Assembly (NCBI GenBank): GCA_023247255.1
Contig: JAHFGV010000010.1
Coordinates: forward strand, 2,830 to 66,829
DNA from: Candidatus Omnitrophota bacterium
GTDB taxonomy: Bacteria; Omnitrophota; Gorgyraeia; Aquiviventales; Aquiviventaceae
Length of the DNA: 64,000 nt
Direction of reading: 5' to 3'
In this document: positions 1-64,000 of the stretch, one piece after another
Position numbering within the stretch: position 1 is the first letter of the stretch
How the letters are laid out: each line of letters starts with the position of its first letter
Made by a program: the position numbers and the translations under genes
The notes under the pieces: generated by a model
What the model was told of the DNA's origin: nothing
Database searches by the model: none
Seen by the model: the letters and a program-made list of their open reading frames with translations, nothing else

Positions 1-4
1 CCAG

Positions 5-2158
5 TTGCTGATCTCTATCAGCGGCGTGGCCGTCATTTGCGCGGTGCTTGGTATTGGGATCTTCCTGATTGTGGAAATTGCTCCGCTTTTTTCCGGGGCG
101 CATGTCTCTTCTGGGCTCGCAGCATCCTTCCAGGATCGTCAAACGCTCTTAACCCTCATCGATGAGCACCAAGAAAAGGTTTTTGTAGTAGGAACGGAGC
201 CTCTGGCTAAGGTCGTTAGCCTTGCCGATACTCGGGTGCCCGAGATCATTCCCCTTGCGGGGCTTGAGCATCAGGAGGTAAGTGCTGTTTCCCGTACACT
301 GCGAGAACCCAAGACCGCATTTGGGACGAACGAGGGAATGGTTTGGATTGGGTCCATCCAACTGCAGACGGTCTTTGAAGGTACTCAGCGTACCGTCCGG
401 GTCTCGGTGGAGCCGGATGGTATTGTGCAGGCCATTGCCGGCTATCGAATCACGCAACTGGCGTATCGTGAGGCAGATCAGCGTGCCGTGATGGCAGCTG
501 TGGCCAATCACTCGTCTCTCATCGTGACCCGCATCGCAACCCAACGATCACTGATTGGCCCATCCCGCAGAAGCCTGGACAGCATCAACGTCCCCACCGG
601 ACAATTCGGACATCCAACAGCGCTCCTCATCAATAGGCCATGCACGCAGTTGCTCGCCGCCACATCTGAAGGACTTGTGGTGAGGTGGCACATTCCAGTT
701 GAGGGGTCCCTGGAAGTGATTGAAACGGTTCAGGCGGTTCCAACCGGGGCGGTCACAGCGATGGCCTATTTGCTTGGAGAGCGGTCGATTGCCATTGGTG
801 GAAGCGATGGAAGTGTGGCCACCTGGTCGCTGGTTCGAGACGAGGCCCGAGCTGATGGCCGGCAACTGACTCCGATTCACCGCTTCCCCAGGCATCGGGC
901 TGGTGTTGCGCTCATCACCCCATCACCCAGGGACAAGGGTTTTATCACCGTGTCGAGCGATGGGACGGCACGCCTACACTACATGACATCGGAACGGATA
1001 CTCGCCGAGTTTTCCGTTGGCGAAGGTCCTCTTGTGGCTGACTTTGCGCCAAAGGCCGACGGAGTGATAATCACGGGTTCCTCCGGAACCTTGCATCACT
1101 GGTGGATCGTCAATCCCCATCCAGAATTTAGCTGGGCGATGCTGTTTGGCAAGCTCTGGTATGAGGGGTATGACCAGCCGGACTACGTTTGGCAGTCAAC
1201 AGGTGGCACGGACGACTTTGAACCGAAATTCAGCTTGGTGCCGCTCATCTTCGGAACCCTCAAGGGCACCTTCTATGCGCTGCTATTTGCCGTGCCCCTC
1301 GCCCTTTTTGGGGCGCTGTATTGCGCACAATTTCTCGACAAGCGACTGCGCAACCCTGTGAAATCAGCCATTGAGCTCATGGCAGCGCTACCCAGTGTGG
1401 TGCTCGGATTTGTCGCTGGGGTGATCCTTGCCCCGATGGTGGAACGCCACATCGTTGCCGTATTGTCGCTTCCCGTGGTCGTCCCGCTTGTGACGATCGG
1501 AGGGATGGGGTTGTGTTCGTCGATAACGGTTCCTGTCGTGAAGGCGGCTGTGCGTCGCCATGAGTTTTGGATTCTCATGGCGTGGGTTGTCCTAGGAATT
1601 GTGGTTTCCGTGTGGCTTGGTGCTTGGATCGAAGGCCTCTTATTTGGTGGAGACTTCGAGGGCTGGCTGCTCCGTACAACCCAGGTTCGCTACGATCAGC
1701 GCAATGCCCTAGTGGTTGGCTGGGTTATGGGATTTGCCGTGATTCCCATTATCTTCACCATCTGTGAGGACGCGTTCTCCTCGGTCCCGCGTCATTTGGT
1801 CGGAGCCTCATTGGCGTGCGGGGCCTCCTTGTGGCAGACCGCATGGCGGGTTGTCTTGCCGGCGGCTGGCTCGGGCGTCTTTTCAGGCATCATGGTTGGG
1901 TTCGGGCGCGCAGTCGGGGAGACGATGATTGTCCTCATGGCCACAGGCAATACCCCGGTCATTGATTGGAGTCTCTTCAACGGGTTCCGAGCCTTGTCTG
2001 CCAACATCGCCGTGGAAATCTCCGAAGCCCCGTACGGAAGCACGCTCTATCGAGTGTTGTTTCTCTCTTCATTGTTGCTTCTTGCGATCACCTCAGTGGT
2101 TAATACAGCAGCTGAGCTGATCCGATTACGGCTCAGAGCGCGGCTCAAAGGACTCTAA
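5..2158 (+). CDS. pstC: Phosphate ABC transporter permease PstC, long form with N-terminal WD40-like/beta-propeller-like periplasmic extension; 5' end truncated by the window edge
   Basis: C-terminal half has multi-TM ABC permease topology and an EAA-like loop (GFGRAVGETMIVLMATGNTP). The N-terminal ~350 aa contain WD-like motifs (GSDGSVATWSL, SSDGTARLHY). It is directly followed by pstA, pstB and phoU. Confidence 0.8.
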   Translation: MLISISGVAVICAVLGIGIFLIVEIAPLFSGAHVSSGLAASFQDRQTLLTLIDEHQEKVFVVGTEPLAKVVSLADTRVPEIIPLAGLEHQEVSAVSRTLREPKTAFGTNEGMVWIGSIQLQTVFEGTQRTVRVSVEPDGIVQAIAGYRITQLAYREADQRAVMAAVANHSSLIVTRIATQRSLIGPSRRSLDSINVPTGQFGHPTALLINRPCTQLLAATSEGLVVRWHIPVEGSLEVIETVQAVPTGAVTAMAYLLGERSIAIGGSDGSVATWSLVRDEARADGRQLTPIHRFPRHRAGVALITPSPRDKGFITVSSDGTARLHYMTSERILAEFSVGEGPLVADFAPKADGVIITGSSGTLHHWWIVNPHPEFSWAMLFGKLWYEGYDQPDYVWQSTGGTDDFEPKFSLVPLIFGTLKGTFYALLFAVPLALFGALYCAQFLDKRLRNPVKSAIELMAALPSVVLGFVAGVILAPMVERHIVAVLSLPVVVPLVTIGGMGLCSSITVPVVKAAVRRHEFWILMAWVVLGIVVSVWLGAWIEGLLFGGDFEGWLLRTTQVRYDQRNALVVGWVMGFAVIPIIFTICEDAFSSVPRHLVGASLACGASLWQTAWRVVLPAAGSGVFSGIMVGFGRAVGETMIVLMATGNTPVIDWSLFNGFRALSANIAVEISEAPYGSTLYRVLFLSSLLLLAITSVVNTAAELIRLRLRARLKGL

Positions 2159-2161
2159 AAG

Positions 2162-3817
2162 ATGTCGCCATCACGTTGGACCTCAAGACATTGGCAGCAG
2201 TCTCTGGATCTTGCTCCCGTCTGGCTGTCAGGAGCCATGCTGAGCGTAGCTCTGCTGATGATTGTTGCGCTGGTCGGACTAATCATGGGGCGTGGCTTCA
2301 GCGCCTTGTGGCCTGTTCCACTGTGGCAGATCACCCTGAAAAATGGATCATCGCACTTAGGGTTGATCCATGCCACCGAATTCATTCCACAAACCGGCGA
2401 CAGTGTGAAGAAACCGCTGCGTCGAACGCTGTTTCGAATCGGAAACCGCGATCTCTATGGAAACGATTTTGTCTGGATTGACGATGATCAAGTCATTTCC
2501 CGTATGCATCCGGCTGACGTCGTTATCATCGAGCGGCTGGAATGGGGCCCCTTCTATGGCTTCCTCAAACAGATGCGGATACGAGGCGAGGCCATTGAGC
2601 GTCAGGGACCCCAGCTGTGGACAGTGCTCCAACAGCAACTGCCTCGTGCGCGTCGTCGCTATCGTGCCATTCAACACCTTCAGCGCAGGACGATCGGTGA
2701 CATCAGCGCAGCCATGGAGCAGCATCGCCTGGCGCTTAGACGCTTGGAGCTCCGCAGCCGCCTCACCACTCCACAAGGACAGGCGCAGGCTAGGGCCCAC
2801 CAAACGGCCATCGCAAAATTCCAACAGCAATACACACACGTCGCTGAGCAGTTAAATCGTCAGCGGGAGGACGATGCCACTTATCGTATCGTGCTTACTG
2901 ACGTCAATGGGCGGACGAAGGAACTGCCGATATCCGCCATCGTGCGGACCTATCAGCCCAATCGGTTGACTTTGGTTGGACGCGTGGGCGTGTACCTCGA
3001 CCGGCTAAGGGAGTTTGTCTTTGGGCAGCCTCGTGAGGCGAACTCAGAAGGCGGTGTGGCTCCAGCGATCTTTGGGACTGTGATGATGACGCTGCTGATG
3101 AGTCTGGCGGTGGTACCCTTAGGGGTCTTGGCCGCCCTCTACCTTCATGAGTATGCCAGGCAGGGGTTCTTGGTGTCCCTGGTTCGCATTGCGGTGAACA
3201 ACCTCGCAGGCGTGCCATCCATCGTCTTCGGGGTGTTTGGGCTTGGATTCTTTTGCTATCTGATTGGGGGGACGATTGATCATCTCTGGTTCCCAGAACA
3301 GCTGCCGGCACCCACTTTTGGAGGTGGGGCCATCCTCTGGGCTTCGTTAACGTTGGCATTGTTGACCGTGCCGGTGGTGATTGTTGCCACGGAAGAAGCA
3401 CTCGCTGCGGTTCCAGACGGATTGCGGGCCGCTTCACTGGCCTGCGGGGCGACGAAATTTCAAACGATCTGCCGCGCGGTCCTGCCTTCAGCGCTTCCGG
3501 GGATTCTGACGGGTACGATCCTAGCGATGGCTCGCGGAGCGGGAGAAGTTGCACCGTTGATGATCACTGGCGTTGTCAAACTGGCGCCGAACCTACCCCT
3601 CGATCATGTGCCGCCGTTTGTGCATCTTGAGCGGAAATTCATGCACCTCGGATTTCACATCTATGACCTTGGCTTCCAATCTCCGAACATTGAGGCCTCA
3701 AAAGCGATGGTCTATATGACCGCACTGCTTCTCCTGACGATTGTTGTATGCTTGAACCTGGCCGCCATGTGGATCCGCGGCCGTCTGCGCGAACGATTCC
3801 GCGGGGCAGAAGTCTAG
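2162..3817 (+). CDS. pstA: Phosphate ABC transporter permease PstA (long form, N-terminal extension)
   Basis: C-terminal permease core with EAA motif ([14 protein letters not shown]). Position between pstC and pstB. 4-bp gap from pstC. Confidence 0.8.
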
Positions 3818-3818
3818 C

Positions 3819-4685
3819 ATGCAAGGCAGATCGATGATGAATAGTCCACTCCTTACGGCTGGACGGCCATCTGTGGTTGTGCGCCGCCCAGGCACTTCAC
3901 CGGCAGCGCCTTCCTCTGTGGAAGGCCGTCCCAATATCGCGATCGAGGTTGAACAGCTTAGTGTTTGGTACGGCAAGATCGAGGCGATTAAGCATGTCAC
4001 GATGCAGATACCCGAGCGACGGGTGACTGCGCTCATTGGTCCGTCAGGGTGCGGCAAGTCCACGCTCATCCGGTGTTTCAACCGGCTCAATGATCTCATC
4101 GAAGGGTTGCGGATCGAAGGTCGCATTAGGCTATACGGACAAGACATCTTTGACCCAAGCAGGGATGTCATTACGCTGCGCAAGCGGGTCGGCATGGTGT
4201 TTCAGAAATCCAATCCATTCCCGAAGTCGATCTACGAGAACGTCGTCTACGGACTCCGCGTGAACGGAGAAGGGAGACGTGCAGTGCTTGATTCCACTGT
4301 TGAGGAAAGCCTCAACCGAGCGGCTTTATGGGATGAAGTCAAAGACCGGTTATATACGAGTGCGCTTCGGCTTTCTGGTGGCCAGCAGCAACGTCTCTGT
4401 ATCGCACGAGCCATCGCTACTGAACCCGAAGTGCTGTTGCTTGATGAGCCCTGTTCGGCGCTTGACCCGATTGCAACCGCAAAGATCGAGGAACTCCTGT
4501 ACACTCTCAAGGAACGCTATACCATCATCATTGTCACACACAATATGCAGCAAGCGGCGCGGGTATCAGACTTCACTGGATTTCTCCTCATGGGTGAGCT
4601 GATCGAGTTCGATGCGACAGACAAGCTCTTTACAACACCACACGATCCACGGACGGAGGCGTACATTACCGGGCGCTTTGGATGA
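3819..4685 (+). CDS. pstB: Phosphate ABC transporter ATP-binding protein PstB
   Basis: Walker [13 protein letters not shown] signature [14 protein letters not shown], Walker B LLLDEP. N-terminal start uncertain (alternative ATG at 3834). Confidence 0.9.
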
Positions 4686-5395
4686 GTAGCACAAACGGAT
4701 ACGCAGTAAGTGCTTGGAACGGGAGGCAGATGATGCAGCGGCACATCGATGTTGAGCTGGCAGGGATCAAAGAGGCACTGATTCGTATGGCCAGTTTAGC
4801 CGAAGGAGCGATTGGACGCTCTATAAAGGCGCTTGTGAGTCGCAATGCGGAGATGGCGCATCAGGTCATCTCCTCGGATGATGCGATCAATACGTTGGAA
4901 ATCGAGATCGATGAGCTGTGTCTTCGGACCATGGCCCGTTACCAACCTGAAGCCAAGGACCTGCGCTTCCTCGCGATGGTACTCAAAATCAACAACGATC
5001 TCGAGCGCATGGGCGATCAGGCGGTCAACATCGCCGAGCGTACTCTCGATCTTCTAAAGGAACCACTCCTCAAACCGCTCATTGACATCCCACGGATGGC
5101 CGAGATCGCCCAACGCATGGTCAAGGAGAGCCTCGATGCCTTCGTGCAACAGGACCCTGAACGTGCGAGATCAGTTTGTCGACAGGACGATCAGGTTGAC
5201 CGCCTTGATGATCAAATTTTTCGCGAACTCCTTACCTACATGATGGAAGATCCTAAGACGATTACTCGATCGGTACATCTGATCCTGGTCAGCCGACACC
5301 TGGAGCGGATTGCTGATCATGCGACGAACATCGCCGAAGATGTTGTCTATCTTATTCAGGGGAAAACCATCAAACACCACGCAGCTGACGAATGA
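4682..5395 (+). CDS. phoU: Phosphate uptake regulator PhoU
   Basis: Two PhoU repeats ([34 protein letters not shown]). 4-bp overlap with the pstB stop. An alternative start at the internal MMQRH is possible. Confidence 0.85.
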
Positions 5396-5725
5396 ACTTA
5401 CAAGCAGGCCCTCCCCGTTGATTCGATTCGCGTCCACTCCGGGAAGCCGAGTCCCGCGCGTTTCAAACCAAGGCTTTAAGCCCGATACTCGCGCCTCTTG
5501 ATCCCAGCGCTCTTGCGGTGTAAGGTGGAGCTGCTCCCATCGAATGAGATTCTTACGTCGTTTCCTCGGGATCGCGCTCATCGTTTGCTTCGCGCTATGG
5601 CAGATTGAGTGGCCTGCGCTGGCGGCTGAGGCACAGATCGCCTCTGCTTCGCTGGCTGGACTTTCCGCAATTCGAAGGAACAGTCAAAATGGGCACTTGA
5701 CGGCATGACTCAGGCCGCTTATAGT

Positions 5726-5745
5726 TATACCAACTGGTAGGTATA
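5726..5745. promoter_or_regulatory. Near-perfect 20-bp palindrome TATACCAACTGGTAGGTATA overlapping the -10 region of the TetR gene; candidate TetR operator (copy 1 of 3)
   Basis: 8 of 10 symmetric positions match. The same core ATACCAACTGGTAGGT recurs at 63408-63423, immediately 5' of the paralogous TetR, and a variant at 6379-6394. Confidence 0.6.
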
Positions 5746-5748
5746 ATA

Positions 5749-6354
5749 GTGAGGACAGCCCTAGAACCTTCCCCAACCAAAGAGAAGCTCCTCGACGCCG
5801 CCCAGCGGCTGATGCTGGCCAAAGGCTTTGTCGCCACCACGGTGGATGATATCTGTGAGGCAGCCGAGGTGACGAAGGGCAGTTTCTTCCATTACTTTGA
5901 GAGCAAGGATCAGTTAGGTCGGGAGGTCCTGAAGCGCTTCTGTGCGTCTGGAGAGAAGATACACCGGGCATTGTGCGGCAGTGAGACGGATCCGCTCAAG
6001 CGAGTCTACGCCTATATTGACAATACGATCAAGATGTCCAAAGATCCGTCCATGAGCAAAGGCTGCCTGCTTGGACTGTTCTCGCAGGAGCTCTGCGACA
6101 CCAACCCACAGATCCGCGCCGCCTGCAAGAAGGGTTTTGACGACTGGGCAAAAGGCTTTGGGCAAGAGGTAGCGAAGGCGAAGGCAGCATACGCCTCACG
6201 AGCCCAGTTTAACCCTCAAGAACTTGCGGAACATCTGATTGCCGTGATGGAAGGGTCCATGATCCTGGGCAAGGTTCGGCATGACAGGTTGATTGTGGGG
6301 AAGAACCTGACTCATTTTAAGGCCTACGTCAAGAGCCTGTTCGAGCGCGCGTAA
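5749..6354 (+). CDS. TetR/AcrR family transcriptional regulator
   Basis: N-terminal HTH LLDAAQRLMLAKGFVATTVDDICEAAEVTKGSFFHYFESKDQL. GTG start at 5749. A paralogue with about 70% N-terminal identity lies at 63426. Confidence 0.85.
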   Translation: MRTALEPSPTKEKLLDAAQRLMLAKGFVATTVDDICEAAEVTKGSFFHYFESKDQLGREVLKRFCASGEKIHRALCGSETDPLKRVYAYIDNTIKMSKDPSMSKGCLLGLFSQELCDTNPQIRAACKKGFDDWAKGFGQEVAKAKAAYASRAQFNPQELAEHLIAVMEGSMILGKVRHDRLIVGKNLTHFKAYVKSLFERA

Positions 6355-6378
6355 GGCCCTTCTTTTTTGAGCTAAGAG

Positions 6379-6394
6379 ATACCGACTGGTTGGT
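6379..6394. promoter_or_regulatory. Variant copy of the TetR-associated palindrome (ATACCGACTGGTTGGT) upstream of the Cys-rich protein gene
   Basis: Core ACCGACTGGT resembles ACCAACTGGT of the other two sites. It lies 140 nt upstream of the 6532 start, after a T-run that follows the tetR stop. Confidence 0.4.
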
Positions 6395-6531
6395 TTCAAT
6401 ATACAGACTTCTGGTTAGCTAGAAAGGAGGTGAGTCGGATGGATGAAGGCGATGTCGTCGGAGCATGACCGAGCATGTGATGGGCGCAAGGTCAATAGGG
6501 TGTTCACTGTCAAACTCAAAGGAGTCGAATA

Positions 6532-6891
6532 ATGTCAGCAGTCTGTTCAACAAGTGGTGGGTCGTGTGAGACGGAATCTGGCGCGTGTGGCGACGAACCC
6601 TGTGAGTCTTCGAGTAGCTGCTGCAAGGCGTGTGGAACCCAGTGTGGTGGCGATCCCATGGCGTGCGCGACAGCGATGTGGGGTCAATCGTTCTTTCAAG
6701 CCATGAAAGCGGCTCAGGTCGATGTGCTGAAGGTCAAAATTCAGAAGGCCTGGGGGGCCAAGATGGACAAGGCCGCGGATGCCGTGATTGAGGCGATGGG
6801 TGTGCACTGGCAGTCCATGTTGGCGCAAGCCAAGGCCAAAGCCGAGCTCAAAGCGCGTCTGTCCGGTCTCTGGCAGGAGGGCCAAAAGTAA
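6532..6891 (+). CDS. Small hypothetical protein with Cys-rich N-terminus (9 Cys in 45 aa) and helical Lys/Ala-rich C-terminus; possible metal-binding protein
   Basis: MSAVCSTSGGSCETESGACGDEPCESSSSCCKACGTQCGGDPMAC followed by an amphipathic helical segment. RBS AAAGGAG lies upstream. Confidence 0.5.
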   Translation: MSAVCSTSGGSCETESGACGDEPCESSSSCCKACGTQCGGDPMACATAMWGQSFFQAMKAAQVDVLKVKIQKAWGAKMDKAADAVIEAMGVHWQSMLAQAKAKAELKARLSGLWQEGQK

Positions 6892-6907
6892 GTTGGAAGG
6901 AACCAGG

Positions 6908-7327
6908 ATGACGAAGCGGGTTGGGGGCCAGGAACTTTCCCGGAGCTCCCACCCGCCGTTTCCGGTCACGAACAGCGAGGAGAACCATGAACACGATGCC
7001 ATCACAGGAAACCAGCTCGACGATCACTCGGGCGCTCACCCTGCCCTGCCAACAGGGTTGCATCTGCGTGTGGCGGCGGTGATCGTGACCATGGCGAAGC
7101 TGTTTCACTCGATAATCTCCTTCGTTTCAGGGTCGCAACGCGCGGATGCGAAATCGATCCTGAGCCTGTTGCGGCTCGGGGCGGTCGGCAAAGCGCCACT
7201 CGTCCTGACGGCCAGCGGCCAGGATGCGGACCGGGCGATTCGGGGGCTTGGGGACCCGTTCGAATCGAAGCGCGTGCTCTGCAAAGACGCAGGCCAACTG
7301 GCGCACGCGCGATGGGAGGATGGATGA
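6908..7327 (+). CDS. HPr-family phosphocarrier-like protein with ~50-aa N-terminal extension
   Basis: The C-terminal 90 aa align to HPr: TGLHLRVAAVIV (GLHARPA-like, with the active-site His), AKSILSLLRLGAVGKAPLVLTASGQDADRAIRGL. ATG at 6908 is preceded by GGAAGGA. The upstream part of the tracked ORF (6788-6907) overlaps the preceding gene and is probably not translated. Confidence 0.55.
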   Translation: MTKRVGGQELSRSSHPPFPVTNSEENHEHDAITGNQLDDHSGAHPALPTGLHLRVAAVIVTMAKLFHSIISFVSGSQRADAKSILSLLRLGAVGKAPLVLTASGQDADRAIRGLGDPFESKRVLCKDAGQLAHARWEDG

Positions 7328-8361
7328 ACCGCGACGACGCACACCTCACTTTGCTGGCCGATGTCAGCAGGGCCAGCGGACAGTCCAGCGCCGCGCAGGG
7401 TGAGTCCTCGCAGAACCCTGATGCCGAGCTACTCGATGCCTACTCCCGGGCGGTCATCGGGGTCGTGGAGCGCGTCGGCCCGGCCGTCGTCAGCATTCAG
7501 GCCGGCTGGCGGCTGCGAGGTCGAGGCGTTCACCGGGGAGGAGCCGGCTCCGGCGTCATCATTGCCCCTGATGGCTACATCCTCACCAACAGCCATGTCG
7601 TCCATGAGGCCAACCACGTAGAGGCCACGCTGACCGATGGCCGAGATCTTGAGGCGAACCTGGTCGGCGAGGATCCGGCCTTGGATCTGGCGGTGATTCG
7701 GGTCCAGGAGACGGTTCGTCTGCCCTATGCGGGGCTGGGCGAATCGGCGTCCTTGCGGGCGGGTCAGCTCGTGATCGCCATAGGGAATCCCCTGGGCTTT
7801 CAGTCCACGGTGTCCACGGGGGTGGTGAGCTCCACTGGGCGCTTCTGGCGGACAGAAGAGGGACGGCTCATCGACAACATCATCCAGCACACGGCTCCGC
7901 TGAACCCAGGGAATTCCGGAGGGCCGCTGGTCGATTCCCAGGGACGCGTGGTTGGCATCAACACGGCGATGATTCTCGGCGCACAGGGGATCAGCTTTGC
8001 GATTCCCGCTGATACGGTCACGTGGGTCGTCTCACAACTGCTGCAATACGGTCGGGTACGGCGGGCGTATTTGGGGATCGCCGGCCGGCCCCTGCGAGTG
8101 GATCGGCGGCTCGCCCAGTTCCTCCAGGTGGCCAGCGAGCGCGCCGTGGAGGTCATGGTCGTGGAGTTCGGGACTCCAGCCGACCGGGCGGGACTGAGGG
8201 AAGGCGATCTCATTGTAGCGGTCAATGGGCGTGCGGTGACCAGCATCGATGATGTGCACCGGTTCTTGGCGGAGTGGCCGATTGCGCACTCGACCACGCT
8301 GACCATCATCCGGGGCACCGAGCGGCTGGAATTGACTATCGTGCCGACTGAGGCGCCCTAG
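7312..8361 (+). CDS. Trypsin-like serine protease of the HtrA/DegP (S1C) family with C-terminal PDZ domain; no evident signal peptide
   Basis: Catalytic triad motifs TNSHVV, DLAVIRV, GNSGGPL. PDZ-like C-terminus (GDLIVAVNGRAVTSIDDV). The N-terminus lacks a hydrophobic segment. Confidence 0.8.
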   Translation: MGGWMNRDDAHLTLLADVSRASGQSSAAQGESSQNPDAELLDAYSRAVIGVVERVGPAVVSIQAGWRLRGRGVHRGGAGSGVIIAPDGYILTNSHVVHEANHVEATLTDGRDLEANLVGEDPALDLAVIRVQETVRLPYAGLGESASLRAGQLVIAIGNPLGFQSTVSTGVVSSTGRFWRTEEGRLIDNIIQHTAPLNPGNSGGPLVDSQGRVVGINTAMILGAQGISFAIPADTVTWVVSQLLQYGRVRRAYLGIAGRPLRVDRRLAQFLQVASERAVEVMVVEFGTPADRAGLREGDLIVAVNGRAVTSIDDVHRFLAEWPIAHSTTLTIIRGTERLELTIVPTEAP

Positions 8362-8391
8362 CATTCGTCGCGCAATCACAGGGGGCTACAC

Positions 8392-8811
8392 ATGCCATCG
8401 ACCGATGCGGGCCAGATACTCGCTTGCGGATCCTTGCCGGCGGGAGCGCTCTTGGAGCAACTCCGTTGGCGGTACGCCACCAAAAAGTTTGATCCCCAGC
8501 GCAAGATTCCGGCAGAAAACTGTAAGATCCTTGAAGAGGTACTGGTATGCAGCCCATCGTCCTTCGGACTGCAGCCGTGGAGGTTTGTCGTGGTGACCGA
8601 TCCGTCGGTGCGCGAACGGCTGCGGGACGTCTCCTGGAATCAAGCGCAAGTCGTGGACGCATCACATCTGGTGGTGTTTGCGATCAAGAAGGACCTTAAC
8701 GCAGAGGACGTCGAACGCTACGTACAGCGAATAGCGCAGGTGCGTGGGGTGAGTCTGGACACGTTGAGCCACTACAAGACTGGTCTTGGATACTTGCGTT
8801 CAAGTTTCTAG
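8392..8811 (+). pseudogene. Nitroreductase-family protein, probably C-terminally truncated (139 aa versus ~200-220 typical)
   Basis: N-terminal nitroreductase motifs (RWRYATKKFD, SPSSFGLQPWRFVVV, DASHLVVF). The ORF stops inside the left arm of a 19-bp inverted repeat at 8793-8867, just before the IS insertion. Confidence 0.5.
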
Positions 8812-8867
8812 CGCAACACGAGTATCCTGGTGCAAACCAGGAGAAAGGAGTTGCGCTAGAAACTTGA
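8793..8867. repeat. Perfect 19-bp inverted repeat (TTCAAGTTTCTAGCGCAAC / GTTGCGCTAGAAACTTGAA) with a 37-nt loop containing a nested hairpin (CCTGGTGCAAACCAGG)
   Basis: Read directly. It lies between the nitroreductase stop and the IS left end. Possible terminator or structured element. Confidence 0.6.
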
Positions 8868-8932
8868 AACCGCCATTAAAAGAAAGGCAACTATCCCTTT
8901 ACACCAAGTAGTTTGACTGATAGAATTGGCGC

Positions 8933-9586
8933 ATGTTTTTCTTCGCAGACATTTCATCGTTTCTCTGGCAATGTTTCTTGCATTACCGTTGGATTCTTTC
9001 CATCATTATCCTGGAGAGCATCGCAATGATCGATTTTTTCTCTCCAGGATTCAGCGAAAGATTACTTCCAAAACGCAAGAGAAGAAAATGGATTCGCGTG
9101 GTACTGCTCGTCGGGCTTCCTATTTCAACCTATTGGGCCTACCATGATGCTAAAAATGAGACACGTGCCCTTCAAAAGAGATTTGACCAATACAAACAAG
9201 AACATACGATTTCCATAGAAGACCTCAAGAAACACATTTTTCTCACTGAACGGTATGGGAGAGAATGGCAACGCACAAATGATGCGCAAATTGTTTTTTT
9301 AAGGAAAGAGGGGCAACCGGATGTCTTATGGAAGTCCTATAATCCAAATCTTCCTGAAGACCCAACGCAGTGGCCGCGACTGACTCCATTTTTGGTGCAT
9401 CAGATCTTTGGTTTTATTACCCCTGACGTGGCTATTTATTTGAAAATTCCAAAGGAGATTACCGTAAAAATTCTGCAAGGACACATTGAGCCGCCCCCTG
9501 ATTACATGTGGACATATGGTGCGAGCGATAGCAAGTGGAACCACTATTACACAAAGATACCGGCTGGTGCGACAGAAAAAAAATAG
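8933..9586 (+). CDS. Hypothetical protein (low-GC passenger gene inside the IS1595-family element), one predicted TM segment
   Basis: 217-aa ORF in an AT-rich segment. Hydrophobic stretch IRVVLLVGLPISTYWAY. No recognisable domain. Confidence 0.45.
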   Translation: MFFFADISSFLWQCFLHYRWILSIIILESIAMIDFFSPGFSERLLPKRKRRKWIRVVLLVGLPISTYWAYHDAKNETRALQKRFDQYKQEHTISIEDLKKHIFLTERYGREWQRTNDAQIVFLRKEGQPDVLWKSYNPNLPEDPTQWPRLTPFLVHQIFGFITPDVAIYLKIPKEITVKILQGHIEPPPDYMWTYGASDSKWNHYYTKIPAGATEKK

Positions 9587-9741
9587 GCAGTGGTGTGATC
9601 CAATCGTTAGCGTTGAAGTTTCCCCGTCCTGCTACTTATCCGATAGAGTATATTCTCTCTTTCCCAATTATGGGATTTGGAGATATTGCGGGGACGTTTT
9701 ACATTGAATCAAAATGAGAAAAAAGGACTTTGAACGTCTGA

Positions 9742-10599
9742 TTAAACAGGCCGCACAGCCTGTGCGAGCATCGGGAAGAACAGCGACGACAACGCGTGCC
9801 GCTTCGAGTAGCGGTAAGCGAACTCGTTCACGTAGTGCTGCAAATACTTCGGAGAGACGGCGTGATACGTCCCGCTGAGGCTCCGCTTGAGTTGACTCCA
9901 AAAGCCCTCAATGGTGTTCGTATGCACCATGCCACGTACATATGTTCCCGACGAGTGGTTCACCGTACGGTGCGGGTAGCCCTTACGTGTTTTGCGATAG
10001 GTCTTGAATTCATCCGTCATCAAGGCTGTGCCTGGCTTAATATGCTGCTCGATAAAGGGACGCACGGTCTCCGCCGACAGGTTGCCAACAACACTCGCCG
10101 CAATACGTCCCTGCCGCTGGACAGCGCCCAACACGATGCTTTTCCCTGTGGCTCCGCGTCCTCGCTTGCCACGCGCCACACCGCCCACATAGGTATCATC
10201 CATTTCCACCGTCTTGGACAATGGATAGTTGGACTGTTTGAACAGCAAACGAATCTGTTTTGCCATCCGCCACGCCGTTTTATAGGTCACGCCAAGTTGT
10301 CGCTGAAGCTCCTTCGCCGACACGCCATTCTTCGAGTTGGCGAACAAGTAAATGGCATAGAACCAACTCTTGAGCGGCGTTTCCGATTTATGAAAGATTG
10401 TATCGGCCAACGGGTGCAGTTGGTAGCCGCACGATTGACACGCATAGCATTTGCGGTCGGTGACGCGATGAAACTTCGTGCGCGTGTGGCATGAAGGACA
10501 CCTGCTCACTTGTCCATACCGATGCTTGAAAATAGTTTCGAGGCACACATCATCCGTTGCGTACTGCTCGTTAAATTGTTTAATCGTGAACTTTTCCAT
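9742..10599 (-). CDS. IS1595-family (ISXO2-like) DDE transposase
   Basis: N-terminal zinc-ribbon (CPSCHTRTKFHRV...CYACQSCGYQ) followed by TIFHKSETPLKSWFYAIYLFANSKNGVSAKELQRQLGVTYKTAWRMAKQIR, characteristic of IS1595 transposases. Confidence 0.85.
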   Translation of the reverse strand: MEKFTIKQFNEQYATDDVCLETIFKHRYGQVSRCPSCHTRTKFHRVTDRKCYACQSCGYQLHPLADTIFHKSETPLKSWFYAIYLFANSKNGVSAKELQRQLGVTYKTAWRMAKQIRLLFKQSNYPLSKTVEMDDTYVGGVARGKRGRGATGKSIVLGAVQRQGRIAASVVGNLSAETVRPFIEQHIKPGTALMTDEFKTYRKTRKGYPHRTVNHSSGTYVRGMVHTNTIEGFWSQLKRSLSGTYHAVSPKYLQHYVNEFAYRYSKRHALSSLFFPMLAQAVRPV

Positions 10600-10780
10600 C
10601 GGCCATCCTCCTGTTGTAATGGTACGAGAATAGCAGATGCGATACTTGTTGTAAAGGGATAATTACCAAAAGAAATTACCTGTCAACCGCTTTCCTGGTT
10701 ATAGTATTGTAAGTTCTGAATCTGAGGGAGTGTCTGCATCTTGCCTTGAGCCTGGCGAGCGCACTCAGAACTGATGCCCC

Positions 10781-11455
10781 ATGGATATAGAAGGAATTAC
10801 TCAAACCCTCCTGCAACACATACTCACTCACGGGCAGTGGAGTGTGTTCGTTGGGGTGTTGATTGAGTCCATCATCATTCCTATTCCTTCTCCCCTGATC
10901 ATCATGGGAGCCGGTGCCTTGTTGATTTCACCCGAGGCTTCTTGGCCCCAGGCGCTTTTCCAGATTCTCCAGAGAATCGTCCTGCCTGGATCGATTGCTT
11001 CCACCTTGGGAGCTTTTATCGGTTACGGGATTGGCTTCTGGGGTGGAAAACCCTTGGTCAAACGGTGGCAGGGCTATCTGGGATTTGGCTGGGATCAAGT
11101 GATGACTATGGAGCAACGTCTCAAGCGCCATCATCCGGGTCGGGTGCTTTTTCTTCTTCGAGCACTACCGGTGGTTCCCCTGTCGTTAATATCGATCGCC
11201 GCAGGTTTCCTTAGATGGCCGGCCCATTCATTCGCGGGATGGACATGGTTGGGATCCCTTGTCCGTTGCCTGTTGCTGGGATATCTGGGATGGGCCACCC
11301 GCGAGGCTTACGCGAATTTGGCGGAGCGATTGGACACGGTAGAATCGTTTTTTTTCTGCGCCATCGTCTTGGGAATAGTCGGCTTGATCCTCTGGCTTCG
11401 CGTCCGCATCCAGCAGGCTAAGAAAACCCTTGACAAATCAAGCGGTAAAATTTAA
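10781..11455 (+). CDS. DedA/SNARE-associated (TVP38/TMEM64) family membrane protein
   Basis: VFVGVLIESIIIPIPSPLIIMGAGALL motif and multi-TM profile. Confidence 0.75.
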   Translation: MDIEGITQTLLQHILTHGQWSVFVGVLIESIIIPIPSPLIIMGAGALLISPEASWPQALFQILQRIVLPGSIASTLGAFIGYGIGFWGGKPLVKRWQGYLGFGWDQVMTMEQRLKRHHPGRVLFLLRALPVVPLSLISIAAGFLRWPAHSFAGWTWLGSLVRCLLLGYLGWATREAYANLAERLDTVESFFFCAIVLGIVGLILWLRVRIQQAKKTLDKSSGKI

Positions 11456-11519
11456 GTTACTATAAGCATTCTTAAGCATATTTAAGCGATCCTTTCGGTT
11501 TTTTGCACTCGGCAGCCGG

Positions 11520-11996
11520 ATGAAACGTACCCTACGATTACAGGCAGTGTTTCTCGCCACTCTCACAATAAGTACCAGCTTCTGGCTGAGCCGCTCTGTT
11601 TACGCTCAAGAAAATCAGGGTTCCGATTCAGAGCCCCAGACGGAGGAATCCCAGCCGTGGCTTGAGCCCATTCCCCTTCCCACAGACCCTGAGCTTGAGG
11701 CGCAGATCCACGAGGTGCAAGACGCCTTGAGCGCCATTCACACCCAGATGGTCCGACGCAAAGAGCTGTTGCAAACCACTCAGGATGCGACGAAAAAGTC
11801 CACCCTTTATGATGAATTGGAAGTCCTTCGAAAAGAGCGTGAGGACCTCGAAGCGCTCTTGCACGATCTGGTGGATGAGGCCCGGCTGAGTGAGCGCACT
11901 GCGATTGACGAAGCGCTTGCAAAAGTACGCTGGCTTGAGCGACGTCAGGAGGCGTTGGAGAAAAAAGATGAGCTCATCCGTGACCGCCAAGAGTAG
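11520..11996 (+). CDS. Secreted coiled-coil protein (signal peptide)
   Basis: N-terminal signal MKRTLRLQAVFLATLTISTSFWLSRSVYA. Glu/Leu-rich heptad-like remainder. Confidence 0.5.
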   Translation: MKRTLRLQAVFLATLTISTSFWLSRSVYAQENQGSDSEPQTEESQPWLEPIPLPTDPELEAQIHEVQDALSAIHTQMVRRKELLQTTQDATKKSTLYDELEVLRKEREDLEALLHDLVDEARLSERTAIDEALAKVRWLERRQEALEKKDELIRDRQE

Positions 11997-13071
11997 ACGG
12001 CTTCGACTTTCCGGTCGCGTGCTCATCAGTGTCGTGTTTCTCGGTTGTCCTGTGGTTTTTGCTCAGCAGGACCCGGATGAGGAATCCGTCAAGAAACGTC
12101 CAGAATTGCCCCCTTTAACCGCGCAAGTGTCTCCGGAAGAAGCCCTGGCAGCCATCAAACGCAGGGCCCAGAAAATCCTTCAGGCTCGACGCGAAGCCCG
12201 TCGATTTAAATTCTCAGGAGAAGCCTCGGAGGCAGTGGCCTATGAAACGAATCCTTCCAATGGGTCTTCCCACAAAGGGGACACTTCCTTTGAGCAGAGC
12301 GCTTATTTAACCTTGTCGAAGAAACTCACCCCCACCCTCGATTGGCAGGCTAATTACTCCGGATCCTATCTCAAATACCTCGACTATGGGGATGGGGATT
12401 ATACGGATCACACCCTCACGCCGCTCAGATTCCGCTGGCAGCCGGGAAAGATGTGGCGCGTGGAATCCTGGATCGATGTGGAGTACAACTACTATCCCTC
12501 AGGAAAGGATTCTACCTATCGAAACCTCAAGTTAACCAAGCGGGTGCGCCAGAATCTGTTTAAATCCTGGTATCACCAGATTCAATATGAATGGTTCACA
12601 CGGGACTACGCGACGAAGAATGCGCGCGATGGAGCGGGTGCGGAAACACTGAGCGATCGTGTGGATACAAGACACAGGTTGCGATACAAAGTGGGAACCA
12701 CCGTTAAAAAGGCGCTTCTGTCCGTTGAAAACGAGTATTACTCGAACGATTCCAATGACGCCCGTAACGATTTCTATGACTACGCGGTGTGGAAGATCAA
12801 CAATTCCCTCAGCGGAAGTGTGACTAAGAAACTTTATTTAAGCGGAAGCTTTTCCTTTGAGCGAAAGAATTACAAGGAAAGACCCGTTACAGGCCTTGTG
12901 GCCCCAGCCCGGTATGACGACAAGTACACCTTGAGCAGCTCAGCTAGTTATGACATCAGCAAAACTTGGAAGCTCGCCTACGCCTTCACCTTCGATCACC
13001 TCGCCTCTAACGAACCCACCGGGGAATTCGACAACGCAAAGCACGCACTGACCGTGACTGCAAGATTCTGA
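11968..13071 (+). CDS. Putative outer-membrane beta-barrel protein
   Basis: Signal peptide (VLISVVFLGCPVVFAQQ), alternating amphipathic beta-strand pattern, Tyr-rich, C-terminal ...LTVTARF with terminal Phe. The start was chosen at ATG 11968, which overlaps the upstream gene end. Confidence 0.55.
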   Translation: MSSSVTAKSRRLRLSGRVLISVVFLGCPVVFAQQDPDEESVKKRPELPPLTAQVSPEEALAAIKRRAQKILQARREARRFKFSGEASEAVAYETNPSNGSSHKGDTSFEQSAYLTLSKKLTPTLDWQANYSGSYLKYLDYGDGDYTDHTLTPLRFRWQPGKMWRVESWIDVEYNYYPSGKDSTYRNLKLTKRVRQNLFKSWYHQIQYEWFTRDYATKNARDGAGAETLSDRVDTRHRLRYKVGTTVKKALLSVENEYYSNDSNDARNDFYDYAVWKINNSLSGSVTKKLYLSGSFSFERKNYKERPVTGLVAPARYDDKYTLSSSASYDISKTWKLAYAFTFDHLASNEPTGEFDNAKHALTVTARF

Positions 13072-13096
13072 ACTGATAAATTTCGATTCGCGGAAT

Positions 13097-14359
13097 TTAC
13101 GGGATATACACCCCTCCGGGAGCTGTGTCTGCTGGACTCGTGGCTGTGTGGTCATGCCGCGTTCCATCACTGTGCACGTGGATCGTGTGCGTATGCTCCT
13201 CAGGCGTGAAGTCATTGTTGTGATCCGCTAAGTGGATCGCTGTTTCATAGCGCTCGACGATTTGCTGCTGTTGGTTATCGTAGTTCTGATTCTCCACAGT
13301 AGCAGGGGGCTGATACTGCTCGGCCATTTCCCGGTACTGCTCCAGTAATTCGGGACTGACATTCTGGCCTTCAGCGGCTTCCCATTGAGCGAAGGCTTCC
13401 ATTGGGCTCTGGAACTCGTATTCCATAGGTCCTGAGCCGAATCCTTCCATGGGGCCTGGTCCACCAAACCCTTCCATAGGTCCTGAGCCGTAGCCCTCAA
13501 AAGTCATTCCTTGAGGAGGGCCTCCATCTCCCTGAGCATTGGGGCCAAAGACTTCGTAGCCGGGGTGTGAGGCCATAAATTCCTGAGAATTTGCCATATA
13601 GTCTTTGGCCATCTGGAGCTGCTCCGGAGTCATCTGACCCGATGAGACCATCTGCTCCATCTGATCGAGGCTGGGCATTCCTCCGGGTCCTGCTCCTGGG
13701 TGGCCTAACTCCCCACCCGGCCCAGGACCTCCCATAACCCCTCCGGGACCCATCATCTCCATTTCGCCGCCGGACCATCGGGCGAATTCAAACCGGGCGC
13801 GCTCGACATACTCGGCTGGGGCTCCGCGAGCGACCATATCCGACTCCCACTCGTGAAACATGCCTTCGGCATGAGCGACCATTTCGGCAGAGGGAACATA
13901 CCGCTCCCCACTTTCAAAGGCGAGCATGCACCGTTCTCCCTCGCGAATGGACAGTTCCATCTCACGGGCGGCCTGTGGATCTGTAGCACGCAGGTTTTCC
14001 AACTGCTCCCGCATCTGGCCTTGGACACGGTTAAACTCTTCACGGGCGGCCTCGCGTACCTCCGTTGGAATCACCGTTGATAGATCCACCCCTTCGCGTT
14101 GGAGACTAGCGACTTCTTGCGTCACTGCCGCACGCTCGCGAGGATCAAGCACCGTAGCCTCGGCTACGTTACGACACAACTGAGCTAACTCCGGATCATT
14201 CGCCACCTCAGGATCCGCGGCAATCAACGCTTCGACAGCGGCGTAAAGAGCCGGATCCACCGTCTCCAACTGCGCCCAGGCTACCGGAGACATTTGGAAG
14301 GACAATGCGACTGCTAAAAGTACCCTCTGTCCCAATCGAATCTTTTTGCTGCACATCAT
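13097..14359 (-). CDS. Secreted low-complexity protein with Gly/Pro/Met repeats (GPMEGFG) and His-rich C-terminus; paralogue of 14433-15449
   Basis: Signal peptide ending VAWAQ. Shares the block DP(E/Q)xAREME with the upstream paralogue. MxxM-rich and His-rich (HTHTIHVHSDGTRHDH). Confidence 0.6.
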   Translation of the reverse strand: MMCSKKIRLGQRVLLAVALSFQMSPVAWAQLETVDPALYAAVEALIAADPEVANDPELAQLCRNVAEATVLDPRERAAVTQEVASLQREGVDLSTVIPTEVREAAREEFNRVQGQMREQLENLRATDPQAAREMELSIREGERCMLAFESGERYVPSAEMVAHAEGMFHEWESDMVARGAPAEYVERARFEFARWSGGEMEMMGPGGVMGGPGPGGELGHPGAGPGGMPSLDQMEQMVSSGQMTPEQLQMAKDYMANSQEFMASHPGYEVFGPNAQGDGGPPQGMTFEGYGSGPMEGFGGPGPMEGFGSGPMEYEFQSPMEAFAQWEAAEGQNVSPELLEQYREMAEQYQPPATVENQNYDNQQQQIVERYETAIHLADHNNDFTPEEHTHTIHVHSDGTRHDHTATSPADTAPGGVYIP

Positions 14360-14432
14360 CTTCGCGTGACCTCCTTTTGAGTTCTCATTCTTTCGTTGTT
14401 CTCAACAGGCTCTACGATATTCCCCAGTCATC

Positions 14433-15449
14433 CTAGGGTTGTGGAGGGGCTTGATACTCCTGCTGGGGCAATTCCGCTTGAGAAGGAGGCTCCATGGGTC
14501 CAGGCATTTCATGTTCCGCTGGTTCATTTTGGGGAGCCTGGTACTCATGGGTCGGTGATTCAAATTCATGAGTCGATGATTCGTATTCATGCGTGGGAGC
14601 TTCCGCTTCAAAGGAGCGGTCCATGGATTCAAAGGCGCGTTCACGCTCAATGACCTCAGGCCCTGAGTGATATTCGTTCTCGCGGCCTTCGAAATACCGC
14701 TCGCTAGTACCCATCTCCCGATCAAAACCCTCATGCATCATCTCCGGACGATCCTCTGGGCTATCCCCTTCATGCCCGAAGAAACGCTCCATCTGTTCTC
14801 GGGCTTCCGGAGACATCTGTTCCCATGAGCGCTCACCACCTGGGTGAGATTCCATTCCTAGCCCTTCGCGAAAACCCTCACCATTCATCATTCGACCTTC
14901 AGCAGAACCCCACTCACGCCCTTCATTAGGCTCGATCCCATAGTCTCGAAGCACATCGAACACCTTCTCTCTGGCTTGATCCGGTGAGATCTGCCCTCCT
15001 TCAAACTGACGGCGGACATCTTCCATCCGAGGATCGGATTGAACCTGCATGAAGAGCCGGTCACGCTCGGAAAGATTCGTGTTATCGCCTCCCAACGGGG
15101 TAGAGCCCATAAACCCTTGCGAGCGAGGAACGTTGCTGCTACTCGAAACATCAGTGGGAGGTGCACCTAGAGACAAGCCTGTTTCCGGAGCCTCAAGACT
15201 CGGCGGGCTCAACTCGCCCGTATTCAATAATTCCAATTGAGCTTCCATTTCTCTGGCGAGCTCGGGGTCTGTCTGTCTTGTGTCTTCAATGGCTTGCAGA
15301 ATGTGCTCCCGTGTCGTCGGGGCTACCTCTGTCTGCGCGGCTTCCACCGTTCCTTCATCATCCGCGGCCCAGGCCAGCGGAGAAGTGACTAGCGTGATTG
15401 CCACTGCCAGTAGGGCAATGGACGCTGTCGCAGAGCTTGCGATTCTCAT
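14433..15449 (-). CDS. Secreted acidic Met/His/Glu-rich low-complexity protein; paralogue of 13097-14359
   Basis: Signal peptide ending LAWAADDEG. DPELAREMEAQLE block. Repeats THEYES/THEFES/THEYQ. Met-rich segments. Confidence 0.6.
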   Translation of the reverse strand: MRIASSATASIALLAVAITLVTSPLAWAADDEGTVEAAQTEVAPTTREHILQAIEDTRQTDPELAREMEAQLELLNTGELSPPSLEAPETGLSLGAPPTDVSSSSNVPRSQGFMGSTPLGGDNTNLSERDRLFMQVQSDPRMEDVRRQFEGGQISPDQAREKVFDVLRDYGIEPNEGREWGSAEGRMMNGEGFREGLGMESHPGGERSWEQMSPEAREQMERFFGHEGDSPEDRPEMMHEGFDREMGTSERYFEGRENEYHSGPEVIERERAFESMDRSFEAEAPTHEYESSTHEFESPTHEYQAPQNEPAEHEMPGPMEPPSQAELPQQEYQAPPQP

Positions 15450-15508
15450 GTTATCCTCCCTTCTAGGATCAACGGCCTGGCTCGGTATCGCTCAGACTAC
15501 TCGCTGCC

Positions 15509-17363
15509 TCACTCAGGGTTTGGCGCTTCGGATTCCGCTTCTGACCCAGAGGTCTCTTGTTCATGTGGACTGGACTCTTGTGAAGATTCATTTTCAGGAG
15601 CAACATTATCAGGCTCTTCCGATGACACTGATTCTGATGAAGGAAGTTCGCTGGGCTCCGCATCCACTTCTGGAGCAGTCGCTTCGGTCGCAGTTTCTAG
15701 CTCCATCTCCGTGTCCTGTTCAGCACTCGATTCAGGTTCTGACCCTGCCATTTCGGAACTCCCTTGAGACTCTCCTAAGACCGTCCCAGCGTCAGACCCT
15801 GATGTCTCCTGCATGCCTGCAGCGGCTCCGCCTGTATCTGCGTCCGATTCTCCGAAGAGGGAGAATGATTCTGGGCTGTTGCCGTAGTCGTAATCGTTTT
15901 TCAATATCTCACTGGCTTGCCCCTCAGCGGTTGCTTCGGAGATTTGACCGCTCTCAACCTGCAGACCGAGTTCGATGAGACGCGGGTCGGACTCTAACGC
16001 CGCTTCAACGGCACTACCCGTCACGTCCCAGCTGCTCGCATCCGCATCTTGGCGATTCCCTATCCCGTCGCCATCGATGTCCGCATCGGCGGTGTTGGGC
16101 GTGCCATCGCCATCGATGTCCGCATCCACAAGATTCAACTGCCCATCGCCGTCGACGTCAGGATCCACGGCATTCAGTCGCCCATCGCCATCCACATCAG
16201 CATCTTGGACGTTGGGCGTGCCATCGCCATCGATGTCCGTATCCTGGGTGTTGAGCTTCCCATCTCCATCCACATCCATGTCTTGAGAGTTCACTTGGCC
16301 GTCGCCATCGACATCGGCATCGACTGTATTGGCCTTGCCGTCGCCATCGATGTCCGCATCCTGGCCATTGAGCGTGCCATCCCCATCGACATCGGGATCG
16401 ACCGTATTGGTGGCGCCATCCCCATCGACATCGGTATCCATAGAGTTGAGTTGCCCATCCCCATCGACATCGGCATCTTGGGCGTTCGCGGTGCCATCCC
16501 CATCAATGTCCTGGTCTTTGGCGTTCATGACCCGATCCCCGTCTACATCTAGGTCCTGGGCGTTGGGCGTACTGTCCCCGTCGGCATCCAGGTCTTGAGC
16601 ATTGGGCGTCCCATCCCCATCCCCATCGGTATCGGCGGCGTTGAGGGTTCCATCGCCGTCGATATCCGGATCCTTGATATTCGGAATCCCATCGTGGTCG
16701 GTGTCCGCCGTAGCATCTCCTGCGGTGAGCGCTTCGCCCCCTGGCGCATTCTCCATCCCATCCCCATCGACATCGAGATCGGACGTATTAGGCGTGCCGT
16801 CCCCATCACTATCGGCATCGGTTCTATTAGCCTGCCCGTCTCCATCGATATCCGCATCTTGGGCATTCAAGGTCCCGTCGCCATCTACGTCCAGATCGAG
16901 TGCGTTCGCGGTACCATCTCCATCCACATCGGTATCGGCGGCGTTCAACTGGCCATCGCCATCGATGTCTTTATCATCGGTGTTTTGAATCCCGTCTCCA
17001 TCCACATCGGTATCGGCGGCGTTCAACTGGCCATCGCCATCGATGTCTTTATCATCGGTGTTTTGAATCCCGTCTCCATCCACGTCGGTATCGGAGACGT
17101 TCAACTGGCCATCCCCATCGACATCGGGGTCGGCTGTGTTCGGGATGCCATCATGGTCGATATCGAGTGCCGCGGCTGCTGCGGGCGATTGGGCTTCACT
17201 GCTTGGGCTAAGATCAAGCGCTGCCGGGACCGCTATCTGAGCCGCTTCAGCGGTCTGATCATCCGCGGCCCACACCGAAGGACCAGCAATGAGAAGGGAA
17301 CCCAGACTCGCTGCGATGAGAGTCACTGCTAACCACCGATCCATTAATCGTCTACGATACATG
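15509..17363 (-). CDS. Secreted calcium-binding protein built of thrombospondin type 3-like repeats (DxDxDGxxN) with an acidic Ser/Glu-rich C-terminal tail
   Basis: Over 25 tandem DVDGDGxxNxxD repeats. Signal peptide LIAASLGSLLIAGPSVWA. Start ATG at 17363 is preceded by GGAGGTGG. A perfect 78-bp tandem duplication lies at 16919-17074. Confidence 0.8.
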
Positions 17364-17380
17364 TTCCACCTCCGTAGAAC

Positions 17381-17414
17381 AAAAAAACCCTTGCCATTGA
17401 AAGCAAGGGTTCGC
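17381..17414 (-). terminator. Intrinsic terminator / expression-platform hairpin (AACCCTTGC-TTTCAATG-GCAAGGGTT followed by TTTTTTT) 20 nt upstream of the RBS of the TSP3-repeat gene
   Basis: Read on the minus strand: a GC-rich 9-bp stem followed by a 7-T run. It is preceded by a second hairpin GATGCGCC-GTAA-GGCGCATC (17416-17435). Confidence 0.7.
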
Positions 17415-17433
17415 TGATGCGCCTTACGGCGCA

Positions 17434-17540
17434 TCTATCCGGTAACTGGCTGCCATCCCTAGCTTCCCGCTAGGTTGAAGGCCCTATAGCTTTGCGACCC
17501 ATTCTTTCGAATGGTGTGCCTTTTTCAGATCGATTGAGTT
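17434..17540 (-). ncRNA. Cyclic-di-GMP-I (GEMM) riboswitch aptamer
   Basis: Minus-strand sequence GGCACACCATTCGAAAGAATGGGTCGCAAAGC...CAGTTACCGGATAG closely matches the Vibrio cholerae Vc2 GEMM-I core GGCAAACCAUUCGAAAGAGUGGGACGCAAAGC...GGUUACCGAUGG. This includes the GAAA tetraloop hairpin and the ACGCAAAGC junction. A candidate sigma70 promoter (TTGACA-N18-TATTTT) lies at ~17575-17605 on the minus strand. Confidence 0.75.
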
Positions 17541-17932
17541 GTCAAATGCAAGGACACGGCTTTTGATTAAAAATACCTGACGCCGCTCAAAAATGTCAAG
17601 ACTCCAATGTGAAGACTCCATTAAAAAATTTGTCGCAACCAATATAGAAATGTCATAGTCGTTGTTCTTGGATGGGGGGGGTGGGGGGAAGGGTGGATAA
17701 GTTGTGAACTTGTGCACAACGGCCGTTGGGCGCTTGGAGTCGTCGCGTTTTTGGCCTCTGGCAGGCTCCAGGATTGACGATCGTTACCGAGGGAGGCAAT
17801 CGAGGTATCCCCGTTGCGAGCGTGCGAGGCGGTTTGGCGTCGCAACAGGGCGAAGTAGAACGGATCCATTAGGGGTCAGGCATTCACTATGTTAATTATT
17901 GACTCAGCGTATCTGTTGGGTTAAGGTAAGCC

Positions 17933-18865
17933 ATGGCTCGAGCTCCAAGAATCAACCTGGCTGGCGGACTATTCCATGTGACTCAACGGGGGAATAATCG
18001 CCAGCCCATTTTCTTAGATGATAAAGATCGGCGCGCTTTTCTTGAGCGTGTGGCTCGGTTCCGAGGACCTTTTAAATGTTCTGTGCATGCCTACTGTTTG
18101 ATGGATAATCACGTACACCTGCTTTTGGAGACTCAGGAGGCCAATCTTTCTGCTTTTGCCCAGCGATTGTTTGCCTCCTACACATTATGGTTCAACCGCA
18201 AGCACGAGCAGGTGGGACACGTTTTCCAGGGGCGGTTTAAATCGATTCTTGTAGAGAAGGATGCGTATTTGCTCGAGTTGTCACGATACATTCATCTCAA
18301 TCCAGTTAAGGCAAAACTTGTAGTGAAGCCAGAGGAATATCGTTGGTCAAGCATGCGCAGTTACCTGGGGATGGAAGGTGTCGAGAGCTGGGTTACCACA
18401 CGAGACGTACTGGCATACTTTACGGGTAGACGCCAGGAATATTTGGCATTTGTCTATGGCAGGATGGGGGTAGAGGACCCAGGATTTATAACTCGGGGCG
18501 ATTGCTTAGGTTCTCACGCGTTCATTGAAGAAGTTCAGACACAGTTCAGAAATGGAGAACATCAGAGGACGCAGGCTCTCGATAGGAAAACGGAGGATGC
18601 GGCCAAGTTAGCAAAGGTGAGTCGATTGTTAGGCATGGATGAGACGACGATGAGGAAGAAGCATGCGAAGGGTAGGGAGTCCGCTCGGGCGCGAGCCATG
18701 CTAGGATATGTGCTGCGCAGGACAACATCGATGACGCATGCAGAGATTGGGCGAGTCTTGGGGGGAGTGTCTGCGGCTGGCGTTGCCTCGCAAGCAGAGA
18801 AGGTGGCGCGCTTGCCAAAGTTACGAGACAAGGCAGACAGAATAATTAAAATAACAAATGCCTGA
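17933..18865 (+). CDS. Y1 HUH (IS200-like, Transposase_17 family) transposase fused to a C-terminal DnaA-C-like HTH domain
   Basis: HUH motif HVHLLLE and catalytic-Tyr region RYIHLNPVKAKLV...YRWSSMRSY. C-terminal MLGYVLRRTTSMTHAEIGRVLGGVSAAGVASQAEKV resembles the DnaA domain IV HTH. Confidence 0.75.
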   Translation: MARAPRINLAGGLFHVTQRGNNRQPIFLDDKDRRAFLERVARFRGPFKCSVHAYCLMDNHVHLLLETQEANLSAFAQRLFASYTLWFNRKHEQVGHVFQGRFKSILVEKDAYLLELSRYIHLNPVKAKLVVKPEEYRWSSMRSYLGMEGVESWVTTRDVLAYFTGRRQEYLAFVYGRMGVEDPGFITRGDCLGSHAFIEEVQTQFRNGEHQRTQALDRKTEDAAKLAKVSRLLGMDETTMRKKHAKGRESARARAMLGYVLRRTTSMTHAEIGRVLGGVSAAGVASQAEKVARLPKLRDKADRIIKITNA

Positions 18866-19083
18866 CCCCAACCTACGTCCGACAGGCTACGGCTTTGGAA
18901 GAATTGTTGGTTGTGGGCGCGAACCACATGAAGCCGGCCGATTTCACCTGTCTTGCTGGGCACCCGAGTTTGCGGCGAGCGAGTATCGGATTAGGAAGTG
19001 ATAAGAAGAATCGCGCGGTAAAGGAATACCTGCCATTTCCACCGATGGAGATCATGGAGGGCGGCTTTGATTTCAGGTAGGTC

Positions 19084-19974
19084 GTGACTGGTCTCCAAAT
19101 TTTGGCTGCCAGATGGGTGAGGGGGAGCATGGGTGAGCGCTTAGTGTTGGATCTCGAGACGCAGCGGGAATTCAACGAGGTTGAGGGCCGAAAGCCTGAG
19201 CTGCTCGGAATCTCAGTCGTCGGGCTCTACAGCTACGAGACCGACCGCTACGACGCCTACTTAGAGGTGGACCTGGAAAAGCTTGCGCCACGGCTGCAAG
19301 CAGCCGATTTGATTATCGGTTTCAACATTCGGCGATTTGACCTGCCGGTGCTGCAGCCGTATCTTTCCTTTTCGGTTTCGACTTTACCGATTCTGGATAT
19401 TATCGAGGAGGCCGTCAAGAATCTGGGGCATCGCGTCAGCCTCGAAAGCCTTGCCCAGGCGACCCTGGGACGGGGAAAAACCGGCCACGGATTGGAAGCG
19501 CTGCGTTGGTTCAAGGAAGGACGGTTGGATCTTATCACGAAGTATTGCCTGGATGACGTTAAACTCACCAAGGAACTCTACGACTACGGAAAGCAAAACG
19601 GCAGGCTTTTTGCGACCAGCCGTTTCAACAATGATAAGCTCACCATCACCGTCTTCTGGCCCGATCGCAAGCGGGATCTGGCAACGATTGCAAAGATGCT
19701 TCAGGAATCGTTTGAGAAGAGGCTTCAGGTGAAAATCGAATATTTTTCCAACAGCGCGCTCAGAGAAGTTGCGGCCGCTTTTGTCTCGAAAGAAACTCCC
19801 ACGCGCGAGCGCTGCGTCGATATCTACGTCATCCGCGAGCCCTACTTCGAGGGCTACTGCCACTTCCGCAACGACGTCCGTCAATTTCGCATCGACCGCG
19901 TCCTCGACGTTAAACCCACCTGGCAGCGCTACACGATTCCCGCGGATTACATCCCCCAGGCGGCCGCCGAATAG
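19084..19974 (+). CDS. DEDD-type 3'-5' exonuclease (RNase H-like fold) fused to a C-terminal WYL-like ligand-binding domain
   Basis: Exo motifs LVLDLET (Exo I), GFNIRRFDLPVL (Exo II), YCLDDVKLTKELY (Exo III). The C-terminus CHFRNDVRQFRIDRVLDVKPTWQRYTIPADY fits the WYL R-x-FR-ldRI signature. Confidence 0.6.
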   Translation: MTGLQILAARWVRGSMGERLVLDLETQREFNEVEGRKPELLGISVVGLYSYETDRYDAYLEVDLEKLAPRLQAADLIIGFNIRRFDLPVLQPYLSFSVSTLPILDIIEEAVKNLGHRVSLESLAQATLGRGKTGHGLEALRWFKEGRLDLITKYCLDDVKLTKELYDYGKQNGRLFATSRFNNDKLTITVFWPDRKRDLATIAKMLQESFEKRLQVKIEYFSNSALREVAAAFVSKETPTRERCVDIYVIREPYFEGYCHFRNDVRQFRIDRVLDVKPTWQRYTIPADYIPQAAAE

Positions 19975-19979
19975 CTCGA

Positions 19980-20732
19980 ATGCAGGTGACGATTTTGGGT
20001 GCTGGGACAGCGATTCCAGCCGCACGCTTCAGCCCTGCGGGCATCTACGTCCAGGCTGGGGATGAACACCTCTTGCTGGATGCTGGGGCGGGCAGTCTCC
20101 AGCGTCTTCAACGCATGGGCGTCACCTTCTTGGATTTGGATCGACTCTTCCTGACGCACTTCCATCCGGATCATTGTCTGGATCTGGTTTCGATCCTGTT
20201 TGCGATGCGGCTGCCGCAGCCTGCGCGTCGCAAGCCGTTCTTCATCTATGGTCCACGTGGGCTCAAACGTCTGTATGAAGCACTTGATAGAGCATTCAAG
20301 GGAGTGCTGGCCCCGCGCACCTACCGCCTGGATCTTAAAGAAATTGGAACGACGCGGATCACAGCTTCCGGCTATGTCGTCACCACGCAGCCGATGAATC
20401 ATTCGGCGCTGTGCTACGGCTATCGGATCGAATCAGCCGGACGGGTGGTTGCCTATTCCGGAGACACAGACCTGTGCGCAGGGATTGTGAAACTGGGCAA
20501 GAACGCGGATCTGTTGATTCTCGAATGTTCGATGCCGGATGAACGTAAAGTTCCTGGGCATCTGACTCCGAGTGAGTGCGGGCAAATCGCTGCCGAGGCG
20601 AAATGCAAGCGTCTGGTTTTGACTCATTTCTATCCTCTGCTCAGAGGCTACGACATCCGAAGGCGCGTTCGACGCACCTTCCGAGGCCCTGTAATCCTAG
20701 CCTGTGATCGGACCTGCCTCGAGTTATCTTGA
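19980..20732 (+). CDS. MBL-fold metallo-hydrolase (RNase Z/BN-like short form)
   Basis: HxHxDH motif LTHFHPDHCLDL and further His/Asp ligands (SGDTD, HLTPSE, LTHFYP). Confidence 0.75.
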   Translation: MQVTILGAGTAIPAARFSPAGIYVQAGDEHLLLDAGAGSLQRLQRMGVTFLDLDRLFLTHFHPDHCLDLVSILFAMRLPQPARRKPFFIYGPRGLKRLYEALDRAFKGVLAPRTYRLDLKEIGTTRITASGYVVTTQPMNHSALCYGYRIESAGRVVAYSGDTDLCAGIVKLGKNADLLILECSMPDERKVPGHLTPSECGQIAAEAKCKRLVLTHFYPLLRGYDIRRRVRRTFRGPVILACDRTCLELS

Positions 20733-21065
20733 TTGGGTCTTCTCTTTCACCCCGCCGAAGTCAACACAGGTGCCACCTCGATAAGAATCGGGGTGGGGCT
20801 CCACACGCTCTGTAGCACGTTTTCTGCAACAGCCAGCAATTCCACATCATGAGCTTTAGGCAAACGGGATGTTTTTCCGTAACCGGCTAAGAGCCCAACG
20901 GAAAGAGCCCCCTGAGCCGAGTTGCAGGATCGATGGAGTTTCACCCAGCATCTTTTCTTGTCTGCTCTTGAATAATCCGCGAACCCTGTGGCATGCTTAA
21001 CGTTGACGCGTGCCTGAGGTTGTCGTTTGCCCCAGGGACAAACACGCCCGTCTGTTCCTCTATTA

Positions 21066-21245
21066 TTACTGAGGTTTTGAAAAATGCATCGAGATGAGTG
21101 GCAGTGCTCACGTCTGTGTCATGAGTCATGTGTCAGGTGTCATGAAAAAGCAGAAAATAAACAGGCACCTCAAGTATGGCCAAAGGGCTCCTTTTGCTTT
21201 CCATGACTCATGAAACATGACACAATCCTCATTACTTCTCTTGGG
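21066..21245. repeat. Composite palindromic repeat, copy 1 (modules C-rev, B, D-rev)
   Basis: Contains AAATGCATCGAGAT...GTGCTCACGTCTG, the CATGACACA palindrome block with the central AAAAAGCAGAAAATAAACAGG...GGCCAAAG...TTTTGCTTTCCATG, and AATCCTCATTACTTCTCTTGGG. It matches the copies at 25905, 26262, 52500, 57730 and 61620. Confidence 0.7.
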
Positions 21246-21262
21246 ACAGGACACGACACTTC

Positions 21263-21511
21263 ATGTCTCTAAAGAAGCAAGGATATGGCAGTATTGCCGT
21301 TGCGAAGACGATTGGAATTTCCTTACGGCAGCTTTATTACTGGGTGGATGTTCTGCATGCGACAGCCCCCCGCACTCACCAGCATGGCCTGAGGCGATTC
21401 CGCCGCTTCAGTCCCCAGGATCTTCAACGGCTTAAGGCGATTCGAAGCCTGACGCAACAGGGCTACATGTTGCGGGCGGCCATCCGGATAGCCAAGCAGC
21501 GCTCACGGTAA
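21263..21511 (+). CDS. Short MerR-family HTH transcriptional regulator
   Basis: IAVAKTIGISLRQLYYWVDVL...RRFSPQDLQRLKAIRSLTQQGYMLRAAI matches the MerR N-terminal HTH plus the first dimerisation helix. It starts 18 nt after repeat copy 1. Confidence 0.5.
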   Translation: MSLKKQGYGSIAVAKTIGISLRQLYYWVDVLHATAPRTHQHGLRRFRRFSPQDLQRLKAIRSLTQQGYMLRAAIRIAKQRSR

Positions 21512-21691
21512 TCAGTCCTGCCGATTGACCCCGCAAAACCATCCCGTACAGTTATAGTATATGGCCCATGGCCTGTGTCGCTTCGCGGGGTTCCGCCCCC
21601 CGCGCAGGTCCGCCTCGACGGGGTATCTTTGCGGGGGTGAGCCGCACCTACGCGGGGGACCCCACACTCCCAAGCGAAGCCAAAATGGCTC

Positions 21692-21734
21692 TTGACATAT
21701 TCCGCATTAATGTTTAATGTTCTACATTAATGTA
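21692..21734 (+). promoter_or_regulatory. Candidate sigma70 promoter (TTGACA-N17-TAATGT) with two palindromic sites CATTAATG (21705-21712) and TACATTAATGTA (21723-21734)
   Basis: Read directly. Lies ~250 nt upstream of the SBBP/PKD protein gene. Preceded by a GC-rich CGCGGGG repeat block (21578-21680). Confidence 0.4.
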
Positions 21735-21986
21735 GAAGATTTAGCTTGCGGATCTATCCACAAAGCGTGAGAGACTCCCAGGTGTCAGTGATTTCGCTCC
21801 CTCGCATAACGATCCTTCCTCGTTTTTCTTCCGTATGGTTCCATCCACCGGCATTGTATCGAAATGGGACGACCCCGCCATTGCGCCACCAAGCTTTGCT
21901 TCACCCCCAAAAATCGCGGAGCGATTTCGGGAGGTTTTATCGGGATCACTCGTGTCTTTAACCGCAACACTTAAACGGGAGGGACC

Positions 21987-24900
21987 ATGCGTTATCTTGG
22001 GTGTTTATGGGGCAAACAACGAAAGGGGATTCTCTGTAGTTTCCTAGCCCTTGGCTTAGCAGCCTTGAGTCTGTCAGGCCTTAGGTTTTTTTCTCACCCA
22101 AGACTCGCGGCGTCTGTCGAGGTTTTAAATGAGGACACAGGCAAAAGCGCCCATCTGCTTAGGGCTTACGGGAGACTTCCCCTGATATTTGAAGCCAATC
22201 AAGGGCAGGCGAGTCAGGAAGTTCGATTTCTATCTCGGGGAAGCGGGTACTTGTTCTTGTTGACCTCCACAGGGGAAGCGCTCATTTTGAGCCGAATGGC
22301 AAACACGCAAGAGTCGATTCTAAACAACCCCGCCGTCGGGCCACAGCCTTCGGCCGTTGGCCCAGTTGGTTCGCTTGAACGACTGGGTGGGCAGGATGTC
22401 GCCCCACTCGAAACGGACTTGCCGGTGCCACAGGTTCATCCCGTGGGGCTCCTCCCCGCCATCGGGCCACGGCCTTCGGCTGTTGGCCCAGTTGGTTTGC
22501 TTAAGCGAACGGGTGGGCGGGATGTCGCCCCACTCGAAGCGGACTTGCCGGTGCCACAGGTTCATCCCGTGGGGCTCCACGATACAGCGAATTCTCAGGC
22601 ATTCCCGTCGGATTCACAGCGACACGCACAGCGTTCTTCCTCCAAGGTTCTGCGCATGGAGCTGATCGGCGCCAATCCCCAGCCAAAGGGGGTGGGTCTG
22701 GAGCGGCTTGCTGGGGAAACGCATTATTTCTTCGGCAACGATCCGAATCAATGGCGCACACACATCCCGACCTACACAAAAGTGCAATACACAAATGTGT
22801 ATCCGGGGGTGGATCTGGTCTACTATGGGAATCAAGGTCAACTGGAGCATGACTTCATCGTTGCCCCTGGGGTCGACCCGCATATTATCCTGCTGCGTTT
22901 TGAAGGTTCCGATTTCTTGGAAGTGGATGAGCGGGGCGATTTGGTTGTGCATTTGGCTGACGGCCAACTCCGGTTGCACAAGCCGATCATCTATCAGGAG
23001 GTCGATGGTATCCGAAAGCCCATCACCGGCGGGTATATTCTCAACGCTCAAGGCCAGGTGGGTTTTCAGATTGCCGCCTACGATGTGCATCAGGCACTCG
23101 TCATTGATCCGGTTCTCAGCTACTCCACCTATCTGGGGGGCACTGGCATTGAAGGCAATGCCGATGTTGCCCTAGATTCTTTCGGCAATGCTTACGTGGC
23201 CGGCACTACTCCATCGACGGACTTTCCCACGATGAATCCTTTCCAATCCACGAGCAACGGCAGCTTCGATCTGTTCGTGGCAAAACTCGACCCCACAGGC
23301 TCGGTGCTTGTCTATTCCACTTACCTGGGTGGAAGCGGAACCGAAACAGGAAGACTCACCGTGGATGGCTTGGGCAACGCCTACTTGATTGGGACAACGA
23401 CCTCGCTTGACTTTCCAACAGCCAGTCCCTTCCAGGCTAGTCATGGTGGCGGCCCCAGCCCTCAAGACGCGTTTGTGACTAAGCTGAACCCGACAGGCTC
23501 TGCGCTTGTCTACTCGAGCTATCTGGGAGGCCTGGGCGACGACCGTGGCATTGACATCGCCGTGGATGGCTCTGGCAACGCCTACATAGTGGGGGATACC
23601 GGTAACGCGATCTTCAATAATTTTCCAACCACAGCCGGCGCTTTTCAAACGAGCCCCCAGGGCACGGATGGTTTTGTCGCCCAGTTGGATGCTACAGGTT
23701 CCACCCTTGTCTATTCCACATTCCTTGGAGGAAGTGGATTAGAGACAGCCGCAAGCGTCGTCGTTAACAACTCCGGAAATGCCTACATAGTCGGAAGCAC
23801 GGATTCAACCGACTTTCCTGTCGTCAATGCCTTCCAATCCGCGCTTGGCGGAGGATCCGATTTGTTTGTAACGAAACTGAATACCACAGGAACGACGTTG
23901 GTCTATTCCACCTATCTGGGTGGAAATAGTGATGATGAGGCAGGGGTGGGAATCGCCATCGATTCCTCTGAGAACGCCTATGTGACCGGCTCCACGCAGT
24001 CAACCGATTTCCCTACAGCGAATCCCTTCCAGGGTGTGTTCGGAGGTGGTTTCCGAGATGCCGTGGTGACGAAGCTGAATCCCACCGGATCGGTGCTCGT
24101 CTACTCCACCTACCTCGGCGGCAGCGACGATGATATCGGTCGGTCGATCGGGGTGACTTCCGCAGGCGGCGCCTACGTTGTGGGGGATACCCAATCGACG
24201 GACTTTCCAACGATGAATCCCATTCAATCGACGCTTAGTGGTGGCTTCGATGCCTTTGTGGTCAAGTTCAACCCATCGGGATCGGTTCTCGATCATTCTA
24301 CCTATCTTGGTGGCAATGGTAGCGAGCGCGGTACCGGGATTGCCACAGACGCTTCCGGTAACCTCTACGTGGCAGGGGGCACGGTATCTACTAATTTTCC
24401 GACGAAGAATCCGGTGCAGGATATGCTCAAGGGCATTCAGGACAGTTTCGTTGCGAAGATCGATATGGTCAACGATCCGCCGGTTGCGCTATCGGATGGA
24501 CCGTTTTTGGGAGTGGAGGGCTTCCCTGTGCAGATGGACGCATCGGCTTCCTCCGATCCTGAAAACGAGCCGCTGACCTTCAATTGGGTTTTTGGAGATA
24601 GCTCGACGCTGGTGACGACGCAGGCGGCTATCGAGCACACATATCCAAATCCTGGAACCTTCACGGTCAGTCTTGTGGTCAACGATAGTCAACTCGACTC
24701 ACTCGCCTTCATTACTCAGGCATCCATCGGGTTTACGGGCGGTGGTCAGCGCAGTGACGTCAATGCCTTTTTGGCTTACATCAGCCCGGTAGCGTCGAGC
24801 ACGACCCTCTCGTCTGGCACGACGAGCTTCGACGTCACCCTCCTCTACGGAGAGACGATTGATGCGCAAACCTTCCAGGCCGTTCTCAATGGGCAGCCTG

Positions 24901-25052
24901 TCGGAGGCTTTACACCCATTGCGGGTACCAGCCAAACGGTTAGCCTTCCACTATCTGTGGGACGGAATGTGTTGCTCCTGTCGGTGGATGGAACCCGATC
25001 GGATGGGCGGATCGCTACCGATCGGGATCGATTAGTCCTCATTGTTCCCTGA
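21987..25052 (+). CDS. Large secreted beta-propeller (SBBP-type repeat) protein with C-terminal PKD domain
   Basis: Signal peptide. At least 8 repeats of the pattern YSTYLGG(S/N)G.D.G.GIA.D..GNAY(V/I)(T/V)G.T.STDFPT.NPFQ. PKD-like segment FNWVFGDSSTLVTTQAAIEHTYPNPGTFTVSLVVND. Internal 125-bp tandem duplication at 22330-22580. Confidence 0.75.
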   Translation: MRYLGCLWGKQRKGILCSFLALGLAALSLSGLRFFSHPRLAASVEVLNEDTGKSAHLLRAYGRLPLIFEANQGQASQEVRFLSRGSGYLFLLTSTGEALILSRMANTQESILNNPAVGPQPSAVGPVGSLERLGGQDVAPLETDLPVPQVHPVGLLPAIGPRPSAVGPVGLLKRTGGRDVAPLEADLPVPQVHPVGLHDTANSQAFPSDSQRHAQRSSSKVLRMELIGANPQPKGVGLERLAGETHYFFGNDPNQWRTHIPTYTKVQYTNVYPGVDLVYYGNQGQLEHDFIVAPGVDPHIILLRFEGSDFLEVDERGDLVVHLADGQLRLHKPIIYQEVDGIRKPITGGYILNAQGQVGFQIAAYDVHQALVIDPVLSYSTYLGGTGIEGNADVALDSFGNAYVAGTTPSTDFPTMNPFQSTSNGSFDLFVAKLDPTGSVLVYSTYLGGSGTETGRLTVDGLGNAYLIGTTTSLDFPTASPFQASHGGGPSPQDAFVTKLNPTGSALVYSSYLGGLGDDRGIDIAVDGSGNAYIVGDTGNAIFNNFPTTAGAFQTSPQGTDGFVAQLDATGSTLVYSTFLGGSGLETAASVVVNNSGNAYIVGSTDSTDFPVVNAFQSALGGGSDLFVTKLNTTGTTLVYSTYLGGNSDDEAGVGIAIDSSENAYVTGSTQSTDFPTANPFQGVFGGGFRDAVVTKLNPTGSVLVYSTYLGGSDDDIGRSIGVTSAGGAYVVGDTQSTDFPTMNPIQSTLSGGFDAFVVKFNPSGSVLDHSTYLGGNGSERGTGIATDASGNLYVAGGTVSTNFPTKNPVQDMLKGIQDSFVAKIDMVNDPPVALSDGPFLGVEGFPVQMDASASSDPENEPLTFNWVFGDSSTLVTTQAAIEHTYPNPGTFTVSLVVNDSQLDSLAFITQASIGFTGGGQRSDVNAFLAYISPVASSTTLSSGTTSFDVTLLYGETIDAQTFQAVLNGQPVGGFTPIAGTSQTVSLPLSVGRNVLLLSVDGTRSDGRIATDRDRLVLIVP

Positions 25053-25080
25053 GGAACGACAGAAGACGAGTATCTGTAGA

Positions 25081-25710
25081 GCCCATCCCTAAACCCTAGC
25101 GTGAGAAGCAAAGCGACCAAAGGCCGCCAGATGCAAGGAGCGACGACGAGACGTAAAGCGTGTGCGATACGGCGAACAGGACAGACGCCGCAGATGGCGG
25201 CCGTTCGCCGCAACCCGAAGGGCTGGGCCGATGGGCTGCGCCGTGCGGCGTTGCTCGTCGTCGCCATACTTCTGTTTCCAAAAGTCATATCTGCTCCTCG
25301 CCCTTGACAAGCTTGTCTCGACCTTGACACAGAATGTCAAGGTCAAGGGCGAACGCCTTGAACGGCTTGCCTATACTGATGTCGATGAGTTATAGTTGCC
25401 GCATTGGAGCTGCCAGATCTGAGCCGAGTCCAAGGCGCGACGACGCAGGCGTACTCGCGAAGCAGCAGTACGCCAAGGAGGAGCAACGCAGGAGTCGGCC
25501 AGAGATGGCAGCTCCCCCCTGATAGCGTAACGTGGGGCGGGGCGTGCTTGGCGCTAGCCTTCGTTGCTCGTCGCTTATGTACTGGTAATCCAGTACACTG
25601 TGCTCCTCGCGTCTCGGCCAGCATCCAAGCACGCTCCCGCCAATGCGGCAACTATAACTCATCGACATCAGTTTCGCCCAGCGCGGCCACGCTAGGATTT
25701 AGGGATGGGC
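25081..25710. mobile_element. MITE-like non-autonomous element (~630 bp) with 23-bp terminal inverted repeats (GCCCATCCCTAAA[C/T]CCTAGCGTG), 5-bp TGTAG target duplication and nested internal inverted repeats
   Basis: The left TIR at 25081-25103 equals the reverse complement of the right TIR at 25688-25710 with one mismatch. TGTAG flanks both ends. Inner perfect 31-bp IR at 25377-25407 and 25640-25671. Palindrome cluster with two TTGACA motifs at 25280-25345. No ORF of credible size inside. Confidence 0.6.
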
Positions 25711-25904
25711 TGTAGCTTTCTTAAGAGGATTCCTCGGCTCTGTGTGTGTTTCCTCATCGAGGAACGCACTAACAGAATGCTGAAAAACGCCAGTCGGTTC
25801 AGGGTTCTGGGCTGGGGGCCAGGACCCGTCTCACCGACGAGCGGTAGTGTATTTGTCCTGAACCCTCAACCCGGAACCACGAAGGGCTTTTCCGCAGCCT
25901 GCTG

Positions 25905-26215
25905 GGTTGGGACTGGGCTTTTGAAAAAATAGCCAACGCGTTGACCGAGTGTTGTGTCATTTCCCAAGAGAAGGAATGAGGATTGTGTCATGTTTCATGA
26001 GTCATGGAAAGCAAAAGGAGCCCTTTGGCCATACTTGAGGTGCCTGTTTATTTTCCGCTTTTTCAGGACACATAAACCATGAAACATGACACAGACGTGA
26101 GTAGTGGATATTAAAACCATGATTTACTTTCTCCCTGCTCATGGGCCACTTGGCCACTAACCTCGATGCATTTTGCAAAACCTCAGTTGGGAGGTAAATG
26201 CTTTAACCCTTTGCA
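25905..26215. repeat. Composite palindromic repeat, copy 2 (modules A, D, B, C with 45-bp insert)
   Basis: AACTGGGCTTTTG..AATAGCCAACGCGTTGACCGAGTGTTGTGTCAT, CCCAAGAGAAGGAATGAGGATTGTGTCATG, the CATGACACA palindrome block, and GACGTGAGTA...CTCGATGCATTTTGCAAAAC. Confidence 0.7.
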
Positions 26216-26224
26216 GTAGGCGGA

Positions 26225-26550
26225 TCTCCCGACCAAAATTCCGCACGCAATCTCCCACTCTACTGTTGTGTTATTTCCCAAGAGAAGTAATGAGGACTGT
26301 GTCATGTTTCATGACTCATGTGTCATGAAAGACTGTTTCATGTTTTATGTGTCATGAGTCATGGAAAGCAAAAGGAGCACTTTGGCCCTGTCTGAGATGC
26401 CTGCCTATTTTCTGCTTTTTCATGACACATAAACCATGAAACATGACACAGACGTGAGTACTGGAGCTTAGAATCATGATTTACTTTCTTCCTGGCCATG
26501 GGCCACTTGGCCACTAACCTCGATGCATTTTGCAAAACGTCAGTTAGAAT
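26225..26550. repeat. Composite palindromic repeat, copy 3 (tandem to copy 2; modules D, expanded B, C with insert)
   Basis: About 90% identical to copy 2 over ~300 bp, with an internal extra CATGTTTCATGACTCATGTGTCATG unit. Ends 180 nt upstream of htpX. Confidence 0.7.
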
Positions 26551-26728
26551 TCTGTCAATCCCACCCCTTCACCGGTTTTCCCCACGCGTGTGGGGATGGG
26601 GCGACGGTCCTCATCGAACTTTGACAGATCCTCGTGGAAGCGTCTATAATGGAGAAAGCTATCGATTGAATCCTGCCCCACGAGGTCGTGCGCACATTCC
26701 AAACACATTTCAAGAGGAGGAGAAACGG

Positions 26729-27589
26729 ATGAATATTTTTAAAACCGCCTTTTTGCTTGCCCTGCTGACTGTCTTGCTGGTTTTTATCGGGCATCTGATG
26801 GGAGGCTCCCAGGGAGCGACGACGGCGTTCGTTATCGCCTTGGTGATGAATCTGGGGGCCTATTGGTTCAGTGACAAAATGGTCCTGGCCATGTACCGGG
26901 CCAAGCCCTTGAGCGAAGCCGATGCTCCACAGGTTTTCCGTGCGGTGCGAGAGATTGCTTCGCGAAGCGGCATGCCGCTGCCTCGGTTGTACTGGATTCC
27001 GACGCGCACCCCGAATGCTTTTGCGACCGGGCGCAGTCCCAAACATGCGGCTGTTGTTGTGACGTCCGGGCTTTTAGAATTGATGAGTGAAGAAGAGCTC
27101 AAGGGAGTCCTCGCGCATGAATTGAGCCACGTGAAGAACCGAGACACCCTGGTGATGTCGATTGCGGCTGCGGTGGCGGGGGCCATTGCGATGGTGGCCC
27201 ATTGGGCCCGCTGGGGATTGATGTTTGGTGGGGCAAGTCGTGACAACGACCGTCGGGGTAGCAACGCAGCATTGCAGTTGGTCGCGTTGCTTGTGATTGC
27301 GATTTTGGCGCCACTGGCGGCGATGCTGATTCAACTGGCTATCTCCCGCACCCGAGAATTTAGTGCGGATGAAACCGGCGCGCATCTAAGTGGAAATCCC
27401 CATGGCCTTGCCAGCGCCCTGCAGAAACTGGATGCAGCGGCCCATGCCAATCCCTTGCCCAATGTCAATCCGGCTACGGCGCATCTGTTTATAGTGAATC
27501 CCCTGCGTGGGGATGCGATCGCGAAACTTTTCTCCACACATCCGCCTATCGAGGAGCGCGTGCGTCGTCTGCGCAGTATGCGGCTGTGA
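26729..27589 (+). CDS. htpX: Zinc metalloprotease HtpX (M48 family heat-shock protease)
   Basis: HELSHV (HExxH), four TM segments, N-terminus MNIFKTAFLLALLTVLLVF. Consensus promoter TTGACA-N18-TATAAT at ~26620-26660. RBS AGGAGGAG. Confidence 0.85.
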   Translation: MNIFKTAFLLALLTVLLVFIGHLMGGSQGATTAFVIALVMNLGAYWFSDKMVLAMYRAKPLSEADAPQVFRAVREIASRSGMPLPRLYWIPTRTPNAFATGRSPKHAAVVVTSGLLELMSEEELKGVLAHELSHVKNRDTLVMSIAAAVAGAIAMVAHWARWGLMFGGASRDNDRRGSNAALQLVALLVIAILAPLAAMLIQLAISRTREFSADETGAHLSGNPHGLASALQKLDAAAHANPLPNVNPATAHLFIVNPLRGDAIAKLFSTHPPIEERVRRLRSMRL

Positions 27590-27700
27590 TCGGGGCCAGG
27601 GGCGAAAGACGTGGGGCAAGGCAAGATAAAGGCTAAAGAAATTTTAATCCCCTCGCCCCGTTCCCCACACCCCTGAGTCAATAGTTGGTGCCGAGCACTC

Positions 27701-30280
27701 ATGAACATCGAGCGTTTGACGATCAAAACCCAGGAAGCCCTGCAAGAGGCGCAACAAAGGGCACAGCAGAAAGGCCACCAGCGCCTGGAGCCGGAACATT
27801 TGTTGTTGGCCCTAGTCGATCAGCAAGAGGGGCTGGTTGCAGATCTATTCCATAAAGTTGGAGTGCCGCTTGGCCATCTGCACAGGGCTTGGCAGGAGGC
27901 CCTGGAGAAATTTCCATCGGTCAGTGGCGGCGGCTCTTTCTATCTGTCTGAGCGCCTGAATCGACTCCTGGTACAGGCTGAGGAACAGGCCAAGCGTCTG
28001 GCGGATGAGTATATCTCGACGGAACATCTTTTGCTTGCCAGCTTCCAGGATGATGAGATGTCGAGTTTCTATAAGAAGCTGGGATTGAATCGCGAGAGTG
28101 TTGAGGCGGCACTGAAAGCTTTGCGGGGCGCTCATCGGGTGACCGATGCCAATCCTGAAGAGAAATATCGGGCGCTGGAGCGATTCGGGCGCGATCTGAC
28201 CGAGTTAGCGCGTCAGGAGAAACTCGATCCTGTCATCGGCCGCGATCAAGAGGTCCGACGAGTCATCCAGATATTGAGTCGCCGCACCAAGAATAACCCT
28301 GTCCTTATCGGGGAGCCTGGCGTCGGCAAGACAGCCATTGCTGAAGGGCTCGCCCAGCGTATCCTGCGCGGGGATGTGCCCGAGACTTTGAAAGACCGGC
28401 GCGTGATGGCCCTCGACATGGGGGCGTTGATTGCGGGTACAAAGTTTCGCGGAGAGTTTGAGGAGCGGCTCAAGGCTGTGCTGAAAGAGATTCAGGCTTC
28501 TGGAGGGCGGATCGTTTTATTCATCGATGAGCTCCATACCGTGGTAGGGGCGGGTGCGGCACAAGGAGCAGTGGATGCCTCCAATCTTCTGAAACCAGCC
28601 CTCGCGCGCGGGGAGCTTCACTGTATCGGTGCGACGACCCTGGATGAATATCGAAGGCACATCGAGAAAGATCCCGCTCTTGAGCGCCGCTTCGCCCCCG
28701 TTCTCGTCAACGAGCCTTCTGTGGAAGAAACCATCGCGATCCTACGCGGGCTAAAAGAGCGCTACGAAGTCCATCACGGGGTACGCATTACCGACAGCGC
28801 CATCATCGCTGCGGCCAAGCTTTCGAGTCGCTACATTGCGGATCGGTTCCTGCCGGATAAAGCCATCGATTTGATAGATGAGGCAGCGGCTCGACTGCGC
28901 ATGGAAATCGATAGCATGCCTTCGGAGATCGATGCCATCCACCGACGGATTATCCAGTTGGAAGTCGAGCGCGAGGCCCTCAAGAAAGAAACCGATCCCG
29001 AGGCTCAGGCGCGACGCGCTAAACTGCAAGACGAGTTAGAGTCTTTGACGAAAGAACGCGCCAAACTCCAGCAGCACTGGCAGAAGGAGAAAGAATGCAT
29101 CAACGCCGTTGGTGAGGTGAAGGAGAAGCTCGAGCAACTGCGCTTGGAGTCTGAACGCGAGGAGCACTTGGGCAACCTCGGCCGAGTGGCCGAGCTGCGC
29201 TACGGGATGATTCCCGGATTGCAGAAACAGTTGGAGGAAAATTCTAGGCGGCTTTCCGAATTGCAGCGCCAGACCAAGATGCTCAAGGAAGAAGTTTCCG
29301 AAGAGGACATCGCCGAGGTAATTTCCCATTGGACAAATATTCCAGTGAGTCGTCTGTTAGAAGCCGAGCGCGAGAAACTCGTTCACATGGAAGAACGTCT
29401 CAAGAGCCGCGTGGTTGGTCAGGATGAAGCGGTAGCGGTTGTCTCCAACGCCATTCGACGGGCGAGGGCAAACTTGGCTGATCCCAATCGACCCTTGGGC
29501 TGTTTTTTCTTCCTCGGACCGACCGGTATGGGCAAGACGGAGCTGGCCAAGGCGCTAGCTGCATTTCTCTTCGATGATGAGAATGCCTTGATCCGCGTCG
29601 ATATGTCGGAATACATGGAACGTCATACGGTGGCGCGTCTGATCGGAGCGCCCCCGGGTTATGTGGGCTATGAGGAAGGCGGGCAGCTTACCGAAGCGGT
29701 CAGACGCAAGCCTTACTGCGTTATTCTGTTTGACGAAGTGGAAAAGGCGCACTCCGATGTGCTGGATATTCTGCTCCAGCTGCTGGACGATGGCCGGTTG
29801 ACGGATGGCCAGGGACGGGTGGTGAATTTCAAGAACACGGTCATGATTATGACCTCGAACGTAGGCAACGAGTTTTTCACGAGCCACGAGCCACGAGCCA
29901 CGAGTCACGAAAAGGATCAGATTCTGGAGTTTTTGCGCAGACAATTTCGCCCCGAGTTTCTCAACCGGATCGATGACATTGTGGTTTTCAACCGGCTGAC
30001 TCCAAAAGACCTGGGTCGTATTGTGGAAATCCAACTGAGCCGTTCGCAGCAGCGACTCACCGACCGTCAGATTCATCTGGTTCTGACGGATCGCGCCAAA
30101 TCCTTCTTGGCCGAGCAAGGCTACGATCCGGTCTATGGCGCCAGGCTCCTGCGACGTGCGGTTCAGAAATACTTGATGGATCCCCTCGCGATGCGGTTAC
30201 TCGATGGCAGCTTGAAATCCGGCCAGACCGTAACCGTGGACACTAACGGCGCCTCGGAGCTATCTTTCAAAGGATTGTGA
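27701..30280 (+). CDS. clpB: ATP-dependent chaperone ClpB
   Basis: Two AAA+ modules (Walker A GEPGVGKT and GPTGMGKT), long coiled-coil middle domain, 859 aa. Contains a heptanucleotide repeat (GAGCCAC)x3 at 29881-29901. Confidence 0.9.
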
Positions 30281-30371
30281 CGTTTCGTTGCCCGTGGTTC
30301 GTGGGCAGTCGCTTGTGAATCGCAAACAACTTTCCTAAACGAACCACTCACCCATCCTTGCCCGGTGACTT

Positions 30372-30423
30372 CATCCACAAAATATGGGATTTTCTTCGAC
30401 GGTATCCACAAGTTCTTGTGGAT
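30372..30423 (+). promoter_or_regulatory. Two candidate NrdR boxes (ATCCACAAAATATGGGAT and ATCCACAAGTTCTTGTGGAT) ~32 bp centre-to-centre, upstream of a TTGACA-N17-TAAAGT promoter for nrdJ
   Basis: ACAA...TTGT palindromes resembling the NrdR box consensus acaCwAtATaTwGtgt. The tandem spacing is typical of NrdR operators. Confidence 0.45.
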
Positions 30424-30545
30424 TTTTTATTTTGGGGCTTGACAAGAAATTATCCTGTGCTAAAGTTTAGCTGGTTCTACCTACAAGCCATTGTGGATTA
30501 TCTGAGAAGCACACCAACATCTTGGGTTTTTAAGGAGGAAGGGGC

Positions 30546-33500
30546 ATGCCGCAGGAGGTCAGGACGGTTGGCAAGAGCTCGGTAGGTTCTGGAGGGGCTG
30601 TGATCCTGAAAGACACGCTCAGGTTGGCATCAGAAAAGGGATCGGATTCTAGTCCCCAAAAAGGATTGACCGTTCCCAGACGCTGGACGCGCTCGACCGT
30701 CCATCCTTATGATGAAGTCACCTGGGAGCTTCGAGTTGCCTCCATCACGAATGAGAAAGGCGAGGTGGTGTTTGAACAATCCGATGTCGAGGTCCCCTCA
30801 TTCTGGTCTCAGCTGGCGACTAATGTCGTGGTATCCAAATACTTTCGCGGCCAATTGGGGACCGCCCAGCGGGAGCGCAGCGTCAAGCAACTCATCGGAC
30901 GGGTGTCCCAAACGATTGCCCGGTGGGGGCTCAAGGACGGATACTTCGCCGGCTCTGAAGACGCCGAGGCTTTTGAAGATGAGCTGACCTATCTTTTATT
31001 ACACCAGTATACCGCTTTCAACTCTCCCGTGTGGTTCAACGTCGGTGTGGAAAAAGACCGTTCCCCTCAATGCAGCGCGTGCTTCATCCTCTCGGTCGAG
31101 GACCATATGGAGTCTATCCTCGAATGGTACCGCAATGAGGGGATGATTTTCAAATACGGCTCCGGGGCCGGGCTCAACGTTTCTCCCATTCGCTCGTCTC
31201 GTGAGCGCCTCGGGGGTGGGGGCATACCCTCAGGCCCTGTCTCTTTCATGCGGGCAGCCGATGCCTCAGCCGGGGTGATCAAATCCGGTGGAAAAACCAG
31301 GCGCGCGGCAAAGATGGTAGTCCTCAACGCCGATCATCCGGACATCCAGACATTCATTCTCTGCAAATGGAAGGAAGAGGAAAAGGCGCACAAGCTGATC
31401 GATCTGGGCTATGACGCTTCCATCGATGGGGAGGCCTATACCTCGGTGTTCTTCCAGAATGCCAACAATTCGGTGCGCGTCACGGATGAGCTTATGCGTC
31501 GGGCGCTGGCCGATGAGGACTGGGAGCTTAAGGCGGTGACGAGTGGCGAGATCATCGAGCGCGTGAAGGCGAAAGATCTTTTACGGCTCATTGCTGAGGC
31601 GACCTGGCACTGCGGCGATCCGGGCATGCAGTTTGACACGACCATCAACGACTGGCACACCTGCCCGAACACCGGCCGGATCAATGCCAGTAATCCGTGT
31701 TTTGCAGGGGATGCCCTTGTCTATACAAACAAGGGCTTAATTCCATTCAAAGAGCTGCATGAACGTGTCCAATTAGACGAAACCTTCCAGGTCTTCACGC
31801 ACGATGCCACTCACCCCGAGCGGCCAGCTACGACCATCAGCGCCACAAAGCCCATTCGTGTGATGTGCACGGGGACCAACGACGTCTACCAGCTTCGGTT
31901 TTCAAACGGAGTCGAAGTCAAGGCGACCACCAATCACCGCTTCTTCACGAAGAACCGCGGGATGGTCGCGGCAGAAGAGTTGCAGCCAGCAGACGAGGTG
32001 ATGTTGCTCGATCAATCCGTCGAACTCCTGTCCGCCTCGCTGGAGATTGATCTTGACGATGCGGCAATCTTCGCCAGCGGCTGGGGGGGTCGCGACACCA
32101 AAGACTACCAGTCTGTTCAACTGCCTCGGGTATGGGTGACGCCACTTGCGGAGTACCTGGGCTATCTTGTGGGTGATGGCAATGTAAGCGAGGCCAGCGA
32201 TGCGGAACATCGCCTGAGCAGCGTGTCAGTCGTGTTCGGGAAAGCTGCGGAAGCAGACGAGTTGCTGCCGCGTTTTGAGTCGCTGTTCGCTGACATGAGC
32301 GTCACGCACACGCAGACGGTCACAATGCCCAACGGTACCGTCCAATTTCGAGTCAATCGCACGCCGGTGGCGCGGTTCTTGAAACAACTGGGTGTGCAGG
32401 AGTGTGAGGCTCATGAAAAACGGGTTCCACACACAATCTTTCAGACTCCCGCGCACATCATCGCCGCGTTTCTGCGCGGACTCTTTACTGCGGATGGATG
32501 CGTGTATGAGGGTAAGACCAGTCGCTATGTCGGGCTCGCCAGTTCATCACAAGAGCTCCTTCGCCAGGTCCAACAACTCCTATTCACTTTCGGTATCCAG
32601 AGCCGAATCTACGCCACACGAGGCAGGCACGAATGCTTTCCTTATCAGAGAAAAGACGGCGAACGAGTCCTCTCTACCGGCCGCCAGTTGTATGATTTAA
32701 GGATCGCCGGTACCGCGATCGCTCGGTTCAAGGAACACGTCGGATTTCTGACGACTGAAAAACAGGCAAGACTCAATCGAGTCATCGGAGGGTACCCCTT
32801 TCGAGAGCCAAGAGATAGTACTCGCTTGGTGGCTAGGGAGCTTCTTGGCGAAGAATTGACTTATAACCTCACCGAGCCCAAGAATCACAGCTATGTTGTG
32901 AATGGGTGTATCGTTGCTAACTGTAGTGAATACATGCACTTAGATAACTCGGCGTGTAACCTCGCAAGCATCAACCTGCTGAAATTCATCGATGACGAAG
33001 GGAATTTCCTGATCGAGCCGTTCAAGCACGCCGTGCGCGTCATGACCATCGCCCAGGACATCATCGTTGATAATTCCTCGTATCCGACGGAGAAAATCAC
33101 GCGCAATGCCAAGGACTACCGGGAACTCGGCTTGGGCTACGCAAACCTGGGCGCTTTGTTGATGGCTCAAGGGCTTGCGTATGATTCTGAGGAAGGGCGT
33201 GCCTGGGCCGGGGCGATTACAGCGCTTTTGTGCGGCCATGCCTATGAGGTTTCCGGAGAGATCGCCCAGCGACTGGGGCCCTATGCCGGTTTTTCGAAAA
33301 ACCGCGAACCGCAACTGCACGTCCTACGCAAACATCGCGCTCAAGTGGATAAGATCAACCCACGCCTGGTTCCCCAGCCGCTCTTGCAGGCTGCCACGCG
33401 CGTCTGGGATGAGACGATCCGCCTGGGTGAGCAGAATGGCGTGCGCAACTCTCAGGTCACGGTACTCGCTCCTACCGGGACGATCGCGTTTCTTATGGAT

Positions 33501-34601
33501 TGTGACACGACCGGGGTTGAACCCGACATCGCTCTCGTTAAATATAAACGGCTCGTCGGTGGGGGGATGCTCAAGATCGTCAACCAAACCGTTCCACGGG
33601 CGCTTAAAAAACTGGGATACGCGCCGCAGGAAGTGGAGGCCATTGTCCGTCACATCGATGAGAAAGAAACGATTGAAGGGGCTGCGGGTCTTAAGCCGGA
33701 GCATCTGAGGAATTTTGACTGCGCTTTTCGTCCGGTGAACGGGACGCGGTCCATCCATTACATGGGGCACATTCGAATGATGGCTGCTGCCCAGCCTTTC
33801 ATCAGCGGGGCGATCTCCAAAACCGTCAACCTCCCCCAAGAAGCAACGGTTGAGGATATCTGCCAGGCCTACATCGAAGCCTGGCGTTTGGGCCTTAAGG
33901 CGATCGCTATTTACCGCGACGGCTCCAAACGCGTGCAGCCGCTCTCAACCGCTAAGACCGACAAATCGAAAGCGGCCGATTCGGCTAAAACCCCCACAGG
34001 GGTTCCTTATCGTCGCAGACTTTCCGATGAGAGACAGTCGATCACCCACAAGTTTTCCATCGGGGGTCATGAAGGTTACTTGACGGTGGGTCTGTTCGAA
34101 GACGGTACACCTGGGGAAATCTTCATCGTCATGTCGAAGGAAGGATCCACCCTTTCCGGCGTGATGGACTGTCTTGCCACGACGGTTTCATTGGCTCTTC
34201 AATATGGCGTGCCGCTTCAAGTTTTAGTCACCAAATTCAGCCATGTTCGTTTTGAGCCCTCAGGGGTGACGAATAACAGAGACATTCGATTTGCCAAATC
34301 GGTCATCGACTATATCTTCCGGTGGATGGCGCTGAAGTTTCTTCCGGAGGAACAGGCGCAACCATTCAAGGTGAGTCACGTTCCTGGTTCACAGCCTGGG
34401 AGTGGCTCTGCATCCGCTCAATCCGCACAGGCAGCTTCGCCCGCAGGAAGCAACTATCCCAACCCGATGGAGCATCAAGAACGCCTGACCTTCGTCGCTC
34501 AAGCGGACGCCCCCGTTTGTTCTGACTGCGGCTCGCTGATGGTCAGAAACGGCAACTGCTACAAGTGCCTGAATTGCGGGAGTACATCGGGATGTTCGTG
34601 A
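30546..34601 (+). CDS. nrdJ: Adenosylcobalamin-dependent (class II) ribonucleotide reductase NrdJ, interrupted in-frame by a 408-aa intein
   Basis: Class II RNR motifs, C-terminal zinc ribbon (CSDCGSLMVRNGNCYKCLNCG), extein junction NASNP|CSEY reconstituting the NPC(G/S)E active-site motif. The intein runs from codon 385 to 792. Confidence 0.85.
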   Translation: MPQEVRTVGKSSVGSGGAVILKDTLRLASEKGSDSSPQKGLTVPRRWTRSTVHPYDEVTWELRVASITNEKGEVVFEQSDVEVPSFWSQLATNVVVSKYFRGQLGTAQRERSVKQLIGRVSQTIARWGLKDGYFAGSEDAEAFEDELTYLLLHQYTAFNSPVWFNVGVEKDRSPQCSACFILSVEDHMESILEWYRNEGMIFKYGSGAGLNVSPIRSSRERLGGGGIPSGPVSFMRAADASAGVIKSGGKTRRAAKMVVLNADHPDIQTFILCKWKEEEKAHKLIDLGYDASIDGEAYTSVFFQNANNSVRVTDELMRRALADEDWELKAVTSGEIIERVKAKDLLRLIAEATWHCGDPGMQFDTTINDWHTCPNTGRINASNPCFAGDALVYTNKGLIPFKELHERVQLDETFQVFTHDATHPERPATTISATKPIRVMCTGTNDVYQLRFSNGVEVKATTNHRFFTKNRGMVAAEELQPADEVMLLDQSVELLSASLEIDLDDAAIFASGWGGRDTKDYQSVQLPRVWVTPLAEYLGYLVGDGNVSEASDAEHRLSSVSVVFGKAAEADELLPRFESLFADMSVTHTQTVTMPNGTVQFRVNRTPVARFLKQLGVQECEAHEKRVPHTIFQTPAHIIAAFLRGLFTADGCVYEGKTSRYVGLASSSQELLRQVQQLLFTFGIQSRIYATRGRHECFPYQRKDGERVLSTGRQLYDLRIAGTAIARFKEHVGFLTTEKQARLNRVIGGYPFREPRDSTRLVARELLGEELTYNLTEPKNHSYVVNGCIVANCSEYMHLDNSACNLASINLLKFIDDEGNFLIEPFKHAVRVMTIAQDIIVDNSSYPTEKITRNAKDYRELGLGYANLGALLMAQGLAYDSEEGRAWAGAITALLCGHAYEVSGEIAQRLGPYAGFSKNREPQLHVLRKHRAQVDKINPRLVPQPLLQAATRVWDETIRLGEQNGVRNSQVTVLAPTGTIAFLMDCDTTGVEPDIALVKYKRLVGGGMLKIVNQTVPRALKKLGYAPQEVEAIVRHIDEKETIEGAAGLKPEHLRNFDCAFRPVNGTRSIHYMGHIRMMAAAQPFISGAISKTVNLPQEATVEDICQAYIEAWRLGLKAIAIYRDGSKRVQPLSTAKTDKSKAADSAKTPTGVPYRRRLSDERQSITHKFSIGGHEGYLTVGLFEDGTPGEIFIVMSKEGSTLSGVMDCLATTVSLALQYGVPLQVLVTKFSHVRFEPSGVTNNRDIRFAKSVIDYIFRWMALKFLPEEQAQPFKVSHVPGSQPGSGSASAQSAQAASPAGSNYPNPMEHQERLTFVAQADAPVCSDCGSLMVRNGNCYKCLNCGSTSGCS
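31698..32921 (+). other. Intein (Hint domain with LAGLIDADG homing-endonuclease core) inserted at the catalytic Cys of NrdJ
   Basis: N-terminal splice junction CFAGDALVYT (Cys1). Two LAGLIDADG-like motifs, LGYLVGDGNV and AAFLRGLFTADGCV. C-terminal junction ...VVNGCIVAN|CSEY. Confidence 0.75.
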
Positions 34602-34604
34602 GCA

Positions 34605-34643
34605 GTGAATTCTCCGCACCCCTCTGGGGTGCGGAGAATTCAC
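34605..34643 (+). terminator. Perfect 18-bp inverted repeat hairpin (GTGAATTCTCCGCACCCC-tct-GGGGTGCGGAGAATTCAC) immediately after the nrdJ stop
   Basis: Read directly. Strong stem but no T-run, so probably a terminator or RNA-stabilising hairpin. Confidence 0.55.
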
Positions 34644-34673
34644 TTGCGCGCTCTGTCGGTGTGATGAGTAAAA

Positions 34674-35453
34674 ATGAAGCTCGACCTCGTGGAAAGTCTC
34701 GGCTCGCGCTACGACAGCCCACAGCAGATTGCACGAGTTGTGACCGAAGACTGGGCAGCTCGGAATCTCTACTGCGTGGCTTGCCCCTGCGACTTTCTCA
34801 CTCGATTACTAGCAAACACGCGGGCAGTTGATCTATTTTGCCCCCAATGTAAGCAGGTATTTCAATTGAAGAGCAGTCGAAACTGGAACCAGACTAAGAT
34901 AGTCGATGCTGCCTACGCGTCCATGATATCTGCTGTGCGAAGTAGTAACGTTCCTAATCTAGTGGTCATGCAGTATACGAACTTTTGGAAAGTCAGGAAT
35001 GCCCTTCTTGTTTCTTCGTTCTTTTTCACAGAAACCGTTATCGAGAAGCGCAAACCGCTCAGCTCAGTTGCCCAACGAGCAGGGTGGGTTGGTTGCAACA
35101 TCTTGCTTAAACAGATACCGGCTGATGGGAAATTGCGGCTCATCGCGGATGGAGTGGTTACCCCGACCCATCGGATTCGAAGCCAATTTAATCAGATCCG
35201 TCCTCTTTCAAGCTTGGCAGTAGGTCTCAGAGGGTGGACGCTCGATGTGCTTAATACTATCCGGCAGATTCAGAAGACAGAGTTTGCGCTTTCGGAAGTC
35301 TACTCCTTTGAAACGCAACTCGCCGCGGCCCATCCTGGTAACCGCAATGTCCGTGAGAAGATTCGTCAGCAACTCCAACGGTTACGCGATCTTGGGTTCT
35401 TGCAATTTGTCTCACCAGGACGTTACCGTGCGTCAATGAACGCGGATGGGTAG
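34674..35453 (+). CDS. DpnI-like (Dam-replacing family) methylation-dependent type IIM restriction endonuclease
   Basis: Blocks matching DpnI as recalled from memory: VVTEDWAARNLYC (ILTEDWVYRQSYC), AQRAGWVGCNI (ARRAGWIGCNI), REKIRQQLQRLRD (KEKIRQQLQILRD), GRYR (GKYR). Similar length (259 aa). CxxC pairs in the N-terminal domain. Confidence 0.6.
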   Translation: MKLDLVESLGSRYDSPQQIARVVTEDWAARNLYCVACPCDFLTRLLANTRAVDLFCPQCKQVFQLKSSRNWNQTKIVDAAYASMISAVRSSNVPNLVVMQYTNFWKVRNALLVSSFFFTETVIEKRKPLSSVAQRAGWVGCNILLKQIPADGKLRLIADGVVTPTHRIRSQFNQIRPLSSLAVGLRGWTLDVLNTIRQIQKTEFALSEVYSFETQLAAAHPGNRNVREKIRQQLQRLRDLGFLQFVSPGRYRASMNADG

Positions 35454-35697
35454 GATAATGTGCAAAACGAAAGTGGTTATCAGTGCGTCGGGAGGGGTCG
35501 TTAATGCAGTTTGTTCGGACAATCCAGACCTTGAAGTCTACCTGGTGGACTTCGATGATCTGGAGGAGGAGCCAAAGGCGGATCGCAGCGCGTGGCCATA
35601 CCCCGTTGATTCTCTGGACGATTTTCGCTTGGCGGTCAAAGAGGATGTCCATCGCTATCCTGGGCTGAAAAAAGTTCTCGCGCGGCTCGATAAATAG
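35446..35697 (+). CDS. Small hypothetical protein
   Basis: 83-aa ORF with plausible GGA spacing upstream. No recognisable motif. Confidence 0.25.
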   Translation: MGRIMCKTKVVISASGGVVNAVCSDNPDLEVYLVDFDDLEEEPKADRSAWPYPVDSLDDFRLAVKEDVHRYPGLKKVLARLDK

Positions 35698-35783
35698 TGC
35701 GCCTGATGAACCAACGAGCCAAATTTCGAGTCTCCTATCTCATGTCTGTTCTGAATTCTGAAGCCTGAACAAGGAGGTGCGCG

Positions 35784-36026
35784 ATGGGTTGGATGCTCAA
35801 TCCGGAGCTATCGAAGAAGTGCAGGGAATTCCTTATCACCCGTTGGGGAAAGGATGTGCTGAGTATCGTCAAGGAGCGTCCAGTGACTTGGACGCGCTAT
35901 TCAGCCAATCCGCAGTTACGGCTGCTGCGTCGCAAGCAAAAGGGCATTCCCCTGATCAGCGTCCGTAGCAGCCCCAACCGCATTCAGTTGGTTTTGTCTA
36001 CCGAACGCATCCAAAGCCAGCAATGA
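35784..36026 (+). CDS. Small hypothetical protein
   Basis: 80-aa ORF preceded by AAGGAGG. Ends 4 bp into dcd. Confidence 0.3.
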
Positions 36027-36634
36027 TTGAAACGCAAGGACGCACGGACCCTGAGCTTGTGCAAACGGCCAAATCATCGGGTCGGATCCTCGTCGATTGG
36101 GAAATCCGGGAGTATGTCAAGAAATACCGGATGCTGGATCCCTTTGAAGAGAGTCTGGTTCGCGAGGGGGTGATTTCCTACGGCCTTTCTTCAATGGGCT
36201 ATGACATCCGCGTGACGGATGAGTTTAAGGTCTTTACTAACGTCAAGCAGGCGGTTGTTGATCCCAAGCAATTCAACCGGGACTCTTTTGTCGACATGAA
36301 AGGCCCGACTTGCGTCATCCCTCCGAATTCCTTTGCCCTGGCCCGTTCCATCGAGTACTTCCGCATGCCGCGAGCCGTAATGGGCATTTGTCTGGGCAAG
36401 TCGAGCTATGCCCGGTGTGGCATTGTGGTAAACATCACACCCCTTGAGCCGGAATGGGATGGCCACCTGACGATAGAAATCTCAAACACGACGCCTCTGC
36501 CGGCGCGGATTTACTCGCACGAGGGCATCGCCCAGGTGTTGTTCTTTGAGGCGGGTTCATTGCCAGAAGTCTCCTACGCGGATCGCAGAGGCAAGTACCA
36601 GGGTCAGCAGGGAATCACCCTTCCCAAAGTATGA
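36023..36634 (+). CDS. dcd: dCTP deaminase
   Basis: Dcd/dUTPase-fold motifs ([20 protein letters not shown]), 203 aa. Confidence 0.8.
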
Positions 36635-36720
36635 GTAAGACCAGTGGAATTTTCGATTGTCGATTTTTGATTGTCGATGGGGATGGTGGATTTATCTAAT
36701 CGGCAATCGACCCACCATGC

Positions 36721-37575
36721 GTGCGGATTCTTATGTTTGAGGTAGAGGCTACCGATTTTTCCCTCCAGGCAAGTCTCACATCCGGTCAGAGTTTTCGATG
36801 GCAGGCGCATGCGGATTTTTGGTGCGGGGTCATTGGAAAGGCTGTGGTGAAAGTGCGTCAGCAAGAAGGGACATTGTCGTGTGAAACGTCGGATCCGGCC
36901 ATGGGCCCTTTAGAGGTGCGTCGTTATTTTGCTTTGGATCTCGATCTGGGTGCGATCCTTGAGTCGATCGACGTGGATATTCAGATTCACCAGGCCATTC
37001 TCAGCCATCGGGGACTGCGGGTGATGCGGCAAGACCCTTGGGAGACGTTGGCATCGTTCATCTGCGCTTCCTTTAACAACATTAAGCGCATTGAAGGGAT
37101 GATCGGACGGTTGTGTCAGTCCTATGGAGAGGCATTATCCTTCAATGGATTTTCAAGTTTTAGCTTTCCCCATCCCGAAAGGCTGGCCGGGATTTCTGAA
37201 CGAAGGTTGCGCGATCTGGGGCTTGGGTATCGCGCTTGCTATCTGAGGCATACCGCAAAACGAGTGGCGGATAGGAAACTGCCACTGGATCAATTGCAAC
37301 GGGTGGATTACGAGACGGTTCGATCGGCGCTGCTCGGTTGCGAGGGGGTAGGCGATAAGGTGGCCGATTGTGTGGCTTTGTTTGGATTTGAGAAGTACGA
37401 AGCTTTTCCGATCGACGTCTGGATGGAGCGGGCGATGCGTTATTATTTTAGGCATCGCAAAATAGGCTCGCGACAGTTGCATGCCTATGCGCGGCGTCAT
37501 TTTGGTTCCTTCGCCGGATATGCCCAGCAGTATCTGTACCATGACGTGAGAATGCGTCGGGGGCGCGATGCTTGA
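36721..37575 (+). CDS. ogg: 8-oxoguanine DNA glycosylase (Ogg family, HhH-GPD)
   Basis: N-terminal SGQSFRWQ motif and HhH-GPD segment GVGDKVADCVALFGFEKYEAFPIDVWMERA. Confidence 0.75.
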   Translation: MRILMFEVEATDFSLQASLTSGQSFRWQAHADFWCGVIGKAVVKVRQQEGTLSCETSDPAMGPLEVRRYFALDLDLGAILESIDVDIQIHQAILSHRGLRVMRQDPWETLASFICASFNNIKRIEGMIGRLCQSYGEALSFNGFSSFSFPHPERLAGISERRLRDLGLGYRACYLRHTAKRVADRKLPLDQLQRVDYETVRSALLGCEGVGDKVADCVALFGFEKYEAFPIDVWMERAMRYYFRHRKIGSRQLHAYARRHFGSFAGYAQQYLYHDVRMRRGRDA

Positions 37576-37639
37576 TACGGCAGAAAACCGGCTGATTAAA
37601 ATTTTTCTTTGTTGTTGCTTGACAGCTAAGAATAGGTAT

Positions 37640-37819
37640 GGTAGGAAATAGAGTAACATGAATATTCCTGTGATGTGGATGCAGTCCTCAGCCGCTGGCG
37701 CGATCTGTGGGGGATCGCGTTATGGGACTGAGGGCTGACGCGTCACCGTTGAGACAACTCAGGGGAATTCCAGAAGGGACTCCGACAGGGCGTCCCTATT
37801 TTTTTATTCGAGGATAACC
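37640..37819 (+). promoter_or_regulatory. ~180-nt leader with an internal 7-bp hairpin (CGCGATC-tgtgggg-GATCGCG) and a terminator-like hairpin (AGGGAC...GTCCCT + TATTTTTTTA) ending ~15 nt before the ATP-grasp operon start
   Basis: Read directly. It could be the ogg terminator or an attenuator/riboswitch expression platform for the downstream operon. No match to a riboswitch class I can recall. Confidence 0.35.
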
Positions 37820-38854
37820 ATGGCACTGCGGGTCGGACTGACGTATAACGTAAAAAGCGAACTCATTCTTAAACCCACTGATCCGCCGGATCTCAACGCG
37901 GAACTGGATCATGAGGATACCGTTAATCATATCGAGCAGGCCTTCCGCGAAGCGGGCTATGAAGTGGCGCGGATGGGTGGGGCACGGCGTCTGTTGGAGC
38001 ACATGGACCGGCCGAACGTGGACATCGTCTTCAACATTGCGGAAGGCTATGAAGGCAGAAATCGAGAATCCCAGGTGCCGATTCTGCTTGAGATGATGAA
38101 GATTCCTTTCGTAGGTGCCGACGGCTTGACCCTGGGGCTTACCTTGGACAAGGTGCTGACGAAAAAAGTGTTGATCGCTGAGGGGATCCCCACCCCACGC
38201 TATGCACAGGTGCAAGATCCCGACGCGCTTTGGCAGGTGGAGCTTGCGTATCCACTCATTGTCAAACTCCGCTGCGAGGGATCCAGCAAAGGTCTCAGCG
38301 AGCAGTCCTTGGTCAACGGTCCCGAAGACCTTCGTCGACAGGTGCGTTGGCTCATAGAGACCTACAAGGGGTCTTCGGTGTTCATAGAAGAGTTCATCGA
38401 AGGGCAGGAGTTTACAGTAGCCGTCATTGGCAATGATCCACCGGAAGCCTATCCTGTATGTCAAATAGCGCTCGATGGAAAGATTGACTTGGGGCGAAAG
38501 TTTTTTACGTGGGCATACCTGCGCTCAGGTGCCGATTACATTTGTCCCGCACGCATTCCCGATTCCCTCGCCAGGCGGATGCAGGAACTGTCCCTGCGCA
38601 CGTATCAGGCGGTGGATTGTCGTGATTTCGGGCGTGTCGATTTCCGCGTGGACAGTCATGCTCAGCCCTATGTCTTGGAGATCAATCCCCTGCCGTCTTT
38701 GTCGATGGAAGACGTGTTTAACATCATCGCGAAGGCTCGCGGTATCACCCACCACCAGATGATCACGAAGATTCTGGATGCAGCCCTGATGCGTCATGGA
38801 CTGAAGACCCAACACGAGGTGAACTCCCCATCAAATCCTACGCGATCGCTTTGA
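37820..38854 (+). CDS. D-alanine--D-alanine ligase-family ATP-grasp enzyme (paralogue 1)
   Basis: Ddl-like N-domain (VGLTYNVK...VDIVFNIAEGYEGRNRESQVPILLEMMKIPFVGADGLTLGLTLDKVLTKKVL) and ATP-grasp core (IVKLRCEGSSKGL, FIEEFIEGQEFTVAVIG, VLEINPLPSLS). Confidence 0.75.
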   Translation: MALRVGLTYNVKSELILKPTDPPDLNAELDHEDTVNHIEQAFREAGYEVARMGGARRLLEHMDRPNVDIVFNIAEGYEGRNRESQVPILLEMMKIPFVGADGLTLGLTLDKVLTKKVLIAEGIPTPRYAQVQDPDALWQVELAYPLIVKLRCEGSSKGLSEQSLVNGPEDLRRQVRWLIETYKGSSVFIEEFIEGQEFTVAVIGNDPPEAYPVCQIALDGKIDLGRKFFTWAYLRSGADYICPARIPDSLARRMQELSLRTYQAVDCRDFGRVDFRVDSHAQPYVLEINPLPSLSMEDVFNIIAKARGITHHQMITKILDAALMRHGLKTQHEVNSPSNPTRSL

Positions 38855-40254
38855 CCTATAATCTGAAGCGTGCCGGCTTTGCACAAGACGGATTGCCCGT
38901 CGACGTGGATTCCGAGTTCGACAGCCCGAAGACTATCGATAGGATCGTCCAAGGTCTCAAGGCAGGCGGGCATACCGTTTATCTTGTCGAGGCCACACAC
39001 GATTTTCCCCGTTGGTTTTTGACCCACCCAGTGGACATGGTTTTCAATATCGCCGAAGGCATCCACGGAGAGCATCGCGAATCGCAGGTGCCGGCAGTTC
39101 TGGAATCACTGGGTGTGCCTTTTACAGGGTCCAACAGCGTCACCCTCGCCCTTGCCTTGGATAAAGCCAAGACGAAACAGATTCTGGCTTCCGAAGGCAT
39201 TCCCACCCCTGCCTGGCAGTTGTTTCATTCCCCGACCGCCGCGTTGAATCCACAGCTTGAGTTTCCGCTGATCGTCAAACCCAATCGTGAAGGCTCGGCC
39301 AAAGGCATCTGGCGAGAGAGCGTTGTCGGGGATGAAGCCTCGCTGCGTTGCCAAATCGCCCACATCTACGATCGCTATCAGCAAGAGGTTTTGGTGGAAG
39401 AATTTATTCAGGGCCTTGAGTTGACCGTAGGGGTTCTGGGCGATACGGCGCTTCCGGTTCTGGAAATCGACTTCAGTCCATGTCGTGCCTCAGGAGAATA
39501 TTTCTATTCCTGGCGCATGAAAGAATTTCAAGGCAACGCCGAATTGGCTTTGAGCCCGGAGTTTTACTGTCCCGCTCGATTGGATCAAAAAACCGCGATT
39601 CGGATTCAGGAACTCACCCTGCGCGCCCACCACGCTTTAAGATGTCAGGATATTTCCAGAACCGATATCCGCCTGCGCTCCGATGGGATCCCCTTCGTTT
39701 TGGAAGTCAACCCTTTACCGGGTCTTGATCCGCTGGATAGCAACTTCCCCGTGATGGCGCGTGCGGCAGGATTCTCCCATGAGCGGCTCATCCAAAGGAT
39801 TGTGGATCTAGCCATATGTCGGTTTCAGAAAACGCGACTCCAGCAATCTGGCTGCATCAACCCCCCGGTTGTTCAATCAACGCCCTTTAAGGTATCCGCT
39901 AATGTCTGTGCAGAGGCTTGCTGTCTGCCGCCGGCAGAGGCATCCAGAGTCTTTCCGGTTTCAATAAGTCGCGCGCCCGCTTACCAACAACCGGTGCCAG
40001 GACTATTCAGTCGCGGCGCTTCACGGGATTCCACTGACCGAGGGGAAATTTCAGCGCCGAACATCCGATCTATAGAATCCGCCCCGCTGTCGATAGATGT
40101 AGAAGTACAGAGAATGAGCTCTGTCGTTCGAGGAGACGACAGGCAGCGGTGCATTCACATGGCCACACCCCAACTGGGGGTGTCGACGGTTTCCACCGAT
40201 TATCCTGAGGCCCAGACAACGTCGGGTGTGGCAAGAAGGGAGGATATATCGTGA
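38851..40254 (+). CDS. D-alanine--D-alanine ligase-family ATP-grasp enzyme (paralogue 2) with ~120-aa low-complexity C-terminal tail
   Basis: Same architecture as paralogue 1 (VDMVFNIAEGIHGEHRESQVPAVLESLGVPFTGS, IVKPNREGSAKGI, VLEVNPLPGLD). 4-bp ATGA overlap with both the upstream and downstream genes. Confidence 0.75.
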   Translation: MTYNLKRAGFAQDGLPVDVDSEFDSPKTIDRIVQGLKAGGHTVYLVEATHDFPRWFLTHPVDMVFNIAEGIHGEHRESQVPAVLESLGVPFTGSNSVTLALALDKAKTKQILASEGIPTPAWQLFHSPTAALNPQLEFPLIVKPNREGSAKGIWRESVVGDEASLRCQIAHIYDRYQQEVLVEEFIQGLELTVGVLGDTALPVLEIDFSPCRASGEYFYSWRMKEFQGNAELALSPEFYCPARLDQKTAIRIQELTLRAHHALRCQDISRTDIRLRSDGIPFVLEVNPLPGLDPLDSNFPVMARAAGFSHERLIQRIVDLAICRFQKTRLQQSGCINPPVVQSTPFKVSANVCAEACCLPPAEASRVFPVSISRAPAYQQPVPGLFSRGASRDSTDRGEISAPNIRSIESAPLSIDVEVQRMSSVVRGDDRQRCIHMATPQLGVSTVSTDYPEAQTTSGVARREDIS

Positions 40255-41429
40255 ACGGGGAAACTTATCGACGGATCCCACTCTGGAAGGACGTTCCCTT
40301 AGAGGAATGGGAGACCTACCGGTGGCAAATGGCCAACCGGGTTCAGACAGTGGATGTGTTGCGTCAGATCATTCAACTCACGCCATCCGAGGAGGCTGCG
40401 GTCACCCGCCGCTCGGGTCGTTTCATCATGGCTATTCCTCCGTACTGGGCAGCCCTGATGGATCCGGAAGATACAATGTGTCCCATTCGTCGACAGGCCG
40501 TTCCTGTAGAGGACGAATATCGCTTGAGCCCCAACGATTTGATTGATCCCTTGGCTGAGGATAGCCACATGCCGGTGCCGGGCTTGGTCCACCGTTATCC
40601 AGACCGCGTGCTGCTTCTGGTGGTTGAGGTGTGCGCGATGTACTGTCGCTTTTGTACGCGCAGTCGGGTAGTCGGCACAAGCGCTGGATTTAGCAAATCG
40701 GCCAACATTGATCAGGCCATTGAGTACATCAAAACCCATCGTAAGATCCGAGACGTGTTGATCTCCGGAGGGGATCCGCTGACGCTTTCTGATGAGCGGT
40801 TGGACGAGATCCTTGGGAAATTGCGGGCGATCCCTCATGTGGAATTTATCCGAATCGGCACGCGCAACCCGGTGACCTTACCCTATCGAATCACCGAGTC
40901 GTTCTGCCAGGTGGTTAAGAAGCACAAGCCGATTTGGATGAGCCTTCACTTCAACCATCCCAAAGAAGTGACCCCTCCCGTCAAAAGGGCGTGCAACCTA
41001 TTGGCGGATAGCGGCATTCCCTTGGGTTCCCAGACGGTTCTTTTGAAGGGAATCAACGACCGTCCTGCGATTATGAAGAAGTTGCTTCATGAGCTGTTGA
41101 AGATTCGCGTGCGCCCCTACTACATTTACCAGTGCGATCCGGTGAAAGGCACTGCGCACTTCCGCACTCCTGTATCGGCGGGAATACAGGTCATCGAGAA
41201 ACTGCGAGGACATACGACCGGTTATGCCGTGCCCACTTTCGTTATCGATGGCCCAGGTGGAGGCGGCAAGATCCCGATGATGCCCAACTATGTAGTCAGT
41301 GTGAAAGACGGCGTGTGGGTATTGCGTAACTATGCAGGCAAGCTATTTTCTTATAAAGAAGAGTCCAACGGCCACGGCGAGCGTCCACGCACGGCGGAGA
41401 TTGAACCGTCTTACGCGCTGAATCATTGA
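40251..41429 (+). CDS. KamA-family radical SAM 2,3-aminomutase (lysine 2,3-aminomutase-like)
   Basis: CxxxCxxC cluster CAMYCRFCTRS, KamA-type N-terminus (WKDVPLEEWETYRWQMANRV), PLP-binding Lys region, 392 aa. Confidence 0.8.
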   Translation: MNGETYRRIPLWKDVPLEEWETYRWQMANRVQTVDVLRQIIQLTPSEEAAVTRRSGRFIMAIPPYWAALMDPEDTMCPIRRQAVPVEDEYRLSPNDLIDPLAEDSHMPVPGLVHRYPDRVLLLVVEVCAMYCRFCTRSRVVGTSAGFSKSANIDQAIEYIKTHRKIRDVLISGGDPLTLSDERLDEILGKLRAIPHVEFIRIGTRNPVTLPYRITESFCQVVKKHKPIWMSLHFNHPKEVTPPVKRACNLLADSGIPLGSQTVLLKGINDRPAIMKKLLHELLKIRVRPYYIYQCDPVKGTAHFRTPVSAGIQVIEKLRGHTTGYAVPTFVIDGPGGGGKIPMMPNYVVSVKDGVWVLRNYAGKLFSYKEESNGHGERPRTAEIEPSYALNH

Positions 41430-41531
41430 GAGCCGTTAAGTAGTTGGGTGGATACTTACCGATGACGCCTCGCTCCCTCAATGCCTGGAGCGAGGCGTTT
41501 GGTTTCCAAAGAAGCAACGACAGGTAGTCGG

Positions 41532-42128
41532 ATGAAATTTACGCAGCTTAGAGGGACGATGTTTCGAGGAACTTTCTTTACCCGTTGGGTGATGGGACTG
41601 TGTCTTTTAAGCCTAAGCGGCTGCGGTCCCTTTAAGCGTGAAGAACTGGTCCAGGAGATTATCAAAGAAGACCCGGGATTTGCTCAGGTGTTGGACAAGC
41701 ATAAGGAACTGTCCAGCCGCATCGCAACCTATGAGCGTGAGTTGGAGTTGAAACGCAGTACGGTGGATCGGAAAATCGCCCAATTGCATCAAGAGCTGGC
41801 TGAGGCGGCGAAGGTAGCGAAGCAGAAAATATCTGAGGTGAAACGGTTGATTAACCCGGACCGAATCCGTCTCGAACAGGCGCTGTCGCTCGCAAGCAAA
41901 GAACTGAGAATCAAACAGACCCAGCGCTCGGAGCAAGGTCGATCCATTGCCAAATTGAGAAAGGTGGTGGAAGATAAAAACACTGCCTGGGATTCTAAAA
42001 CCAAGGCCCAGCAGAAAACCCAGTTGGAGGAGATGATTCAAGACTCCCAACGATTGGACAGGGAGATTACATCCCTCAGAGAACACATCAGGCGGCTCAA
42101 GCTCAAGCTCCTGTTGATCAAAATCTAA
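41532..42128 (+). CDS. Coiled-coil lipoprotein (lipobox LSLSGC)
   Basis: Signal peptide plus lipobox Cys, followed by a Glu/Lys/Leu-rich coiled coil. Start chosen at ATG 41532; the tracked ORF begins at 41481. Confidence 0.5.
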   Translation: MKFTQLRGTMFRGTFFTRWVMGLCLLSLSGCGPFKREELVQEIIKEDPGFAQVLDKHKELSSRIATYERELELKRSTVDRKIAQLHQELAEAAKVAKQKISEVKRLINPDRIRLEQALSLASKELRIKQTQRSEQGRSIAKLRKVVEDKNTAWDSKTKAQQKTQLEEMIQDSQRLDREITSLREHIRRLKLKLLLIKI

Positions 42129-42367
42129 TACAAACGAATTATCCCCGGGCATTGTCGCGTTAGAGCATTCGTTTGTATTAGCTTTCCTCCATCTTTTCTC
42201 AGCCGCACGTCTATTCTTGTGGGGTTCCATCCCCGATCCGACAAAACGGATCGGCAAGAACATCCCATCCACACGATTGAGGAGGCACATCCTGGTCCCA
42301 CGCCAAAGGCCATGGCCCTATAGCGGTGTAGATTTCGAGCGAGTGGTGATGTTACAATGATTCCGTC

Positions 42368-43879
42368 ATGGCTCAGTTTCCTCTTCGACGTATCCTATTG
42401 GGTTCCTTGACCGTCTATCTCCAGCCGAACGATTCCTGTCCGGATCTGGAATCGTGGCTCTCGCTGTTGCCAGAAACGATGCCTGTCGTGTGGCTGGACA
42501 GCGCCCGATTGCATCCGATTACTGGCCGATGGTCGATACTGGCCTACGATCCGTGGCTGCGTTTGACTGCCCATGACGATGCGATTGAGCTGCGGACCCA
42601 CAACGATTGCATCCGTTGGCGGGGCAATCCCCTGGAGGCCTTGCGGCGGGTCCTGCGACGGTATTCGAAGACTTCTACCGACGTACCGGCTCCTCTGCAT
42701 ACAATCGGGCTGCTTGGATATTTCAGTTACGAGCTGAATGGATGGATCGAAGATGGGCTCCGGAGAGGGAGGTTTTCCAAAGACGCCTCCATTCCGGACA
42801 TGATGTGGTGGGCAATGAGACAGATGGTCGTCATCGACCATTGGCAAAAACGCAGTTGGCTTGTGAGTGTGGTGGACCCCAATCTGCCTTTCGCGGCAGC
42901 TCGCCGCCAGGCGCTTGAAGCCATGACTCAGGCGCAGGAATATCTAACGGTGTGTTCTACACAGGGGAGCGAAAGTAAAAATCATCCCGACGCCGTCGTA
43001 GAAAGCCAATCCACACCCGTTGCCATAGAGCCAATGATGACTCAGGCTGAGTTTGAGTCCATGGTGAAACAGGCCCTGGAATTCATACGCGCGGGGGAGA
43101 TTTTCCAAGCCAATGTCTCTCAGCGTTTCAGTGCCTCTTGGTCTGGTAAGGCTGGGGATTTGTATGGTGCGTTGAGGCGGATCAATCCTTCTCCTTTTTG
43201 CTGTTTTCTTTCGTGTGAAGACCTGAAGGTCGTGAGTTGTTCGCCGGAACGTTTAGTCCGTGTCTGCGAGCGAAGGGTTTCCACCCGTCCCATTGCTGGC
43301 ACTCGATCTCGGGGATTGAGTCCGGAAGCAGACGCCATCCAAAGCCTCGAGCTTCTGATCAGCGAGAAAGAACGCGCGGAACACATCATGTTGGTCGATC
43401 TGGCTCGCAACGATTTGGCTCGCGTGTGTGACGTGGGAACGGTGGCCGTCGATGATTTGATGGGCCTTGAGGAATATTCGCATGTGATCCATATCGTGTC
43501 GAACGTCGGAGGCCGTTTGCGTCAGGGCGTGGATGCGGTGGATGTGGTACGGGCCGTCTTTCCGGGAGGGACGATCACAGGCTGCCCCAAGGTTCGCTGT
43601 ATGCAGATCCTCCAAGATTTAGAGCCTGTTCCTCGCGGCCTCTATACAGGTTCCCTCGGTTACTTGGGCTTTACAGGAGCGATGGATCTGAACATTGCCA
43701 TCCGGACGATGGTGATCCCAGGCACCCAGTTATCCTTTCACGTGGGATCCGGTATCGTAGCGGATTCGGATCCTACGCGTGAGTATCAAGAAACCCTGGC
43801 CAAGGCTGGCGCACTCGTAGAGGCATTGCGTCGTGAGGCGAACGCTAGAGAAATCATTACAGATGCCAAAAGTGGTTGA
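42368..43879 (+). CDS. pabB: Aminodeoxychorismate synthase component I / anthranilate synthase component I-like chorismate-binding enzyme
   Basis: Chorismate-binding domain motifs (GAGDLYGALRRINPSPFCCFL, ERAEHIMLVDLARNDL, GSLGYLGFTGAMDLNIAIRT). Confidence 0.75.
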   Translation: MAQFPLRRILLGSLTVYLQPNDSCPDLESWLSLLPETMPVVWLDSARLHPITGRWSILAYDPWLRLTAHDDAIELRTHNDCIRWRGNPLEALRRVLRRYSKTSTDVPAPLHTIGLLGYFSYELNGWIEDGLRRGRFSKDASIPDMMWWAMRQMVVIDHWQKRSWLVSVVDPNLPFAAARRQALEAMTQAQEYLTVCSTQGSESKNHPDAVVESQSTPVAIEPMMTQAEFESMVKQALEFIRAGEIFQANVSQRFSASWSGKAGDLYGALRRINPSPFCCFLSCEDLKVVSCSPERLVRVCERRVSTRPIAGTRSRGLSPEADAIQSLELLISEKERAEHIMLVDLARNDLARVCDVGTVAVDDLMGLEEYSHVIHIVSNVGGRLRQGVDAVDVVRAVFPGGTITGCPKVRCMQILQDLEPVPRGLYTGSLGYLGFTGAMDLNIAIRTMVIPGTQLSFHVGSGIVADSDPTREYQETLAKAGALVEALRREANAREIITDAKSG

Positions 43880-44726
43880 GCCACGATACGGGAATCTGCC
43901 GGATGAGACCGGATCCAATGGCTGTTTTGAAACCATGCGGGTCTATCGAAAAAAAGTGTTCCGGTTGGACGCTCATCTGGATCGGCTCTATGCTTCGGCT
44001 AAATTCCTGGGAACTGCGGTTCCGAAGCGTGAAGATCTGCGAGCCCGATTGCTGAAACGCTTGAAGCAATCGCAGTTGGCCGAGGCTGTGCTGCGGGTGG
44101 CTTTAATTCCGCGATCCGACGGATCTTTGGGTAACCGGAGGCTTTTTTCATCCACGGCTCCACAAGGGTTGATTTCTATCGTGGTCCAACCGGTGATATT
44201 GCCTCCCGCTTCCGTTTATCGTCAGGGCGTGCATGTAGCGGTTGTGCCGACGCGTAAGTTTCCCGTAAGCATCGTCGATCCCCAGGCGAAATATTCGGCA
44301 CGATTAGGCAGTGTGCTGGCGATTATGGATGCCCAGCTTCGCACAGTGGATGAAGCTTTGTTTACGGACGCCACCGGCTATGTAACGGAGAGCACAGCCA
44401 GCAACTTCGGCATCATTCGCAAAGGAGCGATGTTCAGTTCTCCCTGTTGGGTTGGGCTGCTGTCCGGTATCACTCGGGACGTGCTTCGAGAGATCGCACA
44501 GTCTCTGGACGTTCCTTTCCATGAGGTTCCCTTGACACGGCACGATCTGTATGTTGCCGATGAGGCCTTTCTGTCCAGTACCCTCAAGGAAATTCTGCCA
44601 GTCGTTTCTATCGATGGCCGTCGCATTGGGACAGGGTGGCCCGGTCCAATCAGTCGAGCTTTGCACCGTGCCTTTCGTGAGCTTATCCGGTCGGAAACGC
44701 ACCGCGCTCAAGGATGCCGGGGGTAA
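43833..44726 (+). CDS. pabC: Aminodeoxychorismate lyase / class IV aminotransferase-fold protein
   Basis: Class IV fold signature (EAFLSSTLKEILPVVSIDGRRIG). Adjacent to pabB. The start may be internal (overlap with the pabB end). Confidence 0.65.
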   Translation: MRRTLEKSLQMPKVVEPRYGNLPDETGSNGCFETMRVYRKKVFRLDAHLDRLYASAKFLGTAVPKREDLRARLLKRLKQSQLAEAVLRVALIPRSDGSLGNRRLFSSTAPQGLISIVVQPVILPPASVYRQGVHVAVVPTRKFPVSIVDPQAKYSARLGSVLAIMDAQLRTVDEALFTDATGYVTESTASNFGIIRKGAMFSSPCWVGLLSGITRDVLREIAQSLDVPFHEVPLTRHDLYVADEAFLSSTLKEILPVVSIDGRRIGTGWPGPISRALHRAFRELIRSETHRAQGCRG

Positions 44727-46360
44727 TTCGGATGGTAGTCATTAAAAGGGCTTTGTTGAGCTGCTCGGATAAGACTCACTTGGAATCTTTCGCCGGAACC
44801 TTATCCACGTTGGGGATTGAGTTGGTGGCTTCCGGCGGTACTGCGGGTTTTCTGATCCAACGCGGCCTTTCTGTCACCACGGTTGAAGATTTCGCCGGAA
44901 TGGACGAGCAGTTGGACGGACGAGTGAAGACGTTGCACCCTAAAATTTATGCAGGCATCTTGGCCCGACGAGACGATCCGACCCATGTTCAATCGGTGGG
45001 CTCGCAGGGATTGATCGATCTGGTGGTGGTCAACCTCTATCCTTTCTGCGACGTATCTGGGCGAGCCCGCACGTCCCTCGAGGAGGCGATTGAGCAGATT
45101 GATATCGGTGGAGTTGCGCTTTTACGGGCGGCTGCCAAGAACTTCGTCCACGTCGCTGTTGTCTGCCAGGTTCAGCAATATGGGATGGTGGCGGCGGCAC
45201 TCCAAAAGGCCAATGGCCGGCTATCAGACAGCTTGAGCCGACAATTGGCCATCGAGGCCTTTCGACTCACCAGTCAGTATGACCAGGCAATCGCCGAATA
45301 CCTGAGCTTACAGCGAGAGCGTGAATCCAAAGCCGCTGAGCCCCTATCTATTTCTCCGACGCCGGTTGCATGTCCGGATCTGTTTTCGCTGAATTTACGC
45401 AAGCGTCAGACCTTGCGGTATGGAGAGAATCCTCATCAGAAAGGGGCATGGTATCTTTCGGATTCCGATTTTGTCTGGGGCTTGGCGACGCTCACTCAGT
45501 TGCAAGGAAAGGAGCTGTCGTATAATAACCTCCTCGACATCGATGGTACCTTTCGTTGTCTGTTGGAGTTTACCGAGTGCACCTGTGTGATCGTCAAGCA
45601 TCACACACCCTGTGGGGTTGCTTCGGGCGCGTCTTTGAGCCAGGCCTTTCAGAAAGCCTACGATGCGGATGCGGAATCTGCTTTTGGAGGCATCGTGGGG
45701 TTCAACCGACCCGTCGATGGCGCACTGGCTGAGCAGTTGAGCAGCCGTTTTTTTGAGGTGATCGTGGCACCGACCGTCGAGTCAGAGGCCCTGGAGCGGT
45801 TTTTGAAGAAACCAAACTTGCGTGTCGTCACCTTGGAGTGGCCAACGAGTATTCCTTCATCGTGGCAATGGCGCCAGCTTTCTGGAAGCTGGCTCTTGCA
45901 AGATCGGGACAAGACTGAGGAATCCGCAGATTCTTTTCGTGTAGCGACTCAGCGACAGCCGAGTCAACAGGAACGCATGGAGCTTCTGTTCGCCTGGAAG
46001 ATTGCCAAATGCGCGAAGTCCAACAGTGTCGTGATCGCCCGTCATCTCTCGACGCTGGGGATTGGCCAGGGACAACCCAGTCGTGTCGGTGCCGTTCGCG
46101 TGGCCATCGAGCATGCGAAACGGTGCATCGGGGATTCGATCCATCAGGCTGCGAAGAGCGCCGATGAGGGATCTTGTGATCCGGTGGCCGCCTCAGATGG
46201 ATTTTTCCCATTTCCGGATGGGGTAGAGCTGTTAGCGAAAGCAGGGGTGAAGGCGATCATTCAACCGGGCGGCTCTATCCGCGACCAGCAGGTGATCGAG
46301 TCCGCTGACCGTGCCCATATTGCCATGGTGTTTACAGGCACGCGACACTTCCGCCATTAA
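44714..46360 (+). CDS. purH: Bifunctional AICAR transformylase / IMP cyclohydrolase PurH
   Basis: MGS-like N-domain ([11 protein letters not shown]...[11 protein letters not shown]) and AICARFT domain (RYGENPHQ). Confidence 0.85.
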
Positions 46361-47032
46361 CCGGCTAAGTACGGACAGATTTTTGATTCAGATGCTTCAG
46401 ACCCTAGCTGAAGACTTGCAGGTAGCGCTGACAGATGTCTGCTCCTTGAATGGCCGATGAGAACGAGTTATAGAAGCAAAAGGCCACTGACAGGTTTCAG
46501 AAATCTTATCCTGTCCGTTGCGTTTCTGCTTGTGCTTCTTGTCATAGGGCAAGTGGGTGGTGGCTTTTTAATGAGCATCCCCACGTTTCTTCTGAAACTT
46601 GTCCAGACAGCTTGATTCTGCGACATGCAACACCTGGACGGAGGTTAGTTGAAACACTTACCCTGGGTCAGGGAGTTGGCGAGCTTTGCCTGTGATAGCT
46701 TGGCCGTCAATGGCAATACGCACTACTATTTTCCTGCTGCCACATCTGCTGACTGTAGCCAGTGGGCCTATTTTCAGGGATCACGCTACAAGCCAGAGGA
46801 TCTGGCAGACACAATCGGGCTTTCGAAATGAACGGTACGGAGGGTGATATGCGGCGAAGTGTTTTTATCCAAAGTTACGGCTGACCGTATGTGCCGTTGG
46901 CGCGAGATGGCGTTGATGCTGCTGAAGAAGCTGAACAGGTTGGGGCAATAGTAATGTGGCACCGGAACCCATGCAGTACCTAAGCAGGCAAAGATGCGTA
47001 ACTCTGATGAACCTTGTCTCTATCGTGCCTAG

Positions 47033-47497
47033 ATGAAGGGTTTATCCTGGTCGAATATGCAATACACGATGAAGATAATGTTGCAAGGAGCCGGTTGTTT
47101 CTGGATTCCAGATATTGTCTTACATGCTCTCACCAGAGGAAGTTTCTCGGGCATACACGTGCTTATTATCTCAATTCTTCTGCCAATCTTGTGTATAGGA
47201 TGGCTGCTCTTTTACTGTCGTTGGAAGGATACCGCCGCGACTCCGATACGACTGGCTCTAGCAGCCGTCCTCGGCATTTGGTTTTTAGGTCCGCTGGCAA
47301 CGACAATTAGCTCAACGTTTTCGGGAGGTGGTTTTAGTCGATCCGTGGGGACATCTCTTGGTCTGGTCGGTATTGGAACAATCCTGTTCCCTCTATATAC
47401 GTTTATGATGTCGACTTACGATGGCACGCTGGGAGCGCTGGCTATTGTAACTATTAGTCTTCCTGTAGTCGGTGTATTTTCCTCAAGAAAAAGATGA
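47033..47497 (+). CDS. Hypothetical membrane protein (4 TM) in a low-GC patch
   Basis: Four hydrophobic segments. Local GC ~45% versus ~59% background. Confidence 0.4.
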   Translation: MKGLSWSNMQYTMKIMLQGAGCFWIPDIVLHALTRGSFSGIHVLIISILLPILCIGWLLFYCRWKDTAATPIRLALAAVLGIWFLGPLATTISSTFSGGGFSRSVGTSLGLVGIGTILFPLYTFMMSTYDGTLGALAIVTISLPVVGVFSSRKR

Positions 47498-47586
47498 ACA
47501 AGCATATCTACGTCCAAACTTCAGCTGACTATTAAACGTGCGGGATTCGAAGGAGAGATCGAGACGGTTGGTGGAATGGGTGACTC

Positions 47587-48123
47587 ATGAACATTGAGGA
47601 AGCGTGGGATAAGGCGCGTCAGCAGACGGAGATTGTGCGGGTGCGCTTGCAGGATCTGGCCACCTTTGAGGCGACGGTGGTGCCGTACATCTTTCTTGCC
47701 GAGTCTTCACTCCATGCAGGCGACACCGTGATCCGTAAAGGCCAGGTGATGATCGAAAAACCGGCCATCCTCTTGCCGGGGCTATCGCCCCACTTTGAGG
47801 GTTTTGAATTTGCACAGGATTTGCATCTGAGTGAAGAGAGTGTGATGACGTTCCTGCTGATGCGCGGGGTGCAGTTTCCATCTATGAAGTACAAGCATCA
47901 ACTTTCCTCGCTCGATCTGATCGAAGGCTCGCTGCAACAGGCCCTGGGTCAGGTGGAAGACCAGTTGAAGCGCTCTGAGGATATCAGCACAGGCCTGGTG
48001 GTGGGTCCCGAGGAAGCCTGGCAGTTTTCCATCCTCCTTTTGGTTGGGGCATTAGTGGTGCGTTCGGCCGAAGGGGATCTCAGACGGATTCTGGAAGCGT
48101 GGCGTAAGCGCCAGCGATCTTAG
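47587..48123 (+). CDS. Hypothetical protein
   Basis: 178-aa ORF directly upstream of folC. No recognised domain. Confidence 0.4.
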   Translation: MNIEEAWDKARQQTEIVRVRLQDLATFEATVVPYIFLAESSLHAGDTVIRKGQVMIEKPAILLPGLSPHFEGFEFAQDLHLSEESVMTFLLMRGVQFPSMKYKHQLSSLDLIEGSLQQALGQVEDQLKRSEDISTGLVVGPEEAWQFSILLLVGALVVRSAEGDLRRILEAWRKRQRS

Positions 48124-48150
48124 AAAAATACAAAGGGAGGCGGATGACGC

Positions 48151-49590
48151 ATGACGTATGAGCAAGCCGTAGCTTATTTGGATGCGTTGACTAATTATGA
48201 GCGGCACCATGACAGCGAAGCGATGCGCGCGGTTCGGCTGGAACGGATGCAGGATTTGTGCCGGCTCTTAGGAGATCCCCAACGCCGTTTCCGATCCGTT
48301 CTGATTGCAGGAACCAACGGCAAAGGGTCCATAGCCGCCATGCTTTACTCCATGCTCCGGCAGAGCTCGCTTCGTGTCGGACTCTACACGTCACCCCACC
48401 TCGAAGATTTGCGTGAGCGGATTCGGGTTTGGGAAAGACCCGCTCTCTCGGCTGCTGTGTCGGTGCGACCTGTTTTCGGCAATGATTGGATCAGCGAGCA
48501 GGATTTTGCCTCAATGATGGAGGAGATTCGCACAGCGGTTGAAACGATGTCCAGCCGTTCGACGGAGAATCGCCCCACTTATTTCGAGGTCCTCACGGCT
48601 TGTGCATTTCTATACTTCAGCCGGCGCCAGGTTTCAGTGGCCGTGCTTGAAGTCGGCATGGGAGGACGCTTAGATGCCACGAATGTCGTGGAACAAGCCA
48701 TATCCCTGATCGGTCCCATTGACGTTGACCATGCCGACGTCTTAGGAACCGATCGGGATACCATCGCCCAGCAAAAGGCGGGGATTATCAAACCCAATCA
48801 AACGGTCATCACCTCGCCCCAAGATGAATCCGTGCTCCAGGTTCTTCGCCACTCTTGTGAGTCCCACGGGGTTGCCCTGTTTGTCTGCGGCAAGGATCTG
48901 AACGTGGAAATCGAAAACCATAGTCCTCAAGGGTTGGAGGTAGCCATCTTGGGCATCCGTGGGCTGTATCCGGGAATTCACATTCCACTGATCGGACGTC
49001 ATCAGGCGCAGAACGCGGCTGTGGCGGTGGCGGCTCTGGAAGGGCTTTCGAGTTTGGGAATCCCCCATTCGATGGTCGAGCGGGGCCTGGCAACAGTCTA
49101 CTGGCCGGGGAGGCTAGAGCAGGTTCATCATAGACCGCTCGTGTTGATGGATGGTGCGCACAATTCTCATGCCGCCCGAGCGTTAGGGAAAACGCTGACC
49201 GAGCTGTGGAAAGGTAGGCGCATCCATTTACTGTTGGGGCTTTCTTCGGACAAAACCGTCAACGCTATCGGTGAGTTGCTGGGTCGTCTAGCGGTGAGTG
49301 TGACATGTACTCAGAGTGATCATCCGCGAGCGATGGCTGCGCCGGTGCTCGCCGAGCATCTGACGCCCTTCTGTCAGGATGTCAGCGTGATGGCTAATCC
49401 GATAGACGCCTACACCTATCTTTTGAACGCCCTCGAACCCACCGACATGATCGTGGTGACTGGATCGTTCTTTCTCATCGGGCAGCTTCGGGCATCGCTC
49501 AGACACGCCCAGAACATTTCGCCCTGGGTCGCTGCTACGGATACGGGTGCCGAGCGGTCCTCGATGCACAACACTCCCGTCTTTCCTTGA
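48151..49590 (+). CDS. folC: Bifunctional folylpolyglutamate synthase / dihydrofolate synthase FolC
   Basis: Mur-ligase P-loop IAGTNGKGS. FolC architecture. Confidence 0.85.
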   Translation: MTYEQAVAYLDALTNYERHHDSEAMRAVRLERMQDLCRLLGDPQRRFRSVLIAGTNGKGSIAAMLYSMLRQSSLRVGLYTSPHLEDLRERIRVWERPALSAAVSVRPVFGNDWISEQDFASMMEEIRTAVETMSSRSTENRPTYFEVLTACAFLYFSRRQVSVAVLEVGMGGRLDATNVVEQAISLIGPIDVDHADVLGTDRDTIAQQKAGIIKPNQTVITSPQDESVLQVLRHSCESHGVALFVCGKDLNVEIENHSPQGLEVAILGIRGLYPGIHIPLIGRHQAQNAAVAVAALEGLSSLGIPHSMVERGLATVYWPGRLEQVHHRPLVLMDGAHNSHAARALGKTLTELWKGRRIHLLLGLSSDKTVNAIGELLGRLAVSVTCTQSDHPRAMAAPVLAEHLTPFCQDVSVMANPIDAYTYLLNALEPTDMIVVTGSFFLIGQLRASLRHAQNISPWVAATDTGAERSSMHNTPVFP

Positions 49591-49648
49591 GCGGGTTGGA
49601 ATCGAGCGCACAGGATGATAGCGGGTAGGCGTATGGGGGAGGTCGGGC

Positions 49649-49867
49649 ATGCCATTTATAACCGTGGAGTGGTTGGCAGGACGCAGTGAAGTTCAGAAAC
49701 GACGAATCGCTGAGGTCTTGACCCAGGCTTTCGTCGACATTGCTCAGGTCTCCCGGGATCAGGTCTGGATCGTTTTCCGGGATGTTGCCAAATCCGATTG
49801 GGCTATGGCTGGTCAATTACTGGGACAAAAGACGAGGGACAGGAGAGAAGAAAAGAAAACAGCATAA
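49649..49867 (+). CDS. 4-oxalocrotonate tautomerase-family protein
   Basis: N-terminal Pro1 (MPFITVEW), 72 aa, tautomerase-family layout. Confidence 0.65.
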   Translation: MPFITVEWLAGRSEVQKRRIAEVLTQAFVDIAQVSRDQVWIVFRDVAKSDWAMAGQLLGQKTRDRREEKKTA

Positions 49868-49961
49868 ACAGGGTTCGGGACTATCGGGAAATAGCGATTA
49901 CTCGCAGCTTGCAGCAATCCATCGGAACACTGACATCCGAGCCCATGTCAGGTCTCTCATC

Positions 49962-50810
49962 TTATTGCGGTGTGTTTAGGTAGTCGATATAGTCGGCGAC
50001 GCCGAAGAGTTCTTCTTTGACTGCGACGATTCGTTCCGGCACGAAAGGATGTGTCAGGGCATAATGAGGCCTAACCATGCCTCGGGGCAGGTAGTGGGGT
50101 TCTTCCCGATTCAGGTCGTGGAGTTTTTCCAAAAACGCAAGCATAGCTGTGGGATCGAATCCCGCAGCTTTCATATACCGAACCCCCAGTCGGTCAGCTT
50201 CTAGTTCCTCCTCCCGCGCATAGGCCAACCGAGTGGCCTGCAGGGCGATGCTGGTTCCCTGAAGGACCTGGGGCTGTCGTATCGCTAAGCTTGCCAATTG
50301 CACCAACTGCATTCCCAATCCGCTTTCGTAGCGTTTGACCGCATGACGGGCGGTGATATGCGCAATCTCATGCGCGATCACGCCGGCCAACTCATCGTCA
50401 TTGTCGGTATGTTGGATCAGCGCATCATGGATGAACACATATCCTCCAGGCAAGGAGAAGGCGTTGACCTGTTCAGCCTTCACCACCGCAAATTGATAGA
50501 CCAGCTCTTTCCGATCGCAGACAGCCACCAGACGCTGGCCGATCGTTCGCACCTTTTCCTGCAACGTTTCATCGGTGACCAGTGGCGTTTCATCGAGAAT
50601 ACGCTGAGCCAGGTTACGTCCCATGCTTACTTCCTTGGAAGTGGAGGTGATGGTGTAGTCTTGGGTGTGGGTAGCCGGATTGAAGTGTGTTTGAACGCAG
50701 CCAGTGAGCCAGAGGGTGGTGTATCCCAATCCAGGGAGGATGAGCGAGAGACCTATCCGGTTCATACCGGGTGAGAAATTACGGCAGGCCCCTCTTGAGC
50801 ATGCGCTCAA
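49962..50810 (-). CDS. M48-family zinc metallopeptidase (probable lipoprotein)
   Basis: HEIAHITARH (HExxH). Lipobox LWLTGC. The start is probably the internal MNRIG (50765). Confidence 0.75.
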   Translation of the reverse strand: MSACSRGACRNFSPGMNRIGLSLILPGLGYTTLWLTGCVQTHFNPATHTQDYTITSTSKEVSMGRNLAQRILDETPLVTDETLQEKVRTIGQRLVAVCDRKELVYQFAVVKAEQVNAFSLPGGYVFIHDALIQHTDNDDELAGVIAHEIAHITARHAVKRYESGLGMQLVQLASLAIRQPQVLQGTSIALQATRLAYAREEELEADRLGVRYMKAAGFDPTAMLAFLEKLHDLNREEPHYLPRGMVRPHYALTHPFVPERIVAVKEELFGVADYIDYLNTPQ

Positions 50811-51255
50811 GGGCTGGACCCATGACTGTCAATAAGAAGATGGAAATCAAGGCGATGATAATGACGAAGAGACTCCAGATGATCTTTGCCGTCTTGGAAA
50901 ACCGCGGGCTCTGCCATAACAAGGGCAGGGCCATGGGGCCTACGGTAATCAACAGGACGATGACATACCAGGCTCGATCCCCCGACAGCAGGGGTCGGGC
51001 GACACCGGCCGTCTGCTGATAGGCGTCCACAATAGCAGAAACCCACACCACGACATACACGACACCCAGCATGATCACGCTTAACAGCGAACGGAACATT
51101 GAAGGGCCGAAGAGGGCCATGCCGATTCCCCATGCAATTCCGACGCTGATGCACAACAAGGCAATTCCCTTGGCCCGGTCGCCTTGATAAAACTGTCCCA
51201 GGCCGGGCAATAACGACGAGAGAATCGCAGCGAGAATCGGTGAGCGCTGGCTCAT
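50779..51255 (-). CDS. Hypothetical integral membrane protein
   Basis: Four TM segments. Overlaps neighbours by a few codons (operon with the AI-2E transporter). Confidence 0.45.
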   Translation of the reverse strand: MSQRSPILAAILSSLLPGLGQFYQGDRAKGIALLCISVGIAWGIGMALFGPSMFRSLLSVIMLGVVYVVVWVSAIVDAYQQTAGVARPLLSGDRAWYVIVLLITVGPMALPLLWQSPRFSKTAKIIWSLFVIIIALISIFLLTVMGPALERMLKRGLP

Positions 51256-52325
51256 GAAGAAAGATACTCCTCACGGTAGATCCTTGCCAAAGCGAAGAAA
51301 AGAGACAACAGGGTGGGTGCCAGCACAATACCCATCAGGCCATAGACCCTTAGGCCGCCCAGGATTCCGAAGAACAGAAGCAGATAAGGAAGCTTGGTCT
51401 TTTCACCGATTAAAAGAGGTTTTAATAGATTATCGAGCAGACTGATCCCGAATGTTCCAGCGACCAACAACACGATTGCTTTATTCCATTGCTGGCTGGT
51501 AGCTAGGTAAACGACCACCGGCATCCAAATACATGCCGCCCCAGCAACCGGTATCAGCGTCGCTAAGAATGTGGCAGCAGCTAAAAGCATGGGGATCGGA
51601 ATACCCAGAACCCAGAAGATCAGTCCCGCCAAGACGGCTTGCGCCAGGCTTGTCAACAACTGACCGCGGATGACTGCTGAGAGCGTATCGTTGATTTGCT
51701 TGAACATGATCTTCTTGTTGCGTTCCTCCAAAGGCACCAAGTGGTAGATAAAACGATAGATTGCTTCGCCGTGTCTTAAGAACGCGAAAACCAAAAACAT
51801 CGTCAGGGACGCATTCAAGATGACAAACAGCACATTCTTTGTGATGGTCAACGCTTGCTCTTTAGCCAGATTCCCAATCGCCCGGGAGGTGTCCAGAAGC
51901 CAACCTGCGAGTTGTTCCTTAAACGTACCGCTGTGTAACAGGTGCGTTTCGATAAAGTGTATTATAGGAAGCGTTCGAATGCGTTGCACGATTGGTTCCA
52001 ATTGTCCTTGTTGAATGGTGGTCGAAACCGATTCATACAGCTCAACCGCTTGGAGGGCTACTTTGGAAAACATGATCATCAGCGGTGGTACCACAACCAA
52101 TACGATCAGGATAGTCGTGGCCAAGGCAGCGACCGTTGGGTAGTTTACCCAACGCCGCAGGTCGGTGTAGAGAGGATAAAATCCAAATGCCAGAATGGCT
52201 GACCAGAAAATCGCTTGGATAAAGGGTGAGAAAATGAGAAAGACTTGAGAGATGACAAACACTAAAAGGGCGATGAAGAACCAAAAGACGAGCTTATGAC
52301 GGGTCATGATAAAGCTTGTGAGCAC
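51252..52325 (-). CDS. AI-2E family transporter (UPF0118/PerM-like)
   Basis: 357 aa with 8 TM. Conserved central loop and C-terminal GIVLAPTLLS. Confidence 0.7.
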   Translation of the reverse strand: MLTSFIMTRHKLVFWFFIALLVFVISQVFLIFSPFIQAIFWSAILAFGFYPLYTDLRRWVNYPTVAALATTILIVLVVVPPLMIMFSKVALQAVELYESVSTTIQQGQLEPIVQRIRTLPIIHFIETHLLHSGTFKEQLAGWLLDTSRAIGNLAKEQALTITKNVLFVILNASLTMFLVFAFLRHGEAIYRFIYHLVPLEERNKKIMFKQINDTLSAVIRGQLLTSLAQAVLAGLIFWVLGIPIPMLLAAATFLATLIPVAGAACIWMPVVVYLATSQQWNKAIVLLVAGTFGISLLDNLLKPLLIGEKTKLPYLLLFFGILGGLRVYGLMGIVLAPTLLSLFFALARIYREEYLSS

Positions 52326-52499
52326 ACCGGTTGTGGGGACGTAAGCTGTGTCCGTCTTAAGAGGCGTGCGATGGTATTAGTGTATCAAGTTCTCTGGGTT
52401 TGAAAAGGGTAAATTCCTAAAAAACGGCTAACTCGCCGTTTTTTAGGATAGGTCTCGAAGAGAGATGTGGAGAGGCAAGTTGCAAATCGGGTCAGATGA

Positions 52500-52608
52500 G
52501 CGGTCGGACCTTGCATGGCCAAAGGGTTCCTTTTGCTTTCCATGACTCATGACACATGAAACATGACACAACACTCGGTCGACGCGTTGGCTATTTTTGA
52601 AAAAGCCC
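52500..52608. repeat. Composite palindromic repeat, copy 4 (half of module B + module A-rev), immediately upstream of trxB
   Basis: GGCCAAAGGGTTCCTTTTGCTTTCCATGACTCATGACACATGAAACATGACACAACACTCGGTCGACGCGTTGGCTATTTTTGAAAAAGCCCAGTT. Confidence 0.65.
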
Positions 52609-53577
52609 AGTTGTAAGGAGGATGTTTCTATGTCAGAACAGGTAGTCATCATCGGTTCCGGTCCGGCTGGGCACACAGCGGCGATTTATACCGCTCGAGC
52701 GAACTTGCAACCGGTTCTATTTGAAGGATTCAGCGTTGGCGGGATTCCAGGGGGACAGCTCATGACGACAACGGATGTGGAAAATTACCCTGGTTTTCCT
52801 CAAGGTGTCCAAGGGCCCGTTTTGATGGAGGCTTTCCGAGCACAATCCGTTCGGTTTGGCACACGCCTCTTGAACGAAGACGTTACTCATGTCGAGCTTG
52901 CCAGCCGTCCTTTTCAGGTCGCTTCGGCACAGCATCAACTGAAAACCAACAGCCTCATCATTGCAACCGGAGCCACTGCCAAGCGACTGGAACTTCCCAG
53001 TGAAAATCGACTCTGGAATAGAGGAATCTCCGCTTGTGCCGTGTGTGATGGAGCGCTTCCCATCTTTCGAGGCAAGGAGTTAGTTGTGGTGGGAGGGGGA
53101 GACTCTGCCGCTGAAGAATCGACCTACCTGACCAAGTTTGCTGCGAAGGTTTATCTCATCCACCGTCGGGATCAATTGCGTGCGTCCCGGATTATGCAAC
53201 AGCGGGTGCTTCATAATCCTAAGATTGGCGTTCTGTGGAATACCGTTGTGGAAGACGTGGTGGGGGAGGAGCTCGTGCGTGGTGTGCGTTTGCGTGATGT
53301 GAAGACGAATCAAATCCGGGAACTTCCTTGCGGAGGGCTTTTCTACGCCATTGGATTCACCCCGAATACCGCTTTGTTCAAAGGACAACTGGAGCTGGAT
53401 GCGGCCGGCTACCTTGTGACACAGCCGGGTTCCACCCACACTTCTGTACCTGGCGTTTTTGCCTGCGGGGATGTCCAGGACAAGCGCTATCGACAGGCTA
53501 TCACTGCGGCAGGAAGCGGTTGTATGGCTGCGATGGACTGCGAGCGCTGGCTCACCGAGCAGGATCGTGTAGTGTAG
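52597..53577 (+). CDS. trxB: Thioredoxin-disulfide reductase TrxB
   Basis: FAD motif [10 protein letters not shown]. Redox-active CAVCDG. NADPH motif [11 protein letters not shown]. An alternative start at the internal MSEQ (52630) is likely. Confidence 0.85.
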
Positions 53578-53671
53578 ATTGGAAATCACGTAATTTTTTG
53601 GTATCGACTTTGTTGAATAGGAAAACGCATCGCAGCTTGACGCAACCAGGGATCCTGTGACGTAAGGGACT

Positions 53672-54049
53672 CTAGAACCGATGTTCGGATTGGGAGAGAA
53701 CCTGCTGGTGGAAAGTCGCCCACCAGTCAAGAAGCCATTGGGCCAGACGGCGGTTCTGGTCAGGCCACAACGGTCTTTCTAGATTGTCGGATTCTACTGC
53801 CCAGAGATAATCCGTAAGATCCTCCACACTACAGCCGTGACTGAGCATGTGATAGACGTCTGTAGCATAGCGGTTGGCTTCCTCACAGACAAAGGGCATG
53901 TCGGGCATTTCTTGCATACCAAAAAGGGACTTGTGTTGAAGGAGCACCCGCAGCTCCTTCAGTTGCGTCATCGTCAAGGATTTCGCTTGTTTCTTCCACC
54001 GCTCCATCGCGCACCGCTTCCCCGCACGCTGGGCATTCCTCACTGTCAA
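53672..54049 (-). CDS. Hypothetical protein
   Basis: 125-aa ORF with no recognised domain. Confidence 0.35.
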   Translation of the reverse strand: MTVRNAQRAGKRCAMERWKKQAKSLTMTQLKELRVLLQHKSLFGMQEMPDMPFVCEEANRYATDVYHMLSHGCSVEDLTDYLWAVESDNLERPLWPDQNRRLAQWLLDWWATFHQQVLSQSEHRF

Positions 54050-54321
54050 GTGTACCCGACCCTTCTTTTATTGACAAAAAATCTGTGAAATAGGCATTCC
54101 TTTAAGCAAAATTAAGCGATTCTTGGGCAAGGTGACTGTCACCCATGGGACAGGGATACGTGTTACACCCACAACTGGCGATCGAGGCTGCGGTACTGGA
54201 TGGCTTCCGCGATGTGCTCAGACTGAATGATGTCTGTCGTTTGAATCCAAGACCACGCTCTGTCATTGAAAACGCTTGACTGGGATGGAATCAGTGTTAT
54301 TATTTATAAAAACGTGCCACA

Positions 54322-54741
54322 ATGCCATCCTTGACCCGTTTTGGCGTGTCCTTAGATCGCAAGCTGCTCCAGGCGCTCGATCAGTGGTTGCAGCGCAAAG
54401 GCTGTGCCAGCCGGTCACAAGCGATCGGGGAGCTCATCCGGGGAGCCCTGGTAAAGGAAGAGTGGCGGACGGAACAGGGTATCGTGGTTGGGACCTTGAC
54501 GCTCGTCTACAATCCGACCCATCATGTGCTGAGTCATACCTTGACGAAAACTCAGCATGCACATCACGCTGCCATTATCTCAGCGCAGCACATCCATCTG
54601 GATGAGCATCACTGCCTTGAGGTTATCGTGCTCAAAGGCCAGGTGAGAGAGATTCAGATACTAGCGGATCACCTCCGTTCGTTGAAGGGTGTCAAGCACG
54701 GCCAGTTCATTATGACGACCTCCGGCGCAGCGCTGCCCTAA
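54322..54741 (+). CDS. nikR: Nickel-responsive regulator NikR
   Basis: Ribbon-helix-helix N-terminus (RFGVSLDRKLLQALD) and C-terminal Ni-binding HIHLDEHHCLEVIVLKG. Confidence 0.8.
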   Translation: MPSLTRFGVSLDRKLLQALDQWLQRKGCASRSQAIGELIRGALVKEEWRTEQGIVVGTLTLVYNPTHHVLSHTLTKTQHAHHAAIISAQHIHLDEHHCLEVIVLKGQVREIQILADHLRSLKGVKHGQFIMTTSGAALP

Positions 54742-54883
54742 CCAGGTTTTTCTTTTGGAAATGGGTAACACGAGATAAGAATAAGTAACACGATCCATCC
54801 CCATCGTGCTACGAGGGTCTCGAACCTTGACCCGAGCGTGAAAAAGAAGATTGCGGTAGAACCCACATGGAGACAGCGGATAC

Positions 54884-55594
54884 ATGCACATTCCCGATGG
54901 CTATTTAGGCCCACAGACGTACGGGACGTTGTTCGGCGTTATGATGCCGGTGTGGTCCTGGGCCTCGCGCAAGGTACGGCAGGCCCTGGACGTCGAGCAG
55001 GTGCCGCTGTTGGCTCTTGGCGCTGCGTTCACGTTCGTGATCATGATGTTCAACGTGCCGATTCCCGGAGGCACAACCGGGCATGCGGTTGGCGCCACGC
55101 TCGTGGCAATCGTCTTAGGTCCCTGGGCCGCGGTTCTGGCCGTCTCCATGGCGCTCGTCGTTCAGGCCCTCCTGTTCGCAGACGGCGGCGTGACAGCGAT
55201 CGGCGCGAACTGTTTCACCATGGCCTTCGCCATGCCGGTGGTGGGCTACGGCGTCTATCGGCTGCTTACCGCGGGAGGTTCGGTGACCGTGCGGCGTCGT
55301 AGTATGGCGGCAGCAGTCGCCGGGTATGTCTCGCTGAACGTGGCCGCACTCCTGACGGCAGTCGCGCTGGGACTACAGCCCATACTGGCGCACCGGCTGG
55401 ATGGCGCACCACTCTACTGCCCCTATTCCCTCCACGTCACCGTGCCGGCGATGCTCGCGGGACATCTGCTCGTATTTGGATGGATCGAGGGTATTGTGAC
55501 GGGAATGGTCGTGTCGTCTCTCTTGAAGGTCGATCCCTCACTCTTTGCGGCAAGTCGCAAGAAATTCCTCTCACCACGGAGGAGCGCCTCATGA
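54884..55594 (+). CDS. cbiM: ECF transporter substrate-specific component CbiM/NikM
   Basis: N-terminal MHIPDGYL motif, 6-7 TM. Confidence 0.8.
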   Translation: MHIPDGYLGPQTYGTLFGVMMPVWSWASRKVRQALDVEQVPLLALGAAFTFVIMMFNVPIPGGTTGHAVGATLVAIVLGPWAAVLAVSMALVVQALLFADGGVTAIGANCFTMAFAMPVVGYGVYRLLTAGGSVTVRRRSMAAAVAGYVSLNVAALLTAVALGLQPILAHRLDGAPLYCPYSLHVTVPAMLAGHLLVFGWIEGIVTGMVVSSLLKVDPSLFAASRKKFLSPRRSAS

Positions 55595-55923
55595 AAACCC
55601 CCATGAAGTTCTGGGTTTGCCTGGGGATACTGATCCTTCTGACTCCGCTCGGTTTGTTAGCCAAAGGCACGGCGTGGGGTGAGTGGGCCTCTGAAGAATT
55701 GGCGGCTCAGATCGGCTTCATTCCGGATGGCCTCAAGCGCCTTGAAACATTCTGGGAGGCTACGTTTCCTGGCTATACCGTTTTTGGATGGGGAGAGTCC
55801 TGGCAAGTCAGCGTTGGCTACATCCTCTCAGCGCTCGTGGGGGTGGGGGTGATAGTTTTGCTGACCCTGGCGCTTGGGAAGTGCCTCCTCTCGCGGAAGC
55901 GAAAATCTCACCATGAACCCTGA
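55591..55923 (+). CDS. Small membrane component of the Ni/Co ECF transporter (CbiN/NikL-like)
   Basis: ATGA overlap with the cbiM stop. Two TM segments flank a periplasmic segment (GTAWGEWASEEL...IPDG). Confidence 0.5.
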   Translation: MKTPMKFWVCLGILILLTPLGLLAKGTAWGEWASEELAAQIGFIPDGLKRLETFWEATFPGYTVFGWGESWQVSVGYILSALVGVGVIVLLTLALGKCLLSRKRKSHHEP

Positions 55924-56845
55924 TTGGCTTGTGACATCGTCAGACGCGTGGGCATCCTGTCCATGCTGCCAGGTGAGGACCGGCAGGTCGAATTTCATCT
56001 GCCGCACGCTTGAAGGGTTCAGCGCGTTCTGCCAGGAAACGTTTCGGGCCAAGGATACAGCAATGGCACCGGGCCTCCTCCAAGCCATCGATCCGCGGGT
56101 GAAGCTCCTCACGTTTCTCGGATGGCTCCTATTCACGACCTGGGTTCACAGGTTTGATATCCTTGTGGGTCTCTATAGCTTCACCCTCGCGCTCGCCATG
56201 TTCTCTAGGATTCCACTGACGCGATTCATTCTACGGACCTGGCTGTTTATACCCCTATTCACCGGAATTATGGTCCTTCCGACGCTGTGTAACTTTGTCA
56301 CGCCTGGCGAGCCCATCTGGATGCTCGCACAGTTCGCGCACCCGGTCAGGATCGGTCCTTGGGTTCTTCCTGACGTTATCGCAGTGACTCGGCAGGGGCT
56401 CATGGTTGCCAGCGGTCTTGTGATGCGTGTCGCCACGGCGGTGTCGTGGGTGACCCTCCTCACCTTGACCACCCCAGGGGACCGTTTGCTCCATACGCTC
56501 CAGGTGCTGCGCGTGCCGCAGACGTTTCTCATGGTGCTCGGTCTTATGCACCGGTATCTGCATCGGCTCGTTCGGGAGGCAGAGGAGCTTCACCTGGCCA
56601 TGCAAAGCCGGATCATGTGCACTCCAATGGTCAGGACCGGACAACGGCTCGTCGCCACCCGCGTGGGGGTGCTGCTTCGCAAGTCGTTAGGTCTCTCTCA
56701 AGAAGTGTACCAAGCCATGTGCGCCCGCGGGTATACCGGTGAAGTGCGGCTGCTCCATACCCCCTCCGTTACAGGGACGGATTACGCCTGGCTCGTTGGG
56801 AGCTTCATCCTGCTCGGAGCTGTCATGTGGTTGAGTCAACGATAG
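55913..56845 (+). CDS. cbiQ: ECF transporter transmembrane (T) component CbiQ
   Basis: Conserved start region IDPRVKLLTFLGWLLF (canonical start possibly at ATG 56062) and C-terminal R-x-G-x-x-x-M-x-x-RG-like motif (MQSRIMCT...ARGY). Confidence 0.65.
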   Translation: MNPDWLVTSSDAWASCPCCQVRTGRSNFICRTLEGFSAFCQETFRAKDTAMAPGLLQAIDPRVKLLTFLGWLLFTTWVHRFDILVGLYSFTLALAMFSRIPLTRFILRTWLFIPLFTGIMVLPTLCNFVTPGEPIWMLAQFAHPVRIGPWVLPDVIAVTRQGLMVASGLVMRVATAVSWVTLLTLTTPGDRLLHTLQVLRVPQTFLMVLGLMHRYLHRLVREAEELHLAMQSRIMCTPMVRTGQRLVATRVGVLLRKSLGLSQEVYQAMCARGYTGEVRLLHTPSVTGTDYAWLVGSFILLGAVMWLSQR

Positions 56846-56855
56846 AGATCCCAGT

Positions 56856-57707
56856 ATGGAGCCTAGCATCTTTGAATTCACGCACGTCAGTTTTGCGTAT
56901 CAAGGAATCCATCCCGCTCTCTCGGATGTGTCGCTTGAGATTCGATCCCGACAGCGACTCGCCTGCCTCGGGGCCAATGGCTCGGGGAAGTCCACTCTCC
57001 TCAAGCTCCTGGGAGGATTGCTCGTTGCCCAGCAGGGGGAGGTCCGGTTCTTGGGCCAGCCGCTCGCCGATGCAACGCTGCGCGATCCTGAGTTCAACCG
57101 CTTCTTTCGGACCAAAGTCGGCTTGGTGTTCCAGAATTCCCACGCGCAGCTTTTCTCCTCCACGGTCTGGGAGGAGATTGCGTTTGGGCCGCTCCAGCTC
57201 GGCCTGCCAAAGGCTACAGTGGAGCAGCGGGTTCAGGACCTCTTGCGTCTGTTGCGGATCGAACGGCTGCGCGATCGCTCTCCAGAGCAACTGAGTGGTG
57301 GGGAACAGAAGCGGCTCGCCATTGCCGCGGTGTTGGCGAGCAACCCGGACATCCTTCTGATGGATGAACCGACGGCCACGCTCGATCCCAGAAGCCGGTG
57401 GGAATTGGTCGATCTCGTGGTAGAGCTCCAGGCCATGGGCAAAACGGTCGTCACGGCCACCAACGACCTGGAGATTGTGCCACTGATCGCCGAAGAGCTC
57501 TACATCCTGGATGAGCGCAAGACGATTCTCGCGGCCGGAGCGACGCCAGTTCTCCTCGGCAATGAGGCGGTGCTCGAGCAGGCCAACCTGATCCACATCC
57601 ACACCCACACCCATCGGCAGACGCAGCACCGGCATTCCCATCAGCATCCGGCGATATTGCCTGAGCACCATCCTGGATCCAGCAGCGCACAGGACAGAAA
57701 ACCGTAA
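56856..57707 (+). CDS. cbiO: ECF transporter ATPase CbiO with His-rich C-terminal tail
   Basis: Walker A LGANGSGKST, signature LSGGEQKRLAIA, Walker B LLMDEP. Tail HIHTHTHRQTQHRHSHQHPAILPEHHPG. Confidence 0.85.
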   Translation: MEPSIFEFTHVSFAYQGIHPALSDVSLEIRSRQRLACLGANGSGKSTLLKLLGGLLVAQQGEVRFLGQPLADATLRDPEFNRFFRTKVGLVFQNSHAQLFSSTVWEEIAFGPLQLGLPKATVEQRVQDLLRLLRIERLRDRSPEQLSGGEQKRLAIAAVLASNPDILLMDEPTATLDPRSRWELVDLVVELQAMGKTVVTATNDLEIVPLIAEELYILDERKTILAAGATPVLLGNEAVLEQANLIHIHTHTHRQTQHRHSHQHPAILPEHHPGSSSAQDRKP

Positions 57708-57729
57708 TATTTTTTTGGAATAGGGTGTT

Positions 57730-57985
57730 ACTGATTTAATAACTGAGCTTTTGCAAAATGCATCGAGATTAGTGGCAGTGCTCACGTCTGTTTCATGAGT
57801 CATGTGTTATGTGTCATGAAAAAGCAGAAAATAAACAGGCATATCAGGCATGGCCAAAGTGCTCTTTTTGCTTTCCATGAGTCATGACACATGAAACATG
57901 ACACAGACGTGAGTAGTGGATCTTAGGAACATGACACAACACTCGGTCAACGCGTTGGCTATTTTTGCAAAAGCCCAGTTATGAT
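57730..57985. repeat. Composite palindromic repeat, copy 5 (modules C-rev, B, partial C, A-rev)
   Basis: GCAAAATGCATCGAGATTAGTGGCAGTGCTCACGTCTG, then the CATGACACA palindrome block, then ...CAACACTCGGTCAACGCGTTGGCTATTTTTGCAAAAGCCCAGTT. Confidence 0.7.
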
Positions 57986-58222
57986 TAAGGAGCTCGCCGC
58001 GCTTGTCGGCGTGAGTCAGGCGATGATCGACTGGGAACTTGGGAACTCAGGAACGTGAAGCCAACAGGGAAAGGAATCAAGGGATTGAAAGAGGTGTTGA
58101 ATCTCGGCGCTCCATAGGATTTACTTGTTGCATTGCGAATCGGACGTCTCCCATTCCCGTTCCCGTTGACTTGTCAGGCTTGACGAATCAAGCGTCGCCT
58201 TGTAAGATGGCCTTAAGTAGCT

Positions 58223-58654
58223 ATGGCTAAACATCGAAGCGTAAGACGGCTCAAAGCAGTTTCTGCGCGGACGGCAATTGTCGTTAGCTTTGCCTTTTTG
58301 ACGGCTACCAACTATTGCAGCCTGGAAGCATTCGCAGAGCAGGTTGAAAGTTCCCACCATCACGAAGAGGCTGCGCCTCATTCCCACGATGAAGGGTCCT
58401 CGATACCAGGCCATGACCAAGACTCCTGTTGCGCGACTCTTCAGGTAATTGTTACTCCAACCATACGCCTTCATCTCGTTCATCCCAGCACAGTGGCGTT
58501 GCCGTTCTTGGCTCTGTCTACCTCGAGGACAACGACAGTCACTGACGTCGCTCATGTTGCCAGCGGCCTAAGTCCTCCCGCACGAGAACCGACGACCCTA
58601 CCGTTCTACCGCACGACGTTTGCCAGCCACGCTCCGCCGATTCGTCTCGCCTAG
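58223..58654 (+). CDS. Hypothetical secreted protein with His-rich segment (SSHHHEEAAPHSHDEG)
   Basis: Signal peptide. TTGACG-N17-TAAGAT promoter 30 nt upstream. Confidence 0.4.
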   Translation: MAKHRSVRRLKAVSARTAIVVSFAFLTATNYCSLEAFAEQVESSHHHEEAAPHSHDEGSSIPGHDQDSCCATLQVIVTPTIRLHLVHPSTVALPFLALSTSRTTTVTDVAHVASGLSPPAREPTTLPFYRTTFASHAPPIRLA

Positions 58655-58759
58655 ACTGACGCTCTAGCTCGTCGAGCGTCACGTTGCGTAGTCCCTCGTT
58701 TTACCTAACGAAGTGTCATTTTGCTCAAAGTCTATCGTGGATGAGTAGGCCGGATCGCT

Positions 58760-60217
58760 ATGCTGGATAAGACCTCTTTTATTATTCCTGCCATTTTCAG
58801 CACGAGCTTGATCGCTGGCTGTGCATCCGTGCCCTCCAAAGGAGGATTCGCGGATGTACAGCGGATGATTGGACAGCGCACAGGGCTGAGCGTGCACTGG
58901 GACCAGGGCAAACCTGAGGACCGTGCCGTGAAAGACCATCTTCAATCTCTCTTACAGCAGCCCTTGACAGCCGAGGTTGCTGTCCAGATCGCGCTGCTCA
59001 ACAATCGTGCGTTACAGGCGATCTATGAAGAACTCGGGATCTCCCAGGCTGATTGGGTGCAAGCCGGCCTGCTGCAGAACCCTGTCTTTCTCGGAAGCTG
59101 GCGGACCTCAAGCCATACCTCCGTGCTCAATAGTGAATACGCCCTTGCGCAGAACTTCTTTGACATTTTTTTCCTGCCGCTGCGAAAGAAACTGGCCGCT
59201 GCACAGTTTGAGCAAGCCAAGCTGCGTGTGAGCGATGCGGTTTTTGGATTCAGCGTGCAGGTGCGCTCGACCTACTACACTCTACAAGGAGCCGAGCAAG
59301 TCCATGCCATGCGGCAGACGGTGATGCAGGCGGCAGAGGCAGCCAGAGAGCTGGCGGAACGTCAACATGAGGCGGGCAACATCAACGACCTTGAACTGGC
59401 AACTCAGCAGGGCGCGTTCCAACAGGCGAGGCTAGAGCTGGCTCAGAGCGAGGTTACGATGCAGCTTGCGCGGGAACGATTCCACCAGCTGCTGGGGTTT
59501 GCAGAGGCGCCGATTACCTGGCGCGTGGTGGAGCAGTTGCCAGCCCTGCCATCGGTCGATCCCGCTATAGACGACCTGGAAGCACTCGCCCTGTCACAGC
59601 GGCTCGACCTAGCCGCTGCTCGGAAGAGTTTGGACATCCTCGCACGAGCAAGAACCATCACTCGGTTCGGGATCGTGCCAGCGGTCAACGTCGGGGTTGA
59701 TACTGAACACGACCTTGATCACGCCTGGGTGACCGGGCCCACTGTGGATGTGGAAGTCCCCATTTTCGATCAACGGCAAGTCGCCAGAGTTCGCGCCAAC
59801 GCGCAACTGCGCCAAGCTCAGCAGCAGCTATCCGCCTTGGAGGCTGAGATTCGCTCTGCGGTGCGTGTAGACATCACGCGGCTAAAAGCAGCTCGTCAGA
59901 CCGTGGAGTTGTATCAGCAGGATCTCATCCCCGTGCGTGAGCGCATCGTGACGGAGACCCAAAAACACGTCAACTACATGTTGTTGGGCGTCTTCCAACT
60001 TCTGCAAGCCAAGCGGGAGGAAGTGAATGCCTACCGGGAGTACCTCGAAGCCTTGCGGGATTACTGGATTGCGTTCGCAGAGTTAGAGCGTGCCGTGGGC
60101 GGAAAGCTTCAGATCCCTGAAGTGAGCGCGACCCCGGTTTCTTCATCCGTTCCGTCAGATGAAAAGAAGAACTCTGAGACGTCCCATCAGCACCATCACG
60201 GAGGTGATGCGCCATGA
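58760..60217 (+). CDS. TolC-family outer-membrane efflux lipoprotein (NodT/CusC-like)
   Basis: Lipobox LIAGC. Two OEP repeats with coiled-coil segments. 485 aa. Confidence 0.75.
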   Translation: MLDKTSFIIPAIFSTSLIAGCASVPSKGGFADVQRMIGQRTGLSVHWDQGKPEDRAVKDHLQSLLQQPLTAEVAVQIALLNNRALQAIYEELGISQADWVQAGLLQNPVFLGSWRTSSHTSVLNSEYALAQNFFDIFFLPLRKKLAAAQFEQAKLRVSDAVFGFSVQVRSTYYTLQGAEQVHAMRQTVMQAAEAARELAERQHEAGNINDLELATQQGAFQQARLELAQSEVTMQLARERFHQLLGFAEAPITWRVVEQLPALPSVDPAIDDLEALALSQRLDLAAARKSLDILARARTITRFGIVPAVNVGVDTEHDLDHAWVTGPTVDVEVPIFDQRQVARVRANAQLRQAQQQLSALEAEIRSAVRVDITRLKAARQTVELYQQDLIPVRERIVTETQKHVNYMLLGVFQLLQAKREEVNAYREYLEALRDYWIAFAELERAVGGKLQIPEVSATPVSSSVPSDEKKNSETSHQHHHGGDAP

Positions 60218-61617
60218 AGCGCGTTGGGGTATTGGGACTCATTGTGGCAGCGATAGCTGCAGGGCTGCTCTTGCTCCAAAGGGCTGCGCACAGCCAAGTG
60301 TCATCTGACCCACTCAATCCCAGAGACCTTCCTTACACGCCGGTTGTCACCCCCAACGGCTCCACCTTACCATGGAAGCTGGTCGATGGCGTCAAAGAGT
60401 TTCACCTGGTAGTGGAGGAGATCGAGTGGGAAATCGCGCCGGGCATGATCATCAAAGCCTGGGGTTACAATGGCCGAACGCCCGGCCCCACGATTGAGGC
60501 GGTGGAGGGCGATCGGGTGCGGATTTACGTGACGAACAAGCTCCCCGAGATGACCGCCGTCCACTGGCACGGGATCCTCTTGCCCAGCGGGATGGATGGA
60601 GTCGCCGGCTTAACCCAGCCAGGTATTCTCCCGGGAGAAACGTTCGCCTACGAGTTCACCCTGCGCCAGCACGGCACCCAGATGTACCACTCCCACGGCG
60701 ATGAGATGACGCAGATGGGGATGGGGTCGATGGGCTTCTTCATCATCCACCCCAAGAAGCAGGAACGTTACATTGACCGGGATTACGCCATTTTCCTAAA
60801 CGAATGGTTCGTGGAACCCGGCACCGCGACGCCCAACGTCAACATCATGACCGACTTCAACATCTTTACCTTCAACAGCCGCGCCTTCCCGGGGACTGCC
60901 CCCTTGGTGGCCAGGACCGGGGACCGGGTGCGCATTCGCATCGGCAACGTCGGCCAGGAGTCCCATCCGATCCATCTCCATGGCCACTCGTTCAAGATCG
61001 TTGCCACGGACGGTGGGGACATCCCCGAGTCAGCGCAGTGGCCAGAGACCACGGTGACGGTTTTTCCTGGCCAGACGCGGGACATCGAGTTCATCGCTAA
61101 CCCCGGCGACTGGGCGCTGCATTGTCATCGACGGCACCATCCGATGAACGCCATGGGTCATGAGATTCCTAATGTGTTAGGGGTCAGTCAAGCTGGCGTG
61201 GAAGGTAAGATCCAAGCACTCTTACCAGGATACATGGCCATGGGGGAGAACGGCATGGCGGAGCACGCAGAGCATGCCCAGCACATGCAGGGGCCATCCA
61301 ATACGCTGCCGATGATGGGTGGCGAAGGACCGTTTGGCAACGTCGGGATGGGCGGTATGTTTACGATTCTCAAGGTTCGGGATAATCTAAAAGAAGGTGA
61401 AGATCCTGGATGGTACCCCAACCCACCTGGAACGGTAGCCGCTCGGGTTTATGGTCCTGCCAAGTCCAAAGCAATCGGGTCGGTCACGTACGTCTGTCCC
61501 ATGCATCCCGATGTCCGTCAGGCACAACCGGGCTCATGCTCTAAATGTGGAATGACTTTGAAGCCACAGAAGGAAGATGCGGTAGAAGATGAGGTGGCAA
61601 TCAGCGATCTACGCTAG
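60214..61617 (+). CDS. Multicopper oxidase (CopA/CueO-like) with Met-rich segment and C-terminal YHCPMHP-type heavy-metal-binding motif
   Basis: Copper ligands HWHG, HSHG, HLHGH, HCHRRHH. Met-rich GGEGPFGNVGMGGMF. C-terminus YVCPMHPDVRQAQPGSCSKCGM. ATGA overlap with the TolC-like gene. Confidence 0.8.
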   Translation: MKRVGVLGLIVAAIAAGLLLLQRAAHSQVSSDPLNPRDLPYTPVVTPNGSTLPWKLVDGVKEFHLVVEEIEWEIAPGMIIKAWGYNGRTPGPTIEAVEGDRVRIYVTNKLPEMTAVHWHGILLPSGMDGVAGLTQPGILPGETFAYEFTLRQHGTQMYHSHGDEMTQMGMGSMGFFIIHPKKQERYIDRDYAIFLNEWFVEPGTATPNVNIMTDFNIFTFNSRAFPGTAPLVARTGDRVRIRIGNVGQESHPIHLHGHSFKIVATDGGDIPESAQWPETTVTVFPGQTRDIEFIANPGDWALHCHRRHHPMNAMGHEIPNVLGVSQAGVEGKIQALLPGYMAMGENGMAEHAEHAQHMQGPSNTLPMMGGEGPFGNVGMGGMFTILKVRDNLKEGEDPGWYPNPPGTVAARVYGPAKSKAIGSVTYVCPMHPDVRQAQPGSCSKCGMTLKPQKEDAVEDEVAISDLR

Positions 61618-61619
61618 AA

Positions 61620-61855
61620 CTGGGCTTTTGCAAAAATAGCCAACGCGTTGACCGAGTGTTGTGTCATGTGTCATGAAAAAGCAGAAAATAAACAGGTATC
61701 TCAAGCATAGCCAAAGTACGCCTTTTGCTTTCCATGACTCATGACACATAAAACATGAAACAGTCTTTCATGACATATAACACATGACTCATGAAACAGA
61801 CGTGAGTACTACCACTAATCTCGATGCATTTTGCAAGACCTCAGCTAGAAGATAC
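61620..61855. repeat. Composite palindromic repeat, copy 6 (modules A, B, C)
   Basis: AACTGGGCTTTTGCAAAAATAGCCAACGCGTTGACCGAGTGTTGTGTCATG, then the CATGACACA palindrome block, then GACGTGAGTACTACCACTAATCTCGATGCATTTTGCAAGACCTCAGCTAGAA. Confidence 0.7.
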
Positions 61856-61929
61856 CATGGAATCATCGGAGCATCACGGAGGGATTCATCATCACTAGGC
61901 CACGGTGGCCTGACGAGGAGGAAGGGAAG

Positions 61930-62331
61930 ATGAAGCACGTTTTACGAGGGATGGTAGCAACGCTGCTGTTTGTGAGTCCTGTGTCTGTGTGGGCCCAGGA
62001 GGAGCATAGGCATCACGATGATGATCACGCGCACGGCAAAGGCGTGCAAGAGATCACCCTTAAAGGGGAGTTGGTAGATTCGCTGTGCTATGTCGCCATG
62101 GCGGCAAAGGGCAAAGGACATAAGCAGTGCGCAATCGATTGCGCGAAGGCCGGCATTCCGATCAGTATGCTTGAAGACGGGACGGGCAAGCTGTACACCG
62201 TGCTGCCCAAAGAAGACAAAACCGGCTATCCCGAGAGCGTCATCCAGCACATGGGGGAGCGGGTGACCCTGAAAGGCGATCTGTATGAAAATGGGGGTAA
62301 TCGCTACGTGACCGTCGAATCGGTGGAATAA
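61930..62331 (+). CDS. Secreted His-rich hypothetical protein (HRHHDDDHAHGKG) with CxxxC pair
   Basis: Signal peptide VSPVSVWAQEE. Likely periplasmic metal-binding protein. Confidence 0.45.
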   Translation: MKHVLRGMVATLLFVSPVSVWAQEEHRHHDDDHAHGKGVQEITLKGELVDSLCYVAMAAKGKGHKQCAIDCAKAGIPISMLEDGTGKLYTVLPKEDKTGYPESVIQHMGERVTLKGDLYENGGNRYVTVESVE

Positions 62332-62336
62332 CGGCC

Positions 62337-62807
62337 ATGTTCTCTGGAGCGCAGCACCTGCAGAATCTCCATCCGTTAGTCGTTCACTTTCCCATCGCGT
62401 ATCTGTGCGGTGCTGCACTCTTTTATTTTGTGGCGTGGATGTTTAAGAGCGACGGGTTCGCGCAATCGGCGTTTTGGGTTCTTGTGATGGGAGCTCTGTC
62501 CCTTGCGGTTGCCGTGGCGAGCGGCCTCTACGCCGAGCAAGGCGTGATGCTGTCCCTCTCGGTTCGTGAGCATCTGCTCCAGCCGCACAAGACTGCCATG
62601 CTGGCGACGCTCGGGATCTGCACGATGCTGACTTTCTGGGCGATGCTGGCTCGGCCCTTTCCAAAGAAAGGGAGGCTCTTGTTTCTGTTCCTGTTGCTCG
62701 TGATGATCGGCGTGATGACGGTGGGAGCCGACTTTGGCGGGCGGATGGTATATGACTACAACGCCGGTGGCAATGCATGCCGCCAACCGATCCCGTTTAC
62801 CCAATAG
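62337..62807 (+). CDS. Membrane protein with conserved HPxVVHFPIA motif (4 TM)
   Basis: LHPLVVHFPIAYL near the N-terminus. A partial paralogue follows at 62814. Confidence 0.5.
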   Translation: MFSGAQHLQNLHPLVVHFPIAYLCGAALFYFVAWMFKSDGFAQSAFWVLVMGALSLAVAVASGLYAEQGVMLSLSVREHLLQPHKTAMLATLGICTMLTFWAMLARPFPKKGRLLFLFLLLVMIGVMTVGADFGGRMVYDYNAGGNACRQPIPFTQ

Positions 62808-62813
62808 GACAGC

Positions 62814-63421
62814 ATGGATTTTTCTTTGTTAGGACTTCAAGGATTGCGCCAGGTCTTCAACGGGCACCCGGTGTTCGTGCATTTTCCCATCGCGTGGTTC
62901 CCCAGTGCCCTACTGCTGTATAGCCTTGGGATCATCCTGAATGGGCGTTCCGCATGTGTGGCCGGTCGGGCCTGTCTGTGTCTGGCCGTGGCTGGCACAG
63001 TCGTCGCGGTTCTTACAGGACTCATGGCGCAAGACACGTTCCCGAATAACGAGCGGATCCATCACAGGATGCAGACTCACAGGTGATTGGCCCACTGGCG
63101 TTGCTGCTGGCTGGATGGAGTTTTTGGCACAAGGCACAGCAGCCCAACGTTCGATGCGGATTTCTGCTGGGACTATTATTGCTGACCGGCCGGGTCGTCC
63201 CAAACGCTGATCTCGGAGCGCGCCTGGTGTTCGTCGAAGGAGCAGGAGTCAAAGCGGCAGTCCCTCTAATGATTGAGGGGCACGATTATGGACATGATTC
63301 AGCCGAACACCCAGAGCGCCACGATCTGCCCGATCAGATTCCGCACCATGCGGAGTTCTTCGCATGGGATCGTTTTTTAATTGACAATCATTTGCTCGGC
63401 AATTACCATACCAACTGGTAG
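62814..63421 (+). pseudogene. Second HFPIA-motif membrane protein gene, apparently split by a frameshift into 62814-63086 and 63083-63421
   Basis: The N-terminal piece carries GHPVFVHFPIAWFPSALLLY. The downstream ORF in a different frame continues with TM segments. Could be a sequencing or authentic frameshift. Confidence 0.35.
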
Positions 63422-63423
63422 GT
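63408..63423. promoter_or_regulatory. Copy 3 of the TetR-associated palindrome ATACCAACTGGTAGGT, 3 nt upstream of the paralogous TetR start
   Basis: Identical 16-mer to 5728-5743. Preceded by TTGACA at 63381. Confidence 0.6.
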
Positions 63424-63425
63424 CA

Positions 63426-64000
63426 ATGATGAAGACTGCGCAACTTCACTCCCCCACAAAAGAACGACTGTTCGATGCTGCCCAGGCACTCATACTGGCG
63501 AAGGGGTTCGCTGCCACCACAGTTGATGAAATCTGCGGGGCGGCCAAGCTCACGAAGGGCAGCTTCTTCCACTATTTCGAGAGCAAGGACGAACTCGGTA
63601 AGACGGTTTTGGAGCGATTCTGTGCAAAGGGTAAGCAGATGTTGGAAGCGGTGTATGGCAACGAGCGTGATCCGCTCAAGCGAGTCTACCGTCAGATCGA
63701 GACGTTTGCGAAGATGTCGCAAGACCCCAACCTAAACAAGGGTTGTCTGCTGGGCTGTTTCGCCCAGGAGCTTTCTGACACGCATCCACAGATTCGGACG
63801 ATCTGCTGCCAAGAGTTTGGGGCATGGGCCGAGCGGTTCGGACAGGAGTTAGCGCGGGCGAAGGCCCAATACTCCCCGAAGGCGTCCTTCGATCCCCACG
63901 AATTGGCAGAGTATTTTATTGCTATCGTCGAAGGCTCCATGATCCTGGGAAAAGCGAAGCGAGATATGAAGGTTGTGGCACAGAACCTACGTCATTTCAA
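63426..64000 (+). CDS. TetR/AcrR family transcriptional regulator (paralogue of 5749-6354), 3' end beyond window
   Basis: MMKTAQLHSPTKERLFDAAQALILAKGFAATTVDEICGAAKLTKGSFFHYFESKDELG, about 70% identical to the first TetR over the HTH. Confidence 0.8.
   Translation, partial: MMKTAQLHSPTKERLFDAAQALILAKGFAATTVDEICGAAKLTKGSFFHYFESKDELGKTVLERFCAKGKQMLEAVYGNERDPLKRVYRQIETFAKMSQDPNLNKGCLLGCFAQELSDTHPQIRTICCQEFGAWAERFGQELARAKAQYSPKASFDPHELAEYFIAIVEGSMILGKAKRDMKVVAQNLRHF

What the first reader, a model, noticed from the sequence alone, without database searches (positions are those of the whole stretch)
13097..17363. Operon of three secreted low-complexity proteins: TSP3 Ca-binding repeat protein plus two paralogous Met/His/Gly/Glu-rich proteins
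Three co-directional minus-strand genes with 60-75 nt gaps, all with Sec signal peptides and extreme composition. The first has over 25 DxDxDGxxN thrombospondin type-3 Ca-binding repeats with an acidic SE-rich tail. The other two share a DPxxAREME block and carry Met-rich (GPMEGFG repeats), His-rich (HTHTIHVH, THEYES/THEFES) and acidic segments suggestive of Cu/Ag/Zn or Ca binding. With the upstream GEMM riboswitch, this looks like a c-di-GMP-controlled extracellular matrix, adhesion or metal-sequestration module with no characterised equivalent.
Basis: partly seen in the sequence, partly recalled or inferred. Interest (0 to 1): 0.7.

Follow-up and report, generated by a model that had tools for sequence, protein, structure and literature searches.

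The report
Riboswitch-controlled acidic secreted protein operon
An uncultivated Omnitrophota bacterium places three very acidic, exported, probably calcium/metal-binding proteins of unknown families under a c-di-GMP-sensing RNA switch; two of them form a module conserved across the phylum, next to an outer-membrane channel gene.

Summary
Three co-directional minus-strand genes lie behind a c-di-GMP-I riboswitch and an intrinsic terminator: g1 15509-17362, g2 14433-15449 and g3 13097-14359.

All three have AxA-type signal peptides. The mature proteins have pI about 4. g1 carries 28 tandem 13-residue DxDGDGxxNxxDx units.

The interpretation needs revision.
- **Conserved unit.** It is riboswitch, g2, g3, found in Omnitrophota metagenome-assembled genomes only. 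It is always convergent with a 14-strand outer-membrane barrel gene and a periplasmic coiled-coil gene.
- **g1.** It occurs only in this strain. It looks like a g2 duplicate that acquired an expanding calcium-loop array.
- **g2 and g3.** They are not whole-length paralogues. They share short modules.
- **Known families.** Neither g2 nor g3 matches any Pfam or NCBIfam family, PDB sequence or known fold. The g3 N-domain profile finds only 24 clusters among 1.84 billion proteins.
- **Aptamer.** Rfam labels it the GGC variant, but its binding-site positions are canonical.
- **Direction of control.** The aptamer P2 hairpin is complementary to the 5' half of the terminator, with some covariation. 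This predicts an OFF switch, so c-di-GMP would repress the operon.

What the proteins do remains inferred. I favour cation-binding cell-envelope or surface proteins.

The parts
17570..17599 (-). Sigma-70-like promoter candidate (TTGACA, 18-nt spacer, TATTTT), about 40 nt upstream of the aptamer
   Evidence: This is a consensus match only (10 of 12 positions) and has not been validated.
17437..17529 (-). c-di-GMP-I class riboswitch aptamer with canonical binding-site nucleotides. Rfam labels it RF03167 'GGC variant'.
   Evidence: 60 bits against a gathering score of 59, E = 1e-11 to 1e-13. Homologous leaders score 39-77 bits on RF01051. The window reads CGCAAAG where the GGC model reads CGCGAAG.
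17494..17514 (-). Aptamer P2 hairpin (CCAUUCGAAAGAAUGGGUCGC). Proposed to act also as the upstream strand of an antiterminator.
   Evidence: It pairs with 17393-17414 in the nascent-transcript minimum-energy fold (17 bp). Matched partners beat mismatched partners with permutation p = 0.004-0.01.
17416..17435 (-). Spacer hairpin (GAUGCGCC-GUAA-GGCGCAUC) between aptamer and terminator
   Evidence: Its structure is conserved through compensatory changes in related leaders, while its sequence is not.
17378..17414 (-). Intrinsic terminator (11-bp stem plus U7), preceded by GCGA, which completes the complement of the aptamer's GGGUCGC
   Evidence: stem 17412-17385. It is conserved in all 14 aligned leaders.
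15509..17362 (-). g1: 617-aa exported protein. Order of parts: g2-like signal peptide and AADxxAEAAQ, 28 calcium-loop repeats, g2-like SDPR...GQIS module, S/E-rich acidic tail. Seen in this strain only.
16043..17164 (-). Array of 28 units of 13 residues, DxDGDGxxNxxDx (39-nt period), with a recent 78-nt duplication at 16917-17121
   Evidence: Pfam TSP_3 scores only 14.4 bits against a gathering score of 25. Calmodulin matches weakly, E = 0.005.
14433..15449 (-). g2: 338-aa exported Glu-rich protein of an uncharacterised Omnitrophota family. Modules: TDPELAxEME helix, SDPRM...GQLSxxQARE, MSPEAREQMER, then PT(H/R)EYEAP-type heptad repeats.
   Evidence: 65 clusters. No Pfam, NCBIfam or PDB match.
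13097..14359 (-). g3: 420-aa exported protein of a second uncharacterised family. Parts: conserved helical N-domain (aa 31-200), variable Met/Gly/Pro/Gln linker, His/Asp-rich C-terminal mini-domain.
11968..13071 (+). Convergent neighbour: 367-aa outer-membrane protein with signal peptide, N-terminal helix and 14-strand beta-barrel. It sits next to g3 in every related locus that has downstream DNA.
11520..11996 (+). 158-aa exported coiled-coil protein. Its gene overlaps the start of the barrel gene by 29 nt and is conserved together with it.

Best explanation
This is an Omnitrophota-specific cell-envelope module whose output is set by c-di-GMP through a transcription-terminating class I riboswitch.

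Regulation.
- Transcription starts about 40 nt upstream of the aptamer.
- When c-di-GMP is bound, the aptamer stays folded. The downstream terminator then forms and the operon is silenced (an OFF switch).
- When c-di-GMP is low, the aptamer's P2 hairpin instead pairs with the 5' flank, 5' arm and loop of the terminator. RNA polymerase reads through into g1-g2-g3.

Products.
- All three proteins are exported by the Sec pathway. They are strongly acidic (pI about 4), part helical and part disordered.
- I propose that they bind divalent cations. The sites would be DxDxDG-type loops (28 in g1, and one or two in many g3 homologues) and a His/Asp cluster at the g3 C-terminus.
- I propose that they act in the periplasm or on the cell surface. 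They would work together with the neighbouring 14-strand outer-membrane barrel and its periplasmic coiled-coil partner, which would export or anchor them.
- g1 is a strain-specific g2 duplicate whose calcium-loop array is still expanding.

Status of each step.
- Shown: the gene and RNA anatomy, its conservation, and the absence of known homologues.
- Inferred: the OFF direction, cation binding, and the functional link to the barrel.
For: Riboswitch and platform.
- Rfam hit in the window.
- A c-di-GMP-I class hit lies upstream of the g2/g3 pair in 8 of 8 genome loci and 7 of 7 metagenome loci that have enough upstream DNA. It is also present in 2 of 3 distant loci.
- RNAalifold on 14 leaders recovers aptamer, spacer hairpin and terminator. 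Of 36 predicted pairs, 17 show compensatory changes.

OFF direction.
- The terminator does not overlap P1, so a bound aptamer leaves it free to form.
- The aptamer's GGGNCGC is complementary to GCGN'CCC at the terminator base. N pairs as U:A, G:C and A:U in different leaders. Matched partners average -11.5 kcal/mol against -10.0 for mismatched ones, permutation p = 0.004.
- Whole P2 against the terminator 5' half gives -16.5 against -15.0 kcal/mol, p = 0.01. A control using a P3 segment gives p = 0.42.
- In 10 of 14 leaders the nascent-transcript minimum-energy fold contains this pairing. In the window it spans 17 bp.

Proteins.
- Signal peptides, charge and repeats.
- The g3 and g2 families have 67 and 65 clusters, all from Omnitrophota metagenome-assembled genomes or unnamed metagenome contigs.
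- The g3 N-domain is predicted with confidence as a helical domain, pLDDT 80-95.
- Every g3 homologue inspected has 6-8 His in its last 60 residues. 18 of 67 have DxDxDG loops, spaced 13 residues apart where there are two. Another 18 of 67 have HVHxDGxxHDH.
- g1 is a g2 paralogue: hhalign probability 94.8%, E = 5e-8 over the N-terminus, and 38% identity over the SDPR module.

Barrel link.
- The barrel and the coiled-coil genes lie beside g3 in all 19 loci that have downstream DNA and in 3 distant loci, down to 47% barrel identity.
- In 8 of 8 other loci examined, a bidirectional terminator lies between g3 and the barrel gene.

Precedent. Class I c-di-GMP riboswitches in C. difficile are transcriptional OFF switches. 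[quoted passage not shown]
Against: - Cation binding rests on motifs and composition only. Pfam TSP_3 is below threshold for g1.
- The antiterminator is weak or absent in 4 of 14 leaders (L020, L020b, L018, L027). The sequences are related, so the permutation p-values are optimistic.
- In the full-length minimum-energy fold, aptamer and terminator coexist even without ligand. The switch would therefore have to be kinetic.
- g1 is absent from every other locus, so it cannot be essential to the module.
Confidence: 0.45

Rival explanations
1. One reading: a matrix or adhesion module induced by high c-di-GMP. The riboswitch would be an ON switch, as with Bc2 and the cap gene in Bacillus thuringiensis.
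For: Class I c-di-GMP riboswitches can be ON switches that control an adhesin through an antiterminator (PMC4933901). Acidic calcium-loop repeat proteins are typical adhesin or matrix components (general knowledge). In 4 of 14 leaders the proposed antiterminator is not seen in the minimum-energy fold.
Against: In all 14 leaders the terminator is separated from P1 by an independent hairpin, so a ligand-stabilised P1 cannot sequester it. The only conserved alternative pairing consumes the aptamer's own P2. That pairing is incompatible with the ligand-bound state.
Confidence: 0.2
2. Periplasmic metal buffering or a chaperone function for Cu, Ag, Zn or Ni, comparable to SilE/PcoE or to the LTxxQ proteins CpxP, Spy and ZraP. 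The barrel would act as a cation-selective porin.
Against: Neither window protein matches any metal-resistance family. A hit in 1 of 22 homologues is near chance. The Met-rich repeats lie in the non-conserved linker. Control is by c-di-GMP, with no metal sensor or efflux gene adjacent. No CpxP, Spy or ZraP structure appears in the PDB profile search.
Confidence: 0.2
3. g2 and g3 are riboswitch-controlled periplasmic proteins with no functional tie to the barrel and coiled-coil pair. The adjacency would be inherited synteny, held in place by a shared bidirectional terminator.
For: The genes are convergent and so not co-transcribed. A bidirectional terminator sits between them in 8 of 8 other loci examined. 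The barrel family is larger than the g3 family, 98 against 67 clusters.
Against: The adjacency persists in every locus examined, down to 47-54% barrel identity, while the flanking genes differ. In the distant loci the g3-like partner changes its N-domain yet remains next to the barrel.
Confidence: 0.25
4. The ORFs are low-complexity artefacts and not real genes.
For: The composition is extreme, internal repeats are present, and long antisense ORFs overlap g1.
Against: There are 65-67 homologous clusters with conserved non-repetitive domains and invariant residues. Signal peptides, Shine-Dalgarno sites and a dedicated riboswitch are all conserved. The g3 N-domain is predicted as a fold with confidence.
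Confidence: 0.02

Closest known systems
Class I (GEMM-I) c-di-GMP riboswitches that control surface or secreted proteins by transcription termination. Examples: the C. difficile class I OFF switches, including the one upstream of CD2797 (putative calcium-binding adhesion protein), and B. thuringiensis Bc2-cap.
   Same: The aptamer class and canonical binding-site nucleotides are the same. The expression platform is an intrinsic terminator. The regulated genes encode exported proteins, one of them rich in calcium loops. The predicted direction is OFF, as reported for C. difficile class I switches (PMC11477304).
   Different: The host is Omnitrophota, an uncultivated diderm phylum. The antiterminator uses the aptamer's P2 hairpin across an intervening spacer hairpin, not the P1 3' strand. 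The regulated proteins belong to two families with no known relatives. Ligand binding and direction of control have not been tested here.
Thrombospondin type 3 / DxDxDG calcium-binding repeats, including bacterial TSP3-repeat proteins such as Myxococcus MtsC (NF047638)
   Same: g1 repeats the motif DxDxDGxx(N/D)xxD with a 13-residue period. From memory, this is the length of the short TSP3 motif. MtsC matches weakly (45.7 bits) and calmodulin loops match at E = 0.005.
   Different: Scores are below the Pfam and NCBIfam cut-offs: TSP_3 14.4 against 25, MtsC 45.7 against 350. g1 has no cysteines and no MYXO-CTERM or OmpA-like anchor. The array is embedded in a g2-like frame.
Outer-membrane export barrels with an N-terminal helix (the TpsB proteins FhaC and CdiB; CymA; PgaA, BcsC and PelB) and Pfam BBP2_2 'putative beta-barrel porin 2'
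   Different: The model has 14 strands and no POTRA or TPR domains. Ordinary porins score almost as high. The window protein is below the BBP2_2 threshold, 14.4 against 23.7. No substrate is known.
SilE/PcoE and the CpxP/Spy/ZraP periplasmic helical metal-binding or stress proteins
   Same: These are exported, helical and partly disordered proteins with Met/His or LTxxQ-like motifs. This resemblance is at motif level and from memory.
   Different: Neither window protein shows a family match. Regulation is by c-di-GMP, not by a metal or envelope-stress sensor.

Membership tests
c-di-GMP-I riboswitch (Rfam RF01051, clan CL00126) | Covariance-model score at or above the curated gathering score | tested here: met
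   The window scores 60 bits on the clan member RF03167 (gathering score 59); its RF01051 score is hidden by clan competition. Homologous leaders score 39-77 bits on RF01051, whose gathering score is 35.
c-di-GMP-I riboswitch (Rfam RF01051, clan CL00126) | Canonical ligand-contacting nucleotides: G before the GC of P2, A after CGC, C before the P1 3' strand (G20, A47, C92 in Vc2 numbering, recalled from memory) | tested here: met
   The window reads AAGGCAC...GUCGCAAAG...GUUACCGG. This is the same as the RF01051 consensus at these positions and is conserved in the 13 well-aligned leaders of A3; L027's 5' end is misaligned.
c-di-GMP-I riboswitch (Rfam RF01051, clan CL00126) | Binds c-di-GMP and changes gene expression | not testable with these tools
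   This needs in-line probing or ITC, and transcription assays.
c-di-GMP-I-GGC variant (RF03167) | G in place of the intercalating A (model consensus CGCGAAG) | tested here: not met
   The window has CGCAAAG. The score is only 1 bit above the gathering score. The meaning of the name 'GGC' is recalled from memory; I did not find it in the papers searched.
Thrombospondin type 3 repeat (Pfam PF02412) | Pfam gathering score of 25 bits | tested here: not met
   14.4 bits, E = 0.031.
Thrombospondin type 3 repeat (Pfam PF02412) | Repeated DxDxDGxxDxxD calcium-binding motif | tested here: met
   28 units with a 13-residue period, 26 of them strict DxDxDGxxN.
Thrombospondin type 3 repeat (Pfam PF02412) | Disulfide-forming cysteines that flank the loops | tested here: not met
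   g1 contains no cysteine.
MtsC cell-cohesion protein (NCBIfam NF047638) | Equivalog cut-off of 350 bits | tested here: not met
   45.7 bits, matching repeat stretches only.
BBP2_2 putative beta-barrel porin 2 (PF10082), for the neighbouring barrel | Pfam gathering score of 23.7 bits | tested here: inconclusive
   The window protein scores 14.4 bits. 16 of 27 homologues match at E <= 0.01, and several database homologues carry a precomputed PF10082 hit.
Outer-membrane beta-barrel fold, for the neighbouring barrel | Signal peptide, closed antiparallel barrel, C-terminal aromatic residue | tested here: met
Heavy-metal resistance / LTxxQ periplasmic proteins (PF13801, PF07813) and SilE/PcoE | Profile match | tested here: not met
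   Window g2 and g3 give no hit at E <= 0.1. 1 of 22 g2 homologues hits PF13801 at E = 0.0055. No such chain appears in the PDB profile searches.

The most novel reading that the evidence does not exclude
The four conserved genes (g2 and g3, plus the coiled-coil and barrel genes) would form a previously undescribed Omnitrophota-specific surface apparatus. The barrel and its periplasmic coiled coil would export or anchor acidic, cation-bridged proteins. The cell would deploy them when c-di-GMP is low, for example to attach to a host or prey cell or to a mineral surface. The fast-evolving linkers and the strain-specific expansion of the g1 calcium-loop array would reflect adaptation of that contact surface.
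Probability: 0.15. Interest if true: 0.75.

Novelty: new variant of a known kind. Interest (0 to 1): 0.45.

Why it matters
Omnitrophota are widespread, uncultivated, very small bacteria, and their cell biology is almost unknown.

This locus gives a concrete, phylum-wide output of c-di-GMP signalling. One RNA switch controls two protein families with no known relatives. These genes always sit beside a dedicated outer-membrane channel gene.

It offers three things:
- a testable leader RNA in which the antiterminator is built from the aptamer's own P2 hairpin;
- two candidate new domain families for curation;
- a short list of envelope proteins to look for in metaproteomes or to express heterologously.

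If the link to the barrel is functional, it would define a new route for displaying proteins on a diderm surface. If not, this remains an ordinary case of a c-di-GMP riboswitch controlling exported proteins.

Tried and rejected
- **Family searches.** Pfam and NCBIfam scans of the window proteins and of 19 g3 and 22 g2 homologues gave only scattered hits at chance level.
- **PDB sequence searches.** Profiles of g3 and g2 found nothing better than E = 0.15.
- **Remote homology.** The g3 N-domain profile against 1.84 billion representatives returned only family members, plus one weak hit in a 2135-aa protein.
- **g2 and g3 as whole-length paralogues.** Rejected: the profile comparison aligns only the signal peptide.
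- **cGAMP or variant ligand specificity.** Rejected on sequence: the binding-site positions are canonical.
- **Magnetosome or biomineralisation acidic proteins.** Considered only from memory and not tested. No magnetosome genes appeared among the neighbours that were annotated.
- **c-di-GMP enzymes in the window.** A crude motif scan for GGDEF, EAL, HD-GYP and PilZ ORFs found none.
- **Exact-sequence look-ups of g1.** None is on record, for either start codon.
- **Literature.** Searches for the riboswitch variant, and for Omnitrophota together with riboswitch, found nothing about this locus.

Full report
**Observation**

The region holds three co-directional minus-strand ORFs.
- g1 is best started at ATG 17362. 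That start is preceded by GGAGGTGG. The longer ORF from 17434 would run through the riboswitch platform.
- The coordinates are g1 15509-17362 (617 aa), g2 14433-15449 (338 aa) and g3 13097-14359 (420 aa).
- The gaps are 59 and 73 nt. Each gene has its own Shine-Dalgarno site, and no minus-strand terminator lies between them.
- Each protein begins with a basic n-region, a hydrophobic core and a V/A-W-A cleavage motif. I read this directly from the sequence; no signal-peptide predictor was available.
- The mature proteins have pI 4.0-4.3 and net charges of about -154, -44 and -45.
- g1 carries 28 tandem 13-residue units, DxDGDGxxNxxDx, in blocks of 11 and 17. Of these, 26 fit DxDxDGxxN strictly.
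- The DNA period is 39 nt. A 78-nt unit is 96% identical over 2.6 copies, so the array expanded recently.

**Where it comes from and what is conserved**

g3 has 67 homologous 90% clusters and g2 has 65. Every homologue is unnamed or 'hypothetical'. Every named one comes from a Candidatus Omnitrophica/Omnitrophota metagenome-assembled genome (MAG), apart from one partial hit whose source labels it 'archaeon'.

I fetched 10 loci from species-representative genomes and 14 from metagenomes.
- Every locus with enough upstream DNA carries a c-di-GMP-I class riboswitch: 8 of 8 genome loci and 7 of 7 metagenome loci. In each, a g2-like gene and then a g3-like gene follow it directly.
- None of these loci has a TSP3-type gene. 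g1 occurs only on contigs identical to the window (L002, L003).
- Every locus with downstream DNA (19 of 19) has a convergent outer-membrane barrel gene at 62-74% identity (one at 53%). The barrel gene is preceded by an overlapping gene for an exported coiled-coil protein wherever the contig extends that far.
- The layout persists in three distant loci found through barrel homologues of 47-54% identity. Two of these also carry the riboswitch. In two of them the g3-like gene has a different N-domain, and in one of those (L030) the family's C-terminus is clearly kept.

The conserved unit is therefore riboswitch-g2-g3, facing the coiled-coil and barrel genes. g1 is a strain-specific addition.

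**The RNA**

Rfam places the aptamer at 17437-17529 on the minus strand: 60 bits on RF03167 'c-di-GMP-I-GGC', whose gathering score is 59.
- At the position where that model has G (CGCGAAG), the window has A (CGCAAAG). That is the RF01051 consensus.
- The G before the P2 GC pair and the C before the P1 3' strand are also canonical. They are conserved in the 13 well-aligned related leaders; L027's 5' end is misaligned.
- I therefore treat it as an ordinary c-di-GMP-I aptamer. Both the residue numbering and the meaning of 'GGC' are recalled from memory.

Downstream come a spacer hairpin (17416-17435), an 11-bp terminator with a U7 tract (17412-17385 and onward), the ribosome-binding site and the start codon. 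RNAalifold on 14 leaders recovers aptamer, spacer hairpin and terminator, and 17 of 36 pairs show compensatory changes.

**Direction of control**

- The terminator does not overlap P1, so a ligand-locked aptamer cannot prevent it from forming.
- The conserved alternative pairing joins the aptamer's P2 hairpin to the terminator's 5' flank, 5' arm and loop.
- The heptamer GGGNCGC faces GCGN'CCC, where GCG lies outside the terminator stem. N pairs as U:A, G:C or A:U in different leaders. Matched partners beat mismatched ones, -11.5 against -10.0 kcal/mol, permutation p = 0.004.
- With the whole P2 hairpin the figures are -16.5 against -15.0 kcal/mol, p = 0.01. A P3 control segment gives p = 0.42.
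- In several leaders the terminator loop also complements the P2 loop. An example is CUUUCGAAUG in L006 against CAUUCGAAAG.
- Truncated just before or three bases into the terminator's 3' arm, 10 of 14 leaders show this pairing in at least one of the two truncated minimum-energy folds. In the window it spans 17 bp.
- This is the anatomy of a kinetic OFF switch, in which c-di-GMP causes termination.
- The caveats are that 4 leaders do not show the pairing, that the sequences are related to one another, and that nothing here is experimental.

**The proteins**

*g3 family*
- The N-domain (aa 31-200) is conserved at 59-79% identity and has many invariant residues, including the loop G151-E-x-Y-x-P-S157.
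- A length-variable Met/Gly/Pro/Gln linker follows. The GPMEGFG repeats sit in it.
- The C-terminal stretch is rich in His and Asp, with 6-8 His in the last 60 residues of the homologues inspected. It comes in several flavours: HVHxDGxxHDHTATSPADTAP in 18 of 67, and one or two DxDxDG loops in another 18 of 67. Where there are two loops they lie 13 residues apart, which is the g1 period.
- AlphaFold2 gives a confident helical N-domain (pLDDT 80-95), disordered linkers and a weaker C-terminal beta-hairpin.
- A profile search of 1.84 billion representative proteins returns 24 clusters, 23 of them at E below 1e-10. The last is a weak hit (E = 5e-5) in a 2135-aa protein.

*g2 family*
- It has the signal peptide, then AADxxAEAAQ.
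- Three conserved helical modules follow: TDPELAxEME, SDPRM...GQLSxxQAREKVFEILRDYGIEP and MSPEAREQMER.
- It ends with PT(R/H)EYEAP-type heptad repeats.

*Relationships among the three*
- g2 and g3 are not whole-length paralogues. hhalign aligns only the signal peptide.
- They do exchange modules. g3 residues 275-350 match the interior of g2 homologues in other genomes at 41-47% identity, E = 1e-7 to 1e-9.
- g1 is the real g2 paralogue. Its N-terminus fits the g2 profile with probability 94.8%, E = 5e-8. Its residues 456-497 match the g2 SDPR module at 38% identity.
- g1's start context and its MDRW N-terminus resemble those of g2 in other genomes.
- The g1 repeats fall below the Pfam TSP_3 and NCBIfam MtsC cut-offs and contain no cysteine. 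They weakly match calmodulin loops. I class them as DxDxDG calcium loops of TSP3 type by motif, not by family membership.

**The neighbours**

- The barrel protein (ATG 11968, 367 aa) has a signal peptide and ends in TARF.
- Its model has pLDDT 83 and pTM 0.72, with an N-terminal helix and 14 strands.
- Pfam BBP2_2 matches weakly in 16 of 27 homologues.
- In 8 of 8 other loci examined, the gap between g3 and the barrel gene holds a strong bidirectional terminator. In the window the gap is only 25 nt and has none.

**Mechanism and rivals**

I commit to the following model. It is a c-di-GMP-repressed operon for exported, strongly acidic, cation-binding envelope proteins. These probably work with the barrel and coiled-coil pair, which would export or anchor them.

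My confidence in each element:
- riboswitch control: about 0.85;
- OFF direction: about 0.6;
- cation binding: about 0.5;
- partnership with the barrel: about 0.35.

The rivals are:
- an ON switch controlling a matrix adhesin;
- periplasmic metal buffering of the SilE or ZraP type;
- no functional tie between g2/g3 and the barrel;
- an artefact, which is effectively excluded.

**Comparison with what is known**

The closest known systems are class I c-di-GMP riboswitches in front of surface-protein genes.
- In B. thuringiensis, Bc2 is an ON switch for a collagen adhesin (PMC4933901).

The kind of system is therefore known. Four things are new here:
- the phylum;
- two protein families without relatives;
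- the constant pairing with an outer-membrane barrel gene;
- an antiterminator built from the aptamer's own P2 hairpin.

I found no paper on this locus.

**Verdict**

The finding is real and moderately interesting, at 0.45. It is a new variant of a known kind. The function of the proteins is still inferred.

Noticed in passing
window 13072-13096: Only 25 nt, with no hairpin, separate the convergent stop codons of g3 and the barrel gene. In 8 of 8 other loci examined the 80-116 nt gap holds a strong bidirectional terminator. This strain seems to have lost it, so the two operons may read into each other.
   Followed up: partly
window 17933-18865 (+): A REP-associated tyrosine transposase (NF047646, 82.5 bits) is fused to a DnaA_C-like helix-turn-helix. 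It is divergent from the riboswitch promoter. At least five related loci have a LexA-like gene upstream of the riboswitch instead (L005, L006, L009, L010; L029 differs). An IS1595-type transposase lies at about 9742-10662 (-). The conserved module thus sits between mobile elements in this genome.
   Followed up: no
L020 10933-11026 (-): A second c-di-GMP-I riboswitch, with the same terminator design, lies upstream of a different 556-aa exported protein (9181-10851, minus strand). This suggests a riboswitch regulon of secreted proteins in these bacteria.
   Followed up: partly
L007 and L013 (both from MAG JACPSR01): One MAG carries two separate g3 loci, so the module can be present in more than one copy per genome.
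   Followed up: no
L015 165-563 (-): A group I intron hit (RF00028, 82 bits) lies on a metagenome contig next to a riboswitch-g2-g3 locus.
   Followed up: no
window 19084-19974 (+) and 19980-20732 (+): The first is an RNase H-like / 3'-5' exonuclease domain protein with a WYL domain. The second is a metallo-beta-lactamase-fold protein with a sub-threshold match to the anti-Pycsar Apyc1 family, 21 bits against 50.
   Followed up: no
P0239 (2135 aa; not in the window): This is the only hit to the g3 N-domain profile from outside the g3 family. It is a giant protein with four weak matching stretches, E = 5e-5.
   Followed up: no
g3 homologues P0028, P0047, P0051 (linker region): Some family members replace the Met/Gly linker with repeats rich in Gly, Trp, Tyr, Thr and Asn (NYGINPATGGWEP...). 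The linker is a fast-evolving, interchangeable region.
   Followed up: no

Follow-up and report, generated by a model that had tools for sequence, protein, structure and literature searches.

A c-di-GMP-I (GEMM-I) riboswitch with a built-in terminator ahead of three genes for secreted proteins

The window, the whole stretch of 64,000 nucleotides that was analysed, carries on its minus strand a promoter, an aptamer, a short hairpin (hairpin M), an intrinsic terminator and a ribosome-binding site (RBS), followed by three genes for proteins with signal peptides. The features are given below in the order of transcription.

17570 to 17599, minus strand: sigma-70-type promoter TTGACA-N18-TATTTT (consensus scan, 10/12 matches).
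17437 to 17530, minus strand: c-di-GMP-I (GEMM-I) aptamer (cmscan, minimum free energy (MFE) fold, RNAalifold and pair counts on 21 orthologues).
17416 to 17435, minus strand: hairpin M, GUAA loop on an 8-bp stem (GAUGCGCC/GGCGCAUC), 1 nt past P1 (MFE fold).
17381 to 17412, minus strand: intrinsic terminator, stem-loop 17412–17385 and U7 tract 17387–17381 (terminator scan).
17360 to 17373, minus strand: RBS GGAGGTGG (RNA GGAGGUGG) at 17373–17366 and ATG of gene 1 at 17362–17360.
15509 to 17362, minus strand: gene 1, 617 aa, signal peptide, 28 DxDxDG Ca-binding-type repeats, acidic tail.
14433 to 15449, minus strand: gene 2, 338 aa, signal peptide, acidic, no family match.
13097 to 14359, minus strand: gene 3, 420 aa, signal peptide, His-rich C-terminus, no family match.

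The products of genes 1 and 2 give collinear matches, by which gene 1 is classed as a lineage-specific paralogue of gene 2 with inserted DxDxDG repeats; in most relatives a gene of the gene-2 type lies directly behind the riboswitch. Gene 1 had been called a thrombospondin type 3 repeat gene in a preliminary description of this DNA, and the 28 DxDxDG repeats do resemble that type at the level of the motif, but the match to Pfam TSP_3 (PF02412; E 0.031, 14.4 bits) is below the cutoff of 25, and the partial NCBIfam throspo3_MtsC match (4e-12) likewise falls far short of its cutoff. Genes 2 and 3 have no relatives in Pfam, NCBIfam or PDB, and named homologues of gene 3 come almost exclusively from Candidatus Omnitrophica/Omnitrophota MAGs (five, plus one labelled 'archaeon'). 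Scanning of the gaps between the three genes, which probably form one operon, yielded no promoter-like sites and no terminator-like sites on the minus strand.

When the whole 64-kb window was scanned with cmscan, a single Rfam match was returned, to clan CL00126 at 17437–17529 on the minus strand (60.0 bits, E 1.1e-11, model positions 1–80 of 80). The preliminary description had pointed to RF01051; the clan match is significant, but the top-scoring model is RF03167 ("c-di-GMP-I-GGC") and not RF01051. A second model of the same clan, most likely RF01051 (gathering score 35), also exceeds its own gathering score here and is masked by clan competition. The aptamer core GGCACACCATTCGAAAGAATGGGTCGCAAAGC...CAGTTACCGGATAG quoted earlier is present on the minus strand, as are all other sequence features quoted with it, and a 35-nt degenerate pattern of the core has one match in the window versus 0 expected (100 shuffles). 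The aptamer, hairpin M and the terminator form together in the MFE fold (z = −4.5 versus shuffles). All helices of a P1/P1a/P1b/P2 architecture with a GNRA-capped P1b were recovered by that fold; helices and putative ligand-contact positions (Vc2 numbering) are as follows.

17530–17526 paired with 17441–17437, minus strand: P1 (AUCUG/CGGAU).
17519–17518 paired with 17495–17494, minus strand: P1a.
17514–17499, minus strand: P1b hairpin, GAAA loop at 17508–17505.
17491–17444, minus strand: P2, carrying an extra distal hairpin.
17520, minus strand: putative contact equivalent to G20, last unpaired G of J1/2 (cmscan alignment; invariant in alignment A1).
17493, minus strand: putative contact equivalent to A47, first A following ACGC (cmscan alignment; invariant in alignment A1).
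17442, minus strand: putative contact equivalent to C92, unpaired, directly 5' of the P1 3' strand (cmscan alignment; invariant in alignment A1).

The roles of G20, A47 and C92 in ligand contact have been described (PMC4744006, PMC5888326). The G and C expected at the first and last of these positions are in place at 17520 and 17442, and G/A/C at positions 20/47/92 is the canonical signature of c-di-GMP aptamers, by which the RF03167 label reads as misleading; from these positions we infer that the RNA binds c-di-GMP. The interhelical Watson-Crick pair C44-G83 is universally conserved in c-di-GMP-I aptamers (PMC4744006); its equivalents, judged by the presence of the nucleotides, are C at 17496 and a bulged G at 17450 (GGC-AG-CC), both unchanged in 21/21 orthologues. 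The P2 internal loop is CCUUCAA / GAUGG, in place of the CUAAG / UAUG-like motif of most genomic matches, and the same variant is present in Paenibacillus aptamers (L002, L057).

The aptamer lies in sense orientation in a 5' leader with its expression platform, and the entire architecture, in the same order, is common to 24 orthologous leaders from Omnitrophota MAGs and metagenomes; the unit of c-di-GMP-I aptamer, intrinsic terminator and downstream secreted-protein operon, as proposed earlier, is thus confirmed as one. The riboswitch precedes the operon in 8/8 loci fetched via gene-3 homologues, and the orthologous leaders score 54–76 bits on RF01051 (gathering score 35). Across 21 orthologues, 91.5% of cells are paired and 24 pairs have compensatory changes (RNAalifold and pair counts), a level of pairing reached by 0/500 shuffles, with slid controls at no more than 46%. 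Pairing amounts to 99% in P1b (4 compensatory pairs), 97–100% in P2 and 84% in P1, whose outer pair is A-U, G-U or G-C. In the aptamers of relatives, two-hairpin modules are inserted in J1/2 or P1b.

The core promoter stands as first described, with TTGACA-N18-TATTTT at 17599–17570, but the distance from the end of the −10 box to P1 is 39 nt and not about 60 nt; the predicted transcription start is at about 17563, and the arrangement TTGAC-N~17-TCAGGTAnnnT is kept in the orthologous leaders. The hairpin GATGCGCC-GTAA-GGCGCATC was found at 17435–17416 (hairpin M), and its inner 4 pairs are 93% paired in the orthologues, with compensatory changes in 4/4. The terminator is a stem-loop followed by T7, as claimed, but its stem is not a '9-bp GC stem': it has 8 bp (CCCUUGCU/GGCAAGGG), which A-U/G-U extensions bring to 11 bp, with 5 G-C pairs in all, and the loop has 6 nt; across orthologues it is 92.9% paired with 4 compensatory pairs. 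It does precede the RBS, with 7 nt and not about 20 nt from the end of the U-tract; GGAGGUG-N5-7-AUG is likewise present in orthologues. A match to the PyrR binding site over hairpin M and the terminator (30.8 bits, gathering score 54) is below threshold and was discarded. Class membership, secondary structure, and the conservation and covariation of the aptamer, hairpin M and the terminator are demonstrated by these data: the RNA is a genuine GEMM-I riboswitch with a built-in terminator ahead of three secreted-protein genes, and a well-conserved further example of a known, very common class, not a new kind.

The Vc2 riboswitch of Vibrio cholerae (RF01051) shares with the window P1, P1a/P1b with a GAAA tetraloop, and P2, as well as the G20, A47 and C92 contacts and the C44-G83 equivalents; P1b, CCAUUCGAAAGA(A/G)UGG, is nearly identical to that of Vc2, the Vc2 string being taken as quoted in the preliminary description. 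The window differs from Vc2 in having U and C, in place of A and A, at position 43 and its partner (a covarying variant also present in Woeseiaceae and Steroidobacteraceae aptamers); in addition, G19 is replaced by A, the P2 internal-loop/receptor sequence differs, P2 has an extra distal hairpin, and the expression platform (hairpin M and intrinsic terminator) is unrelated. Vc2 is reported as an off-switch (bioRxiv 10.1101/617340).

The terminator and the aptamer occupy separate nucleotides, and the MFE structure contains both. A 7-bp alternative helix can be formed between GGGNCGC of the aptamer and GCGN'CCC at the base of the terminator; it consists in the window of the following strands.

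17494 to 17500, minus strand: proposed aptamer strand of the antiterminator, GGGUCGC (Vc2 nt 40–46, 3' strands of P1b and P1a).
17407 to 17414, minus strand: proposed platform strand of the antiterminator, GCGAACCC, with one bulged A; CCC forms the first terminator-stem pairs.

This helix exists and covaries in part. Across 24 leaders, GGGNCGC and GCGN'CCC are 80.4% paired in register versus 39–61% when slid, and N:N' is complementary in 15/24 leaders versus 7.6 expected (permutation p 1e-4, a value that ignores kinship among the sequences), in the combinations U:A, G:C, C:G and A:U. Tested against shuffles with RNAduplex, the antiterminator has a mean z of −1.6, with p<0.05 in 10/24 leaders; the window's own helix is marginal (p 0.05) and requires a 1-nt bulge. 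The helix is absent from 9/24 leaders, some of which have the alternative register CGCAAAG with CUUUGCG. A swap test with whole aptamer and platform segments was marginal (p 0.06), the register-specific test being clearer. As long as the terminator 3' arm is untranscribed, the MFE conformer is the one with the antiterminator, 1.6–5.1 kcal/mol more stable than the ligand-free aptamer fold; once that arm is completed, the antiterminator is less stable by 1.6–4.8 kcal/mol. Two other pairings were tried and rejected: antiterminators using the P1 3' strand or the P2 3' strand (GGCAG with UUGCC) have at most 5 weak pairs and are inconsistent across leaders (by eye), and the pairing of the leader 5' segment GUGUCCUU with AAGGCAC of J1/2 is not conserved in orthologues.

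The best reading of the leader is c-di-GMP-dependent transcription attenuation, as the preliminary description predicted, leaving the direction open. Given an aptamer and a terminator that are compatible and do not overlap, and a covarying 7-bp helix, an OFF switch is the most likely mechanism, and we favour, with some reserve, a canonical c-di-GMP-I riboswitch in which c-di-GMP would promote termination; the direction is probably OFF. RNA made from the TTGACA-N18-TATTTT promoter would fold into the GEMM-I aptamer, with contacts at 17520, 17493 and 17442. Without c-di-GMP, GGGUCGC (17500–17494) would be free for pairing with GCGAACCC (17414–17407), a pairing that in the window may be lengthened by CCAUU/GAAAG against CUUUC/AAUGG; the antiterminator would occupy the first three terminator-stem pairs, so that RNA polymerase is proposed to continue into the genes. 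Binding of c-di-GMP would lock P1a and P1b, leave GCGAACCC free and let the terminator (17412–17385 and U7) form, ending transcription 7 nt ahead of the RBS; high c-di-GMP is thus proposed to turn the operon OFF.

In Clostridioides difficile, a member of another phylum, class I aptamers are likewise located in 5' leaders (Cdi-1-3/flgB is one example); the proteins encoded behind them seem unrelated to those here (no Pfam family in common, no PDB relatives). To our knowledge, neither a GNRA-capped hairpin between aptamer and terminator nor a P1a/P1b-invading antiterminator has been described for them. They 'generally function as off switches', giving negative ('off') c-di-GMP control, and the gene behind one of them, Cdi-1-2, encodes the calcium-binding putative adhesin CD630_27970 (PMC6200980).

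Counting against the OFF model, the antiterminator must invade a stable GAAA-capped hairpin and not the usual P1 strand, the model gives conserved hairpin M no role, and secreted adhesin-like proteins are often induced by c-di-GMP. The same aptamer and terminator might instead act as an ON switch, c-di-GMP favouring read-through via another structure, for instance one with hairpin M; we consider this unlikely, though a serious alternative. Matrix and adhesin genes are frequently c-di-GMP-induced, hairpin M otherwise lacks an assigned role, and the antiterminator evidence is moderate. There is also precedent: Bc2 of Bacillus thuringiensis, with a class I aptamer and terminator ahead of cap (collagen adhesion protein, an adhesion-type secreted/surface protein), is an ON switch in which termination is relieved as c-di-GMP rises (PMC4933901), and one C. 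difficile class I riboswitch is also positive (PMC6200980). Unlike Bc2, the window has a layout that predicts OFF. The terminator is clear of the aptamer and compatible with it in the MFE structure, which leaves no obvious route by which bound ligand would block terminator formation; hairpin M overlaps neither of them; and the sole covarying alternative helix uses aptamer nucleotides that the ligand would lock, which predicts OFF and argues against ON.

It is improbable that the aptamer is real and the intrinsic terminator not the regulator, control being translational, Rho-dependent or by RNA stability, or the leader being a decaying relic beside an IS insertion. A local hairpin can partly sequester the RBS in the full-length MFE structure, but it is not conserved in orthologues and was rejected. 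Transposases flank the locus, and lexA, upstream in relatives, is missing here; counting against these readings, every core aptamer position is intact, the promoter is intact and conserved, and the terminator stem and U-tract are kept with compensatory changes in 21 leaders.

That the RNA belongs to the c-di-GMP-I-GGC variant (RF03167) and senses a ligand other than c-di-GMP is very improbable. RF03167 is the best-scoring covariance model of the clan, yet its 60.0 bits exceed the gathering score of 59 by 1 bit only, and canonical A47 aptamers of many phyla reach 65–76 bits on it, so that the score does not discriminate. The P2 of the window (GGGCC...GGCAGCC) is similar to the RF03167 consensus; the variant's G47 is lacking. 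We take 'GGC' to denote the nucleotides at positions 20/47/92, with G replacing A at 47, in agreement with the RF03167 consensus ACGCGAAgC; the naming reportedly stems from Weinberg et al. in 2017. The A at 17493 (position 47) is a mismatch to the model's G in the cmscan alignment, and A47 is present in 124/124 genomic matches to the shared core, many of them likewise labelled RF03167. Membership in the variant was ruled out by A47 and by the flipping of the label among canonical aptamers and among orthologous leaders, whose top label alternates between RF01051 and RF03167; with A47 present and the variant-defining G47 absent, the predicted ligand remains c-di-GMP. Position 47 has to be inspected before a 'c-di-GMP-I-GGC' label that results from clan competition can count as evidence for the variant class. 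The variant class of c-AMP-GMP (GEMM-Ib) riboswitches (PMC7266159), with adenine at position 20 (PMC6140456), is excluded by the G at 17520.

A joint reading, in which a lineage-specific Omnitrophota regulon for c-di-GMP is defined by the riboswitch and the expression platform is unusual, is tentative and on balance doubtful. If true, the regulon would comprise the gene 2 and gene 3 families together with the DxDxDG-repeat paralogues, acidic secreted proteins whose fold is unknown and which would probably bind Ca or other metals; the platform would be unusual in an antiterminator that invades the ligand-proximal P1a/P1b (Vc2 nt 40–46) and not P1, and in a conserved GNRA-capped hairpin before the terminator, and the two-hairpin modules in the aptamers of relatives could add a second input. 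The picture of known riboswitch mechanisms is left unchanged by this riboswitch. A well-supported c-di-GMP riboswitch is added for a largely uncultivated phylum, probably Omnitrophota, and c-di-GMP signalling is linked to a conserved set of secreted proteins without known function, the first regulatory context for those proteins.

The minus-strand leader ahead of the three secreted-protein genes was found by sequence inspection to contain every part named in the preliminary description, in the order described; its layout stands with small corrections to stem length and distances:

17599-17570, minus strand: promoter TTGACA-N18-TATTTT (consensus scan)
between promoter and aptamer, minus strand: 5' leader of ~33 nt
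17437-17529, minus strand: aptamer, full-length Rfam match (cmscan)
17435-17416, minus strand: hairpin M, an 8-bp stem, GAUGCGCC-GUAA-GGCGCAUC
17412-17381, minus strand: intrinsic terminator, a stem-loop followed by seven U (terminator scan)
17373-17366, minus strand: GGAGGUGG, then AUG at 17362
17362-15509, minus strand: gene 1, 617 aa, with a signal peptide, 28 DxDxDG repeats and an acidic tail

The claim of a GEMM-I-like aptamer with terminator was borne out by three results: the whole-window scan gave a single Rfam match, to the c-di-GMP-I clan CL00126 (60.0 bits, E 1.1e-11); a degenerate 35-nt core pattern occurred once in the window and in 0 of 100 shuffles; and the 176-nt leader folded 4.5 sd better than shuffles, with P1, P1a/P1b, P2, hairpin M, and the terminator all in its MFE structure. 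A 14-nt tandem duplication, AATGTCAAGACTCC / AATGTGAAGACTCC (plus strand, 17592-17619), overlaps the -35 box and may represent an operator or the scar of a duplication event; it is not present in orthologous promoters, and a partial inverted copy lies ~130 nt upstream (17734-17753). Upstream of the promoter, at a distance of about 75-100 nt (17670-17695, minus strand), lies the C-rich tract CCACCCTTCCCCCCACCCCCCCCATCC, which contains a C8 run.

A match to RF01051, the c-di-GMP-I family, had been anticipated; the clan match was significant, but the model displayed by cmscan was RF03167 (c-di-GMP-I-GGC; 60.0 bits, gathering score 59), one more CL00126 member in the window scoring above its own gathering score and being masked by clan competition. 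In the cmscan alignment, ACGC-G-AAgC of the RF03167 consensus is opposed to UCGC-A-AAGC in the window, with the mismatch exactly at that G, position 47 in the numbering of Vc2, the Vibrio cholerae reference aptamer. Vc2 contacts c-di-GMP through G20, A47, and C92 (PMC4744006; PMC5888326). Their equivalents in the window are G at 17520, A at 17493, and C at 17442, the canonical signature, and the G20 and C92 contacts named in the preliminary description were thus both located. The name 'GGC' is said to refer, after Weinberg et al. in 2017, to positions 20/47/92, and the RF03167 consensus agrees with this meaning. The RF03167 label is non-discriminating, because, when genomes were scanned for the shared 5' core with a pattern permitting A or G at this position, A47 was present in 124/124 of the matches listed (a sample), because many A47 aptamers among 18 core-match loci rescanned (from Paenibacillus, Gammaproteobacteria, and Desulfosporosinus) carry it at 65-76 bits, and because labels of this leader's orthologues alternate between RF01051 and RF03167. 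Membership in the GGC variant was rejected, A being found in place of its defining G47; the c-AMP-GMP variant type is ruled out by G at position 20. Judged by sequence, the element is a c-di-GMP-I class member, with all sequence-addressable defining features except that its tetraloop-receptor loop is atypical.

Many canonical A47 aptamers are assigned 'c-di-GMP-I-GGC' by clan competition. At comparable bit scores RF03167 has the lower E-values, and automated annotation will therefore over-call the variant class. Separately, the variable base of GGCA[A/C]ACC (17516) and Vc2 position 43, the N of GGG[N]CGC (17497), both on the minus strand, were seen to covary: in all sequences examined (loci L007, L015, L055, L078, L097, L105, and L120), A is accompanied by A or G, and C by U or C. 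This pattern fits a non-Watson-Crick pair within the internal loop of P1a/P1b.

Gene 3 has 67 homologues; six carry an organism name, five of these being Candidatus Omnitrophica/Omnitrophota MAGs and the sixth labelled 'archaeon', which makes an origin of the window in this phylum probable. A c-di-GMP-I match (54-76 bits) precedes the operon in 8/8 homologous loci on longer contigs, and further leaders came from scanning metagenomes with a pattern built on the aptamer 3' half. The order promoter, aptamer, GNRA-capped hairpin M, terminator (CCCUUGC...GCAAGGG and a U-run), GGAGGUG, and signal-peptide protein is common to 24 leaders. Of these, 21 were aligned with MAFFT; RNAalifold recovered P1a, P1b, three P2 segments, hairpin M, and the terminator, and 19 of the pairs were compensatory. 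With P1 included, 91.5% of cells were paired and 24 pairs changed on both sides; 0/500 shuffles matched this pairing, and partners slid by 1-3 columns were at most 46% paired. Given this conservation and covariation, the leader is, on comparative grounds, a functional, selected unit rather than a chance match or relic.

Relatives carry further elements. In two of the eight loci on longer contigs, L122 (4723-4830) and L129 (4299-4412), an additional secreted-protein gene just upstream of the orthologous operon is preceded by a further c-di-GMP-I aptamer, different from the first, with a GUAA/GUGA loop, a long P2, and no separate terminator; L161, L187, and L136 have aptamers in tandem. A ~42-nt two-hairpin module (CCCGCC..GGCGGG and UCCGCC..GGCGGA) is inserted in J1/2, just before the G20 equivalent, in L124 (at ~5914-5957), L126, L131, L140, L146, L151, and L135, and within the P1b 5' strand in L157, L183, L170, and L192, the order of its hairpins being swapped between the two sites. 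The module does not occur as a high-copy repeat in the loci retrieved, and the window aptamer does not contain it.

Hairpin M and a short linker separate aptamer and terminator; all three coexist in the MFE structure, which gives an OFF-switch layout. The c-di-GMP-bound aptamer would be compatible with the terminator; with ligand absent, an alternative structure would have to block termination. In stepwise folding, with the terminator 3' arm unmade, the MFE conformer pairs GGGUCGC (17500-17494; 3' strands of P1b and P1a) with GCGAACCC (17414-17407) with one bulged A, lengthened in the window by GAAAG x CUUUC and CCAUU x AAUGG. At lengths without the complete arm, this helix is favoured by 1.6-5.1 kcal/mol over the aptamer fold without ligand; with a complete terminator it is the less stable of the two by 1.6-4.8 kcal/mol. 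In these models, such near-degeneracy is what a kinetically controlled switch would need.

Across the 24 leaders, the GGGNCGC x GCGN'CCC register was 80.4% paired, versus 39-61% at 1-3 nt shifts; 12 can form all seven base pairs with no more than one bulge, and 17 have at least six pairs. N (Vc2 nt 43) was complementary to N' in 15/24 versus 7.6 expected (U:A, G:C, C:G, and A:U; permutation p 1e-4, for related sequences and not phylogeny-corrected). RNAduplex against shuffled platforms gave a mean z of -1.6, with p<0.05 in 10/24 leaders and p 0.05 for the window; a broader swap test gave p 0.06. The helix is not in 9/24 leaders; in two of these (L145, L128) the invariant CGCAAAG can instead pair with CUUUGCG in the terminator arm, a pairing also possible in two leaders with the helix (L122, L124). 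The stem of hairpin M (17416-17435, minus strand) covaries and its GUAA loop is conserved among orthologues; the hairpin overlaps neither switching partner and has no part in the OFF-switch model. On balance c-di-GMP probably promotes termination; an ON switch, the main rival, is considered rather unlikely. Class I off switches are documented, including one in C. difficile that precedes the gene for a calcium-binding putative adhesin (PMC6200980).

The thrombospondin-type-3 label proposed for gene 1 stands for the repeat motif and not for the family: Pfam TSP_3 was below cutoff (E 0.031) and the NCBIfam throspo3_MtsC match was partial, and the label is therefore a motif-level description. Genes 1 and 2 share two collinear segments (E 2e-4 and 4e-4), the signal-peptide end with AADD.T.EAAQ and SDPR...GQIS...DYG; since, in addition, a gene-2-type protein directly follows the riboswitch in most relatives, gene 1 looks like a paralogue of gene 2 into which repeats were inserted. 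A riboswitch followed by a repeat protein, as in the window, occurs in one other lineage (L151/L173). Genes 2 and 3 have signal peptides and no relatives in Pfam, NCBIfam, or PDB. No promoter-like or minus-strand terminator-like sites were found by scan between the three genes, consistent with the single operon that had been predicted.

Transposase genes bracket the operon (17933-18865, plus strand; 9742-10599, minus strand). One of them, at the position taken by VWA-PDZ-lexA in relatives, encodes an IS200-like Y1 transposase joined to a DnaA C-terminal HTH domain, and its counterpart belongs to the IS1595 family. An intein bearing a LAGLIDADG endonuclease domain interrupts a class II (B12-dependent) ribonucleotide reductase gene (30546-34601, plus strand).

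Terminator-bearing c-di-GMP-I riboswitches ahead of secreted or adhesin-type proteins are well known; a limited literature search, and so weak evidence, found no paper on c-di-GMP-I riboswitches in Omnitrophota. The leader is real, nicely conserved, and ordinary in kind. The proposed P1a/P1b-invading antiterminator, hairpin M, and the two-hairpin insertions in relatives' aptamers may repay study, as may the secreted protein families predicted to be under c-di-GMP control.

Follow-up and report, generated by a model that had tools for sequence, protein, structure and literature searches.

Six palindromic sequences repeated across a 64,000-nucleotide stretch of Candidatus Omnitrophota DNA (the whole stretch that was analysed, here called the window) raise the question of what kind of element they represent and by what means they were dispersed. 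The answer that we consider highly probable is that they are DDE-type MITEs, mobilised in trans, probably by a transposase that is related to IS4 (IS701/IS1634-like) and encoded elsewhere. A repeat finder and blastn-short agree on the six copies, which lie at five loci in the places where they were first noted; nothing else of the kind is found in the window. The copies are as follows.

21069-21258, minus strand: c1, truncated on the A side, inside module A; in order, C end (inverted repeat 21069-21084), heptamer arm, core (21144-21202), arm and module D.
25913-26186, plus strand: c2, complete (inverted repeats 25913-25928 and 26171-26186); A end, D, arm, core (26006-26064), arm and long C end.
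26264-26543, plus strand: c3, truncated on the A side (inverted repeat 26528-26543); truncated A side, D, expanded arm, core (26363-26421), arm and long C end.
52513-52610, minus strand: c4, a half element; 29 nt of core, arm and A end (inverted repeat 52595-52610).
57743-57978, minus strand: c5, complete; C end, arm, core (57818-57876), arm, partial second inner-C block and A end.
61620-61844, plus strand: c6, complete; A end, short arm, flipped core (61675-61733), expanded arm and C end.

The expanded arm of c3 comprises 9.3 heptamers and includes a 36-nt duplication. The original prediction had put the identity of the copies at about 85-95%; across shared stretches it is mostly 82-96%, and in the longest alignments to a flipped copy found outside the window (c7) it falls to 72-79%. 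A 28-nt core pattern matches all six copies, where no match is expected by chance, and gave no match in 185,579 representative genomes or in JGI metagenome contigs.

The copies are real and not an artefact of assembly, since two independent ENA metagenome assemblies (L001 and L002), which are 99.8-99.98% identical to the window, carry c1-c3 in place. Short-read Logan contigs end within c4 and c5; the repeats are the reason that short-read assemblies from this lineage are interrupted at these sites. Copies beyond the window were also looked for. Two were found in the ENA assemblies, a complete one (c7) and one without a core (c8), on L139. This 72-kb contig carries housekeeping genes and is assigned to the same genome only by shared samples, similar GC content and 85-95% repeat identity. 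This gives eight copies in all, on two contigs. Half of these (c1, c3, c4 and c8) are truncated and therefore possess only one end each.

Each of c2, c5, c6 and c7 carries a 16-nt terminal inverted repeat, CTGRGSTTTTGMAAAA, at its two termini. This motif is matched 10 times in the window, where 0.3 matches are expected, and every match is at a copy end. The family had first been described as modular, with units A to D. Modules A and C prove to be two differing subterminal ends, each beginning with the 16-nt inverted repeat, and B is an internal palindrome in which an asymmetric core of 59 nt stands between inverted arrays, each of 2 to 9 TGTGTCA heptamers; D (23 nt), like a 51-nt block within the C end, is only an optional indel. 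The core runs in opposite directions in c6 and c2, and both orientations occur between inverted arms. Complete copies measure 225-274 bp and encode no transposase, the longest ORF within any copy being 58 aa. The copies have a GC content of 40-47%, against 54.7% for the window. Folding of single strands bears out the predicted hairpins: that of c5 is almost full-length (-52.5 kcal/mol, z = -7.1), and the z-scores of c6 and c2 are -4.0 and -3.0.

Complete copies are flanked by 6-bp direct duplications (TTGGGA, CTAGAA and TTCTGA/TTCTAA), the duplicated targets being AT-rich and of the form TTNNRA. The two perfect pairs are located as follows.

25907-25912 (left) and 26187-26192 (right): target duplication TTGGGA of c2.
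61614-61619 (left) and 61845-61850 (right): target duplication CTAGAA of c6.

The flanking 6-mers match at 6/6 positions for c2 and c6, 5/6 for c7 and 4/6 for c5 (TAATAA and TTATGA), with a combined p = 2.6e-8 for the four pairs against random 6-mer pairs taken 230 nt apart in the window. These are direct repeats and do not extend the inverted repeat.

The history of one insertion can be read from c6. Contrary to the original view that all six copies are intergenic, c6 sits within the 3'-end of an ancestral multicopper oxidase gene, from which it removed the final 17 codons, and the severed end is still present.

61845-61898, plus strand: orphaned 3'-end of the oxidase gene, LEDTMESSEHHGGIHHH followed by a stop codon.

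The orphan tail LEDTMESSEHHGGIHHH aligns to C-terminal sequence that is conserved in P0002 to P0006. Today the oxidase reading frame stops at a TAG within the left CTAGAA, and in the window c6 with CTAGAA is located 54 nt ahead of the ancestral stop. Two relatives, L089 and L148, whose oxidases are 88% and 86% identical, have the empty site, the next gene beginning 28-31 nt after the oxidase stop. Excision of c6 on paper leaves the reading frame unrestored, as the left junction needs one extra base. This insertion accounts for a multicopper oxidase without the conserved His-rich tail. A test for target duplications at loci polymorphic between strains had been proposed; the 6-bp repeats and the empty site of c6 were found, but the polymorphism is seen between species only and not within the population. 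None of the loci shows insertion or orientation polymorphism among the near-identical assemblies.

The same ends bound other elements in other bacteria. In the Ga0156289 assembly an unrelated MITE family of four copies shares the first 19 nt of the end and has duplications of 6-7 bp. In L116 a 1,220-bp cassette, which contains a response-regulator gene, has the same ends as the present family and a perfect 6-bp duplication, TAATAT. Next to the cassette is an insertion sequence of the IS701 family, with a transposase that reaches 178.5 bits on NF033540 (cut-off 150). The end motif CTGRGSTTTTGCAAAA, which goes with a 6-bp duplication, recurs on no fewer than three unrelated passengers from different bacteria. 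Because both the ends and the duplication length are held in common with the Ga0156289 family and with a cassette lying beside an IS701-family element, we infer that the repeats are DDE-type MITEs. The shared ends point to an IS701/IS1634-like clade of transposases whose substrates are open to cataloguing.

The approximately 87 kb of DNA available from this organism yielded no transposase gene whose ends match, and the IS1595-family transposase gene of the window shows no matching inverted ends. The IS4-related families produce target duplications of about 5 bp. The end of the repeat family fits the form given for IS1634 (C-----YT, with AT-rich duplications of 5-6 bp; PMC2266710) in having C at position 1 and TT at positions 7-8, together with 6-bp TTNNRA duplications, although a signature of only three positions makes this weak evidence. 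As for IS701, the ends of the L116 insertion sequence match the repeat-family end at 13/16 and 11/16 positions, and the duplication is 6 bp here as against the 4 bp listed in a 2008 survey (PMC2266710).

In the mechanism that we propose, both ends of the element would be bound by a DDE transposase, most likely of the IS701 or IS1634 type, whose gene would lie elsewhere in the genome; the target would be cut with a 6-bp stagger, the element inserted, and repair of the gaps would yield the duplication. After insertion, slippage might alter the number of heptamers, deletion might be favoured by the short direct repeats TGTGTCAT, and truncation of copies would be a further route to divergence. Recombination between the inverted arms could flip the arm-core-arm segment. 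With its flip-flop core and variable heptamer arrays, the family offers a tidy example of palindromic MITE diversification.

Among known elements, the BOX elements of Streptococcus pneumoniae are modular (boxA-boxB-boxC), intergenic and variable in the number of internal units; they are not known to have clear terminal inverted repeats or target duplications. The present family resembles them in modularity, variable internal units and intergenic positions, and differs in that its modules are two transposon ends and an internal palindrome. Correia elements of Neisseria duplicate TA and the QMITE2 element of Coxiella duplicates 7-9 bp, whereas the duplication here is 6 bp. The sequence also matches nothing else, and the interior of inverted heptamer arrays around a core found in two orientations is a further difference. 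With these prokaryotic MITEs the family shares a length below 500 bp, inverted ends, target duplications and the lack of a transposase, which are the defining features of MITEs (PMC10969869). It further shares AT-richness, hairpin formation, a mainly intergenic location and length variants (PMC10969869, which also mentions BOX elements). The suggestion that the repeats are MITE-like has therefore stood: they have inverted ends, 6-bp duplications and hairpins, are AT-rich relative to the host, encode no transposase, and have empty sites in relatives. The family itself is previously unseen; it is mobile DNA of an ordinary kind in an uncultured groundwater-type bacterium, and it leaves the present picture of MITEs unaltered.

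We think it unlikely that the elements are now regulatory, whether through a protein on the TGTGTCA arrays that co-controls stress and metal genes or through the core as an orientation switch. Seven of the eight copies lie upstream of such genes (merR-like, htpX-clpB with two copies, trxB, the OEP-oxidase operon, the gene downstream of the oxidase, and mcsA-mcsB-clpC). The truncated edge of c1 is 4 nt upstream of the ATG of the MerR-like gene and the edge of c4 is 19 nt ahead of the trxB ATG at 52630; the two core orientations between inverted arms would also suit a switch. The reported association with stress and metal genes holds as a description, but c8 is upstream of lnt and c6 is in a coding region, and only eight copies are involved, six of them from one region rich in stress and metal genes. 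Moreover, the next start codon may be as near as 4 nt or over 500 nt away from a copy, orientation toward the neighbouring gene is variable, the heptamers number 2 to 9, c8 has no core at all, and the assemblies show the same orientation at every locus. The roles first suggested for the copies as terminators or mRNA stabilisers find no support. No terminator-like (G+C-rich stem plus T run) or sigma-70-like (-35/-10) consensus occurs inside any copy, and Rfam gave no match, for the c1-c3 region none even at E up to 1. The conserved htpX promoter is not part of an element, since it lies outside and downstream of c3.

26621-26650, plus strand: native htpX promoter (TTGACA, 18 nt, TATAAT), conserved in relatives.

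That some copies have been co-opted, with transposon-borne heptamer arrays as putative operators or the arm-core-arm unit as an invertible switch, is quite improbable; if true, spread of the family would have put htpX-clpB, mcsAB-clpC, trxB, the merR-like gene and the copper oxidase operon under shared control.

Very unlikely is the proposal that the copies are REP/BIME-like units, or miniatures of the IS200/IS605 type, moved as single-stranded hairpins by the Y1 protein encoded at 17933-18865. The Y1 gene scores 82.5 bits on the NCBIfam model REP_Tyr_transpos (cut-off 80) and is 2.2 kb from c1, and the copies do fold as long hairpins; like REP/BIME-RAYT systems, they are repeated, palindromic and largely extragenic with a RAYT-like gene nearby. 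As is established for the IS200/IS605 and RAYT systems, however, Y1 transposition gives no terminal inverted repeats and no target duplications. The copies possess both, and on these grounds IS200/IS605-type miniatures, which have subterminal hairpins, were rejected and the likeness to REP/BIME was given up. REP units are 20-40 nt long and the copies, at 190-280 bp, ten times longer. The Y1 gene is flanked by no copy; instead it has a 29-nt inverted repeat of its own, GGGGTCAGGCATT, on either side. This repeat shows no relation to the family and is confined to the Y1 locus within the window, and it speaks against mobilisation of the family by Y1.

That a single intergenic sequence was multiplied by local segmental duplication and gene conversion and not by transposition, a reading suggested by the tandem c2 and c3 and by the module D common to c1, c2 and c3 within 5.5 kb, is scarcely credible as the origin of the family, being contradicted by copy edges exactly at the inverted repeat with different 6-bp duplications, by copies on a second contig, by unrelated elements in other organisms with the same ends, and by an empty site that fits simple insertion. 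The c2/c3 pair itself may have its source in local duplication.

Returning to the family as MITEs, c1 and c3 lie in opposite orientations, each with its C end on the outside, and bracket 5 kb of DNA.

21259-26263, plus strand: lineage-specific segment bounded by the inverted c1 and c3, containing c2, 850 nt of non-coding DNA and two genes, the MerR-like one (21263-21511) and an SBBP/PKD one (21987-25052).

According to PMC10969869, composites flanked by MITEs are known, for example integrons with identical flanking MITEs in Acinetobacter. As in such composites and in mobile insertion cassettes (MIC231), genes lie between or within elements here, the MerR-like and SBBP/PKD genes between c1 and c3 and the response-regulator gene within the L116 cassette. 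A difference is that the 6-mers around the c1...c3 unit (TTATTA and TTAGAA) match at only 4/6 positions and that each of the two copies is truncated at its inner end. In four relatives the MBL-fold gene and htpX have no such segment between them, and the repeat family accounts for the 6-kb separation of these two genes, by the MerR-like and SBBP/PKD genes, that is unique to this lineage.

The repeats in the window belong to a commonplace class of element, the MITE, of which they form a new family, and they match the definition given in PMC10969869. The original prediction, made from the sequence alone, was right in calling them MITE-like; its reading of them as REP/BIME elements is unsupported. 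Slightly beyond the routine are a flip-flop core and an end motif common to unrelated passengers in other bacteria. All the loci it had listed were recovered by a repeat finder. The copies were oriented and aligned before the modules were mapped, and occupy the following positions:

21069-21258: copy c1, truncated within module A
25913-26186: copy c2, complete
26264-26543: copy c3, truncated within module A
52513-52610: copy c4, half element
57743-57978: copy c5, complete
61620-61844: copy c6, complete

The complete copies are 225-274 bp long. The four modules (A to D) into which the repeats had been divided reduce to a simpler picture. Modules A and C open with an identical 16 nt, CTGRGSTTTTGMAAAA, inverted relative to each other, and this motif occurs 10 times in the window (0.3 expected), in every case at the end of a copy; a single element thus has A and C as its ends, B as its interior and D as an optional block. 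In module B the heptamer TGTGTCA is iterated in two inverted arrays, of 2.3 to 9.3 units, on either side of a 59-nt core which is not palindromic. Module D (23 nt) is enclosed by a pair of TGTGTCAT repeats, and a 51-nt block of the C end is likewise missing from some copies. Taking the C end as reference, the core has one orientation in c1 to c5 and the reverse in c6 and in c7, a copy on a second contig; the limits of the flipped segment are the outermost inverted TGTGTCATG units. The elements have a GC content of 40-47%, compared to 54.7% for the window, and their single-strand folding surpasses that of shuffled controls (c5, -52.5 kcal/mol, z = -7.1; c6, z = -4.0; c2, z = -3.0). A small conserved ORF in the core (MAKGLLLLSMTHET) was dropped as a candidate, its ATG being lost in c6.

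The copies are not artefacts of assembly: two independent ENA metagenome contigs (L001 and L002), 99.8-99.98% identical to the window, hold c1, c2 and c3 in place. Short Logan contigs end within c4 and c5, which is expected of multi-copy sequence. Identity across the shared stretches is mostly 82-96%, and a 28-nt core pattern is matched in all six copies, where none is expected by chance. No additional copy turned up when the window was searched by sensitive blastn with the six copies, and the core pattern had no match in representative genomes or JGI metagenome contigs. The family is likewise not present in any of the relatives' loci examined (L009, L089, L141 to L144, L148). A search of the protein collection with the translated repeat returned a single called ORF (P0121), situated on a 72-kb contig of the same two ENA assemblies together with the housekeeping genes clpC, mcsB, mcsA, lysS, lnt, secA and prfB. 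It led to two copies outside the window: c7, complete, upstream of mcsA; and c8, without the core and with its arms collapsed to TGTGTCATGACACA, upstream of lnt. The total is eight copies per about 84 kb of reachable DNA; were this density typical, it would imply hundreds of copies per genome, a figure extrapolated rather than measured.

Setting the element ends as CTG...CAG, the flanking 6-mers read as follows:

c2: left TTGGGA, right TTGGGA, 6/6 identical
c6: left CTAGAA, right CTAGAA, 6/6
c7: left TTCTGA, right TTCTAA, 5/6
c5: left TAATAA, right TTATGA, 4/6

The combined probability of these matches is 2.6e-8, relative to 6-mer pairs drawn at random from the window with a spacing of 230 nt. 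Because the flank repeats are direct rather than inverted, they are duplications and not extensions of the terminal repeats. Over all flanks the target is AT-rich and fits TTNNRA.

An empty site is available for c6, and the multicopper oxidase upstream of it has close relatives. Loci L089 (88% identical) and L148 (86%) retain the order OEP, oxidase, small gene, with 28-31 nt from the oxidase stop to the next start codon. The oxidase stop in the window is the TAG within the left CTAGAA, and downstream of c6 and the right CTAGAA an orphaned frame, LEDTMESSEHHGGIHHH up to a stop, can be aligned with the relatives' conserved C-termini, ending ...QDTMEMPEHHEGMPHH and ...GTQEFHEGMHHH. From this tail and the uninterrupted arrangement in the relatives it follows that c6 inserted 54 nt ahead of the ancestral stop, removing a His-rich tail. 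Excising c6 on paper does not restore the frame, one base being missing at the left junction; from this we infer a single-base change at the time of insertion or afterwards. In L089 a phage-type integrase gene and two HTH_17 genes (5655-7570) precede the OEP-oxidase operon, and in the window a 25-codon ORF resembling a truncated helix-turn-helix gene (57981-58058) begins 2 nt past c5; this may be the site of an old integrative island.

A larger insertion is found ahead of htpX. In four relatives an RNaseH/WYL gene, an MBL-fold gene and htpX are adjacent, 66-131 nt preceding htpX, and all four possess a conserved htpX promoter (TTGACAG, an inverted repeat, TATAAT). The window has 6.0 kb between the MBL-fold gene and this promoter (26621-26650; TTGACA, 18 nt, TATAAT), comprising c1, a MerR-like gene, the gene for a 1,021-aa SBBP/PKD protein, 850 nt of non-coding DNA, c2 and c3. 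Copies c1 and c3 lie in opposite orientations, C ends outermost, in the manner of a composite transposon, and the c1...c3 segment may have moved as a single unit, though its flanks, TTATTA and TTAGAA, match at only four of six positions. Given its perfect duplication, c2 looks like a later insertion. Several further observations concern this stretch. The SBBP/PKD gene contains a 126-nt tandem duplication (22328-22578, 92% identity), a copy-number polymorphism between strains, with one unit in L001 (979 aa) and two in the window and L002 (1,021 aa). The 850 nt without a convincing gene (25052-25900) gave no Rfam match; they contain several GC-rich palindromes and two 43-nt segments, 25365-25407 and 25640-25682, that form an inverted repeat with 91% complementarity. 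Downstream of c3 and ahead of the htpX promoter, a lone G+C-rich palindrome, GTTTTCCCCACGCGTGTGGGGATGGGGCGAC (26572-26605), is CRISPR-repeat-like by eye. The inverted repeat in the promoter spacer (CTCCTCGTGGAGG-like), conserved across relatives (L141, L143, L144), is a candidate operator for a heat-shock repressor.

The end pattern had 49 single matches in metagenome contigs, approximately the chance expectation, and nhmmer found no extended similarity to the window copies in any of these; the three matches in viral contigs are at chance level. Five of the 49 were informative, four in the assembly Ga0156289 and one in the contig L116, both from other metagenomes. Ga0156289 (about 49% GC) contains four copies of an unrelated GC-rich MITE family with the first 19 nt of the C end in common and duplications of 6-7 bp (TTCTTA, TGGTAA, TTATTA(A), TTCTTA(A)). 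L116 carries a 1,220-bp cassette (175-1391) with the same ends as our family and a perfect TAATAT duplication, containing only a response-regulator gene. End to end with it, with only the 6-bp TAATAT of the cassette in between, is an insertion sequence (1392-2714) encoding a 404-aa IS701-family transposase (NF033540, 178.5 bits, cut-off 150), the ends of which match the family motif at 13/16 and 11/16 positions. Comparison of this transposase with plasmids returned relatives of ≤32% identity only, confirming the family name and giving no closer insertion sequence. In a 2008 survey of IS4-related elements, duplications of about 5 bp are reported for the IS701, ISH3 and IS1634 families; IS1634 has ends of the form C-----YT and AT-rich duplications of 5-6 bp (PMC2266710), and fits our family in both respects. 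The shared ends and this fit make a DDE transposase of the IS4-related group (IS701 or IS1634 type) the most likely partner as judged from sequence. No transposase gene bounded by the end CTGRGSTTTTGCAAAA was found in the organism's reachable DNA.

The window itself has two transposase genes:

17933-18865: Y1 transposase, barely attaining the REP-associated tyrosine transposase threshold, with a C-terminal DnaA-type helix-turn-helix domain
9742-10599 (-): IS1595-family transposase (NF033547, 230 bits)

The Y1 gene had been proposed as the possible mobilizer. It is bracketed by its own unrelated 29-nt inverted repeat (GGGGTCAGGCATT..., 86% complementary; 17872-17900 and 18841-18869), which occurs nowhere else in the window, and no homologue of the gene was found in any of the relatives' loci examined. 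Y1 enzymes are not known to produce terminal inverted repeats or target duplications, which leaves the proposal unsupported. The IS1595 element was rejected, there being no clear inverted terminal repeat and no family end motif around its gene.

Some copies may, with low probability, have been taken over for regulation of their neighbours, seven of the eight being upstream of stress or metal genes. However, a designed module is difficult to reconcile with the variable distance and orientation of the copies, the varying heptamer number and truncations, one copy without a core and one in a coding region, and a native htpX promoter that is intact and outside the element. The tolerance of long AT-rich upstream regions for insertion explains the pattern of gene neighbours more simply. 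A scan revealed no sigma-70-like promoter or intrinsic-terminator consensus within any copy, the copies had no Rfam match, and no conserved match to the heat-shock operators HAIR, CtsR box or CIRCE was seen by eye in core or arms. Neither module A nor module C was accepted as carrying a sigma-54 or sigma-70 promoter, the spacing being a misfit by eye and the scan giving no site.

Two other features of the window deserve mention. There is a LAGLIDADG-domain intein in the class II ribonucleotide reductase (30546-34601; 1,351 aa); the orthologues of relatives, 920-950 aa in length, have none. A c-di-GMP-I-GGC riboswitch (17437-17529, minus strand; 60 bits against a gathering score of 59) immediately precedes a 641-aa ORF (15509-17434, minus strand), most of which is made up of Asp- and Gly-rich 13-aa repeats (39 nt each, about 28 in tandem).

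Follow-up and report, generated by a model that had tools for sequence, protein, structure and literature searches.

The 64-kb DNA stretch from an uncultured Omnitrophota bacterium that was analyzed here (the window) places a KamA-family aminomutase gene beside genes for two ligases resembling D-alanine--D-alanine ligase (Ddl). What might such enzymes make together? The basic assignment in the initial annotation, two paralogous Ddl-like ATP-grasp genes and a KamA-family aminomutase gene, was borne out by the open reading frames (ORFs) and by Pfam and TIGR matches. The three ORFs are all on the plus strand, at positions 37820 to 38854 (344 aa), 38851 to 40254 (467 aa), and 40251 to 41429 (392 aa), and we refer to them as genes A, B, and K, respectively. 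A and B encode the ligases, which are paralogues with 38 to 39% identity, and K, which starts with GTG, encodes a KamA-family radical-SAM, PLP-dependent lysine 2,3-aminomutase. The genes had been described as overlapping by ATGA, and this had to be corrected at both junctions. In the A/B junction (cTTTGAcc), a TTG start overlaps the TGA stop to give TTGA, and the overlap in the B/K junction (tcGTGAac) is GTGA. Among the window ORFs examined, we found no EpmA, GNAT, mur, or fts genes, in agreement with the annotation's view that this KamA has neither an EpmA nor a GNAT partner and no cell wall gene context.

The operon probably ends shortly after K, where a 91-nt stretch folds at -33.8 kcal/mol (z, -3.2) and a terminator-like element, consisting of a 13-bp hairpin and UUUGGUUU, is located at positions 41464 to 41507 (plus strand). 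This hairpin separates K from the downstream neighbor, gene H (41559 to 42128, plus strand), which encodes a coiled-coil lipoprotein with an LSLSGC lipobox and matched no family in Pfam or NCBIfam. In the close clade, as in two divergent loci (L027 and L038), K is likewise followed by an H-like lipoprotein gene, and it is uncertain whether H is part of the system.

The type of aminomutase encoded by K was examined using family models and active-site residues. K matched Radical_SAM and LAM_C, passed the KamA subfamily model TIGR00238 (354 bits versus a cut-off of 199), and aligned without gaps to the lysine 2,3-aminomutase (LAM) of C. subterminale (2A5H; 458 bits). The CxxxCxxC motif for the Fe-S cluster is present (C128, C132, and C135), and R137, D296, D333, and K340 correspond to LAM residues R134, D293, D330, and K337, all of which are kept. 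Ten KamAs that are linked to ligases have these lysine-type residues as well. When curated models were compared, K scored highest with AblA (508 bits), followed by the glutamate (454 bits), arginine (403 bits), and EpmB (243 bits) models, and it was below the cut-offs for AblA (525 bits) and EpmB (369 bits). Because every lysine-specific LAM residue is kept, K should be of the lysine type (LAM/AblA) and is predicted to yield beta-lysine. Thus, of the three products that had been named for KamA-like enzymes, beta-lysine stands, and the lysine-specific residues in K argue against beta-arginine and beta-glutamate.

The two ligases clearly belong to the Ddl-like ATP-grasp enzymes. Both match Pfam Dala_Dala_lig_C (E values of 2.7e-33 for A and 3.7e-32 for B), and an AlphaFold model of A had structural matches to Ddl and Van ligases only (TM of about 0.7; identity of 19 to 26%). 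A and B retain the full set of Ddl residues for ATP, Mg, and catalysis; no substitutions occur at K97, K144, E180, E187, R255, D257, E270, or N272 (DdlB numbering) in either protein or in the related ligases of modules outside the phylum, which we call A' and X. In contrast, the residues that bind D-Ala (E15, H63, S281, and L282) are not retained. The N-terminal motif GG.S.E15 of Ddl is P.D..AEFD in A and B, the H63 position is Glu in both, and the S281/L282 positions are Asp-Val in A and Asp/Glu-Ser in B. In addition, A (176 bits) and B (195 bits) were under the Ddl cut-off of 243 bits, as they were under every curated Ddl and Van cut-off. A search of a 50%-identity library with A matched 881 clusters at an E value of 1e-30 or less; the best solved Ddl scored 98.5 bits against A, which we rescaled to an E value of about 1e-23 in that library. 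Hence, this clade is nearer to A than any solved Ddl is. Judged by sequence, A and B appear to be active ligases other than Ddl, and the suggestion that they are not cell wall Ddl enzymes was upheld. To our knowledge, no enzyme in this ligase clade has been characterized; it is therefore from context alone that we infer beta-lysine as the substrate of A and B.

Two features of B needed closer definition. The first canonical start is the TTG at position 38851, and 5' of it the frame stays open over 43 codons and encodes a conserved first strand (PIKSYAIALTYN). In most of the high-GC relative loci, there is no ATG, GTG, or TTG 5' of the LTYN motif in B; instead, these relatives have a conserved ATC with a GAGG Shine-Dalgarno-like box just before it. 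The equivalent position in the window is 38830, and B probably starts at this AUC rather than at the TTG, so that the gene would span positions 38830 to 40254 (plus strand) and overlap A by 25 nt. At the other end, the ligase core extends to about position 39855 and is followed by a low-complexity tail of about 130 aa (about 39856 to 40251). A disordered tail of 120 aa had been noted on one ligase; the tail exists, but it is a non-conserved feature according to the alignments, as homologues of B are mostly 340 to 400 aa and cover 62 to 75% of the query.

Gene neighborhoods indicated that A, B, and K are functionally linked. The A-B-K order is kept in 33 Omnitrophota loci despite a complete turnover of flanking genes, with A identity as low as 52%. 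In six further loci, A and K are present and B is missing. Orthologues of A across Omnitrophota are 50 to 80% identical. Within the close clade, identities are 64 to 77% for A, 64 to 73% for B, and 80 to 85% for K, which is similar to the conservation of the housekeeping neighbor dCTP deaminase and higher than that of PabB or OGG.

The module is widespread: linkage between KamA and related ligases extends to Pirellulales, Desulfobacterales, Elusimicrobiota, and further lineages. In Pirellulales and Desulfobacterales, KamA-A'-X occurs with a GNAT, either separate or fused, and the order KamA, A'-X didomain protein, GNAT is found in loci L066/L067, L068, and L189. Natural fusions were found for all neighboring pairs of the module, including KamA-A' (six protein clusters) and X-GNAT, and A'-X-GNAT triple fusions also exist. 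The GNATs of these sister clusters did not match the AblB model and had only weak RimI-type matches. As for an acetyltransferase partner, none is present in the Omnitrophota operon, but a GNAT is part of the sister modules outside Omnitrophota. A Peptidase_S58 gene comes directly after related didomain ligases in two of three contexts. This family is that of DmpA/BapA, the D- and beta-aminopeptidases, and its location after the didomain ligases hints at products that are small peptides carrying an unusual residue at the N terminus. A free metabolite would be easier to argue for if the Omnitrophota operon itself encoded a GNAT, a transporter, or a peptidase, but it encodes none of them. Together, the synteny, cross-phylum linkage, fusions, and lysine-type residues support the original proposal that the aminomutase feeds two Ddl-like ligases and not an EpmA or AblB pathway.

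Regulatory features were found in the leader, which is present in exactly one copy per locus and is always directly 5' of A. A promoter-like element is located at positions 37619 to 37647 (plus strand; TTGACA, 17 nt, TAGGAA), whose function is inferred and whose position and sequence are conserved in at least 21 related leaders; the relatives have TACGAA as the -10 hexamer, with an upstream TG. A simple sigma-70 scanner missed this element, as its -10 hexamer ends in a base other than T. A putative small ORF of 26 codons (MNIPVMWMQSSAAGAICGGSRYGTEG; 37658 to 37738, plus strand) follows. It is intact, with 24 to 26 codons and a conserved ATG, in 20 of the 21 aligned leaders; its length changes are N-terminal and in frame, and its pattern is V-M-x-[IV]-[QR]-S-x4-A-[IV]-C-G-G-[SP]-R. 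Overlapping it is a structured RNA (37671 to 37745, plus strand; RNAalifold consensus) with helices P1, P2a, P2b, and P3, the last being a hairpin with a conserved CUGYGGYGG loop. In the consensus, 93.9% of cells were paired, compared to 87.2% in shuffles (0 of 500) and about 40% in slid controls; covariation support came from 13 pairs with double changes. For the leader in the window, the folding energy was -70 kcal/mol (z, -4.8), and no Rfam match was obtained at an E value of 10 or less.

Next to the structured RNA is a conserved UUGAGACAACUCAG box, which forms a small hairpin in the window (37749 to 37762, plus strand). The box is conserved as GUUGAnACAAC in the high-GC clade, and a UUGA(A/G)AAAA box occupies this position in the low-GC clades. 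Further downstream are an intrinsic-terminator-like hairpin (GGGACUC...GUCCC) and a U7 run at positions 37775 to 37805 (plus strand), 15 nt 5' of the A start codon. All clades examined have such a hairpin 5' of A; its helix is 97% paired over 21 sequences and forms in the minimum-energy fold. This arrangement suggests that the leader acts by attenuation.

We consider it probable that A-B-K is a dedicated, regulated pathway in which ligation of beta-lysine gives a small amide-linked product; a literature search found no paper describing such a pathway. K would convert L-lysine to beta-lysine. A and B would keep the acyl-phosphate chemistry of Ddl with a remodeled, more acidic substrate site and, with ATP, would link beta-lysine via amide bonds to one partner molecule or two. 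A small cytoplasmic peptide containing beta-lysine (a dipeptide, tripeptide, or short oligomer) would be the likeliest product. The presumed order of the steps is that A, which is always KamA linked, would be the primary beta-lysine ligase and B would carry out a second ligation or be an obligate partner of A. The structured RNA, small ORF, and intrinsic terminator of the leader would gate transcription, and the product would thus be made on demand. Our leading, though tentative, guess is that this product would be a compatible solute or a charge-balancing one, comparable to N-epsilon-acetyl-beta-lysine and NAGGN. The closest relatives are from groundwater and aquifer metagenomes according to record titles, where osmolyte demand should be low, and this counts against a solute-type metabolite.

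That A, B, and K are conserved at a housekeeping level in the phylum could also mean that they serve to modify a macromolecule in an essential way, with A and B attaching beta-lysine to EF-P or another translation factor without EpmA or to a peptidoglycan stem peptide or precursor. RimK, LysX, and the D-aspartate ligase of Enterococcus provide examples of ATP-grasp enzymes acting on proteins or muropeptides. Genes for an EF-G-like protein and a YchF C-domain protein are directly after K in five loci (L028, L030, L031, L032, and L037), a conserved coiled-coil lipoprotein gene follows K in three clades, and a full peptidoglycan pathway has been reported for Omnitrophota. However, these translation- and envelope-type neighbors vary between clades, in sequence and fold A and B are nearest to Ddl, whose substrates are free amino acids, rather than to the RimK, LysX, or TTL clades, and K is not of the EpmB type. 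Control by an attenuator, or by the sigma-54 activator with a hybrid kinase found at locus L066, would be unusual for a constitutive modification, and the sister GNATs and S58 aminopeptidase are typical of small-molecule tailoring and turnover. We therefore regard modification of a macromolecule as improbable.

It is very unlikely that the 24- to 26-aa leader peptide is itself the substrate or carrier for beta-lysine ligation, as in a RiPP-like system. Such a system would account for a conserved small ORF immediately 5' of genes for two ATP-grasp enzymes and a radical-SAM enzyme, and PGM1 in pheganomycin biosynthesis and LysX, which acts on LysW, are precedents for ATP-grasp ligation onto a peptide or carrier. 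However, the small ORF is confined to the high-GC clade; it was absent from the low-GC clades examined, and low-GC Omnitrophota and the clusters outside the phylum have the enzymes without it. Moreover, it overlaps covarying RNA helices that are followed by a terminator, it is broken in L012 even though the helices are still there, and the residues for binding free lysine are kept in K.

Even less likely is that A, B, or both are the cell wall D-Ala-D-Ala ligase of the organism and KamA is an unrelated neighbor. The Pfam matches, the best NCBIfam models (Ddl), and the D-alanine--D-alanine ligase names given to homologues by several sources would favor this assignment, and no other ddl was found in the window or in any fetched locus. 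K01921 has been reported in 176 of 176 complete Omnitrophota genomes, but this count cannot decide on a separate canonical ddl because pipelines label A and B homologues as D-alanine--D-alanine ligase. The subthreshold scores, the lost D-Ala-binding residues, the nearness of A to its own clade, the absence of a mur/fts context, the strict KamA linkage across phyla and in fusion proteins, and the leader with a terminator 5' of A all argue against it. Finally, LAM-type KamA initiates lysine fermentation in Clostridium, Fusobacterium, and Porphyromonas and Omnitrophota are described as fermentative, but a fermentative K with unrelated ligases is the least credible reading, since about 60 annotated loci contain no kamDE (beta-lysine 5,6-aminomutase), kdd, kce, or kal-like neighbors and the ligase linkage and fusions point to anabolic use.

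A small-product beta-lysine pathway would share parts with several known systems. The leader resembles trpL, tnaC, speFL, and riboswitch-terminator leaders in having a short conserved ORF over RNA helices and then an intrinsic terminator before the first gene. It differs in that it lacks a regulatory codon run for any single amino acid, has no obvious anti-terminator, and does not match any Rfam family, and its small ORF/helix domain is found in one clade only, whereas the UUGA box and terminator are general. With Ddl and Van ligases, A and B have in common a three-domain ATP-grasp fold, the same set of residues for ATP, Mg, and catalysis, and, presumably, an acyl-phosphate attacked by an amine. 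They differ in identity (22 to 31%, below all curated cut-offs), in a replaced D-Ala site with extra acidic residues, and in context, since they are KamA linked or fused, occur as paralogue pairs or didomain proteins, and have no cell wall genes around them.

As in the EpmA/EpmB system for EF-P, a KamA-family enzyme would give beta-lysine to an ATP-dependent ligase; here, K is not of the EpmB type, the ligase is an ATP-grasp enzyme rather than a class II aaRS paralogue, and no EpmA is found in the window. In the Ngg/AsnO system, a Ddl-like ATP-grasp peptide ligase and a GNAT produce an N-acetylated small peptide (NAGGN), and the X-GNAT and A'-X-GNAT fusions mirror this logic. The module has no AsnO amidotransferase, its order is ATP-grasp and then GNAT, its amino acid would be supplied by an aminomutase, and the Omnitrophota version has no GNAT. 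Like AblA/AblB of methanogens and KamA/YodP of B. subtilis, the operon has a LAM-type aminomutase whose beta-lysine would be derivatized by an adjacent enzyme, and the sister clusters also have a GNAT, albeit one that does not match the AblB model. Unlike those systems, the Omnitrophota operon has two ATP-grasp ligases in place of an acetyltransferase, and derivatization by such ligases would form amide bonds to another substrate at the expense of ATP.

The three genes of the operon were located on one strand and spanned 37820-41429. Gene A (37820-38854, +) encoded a 344-aa protein and gene B (38851-40254, +) a 467-aa protein; both had a Pfam Dala_Dala_lig_C match (E values of 2.7e-33 and 3.7e-32, respectively), and the two Ddl-like ATP-grasp ligases were paralogues with 38-39% identity. 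Gene K (40251-41429, +) encoded a 392-aa KamA-family aminomutase with Radical_SAM and LAM_C matches. The window came from an uncultured Omnitrophota bacterium: identical copies of proteins were present on metagenome contigs in ENA, and among named sequences the nearest homologues were those of Candidatus Omnitrophica MAGs. The initial annotation had described the genes as overlapping by ATGA. The 4-nt overlaps were found at both junctions, but the actual letters were TTGA between A and B and GTGA between B and K.

Translation of B probably does not begin at the TTG of the A/B junction. Its reading frame was open for 43 codons 5' of this TTG, and the upstream segment encoded PIKSYAIALTYN, which is the first strand of the fold and is conserved. 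Among low-GC relatives, the start of B was an ATG located four codons before the LTYN sequence (six codons in locus L038). Most loci in the high-GC clade were missing an ATG, GTG, or TTG 5' of LTYN and instead had a conserved ATC after a GAGG box. The counterpart of this ATC in the window was at 38830 (+), and the position was the same in loci L004-L027. Thus, judging from the aligned loci, B appeared to start at the conserved AUC codon behind the GAGG box. A disordered tail of 120 aa had also been attributed to one of the ligases. The B ORF did extend into a C-terminal tail, of about 130 aa and of low complexity, but the tail was not conserved; B homologues were mostly 340-400 aa, with query coverages of 62-75%. 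A short (L/H/Q)PQEPS-like motif was frequent in the variable C-terminal tails of B homologues (P0123, P0133, P0136, P0148, P0173, and P0195) and was not seen in the B tail of the window. It may function as a short linear motif, or it may reflect the translation of a conserved nucleotide element located between B and K.

Downstream of K, a 13-bp hairpin followed by UUUGGUUU probably marked the end of the operon. Directly 3' of K was gene H (41559-42128, +), which encoded a lipobox-containing coiled-coil lipoprotein of no known family, and a terminator-like hairpin separated the two genes in the window. H-type lipoprotein genes followed K in three divergent clades, which were represented by the window, L027 (7356-7919), and L038 (7021-7584). 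The idea that H is a Braun-lipoprotein analogue was discarded, as the C-terminal residue was not conserved.

The K protein could be aligned without gaps to the structure of Clostridium subterminale lysine 2,3-aminomutase (LAM; 2A5H) with a score of 458 bits, and each K residue number equaled the LAM number plus 3. The Fe-S cysteines of the radical-SAM CxxxCxxC motif (C128, C132, and C135 in CAMYCRFC) were kept in ten related KamAs. In the same alignment, R137 corresponded to the carboxylate-binding arginine of LAM (R134) and K340 to the PLP-binding lysine (K337); we take the roles of these two residues to be those in the published LAM structure. D296 (in YQCD) and D333 (in VIDGPGGGGK) corresponded to LAM D293 and D330, the aspartates that bind the lysine epsilon-ammonium group; the corresponding residues of glutamate 2,3-aminomutase are Lys and Asn. 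The lysine-type residues were kept in all ten of the ligase-linked KamAs examined.

Among the curated models, K passed the KamA subfamily model TIGR00238 (354 bits versus a cut-off of 199), and the AblA equivalog TIGR03820 was the top-ranked curated model, with a score of 508 bits that was narrowly under the cut-off of 525. The scores were below the cut-offs of the EpmB equivalog TIGR03821 (243 bits versus 369), the glutamate 2,3-aminomutase equivalog (454 versus 650), and the arginine 2,3-aminomutase equivalog (403 versus 600), and both diagnostic positions in K were Asp. Because the lysine-type residues were kept and the AblA model ranked first, K should convert L-lysine to beta-lysine, as predicted from its sequence. 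The first reading of the locus had found K to be without an EpmA partner, and our search agreed, as none of the ORFs examined in the window was EpmA-like.

The ligases were related to Ddl but stood apart from it. The top curated models for A and B were Ddl models, and the best of these, NF002378, gave 176.5 bits for A and 195.1 bits for B versus a cut-off of 243. Both proteins were under every curated Ddl and Van cut-off, and far under in the case of the models other than NF002378. The best solved relatives of A and B were Ddl enzymes, with scores of about 98 bits. When A was modeled with AlphaFold (pLDDT, 76.5; pTM, 0.78), the structure matched Ddl and Van ligases only, with TM scores of about 0.65-0.70 and 19-26% identity. 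For the comparison of active sites, we used an E. coli DdlB reference sequence whose numbering was consistent with an alignment to Yersinia pestis Ddl. The residues for ATP binding, Mg binding, and catalysis (K97, K144, E180, E187, R255, D257, E270, and N272 of DdlB) were invariant in A, in B, in A' (the A-like ligase found outside Omnitrophota), and in X (a more distant Ddl-like ligase encoded beside A'), and all four therefore look catalytically competent. The positions that differed were those that bind D-alanine. The GG.S.E15 N-terminal motif of Ddl was P.D..AEFD in A and B, H63 was Glu in A, B, A', and X, and in place of S281/L282, A had Asp-Val and B had Asp/Glu-Ser. S150 was retained in A and B, and the K215/Y216 region aligned ambiguously. 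The added acidic residues would fit an ammonium-bearing substrate such as beta-lysine.

As had been pointed out in the initial annotation, a mur/fts context was missing around A and B, and this was true of the window and of approximately 60 related loci. A gene with a Mur-ligase domain at 48151-49590 had a FOL3_C match and was therefore read as FolC type. In a tblastn search with E. coli DdlB against the window and the related-locus DNA, the only genes found were of the A/B type, and no canonical ddl was detected. The ddl gene has been reported in 176 of 176 Omnitrophota genomes on the basis of the KEGG orthologue K01921, and this count may include A or B; K01921 was not mentioned in the supplement of the Omnitrophota preprint. 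In a library of 50%-identity representatives, A matched 881 clusters at E values of 1e-30 or lower. When the 98.5-bit PDB score was rescaled to this library, it corresponded to an E value of about 1e-23, which indicated that solved Ddl enzymes were weaker matches than those 881 clusters. Many of the top matches were 600-730 aa and contained two tandem Ddl-like domains. Members of the family were named either 'D-alanine-D-alanine ligase' or 'ATP-grasp domain-containing protein', and none of the four ligases (A, B, A', and X) had an equivalog model in NCBIfam.

A genome scan that used an alignment of the A family yielded 55 loci. The order A-B-K was found in 33 Omnitrophota loci in which A was as little as 52% identical by tblastn, and A-K without B was found in six further loci; hence, the gene-neighborhood conservation proposed as a check on the operon was borne out. 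Within the close clade, identity was 80-85% for K and 64-77% for A, which is the level of housekeeping genes. The flanks differed entirely from clade to clade. The dCTP deaminase and OGG genes upstream and the PabB gene downstream were found in the closest clade only, and in other clades the downstream genes were purH and those for an EF-G-like protein and a YchF-C-domain protein. Four loci (L025, L027, L036, and L038) had a gene for a small protein with a mechanosensitive-channel transmembrane helix upstream, and the A-K clade had genes for an MgtE_N/CBS protein and Nramp upstream. The absence of a GNAT partner for KamA was also upheld, as none was present in or adjoining the Omnitrophota operon.

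Several related loci (L008, L011, L013, L015, L016, and others) had the same operon and leader, with A proteins that were 64-77% identical, and carried the public label 'uncultured Planctomycetales'; these loci probably belong to bins of Omnitrophota whose taxonomy was assigned automatically. In the window, a gene for a DpnI-family (methyl-directed) restriction endonuclease (34674-35453, +) was located between the dCTP deaminase gene and a ribonucleotide reductase gene (30546-34601, +; 1351 aa), and precomputed Pfam matches indicated that the latter was interrupted by an intein, which included a homing-endonuclease domain of the LAGLIDADG type. An IS1595-family gene (9742-10599, -) and an IS200-like (Y1 transposase) gene (17933-18865, +) were present, neither of them close to the operon.

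The module was also found outside Omnitrophota. In a Pirellulales locus and in Desulfobacterales loci, the gene order was KamA, A', X, and A' was 32-36% identical to A. The GNAT of these clusters was separate, fused to X (L050 and L057), or fused to a histone-deacetylase-family domain. In an Elusimicrobiota locus, an A-like gene and a KamA gene were no more than 4 kb apart. Thus, KamA and Ddl-like ligases were seen together in Omnitrophota, Desulfobacterota, Planctomycetota, and Elusimicrobiota, and records from Spirochaetota and Gammaproteobacteria also named the fused A'-X ligase.

The didomain Ddl-like proteins were of two types. Type 1 was an A'-X fusion, and the arrangement KamA-(A'-X)-GNAT was found in all three of the contexts examined (L066/L067, L068, and L189). 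Type 2 consisted of two A-superclade domains, and a Peptidase_S58 gene was next to it in two of three contexts. In these two cases (L058, 8001-11432; L065, 676-3811), the peptidase gene followed the ligase gene immediately and KamA was absent. The Peptidase_S58 family includes the D- and beta-aminopeptidases DmpA and BapA, and it may be that the type 2 ligase makes an unusual peptide that the S58 protein breaks down.

Natural fusions of KamA to A' made up six protein clusters of 746-826 aa (P0485, P0489, P0490, P0498, P0502, and P0507), one of which was named 'KamA family radical SAM protein [Desulfoferrobacter sp.]'. In blastp alignments, the KamA part was complete in all six and was 50-55% identical to K, and the identity of the ligase part to A and B was 31-37%. 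All six had the Fe-S motif and the second of the aspartates that bind lysine, and five had the YQCD aspartate. Triple fusions of A', X, and GNAT were also identified (P0448 and P0467; 834-944 aa). Because the gene order outlasted the turnover of the flanks, recurred across phyla, and was accompanied by fusion of every neighboring pair, the results indicated that the KamA product is used by the A-type ligase. The linkage and the fusions are the strongest context evidence that can be obtained short of experiment.

A conserved leader (37619-37805, +) was located in the 245-nt gap before A. It contained a promoter-like element (TTGACA, 17 nt, and TA(C/G)GAA), an ATG that followed this element, a 26-codon small ORF (37658-37738, +), and, after the promoter-like box, covarying RNA helices P1, P2a, P2b, and P3, with a CUGYGGYGG loop in the P3 hairpin. 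A box, GUUGAGACAAC, had the conserved form GUUGAnACAAC, and an intrinsic terminator (a GC-rich hairpin and a U run) was located 15 nt 5' of the A start. These elements were defined by conservation and folding; a simple promoter and terminator scanner did not call them because of its -10 rule and loop-length limit. In the consensus structure of 21 leaders, 93.9% of cells were paired versus 87.2% in column shuffles, and none of 500 shuffles reached 93.9%. Slid controls were about 40% paired, and both-sided changes were observed at 13 pairs. The leader of the window folded at -70 kcal/mol (z score of -4.8), and a covariance model gave one match per locus, always immediately 5' of A. When the whole window was scanned against Rfam 15, no family matched the leader at its gathering score, and the sole match in 37500-37900 at E values up to 10 was spurious (13.8 bits). 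Elsewhere in the window, a c-di-GMP-I-GGC riboswitch aptamer (RF03167; 17437-17529, -) scored 60 bits versus a gathering score of 59, and a 641-aa ORF without a Pfam match (15509-17434, -) was downstream of it.

The small ORF was 24-26 codons long and intact in 20 of the 21 leaders, and the changes in its N-terminal length were in frame. Its stop codon was inside the 3' strand of P2b. In the remaining leader (L012), the small ORF was broken and the helices were retained. The low-GC Omnitrophota were without the helix and small-ORF domain and retained the promoter-like box, a UUGA(A/G)AAAA box, and the terminator before A. Since the small ORF was limited to one clade, we read it as a regulator and not as a ligase substrate. 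A second upstream ORF, which ran from the UUGA box to a TGATG overlap with A, was inconsistent among loci and was rejected. A scan of metagenomes with the P3-loop pattern GATCTGYGGYGGATCGCG was uninformative about a wider regulon, because the matches listed were mostly chance matches and only 2 of the 80 listed loci that were searched had true leaders. We infer that the A-B-K operon is under transcription attenuation, and the leader is a candidate for a new attenuator or riboswitch.

In the pathway that we propose, K would make beta-lysine, and A, the ligase that was present in every locus and whose relatives were fused to KamA, would activate a carboxylate with ATP and then form an amide bond involving beta-lysine. 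B, or X in other lineages, would carry out a second ligation or serve as an obligate partner, and outside Omnitrophota the GNAT would then acetylate a free amine. A small peptide containing beta-lysine is the most likely product, since the enzymes are Ddl-like and not RimK-like, the sister clusters have GNAT tailoring, related ligases are partnered by an S58 aminopeptidase, and expression appears to be conditional. A less likely but live alternative is that the ligases attach beta-lysine to a macromolecule, a role with which the housekeeping-level conservation of K and A in the close clade would agree. If the product is a small beta-lysine peptide, a compatible-solute role modeled on N-epsilon-acetyl-beta-lysine and NAGGN is plausible, and the mechanosensitive-channel-like neighbor in one clade was noted alongside it; this role is weakened by the groundwater origin of the relatives and by the lack of a GNAT in the Omnitrophota operon. 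A reading that joined all of these elements, namely, an unrecognized and widespread pathway of KamA and Ddl-like ligases that makes a new class of beta-lysine molecule essential in Omnitrophota (by EpmA-independent, ATP-grasp beta-lysylation of EF-P or peptidoglycan, or as an abundant beta-lysyl peptide cofactor or solute) under a new type of leader that senses a metabolite or the ribosome (structured RNA and an arrest-type small ORF) and is without an Rfam family, seemed improbable to us as a whole.

Beta-lysine has three well-established fates: it is N-acetylated to give an osmolyte, is attached to EF-P, or enters NRPS antibiotics or fermentation. ATP-grasp ligation would be a fourth fate, and the gene fusions make it unusually firm for an assignment that was reached by computation alone. 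The large clade represented by the 881 clusters is misannotated as 'D-alanine--D-alanine ligases', and automated calls of the peptidoglycan pathway may count A/B-type genes as ddl. A system of three or four genes offers a route to a new beta-amino-acid metabolite, and the ligand of the candidate regulatory RNA and leader peptide could reveal the cue for the pathway in a phylum of which hardly any members have been cultured.

In searches of the literature on aminomutases, ATP-grasp enzymes, beta-lysine, and Omnitrophota, we found no description of a cluster of KamA and Ddl-like ligases. The components all belong to known kinds; neither their combination nor the ligase clade nor the leader has been described in the searched literature, NCBIfam, or Rfam. 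The AblA/AblB pathway has an adjacent AblB-type GNAT, whereas the Omnitrophota operon does not, and the GNATs of the sister clusters matched only RimI-type models, and those weakly. The Ngg-type NAGGN synthetase is a bifunctional GNAT and ATP-grasp protein that works with AsnO; the X-GNAT and A'-X-GNAT fusions may be analogous to it, although no AsnO-like gene was seen. The module also differs from EpmB/EpmA, in that K was below the EpmB cut-off and lacked an EpmA-like partner among the ORFs examined in the window. Finally, A and B share the ATP-grasp fold and the catalytic residues with Ddl (EC 6.3.2.4), but the residues of the D-Ala site are replaced.
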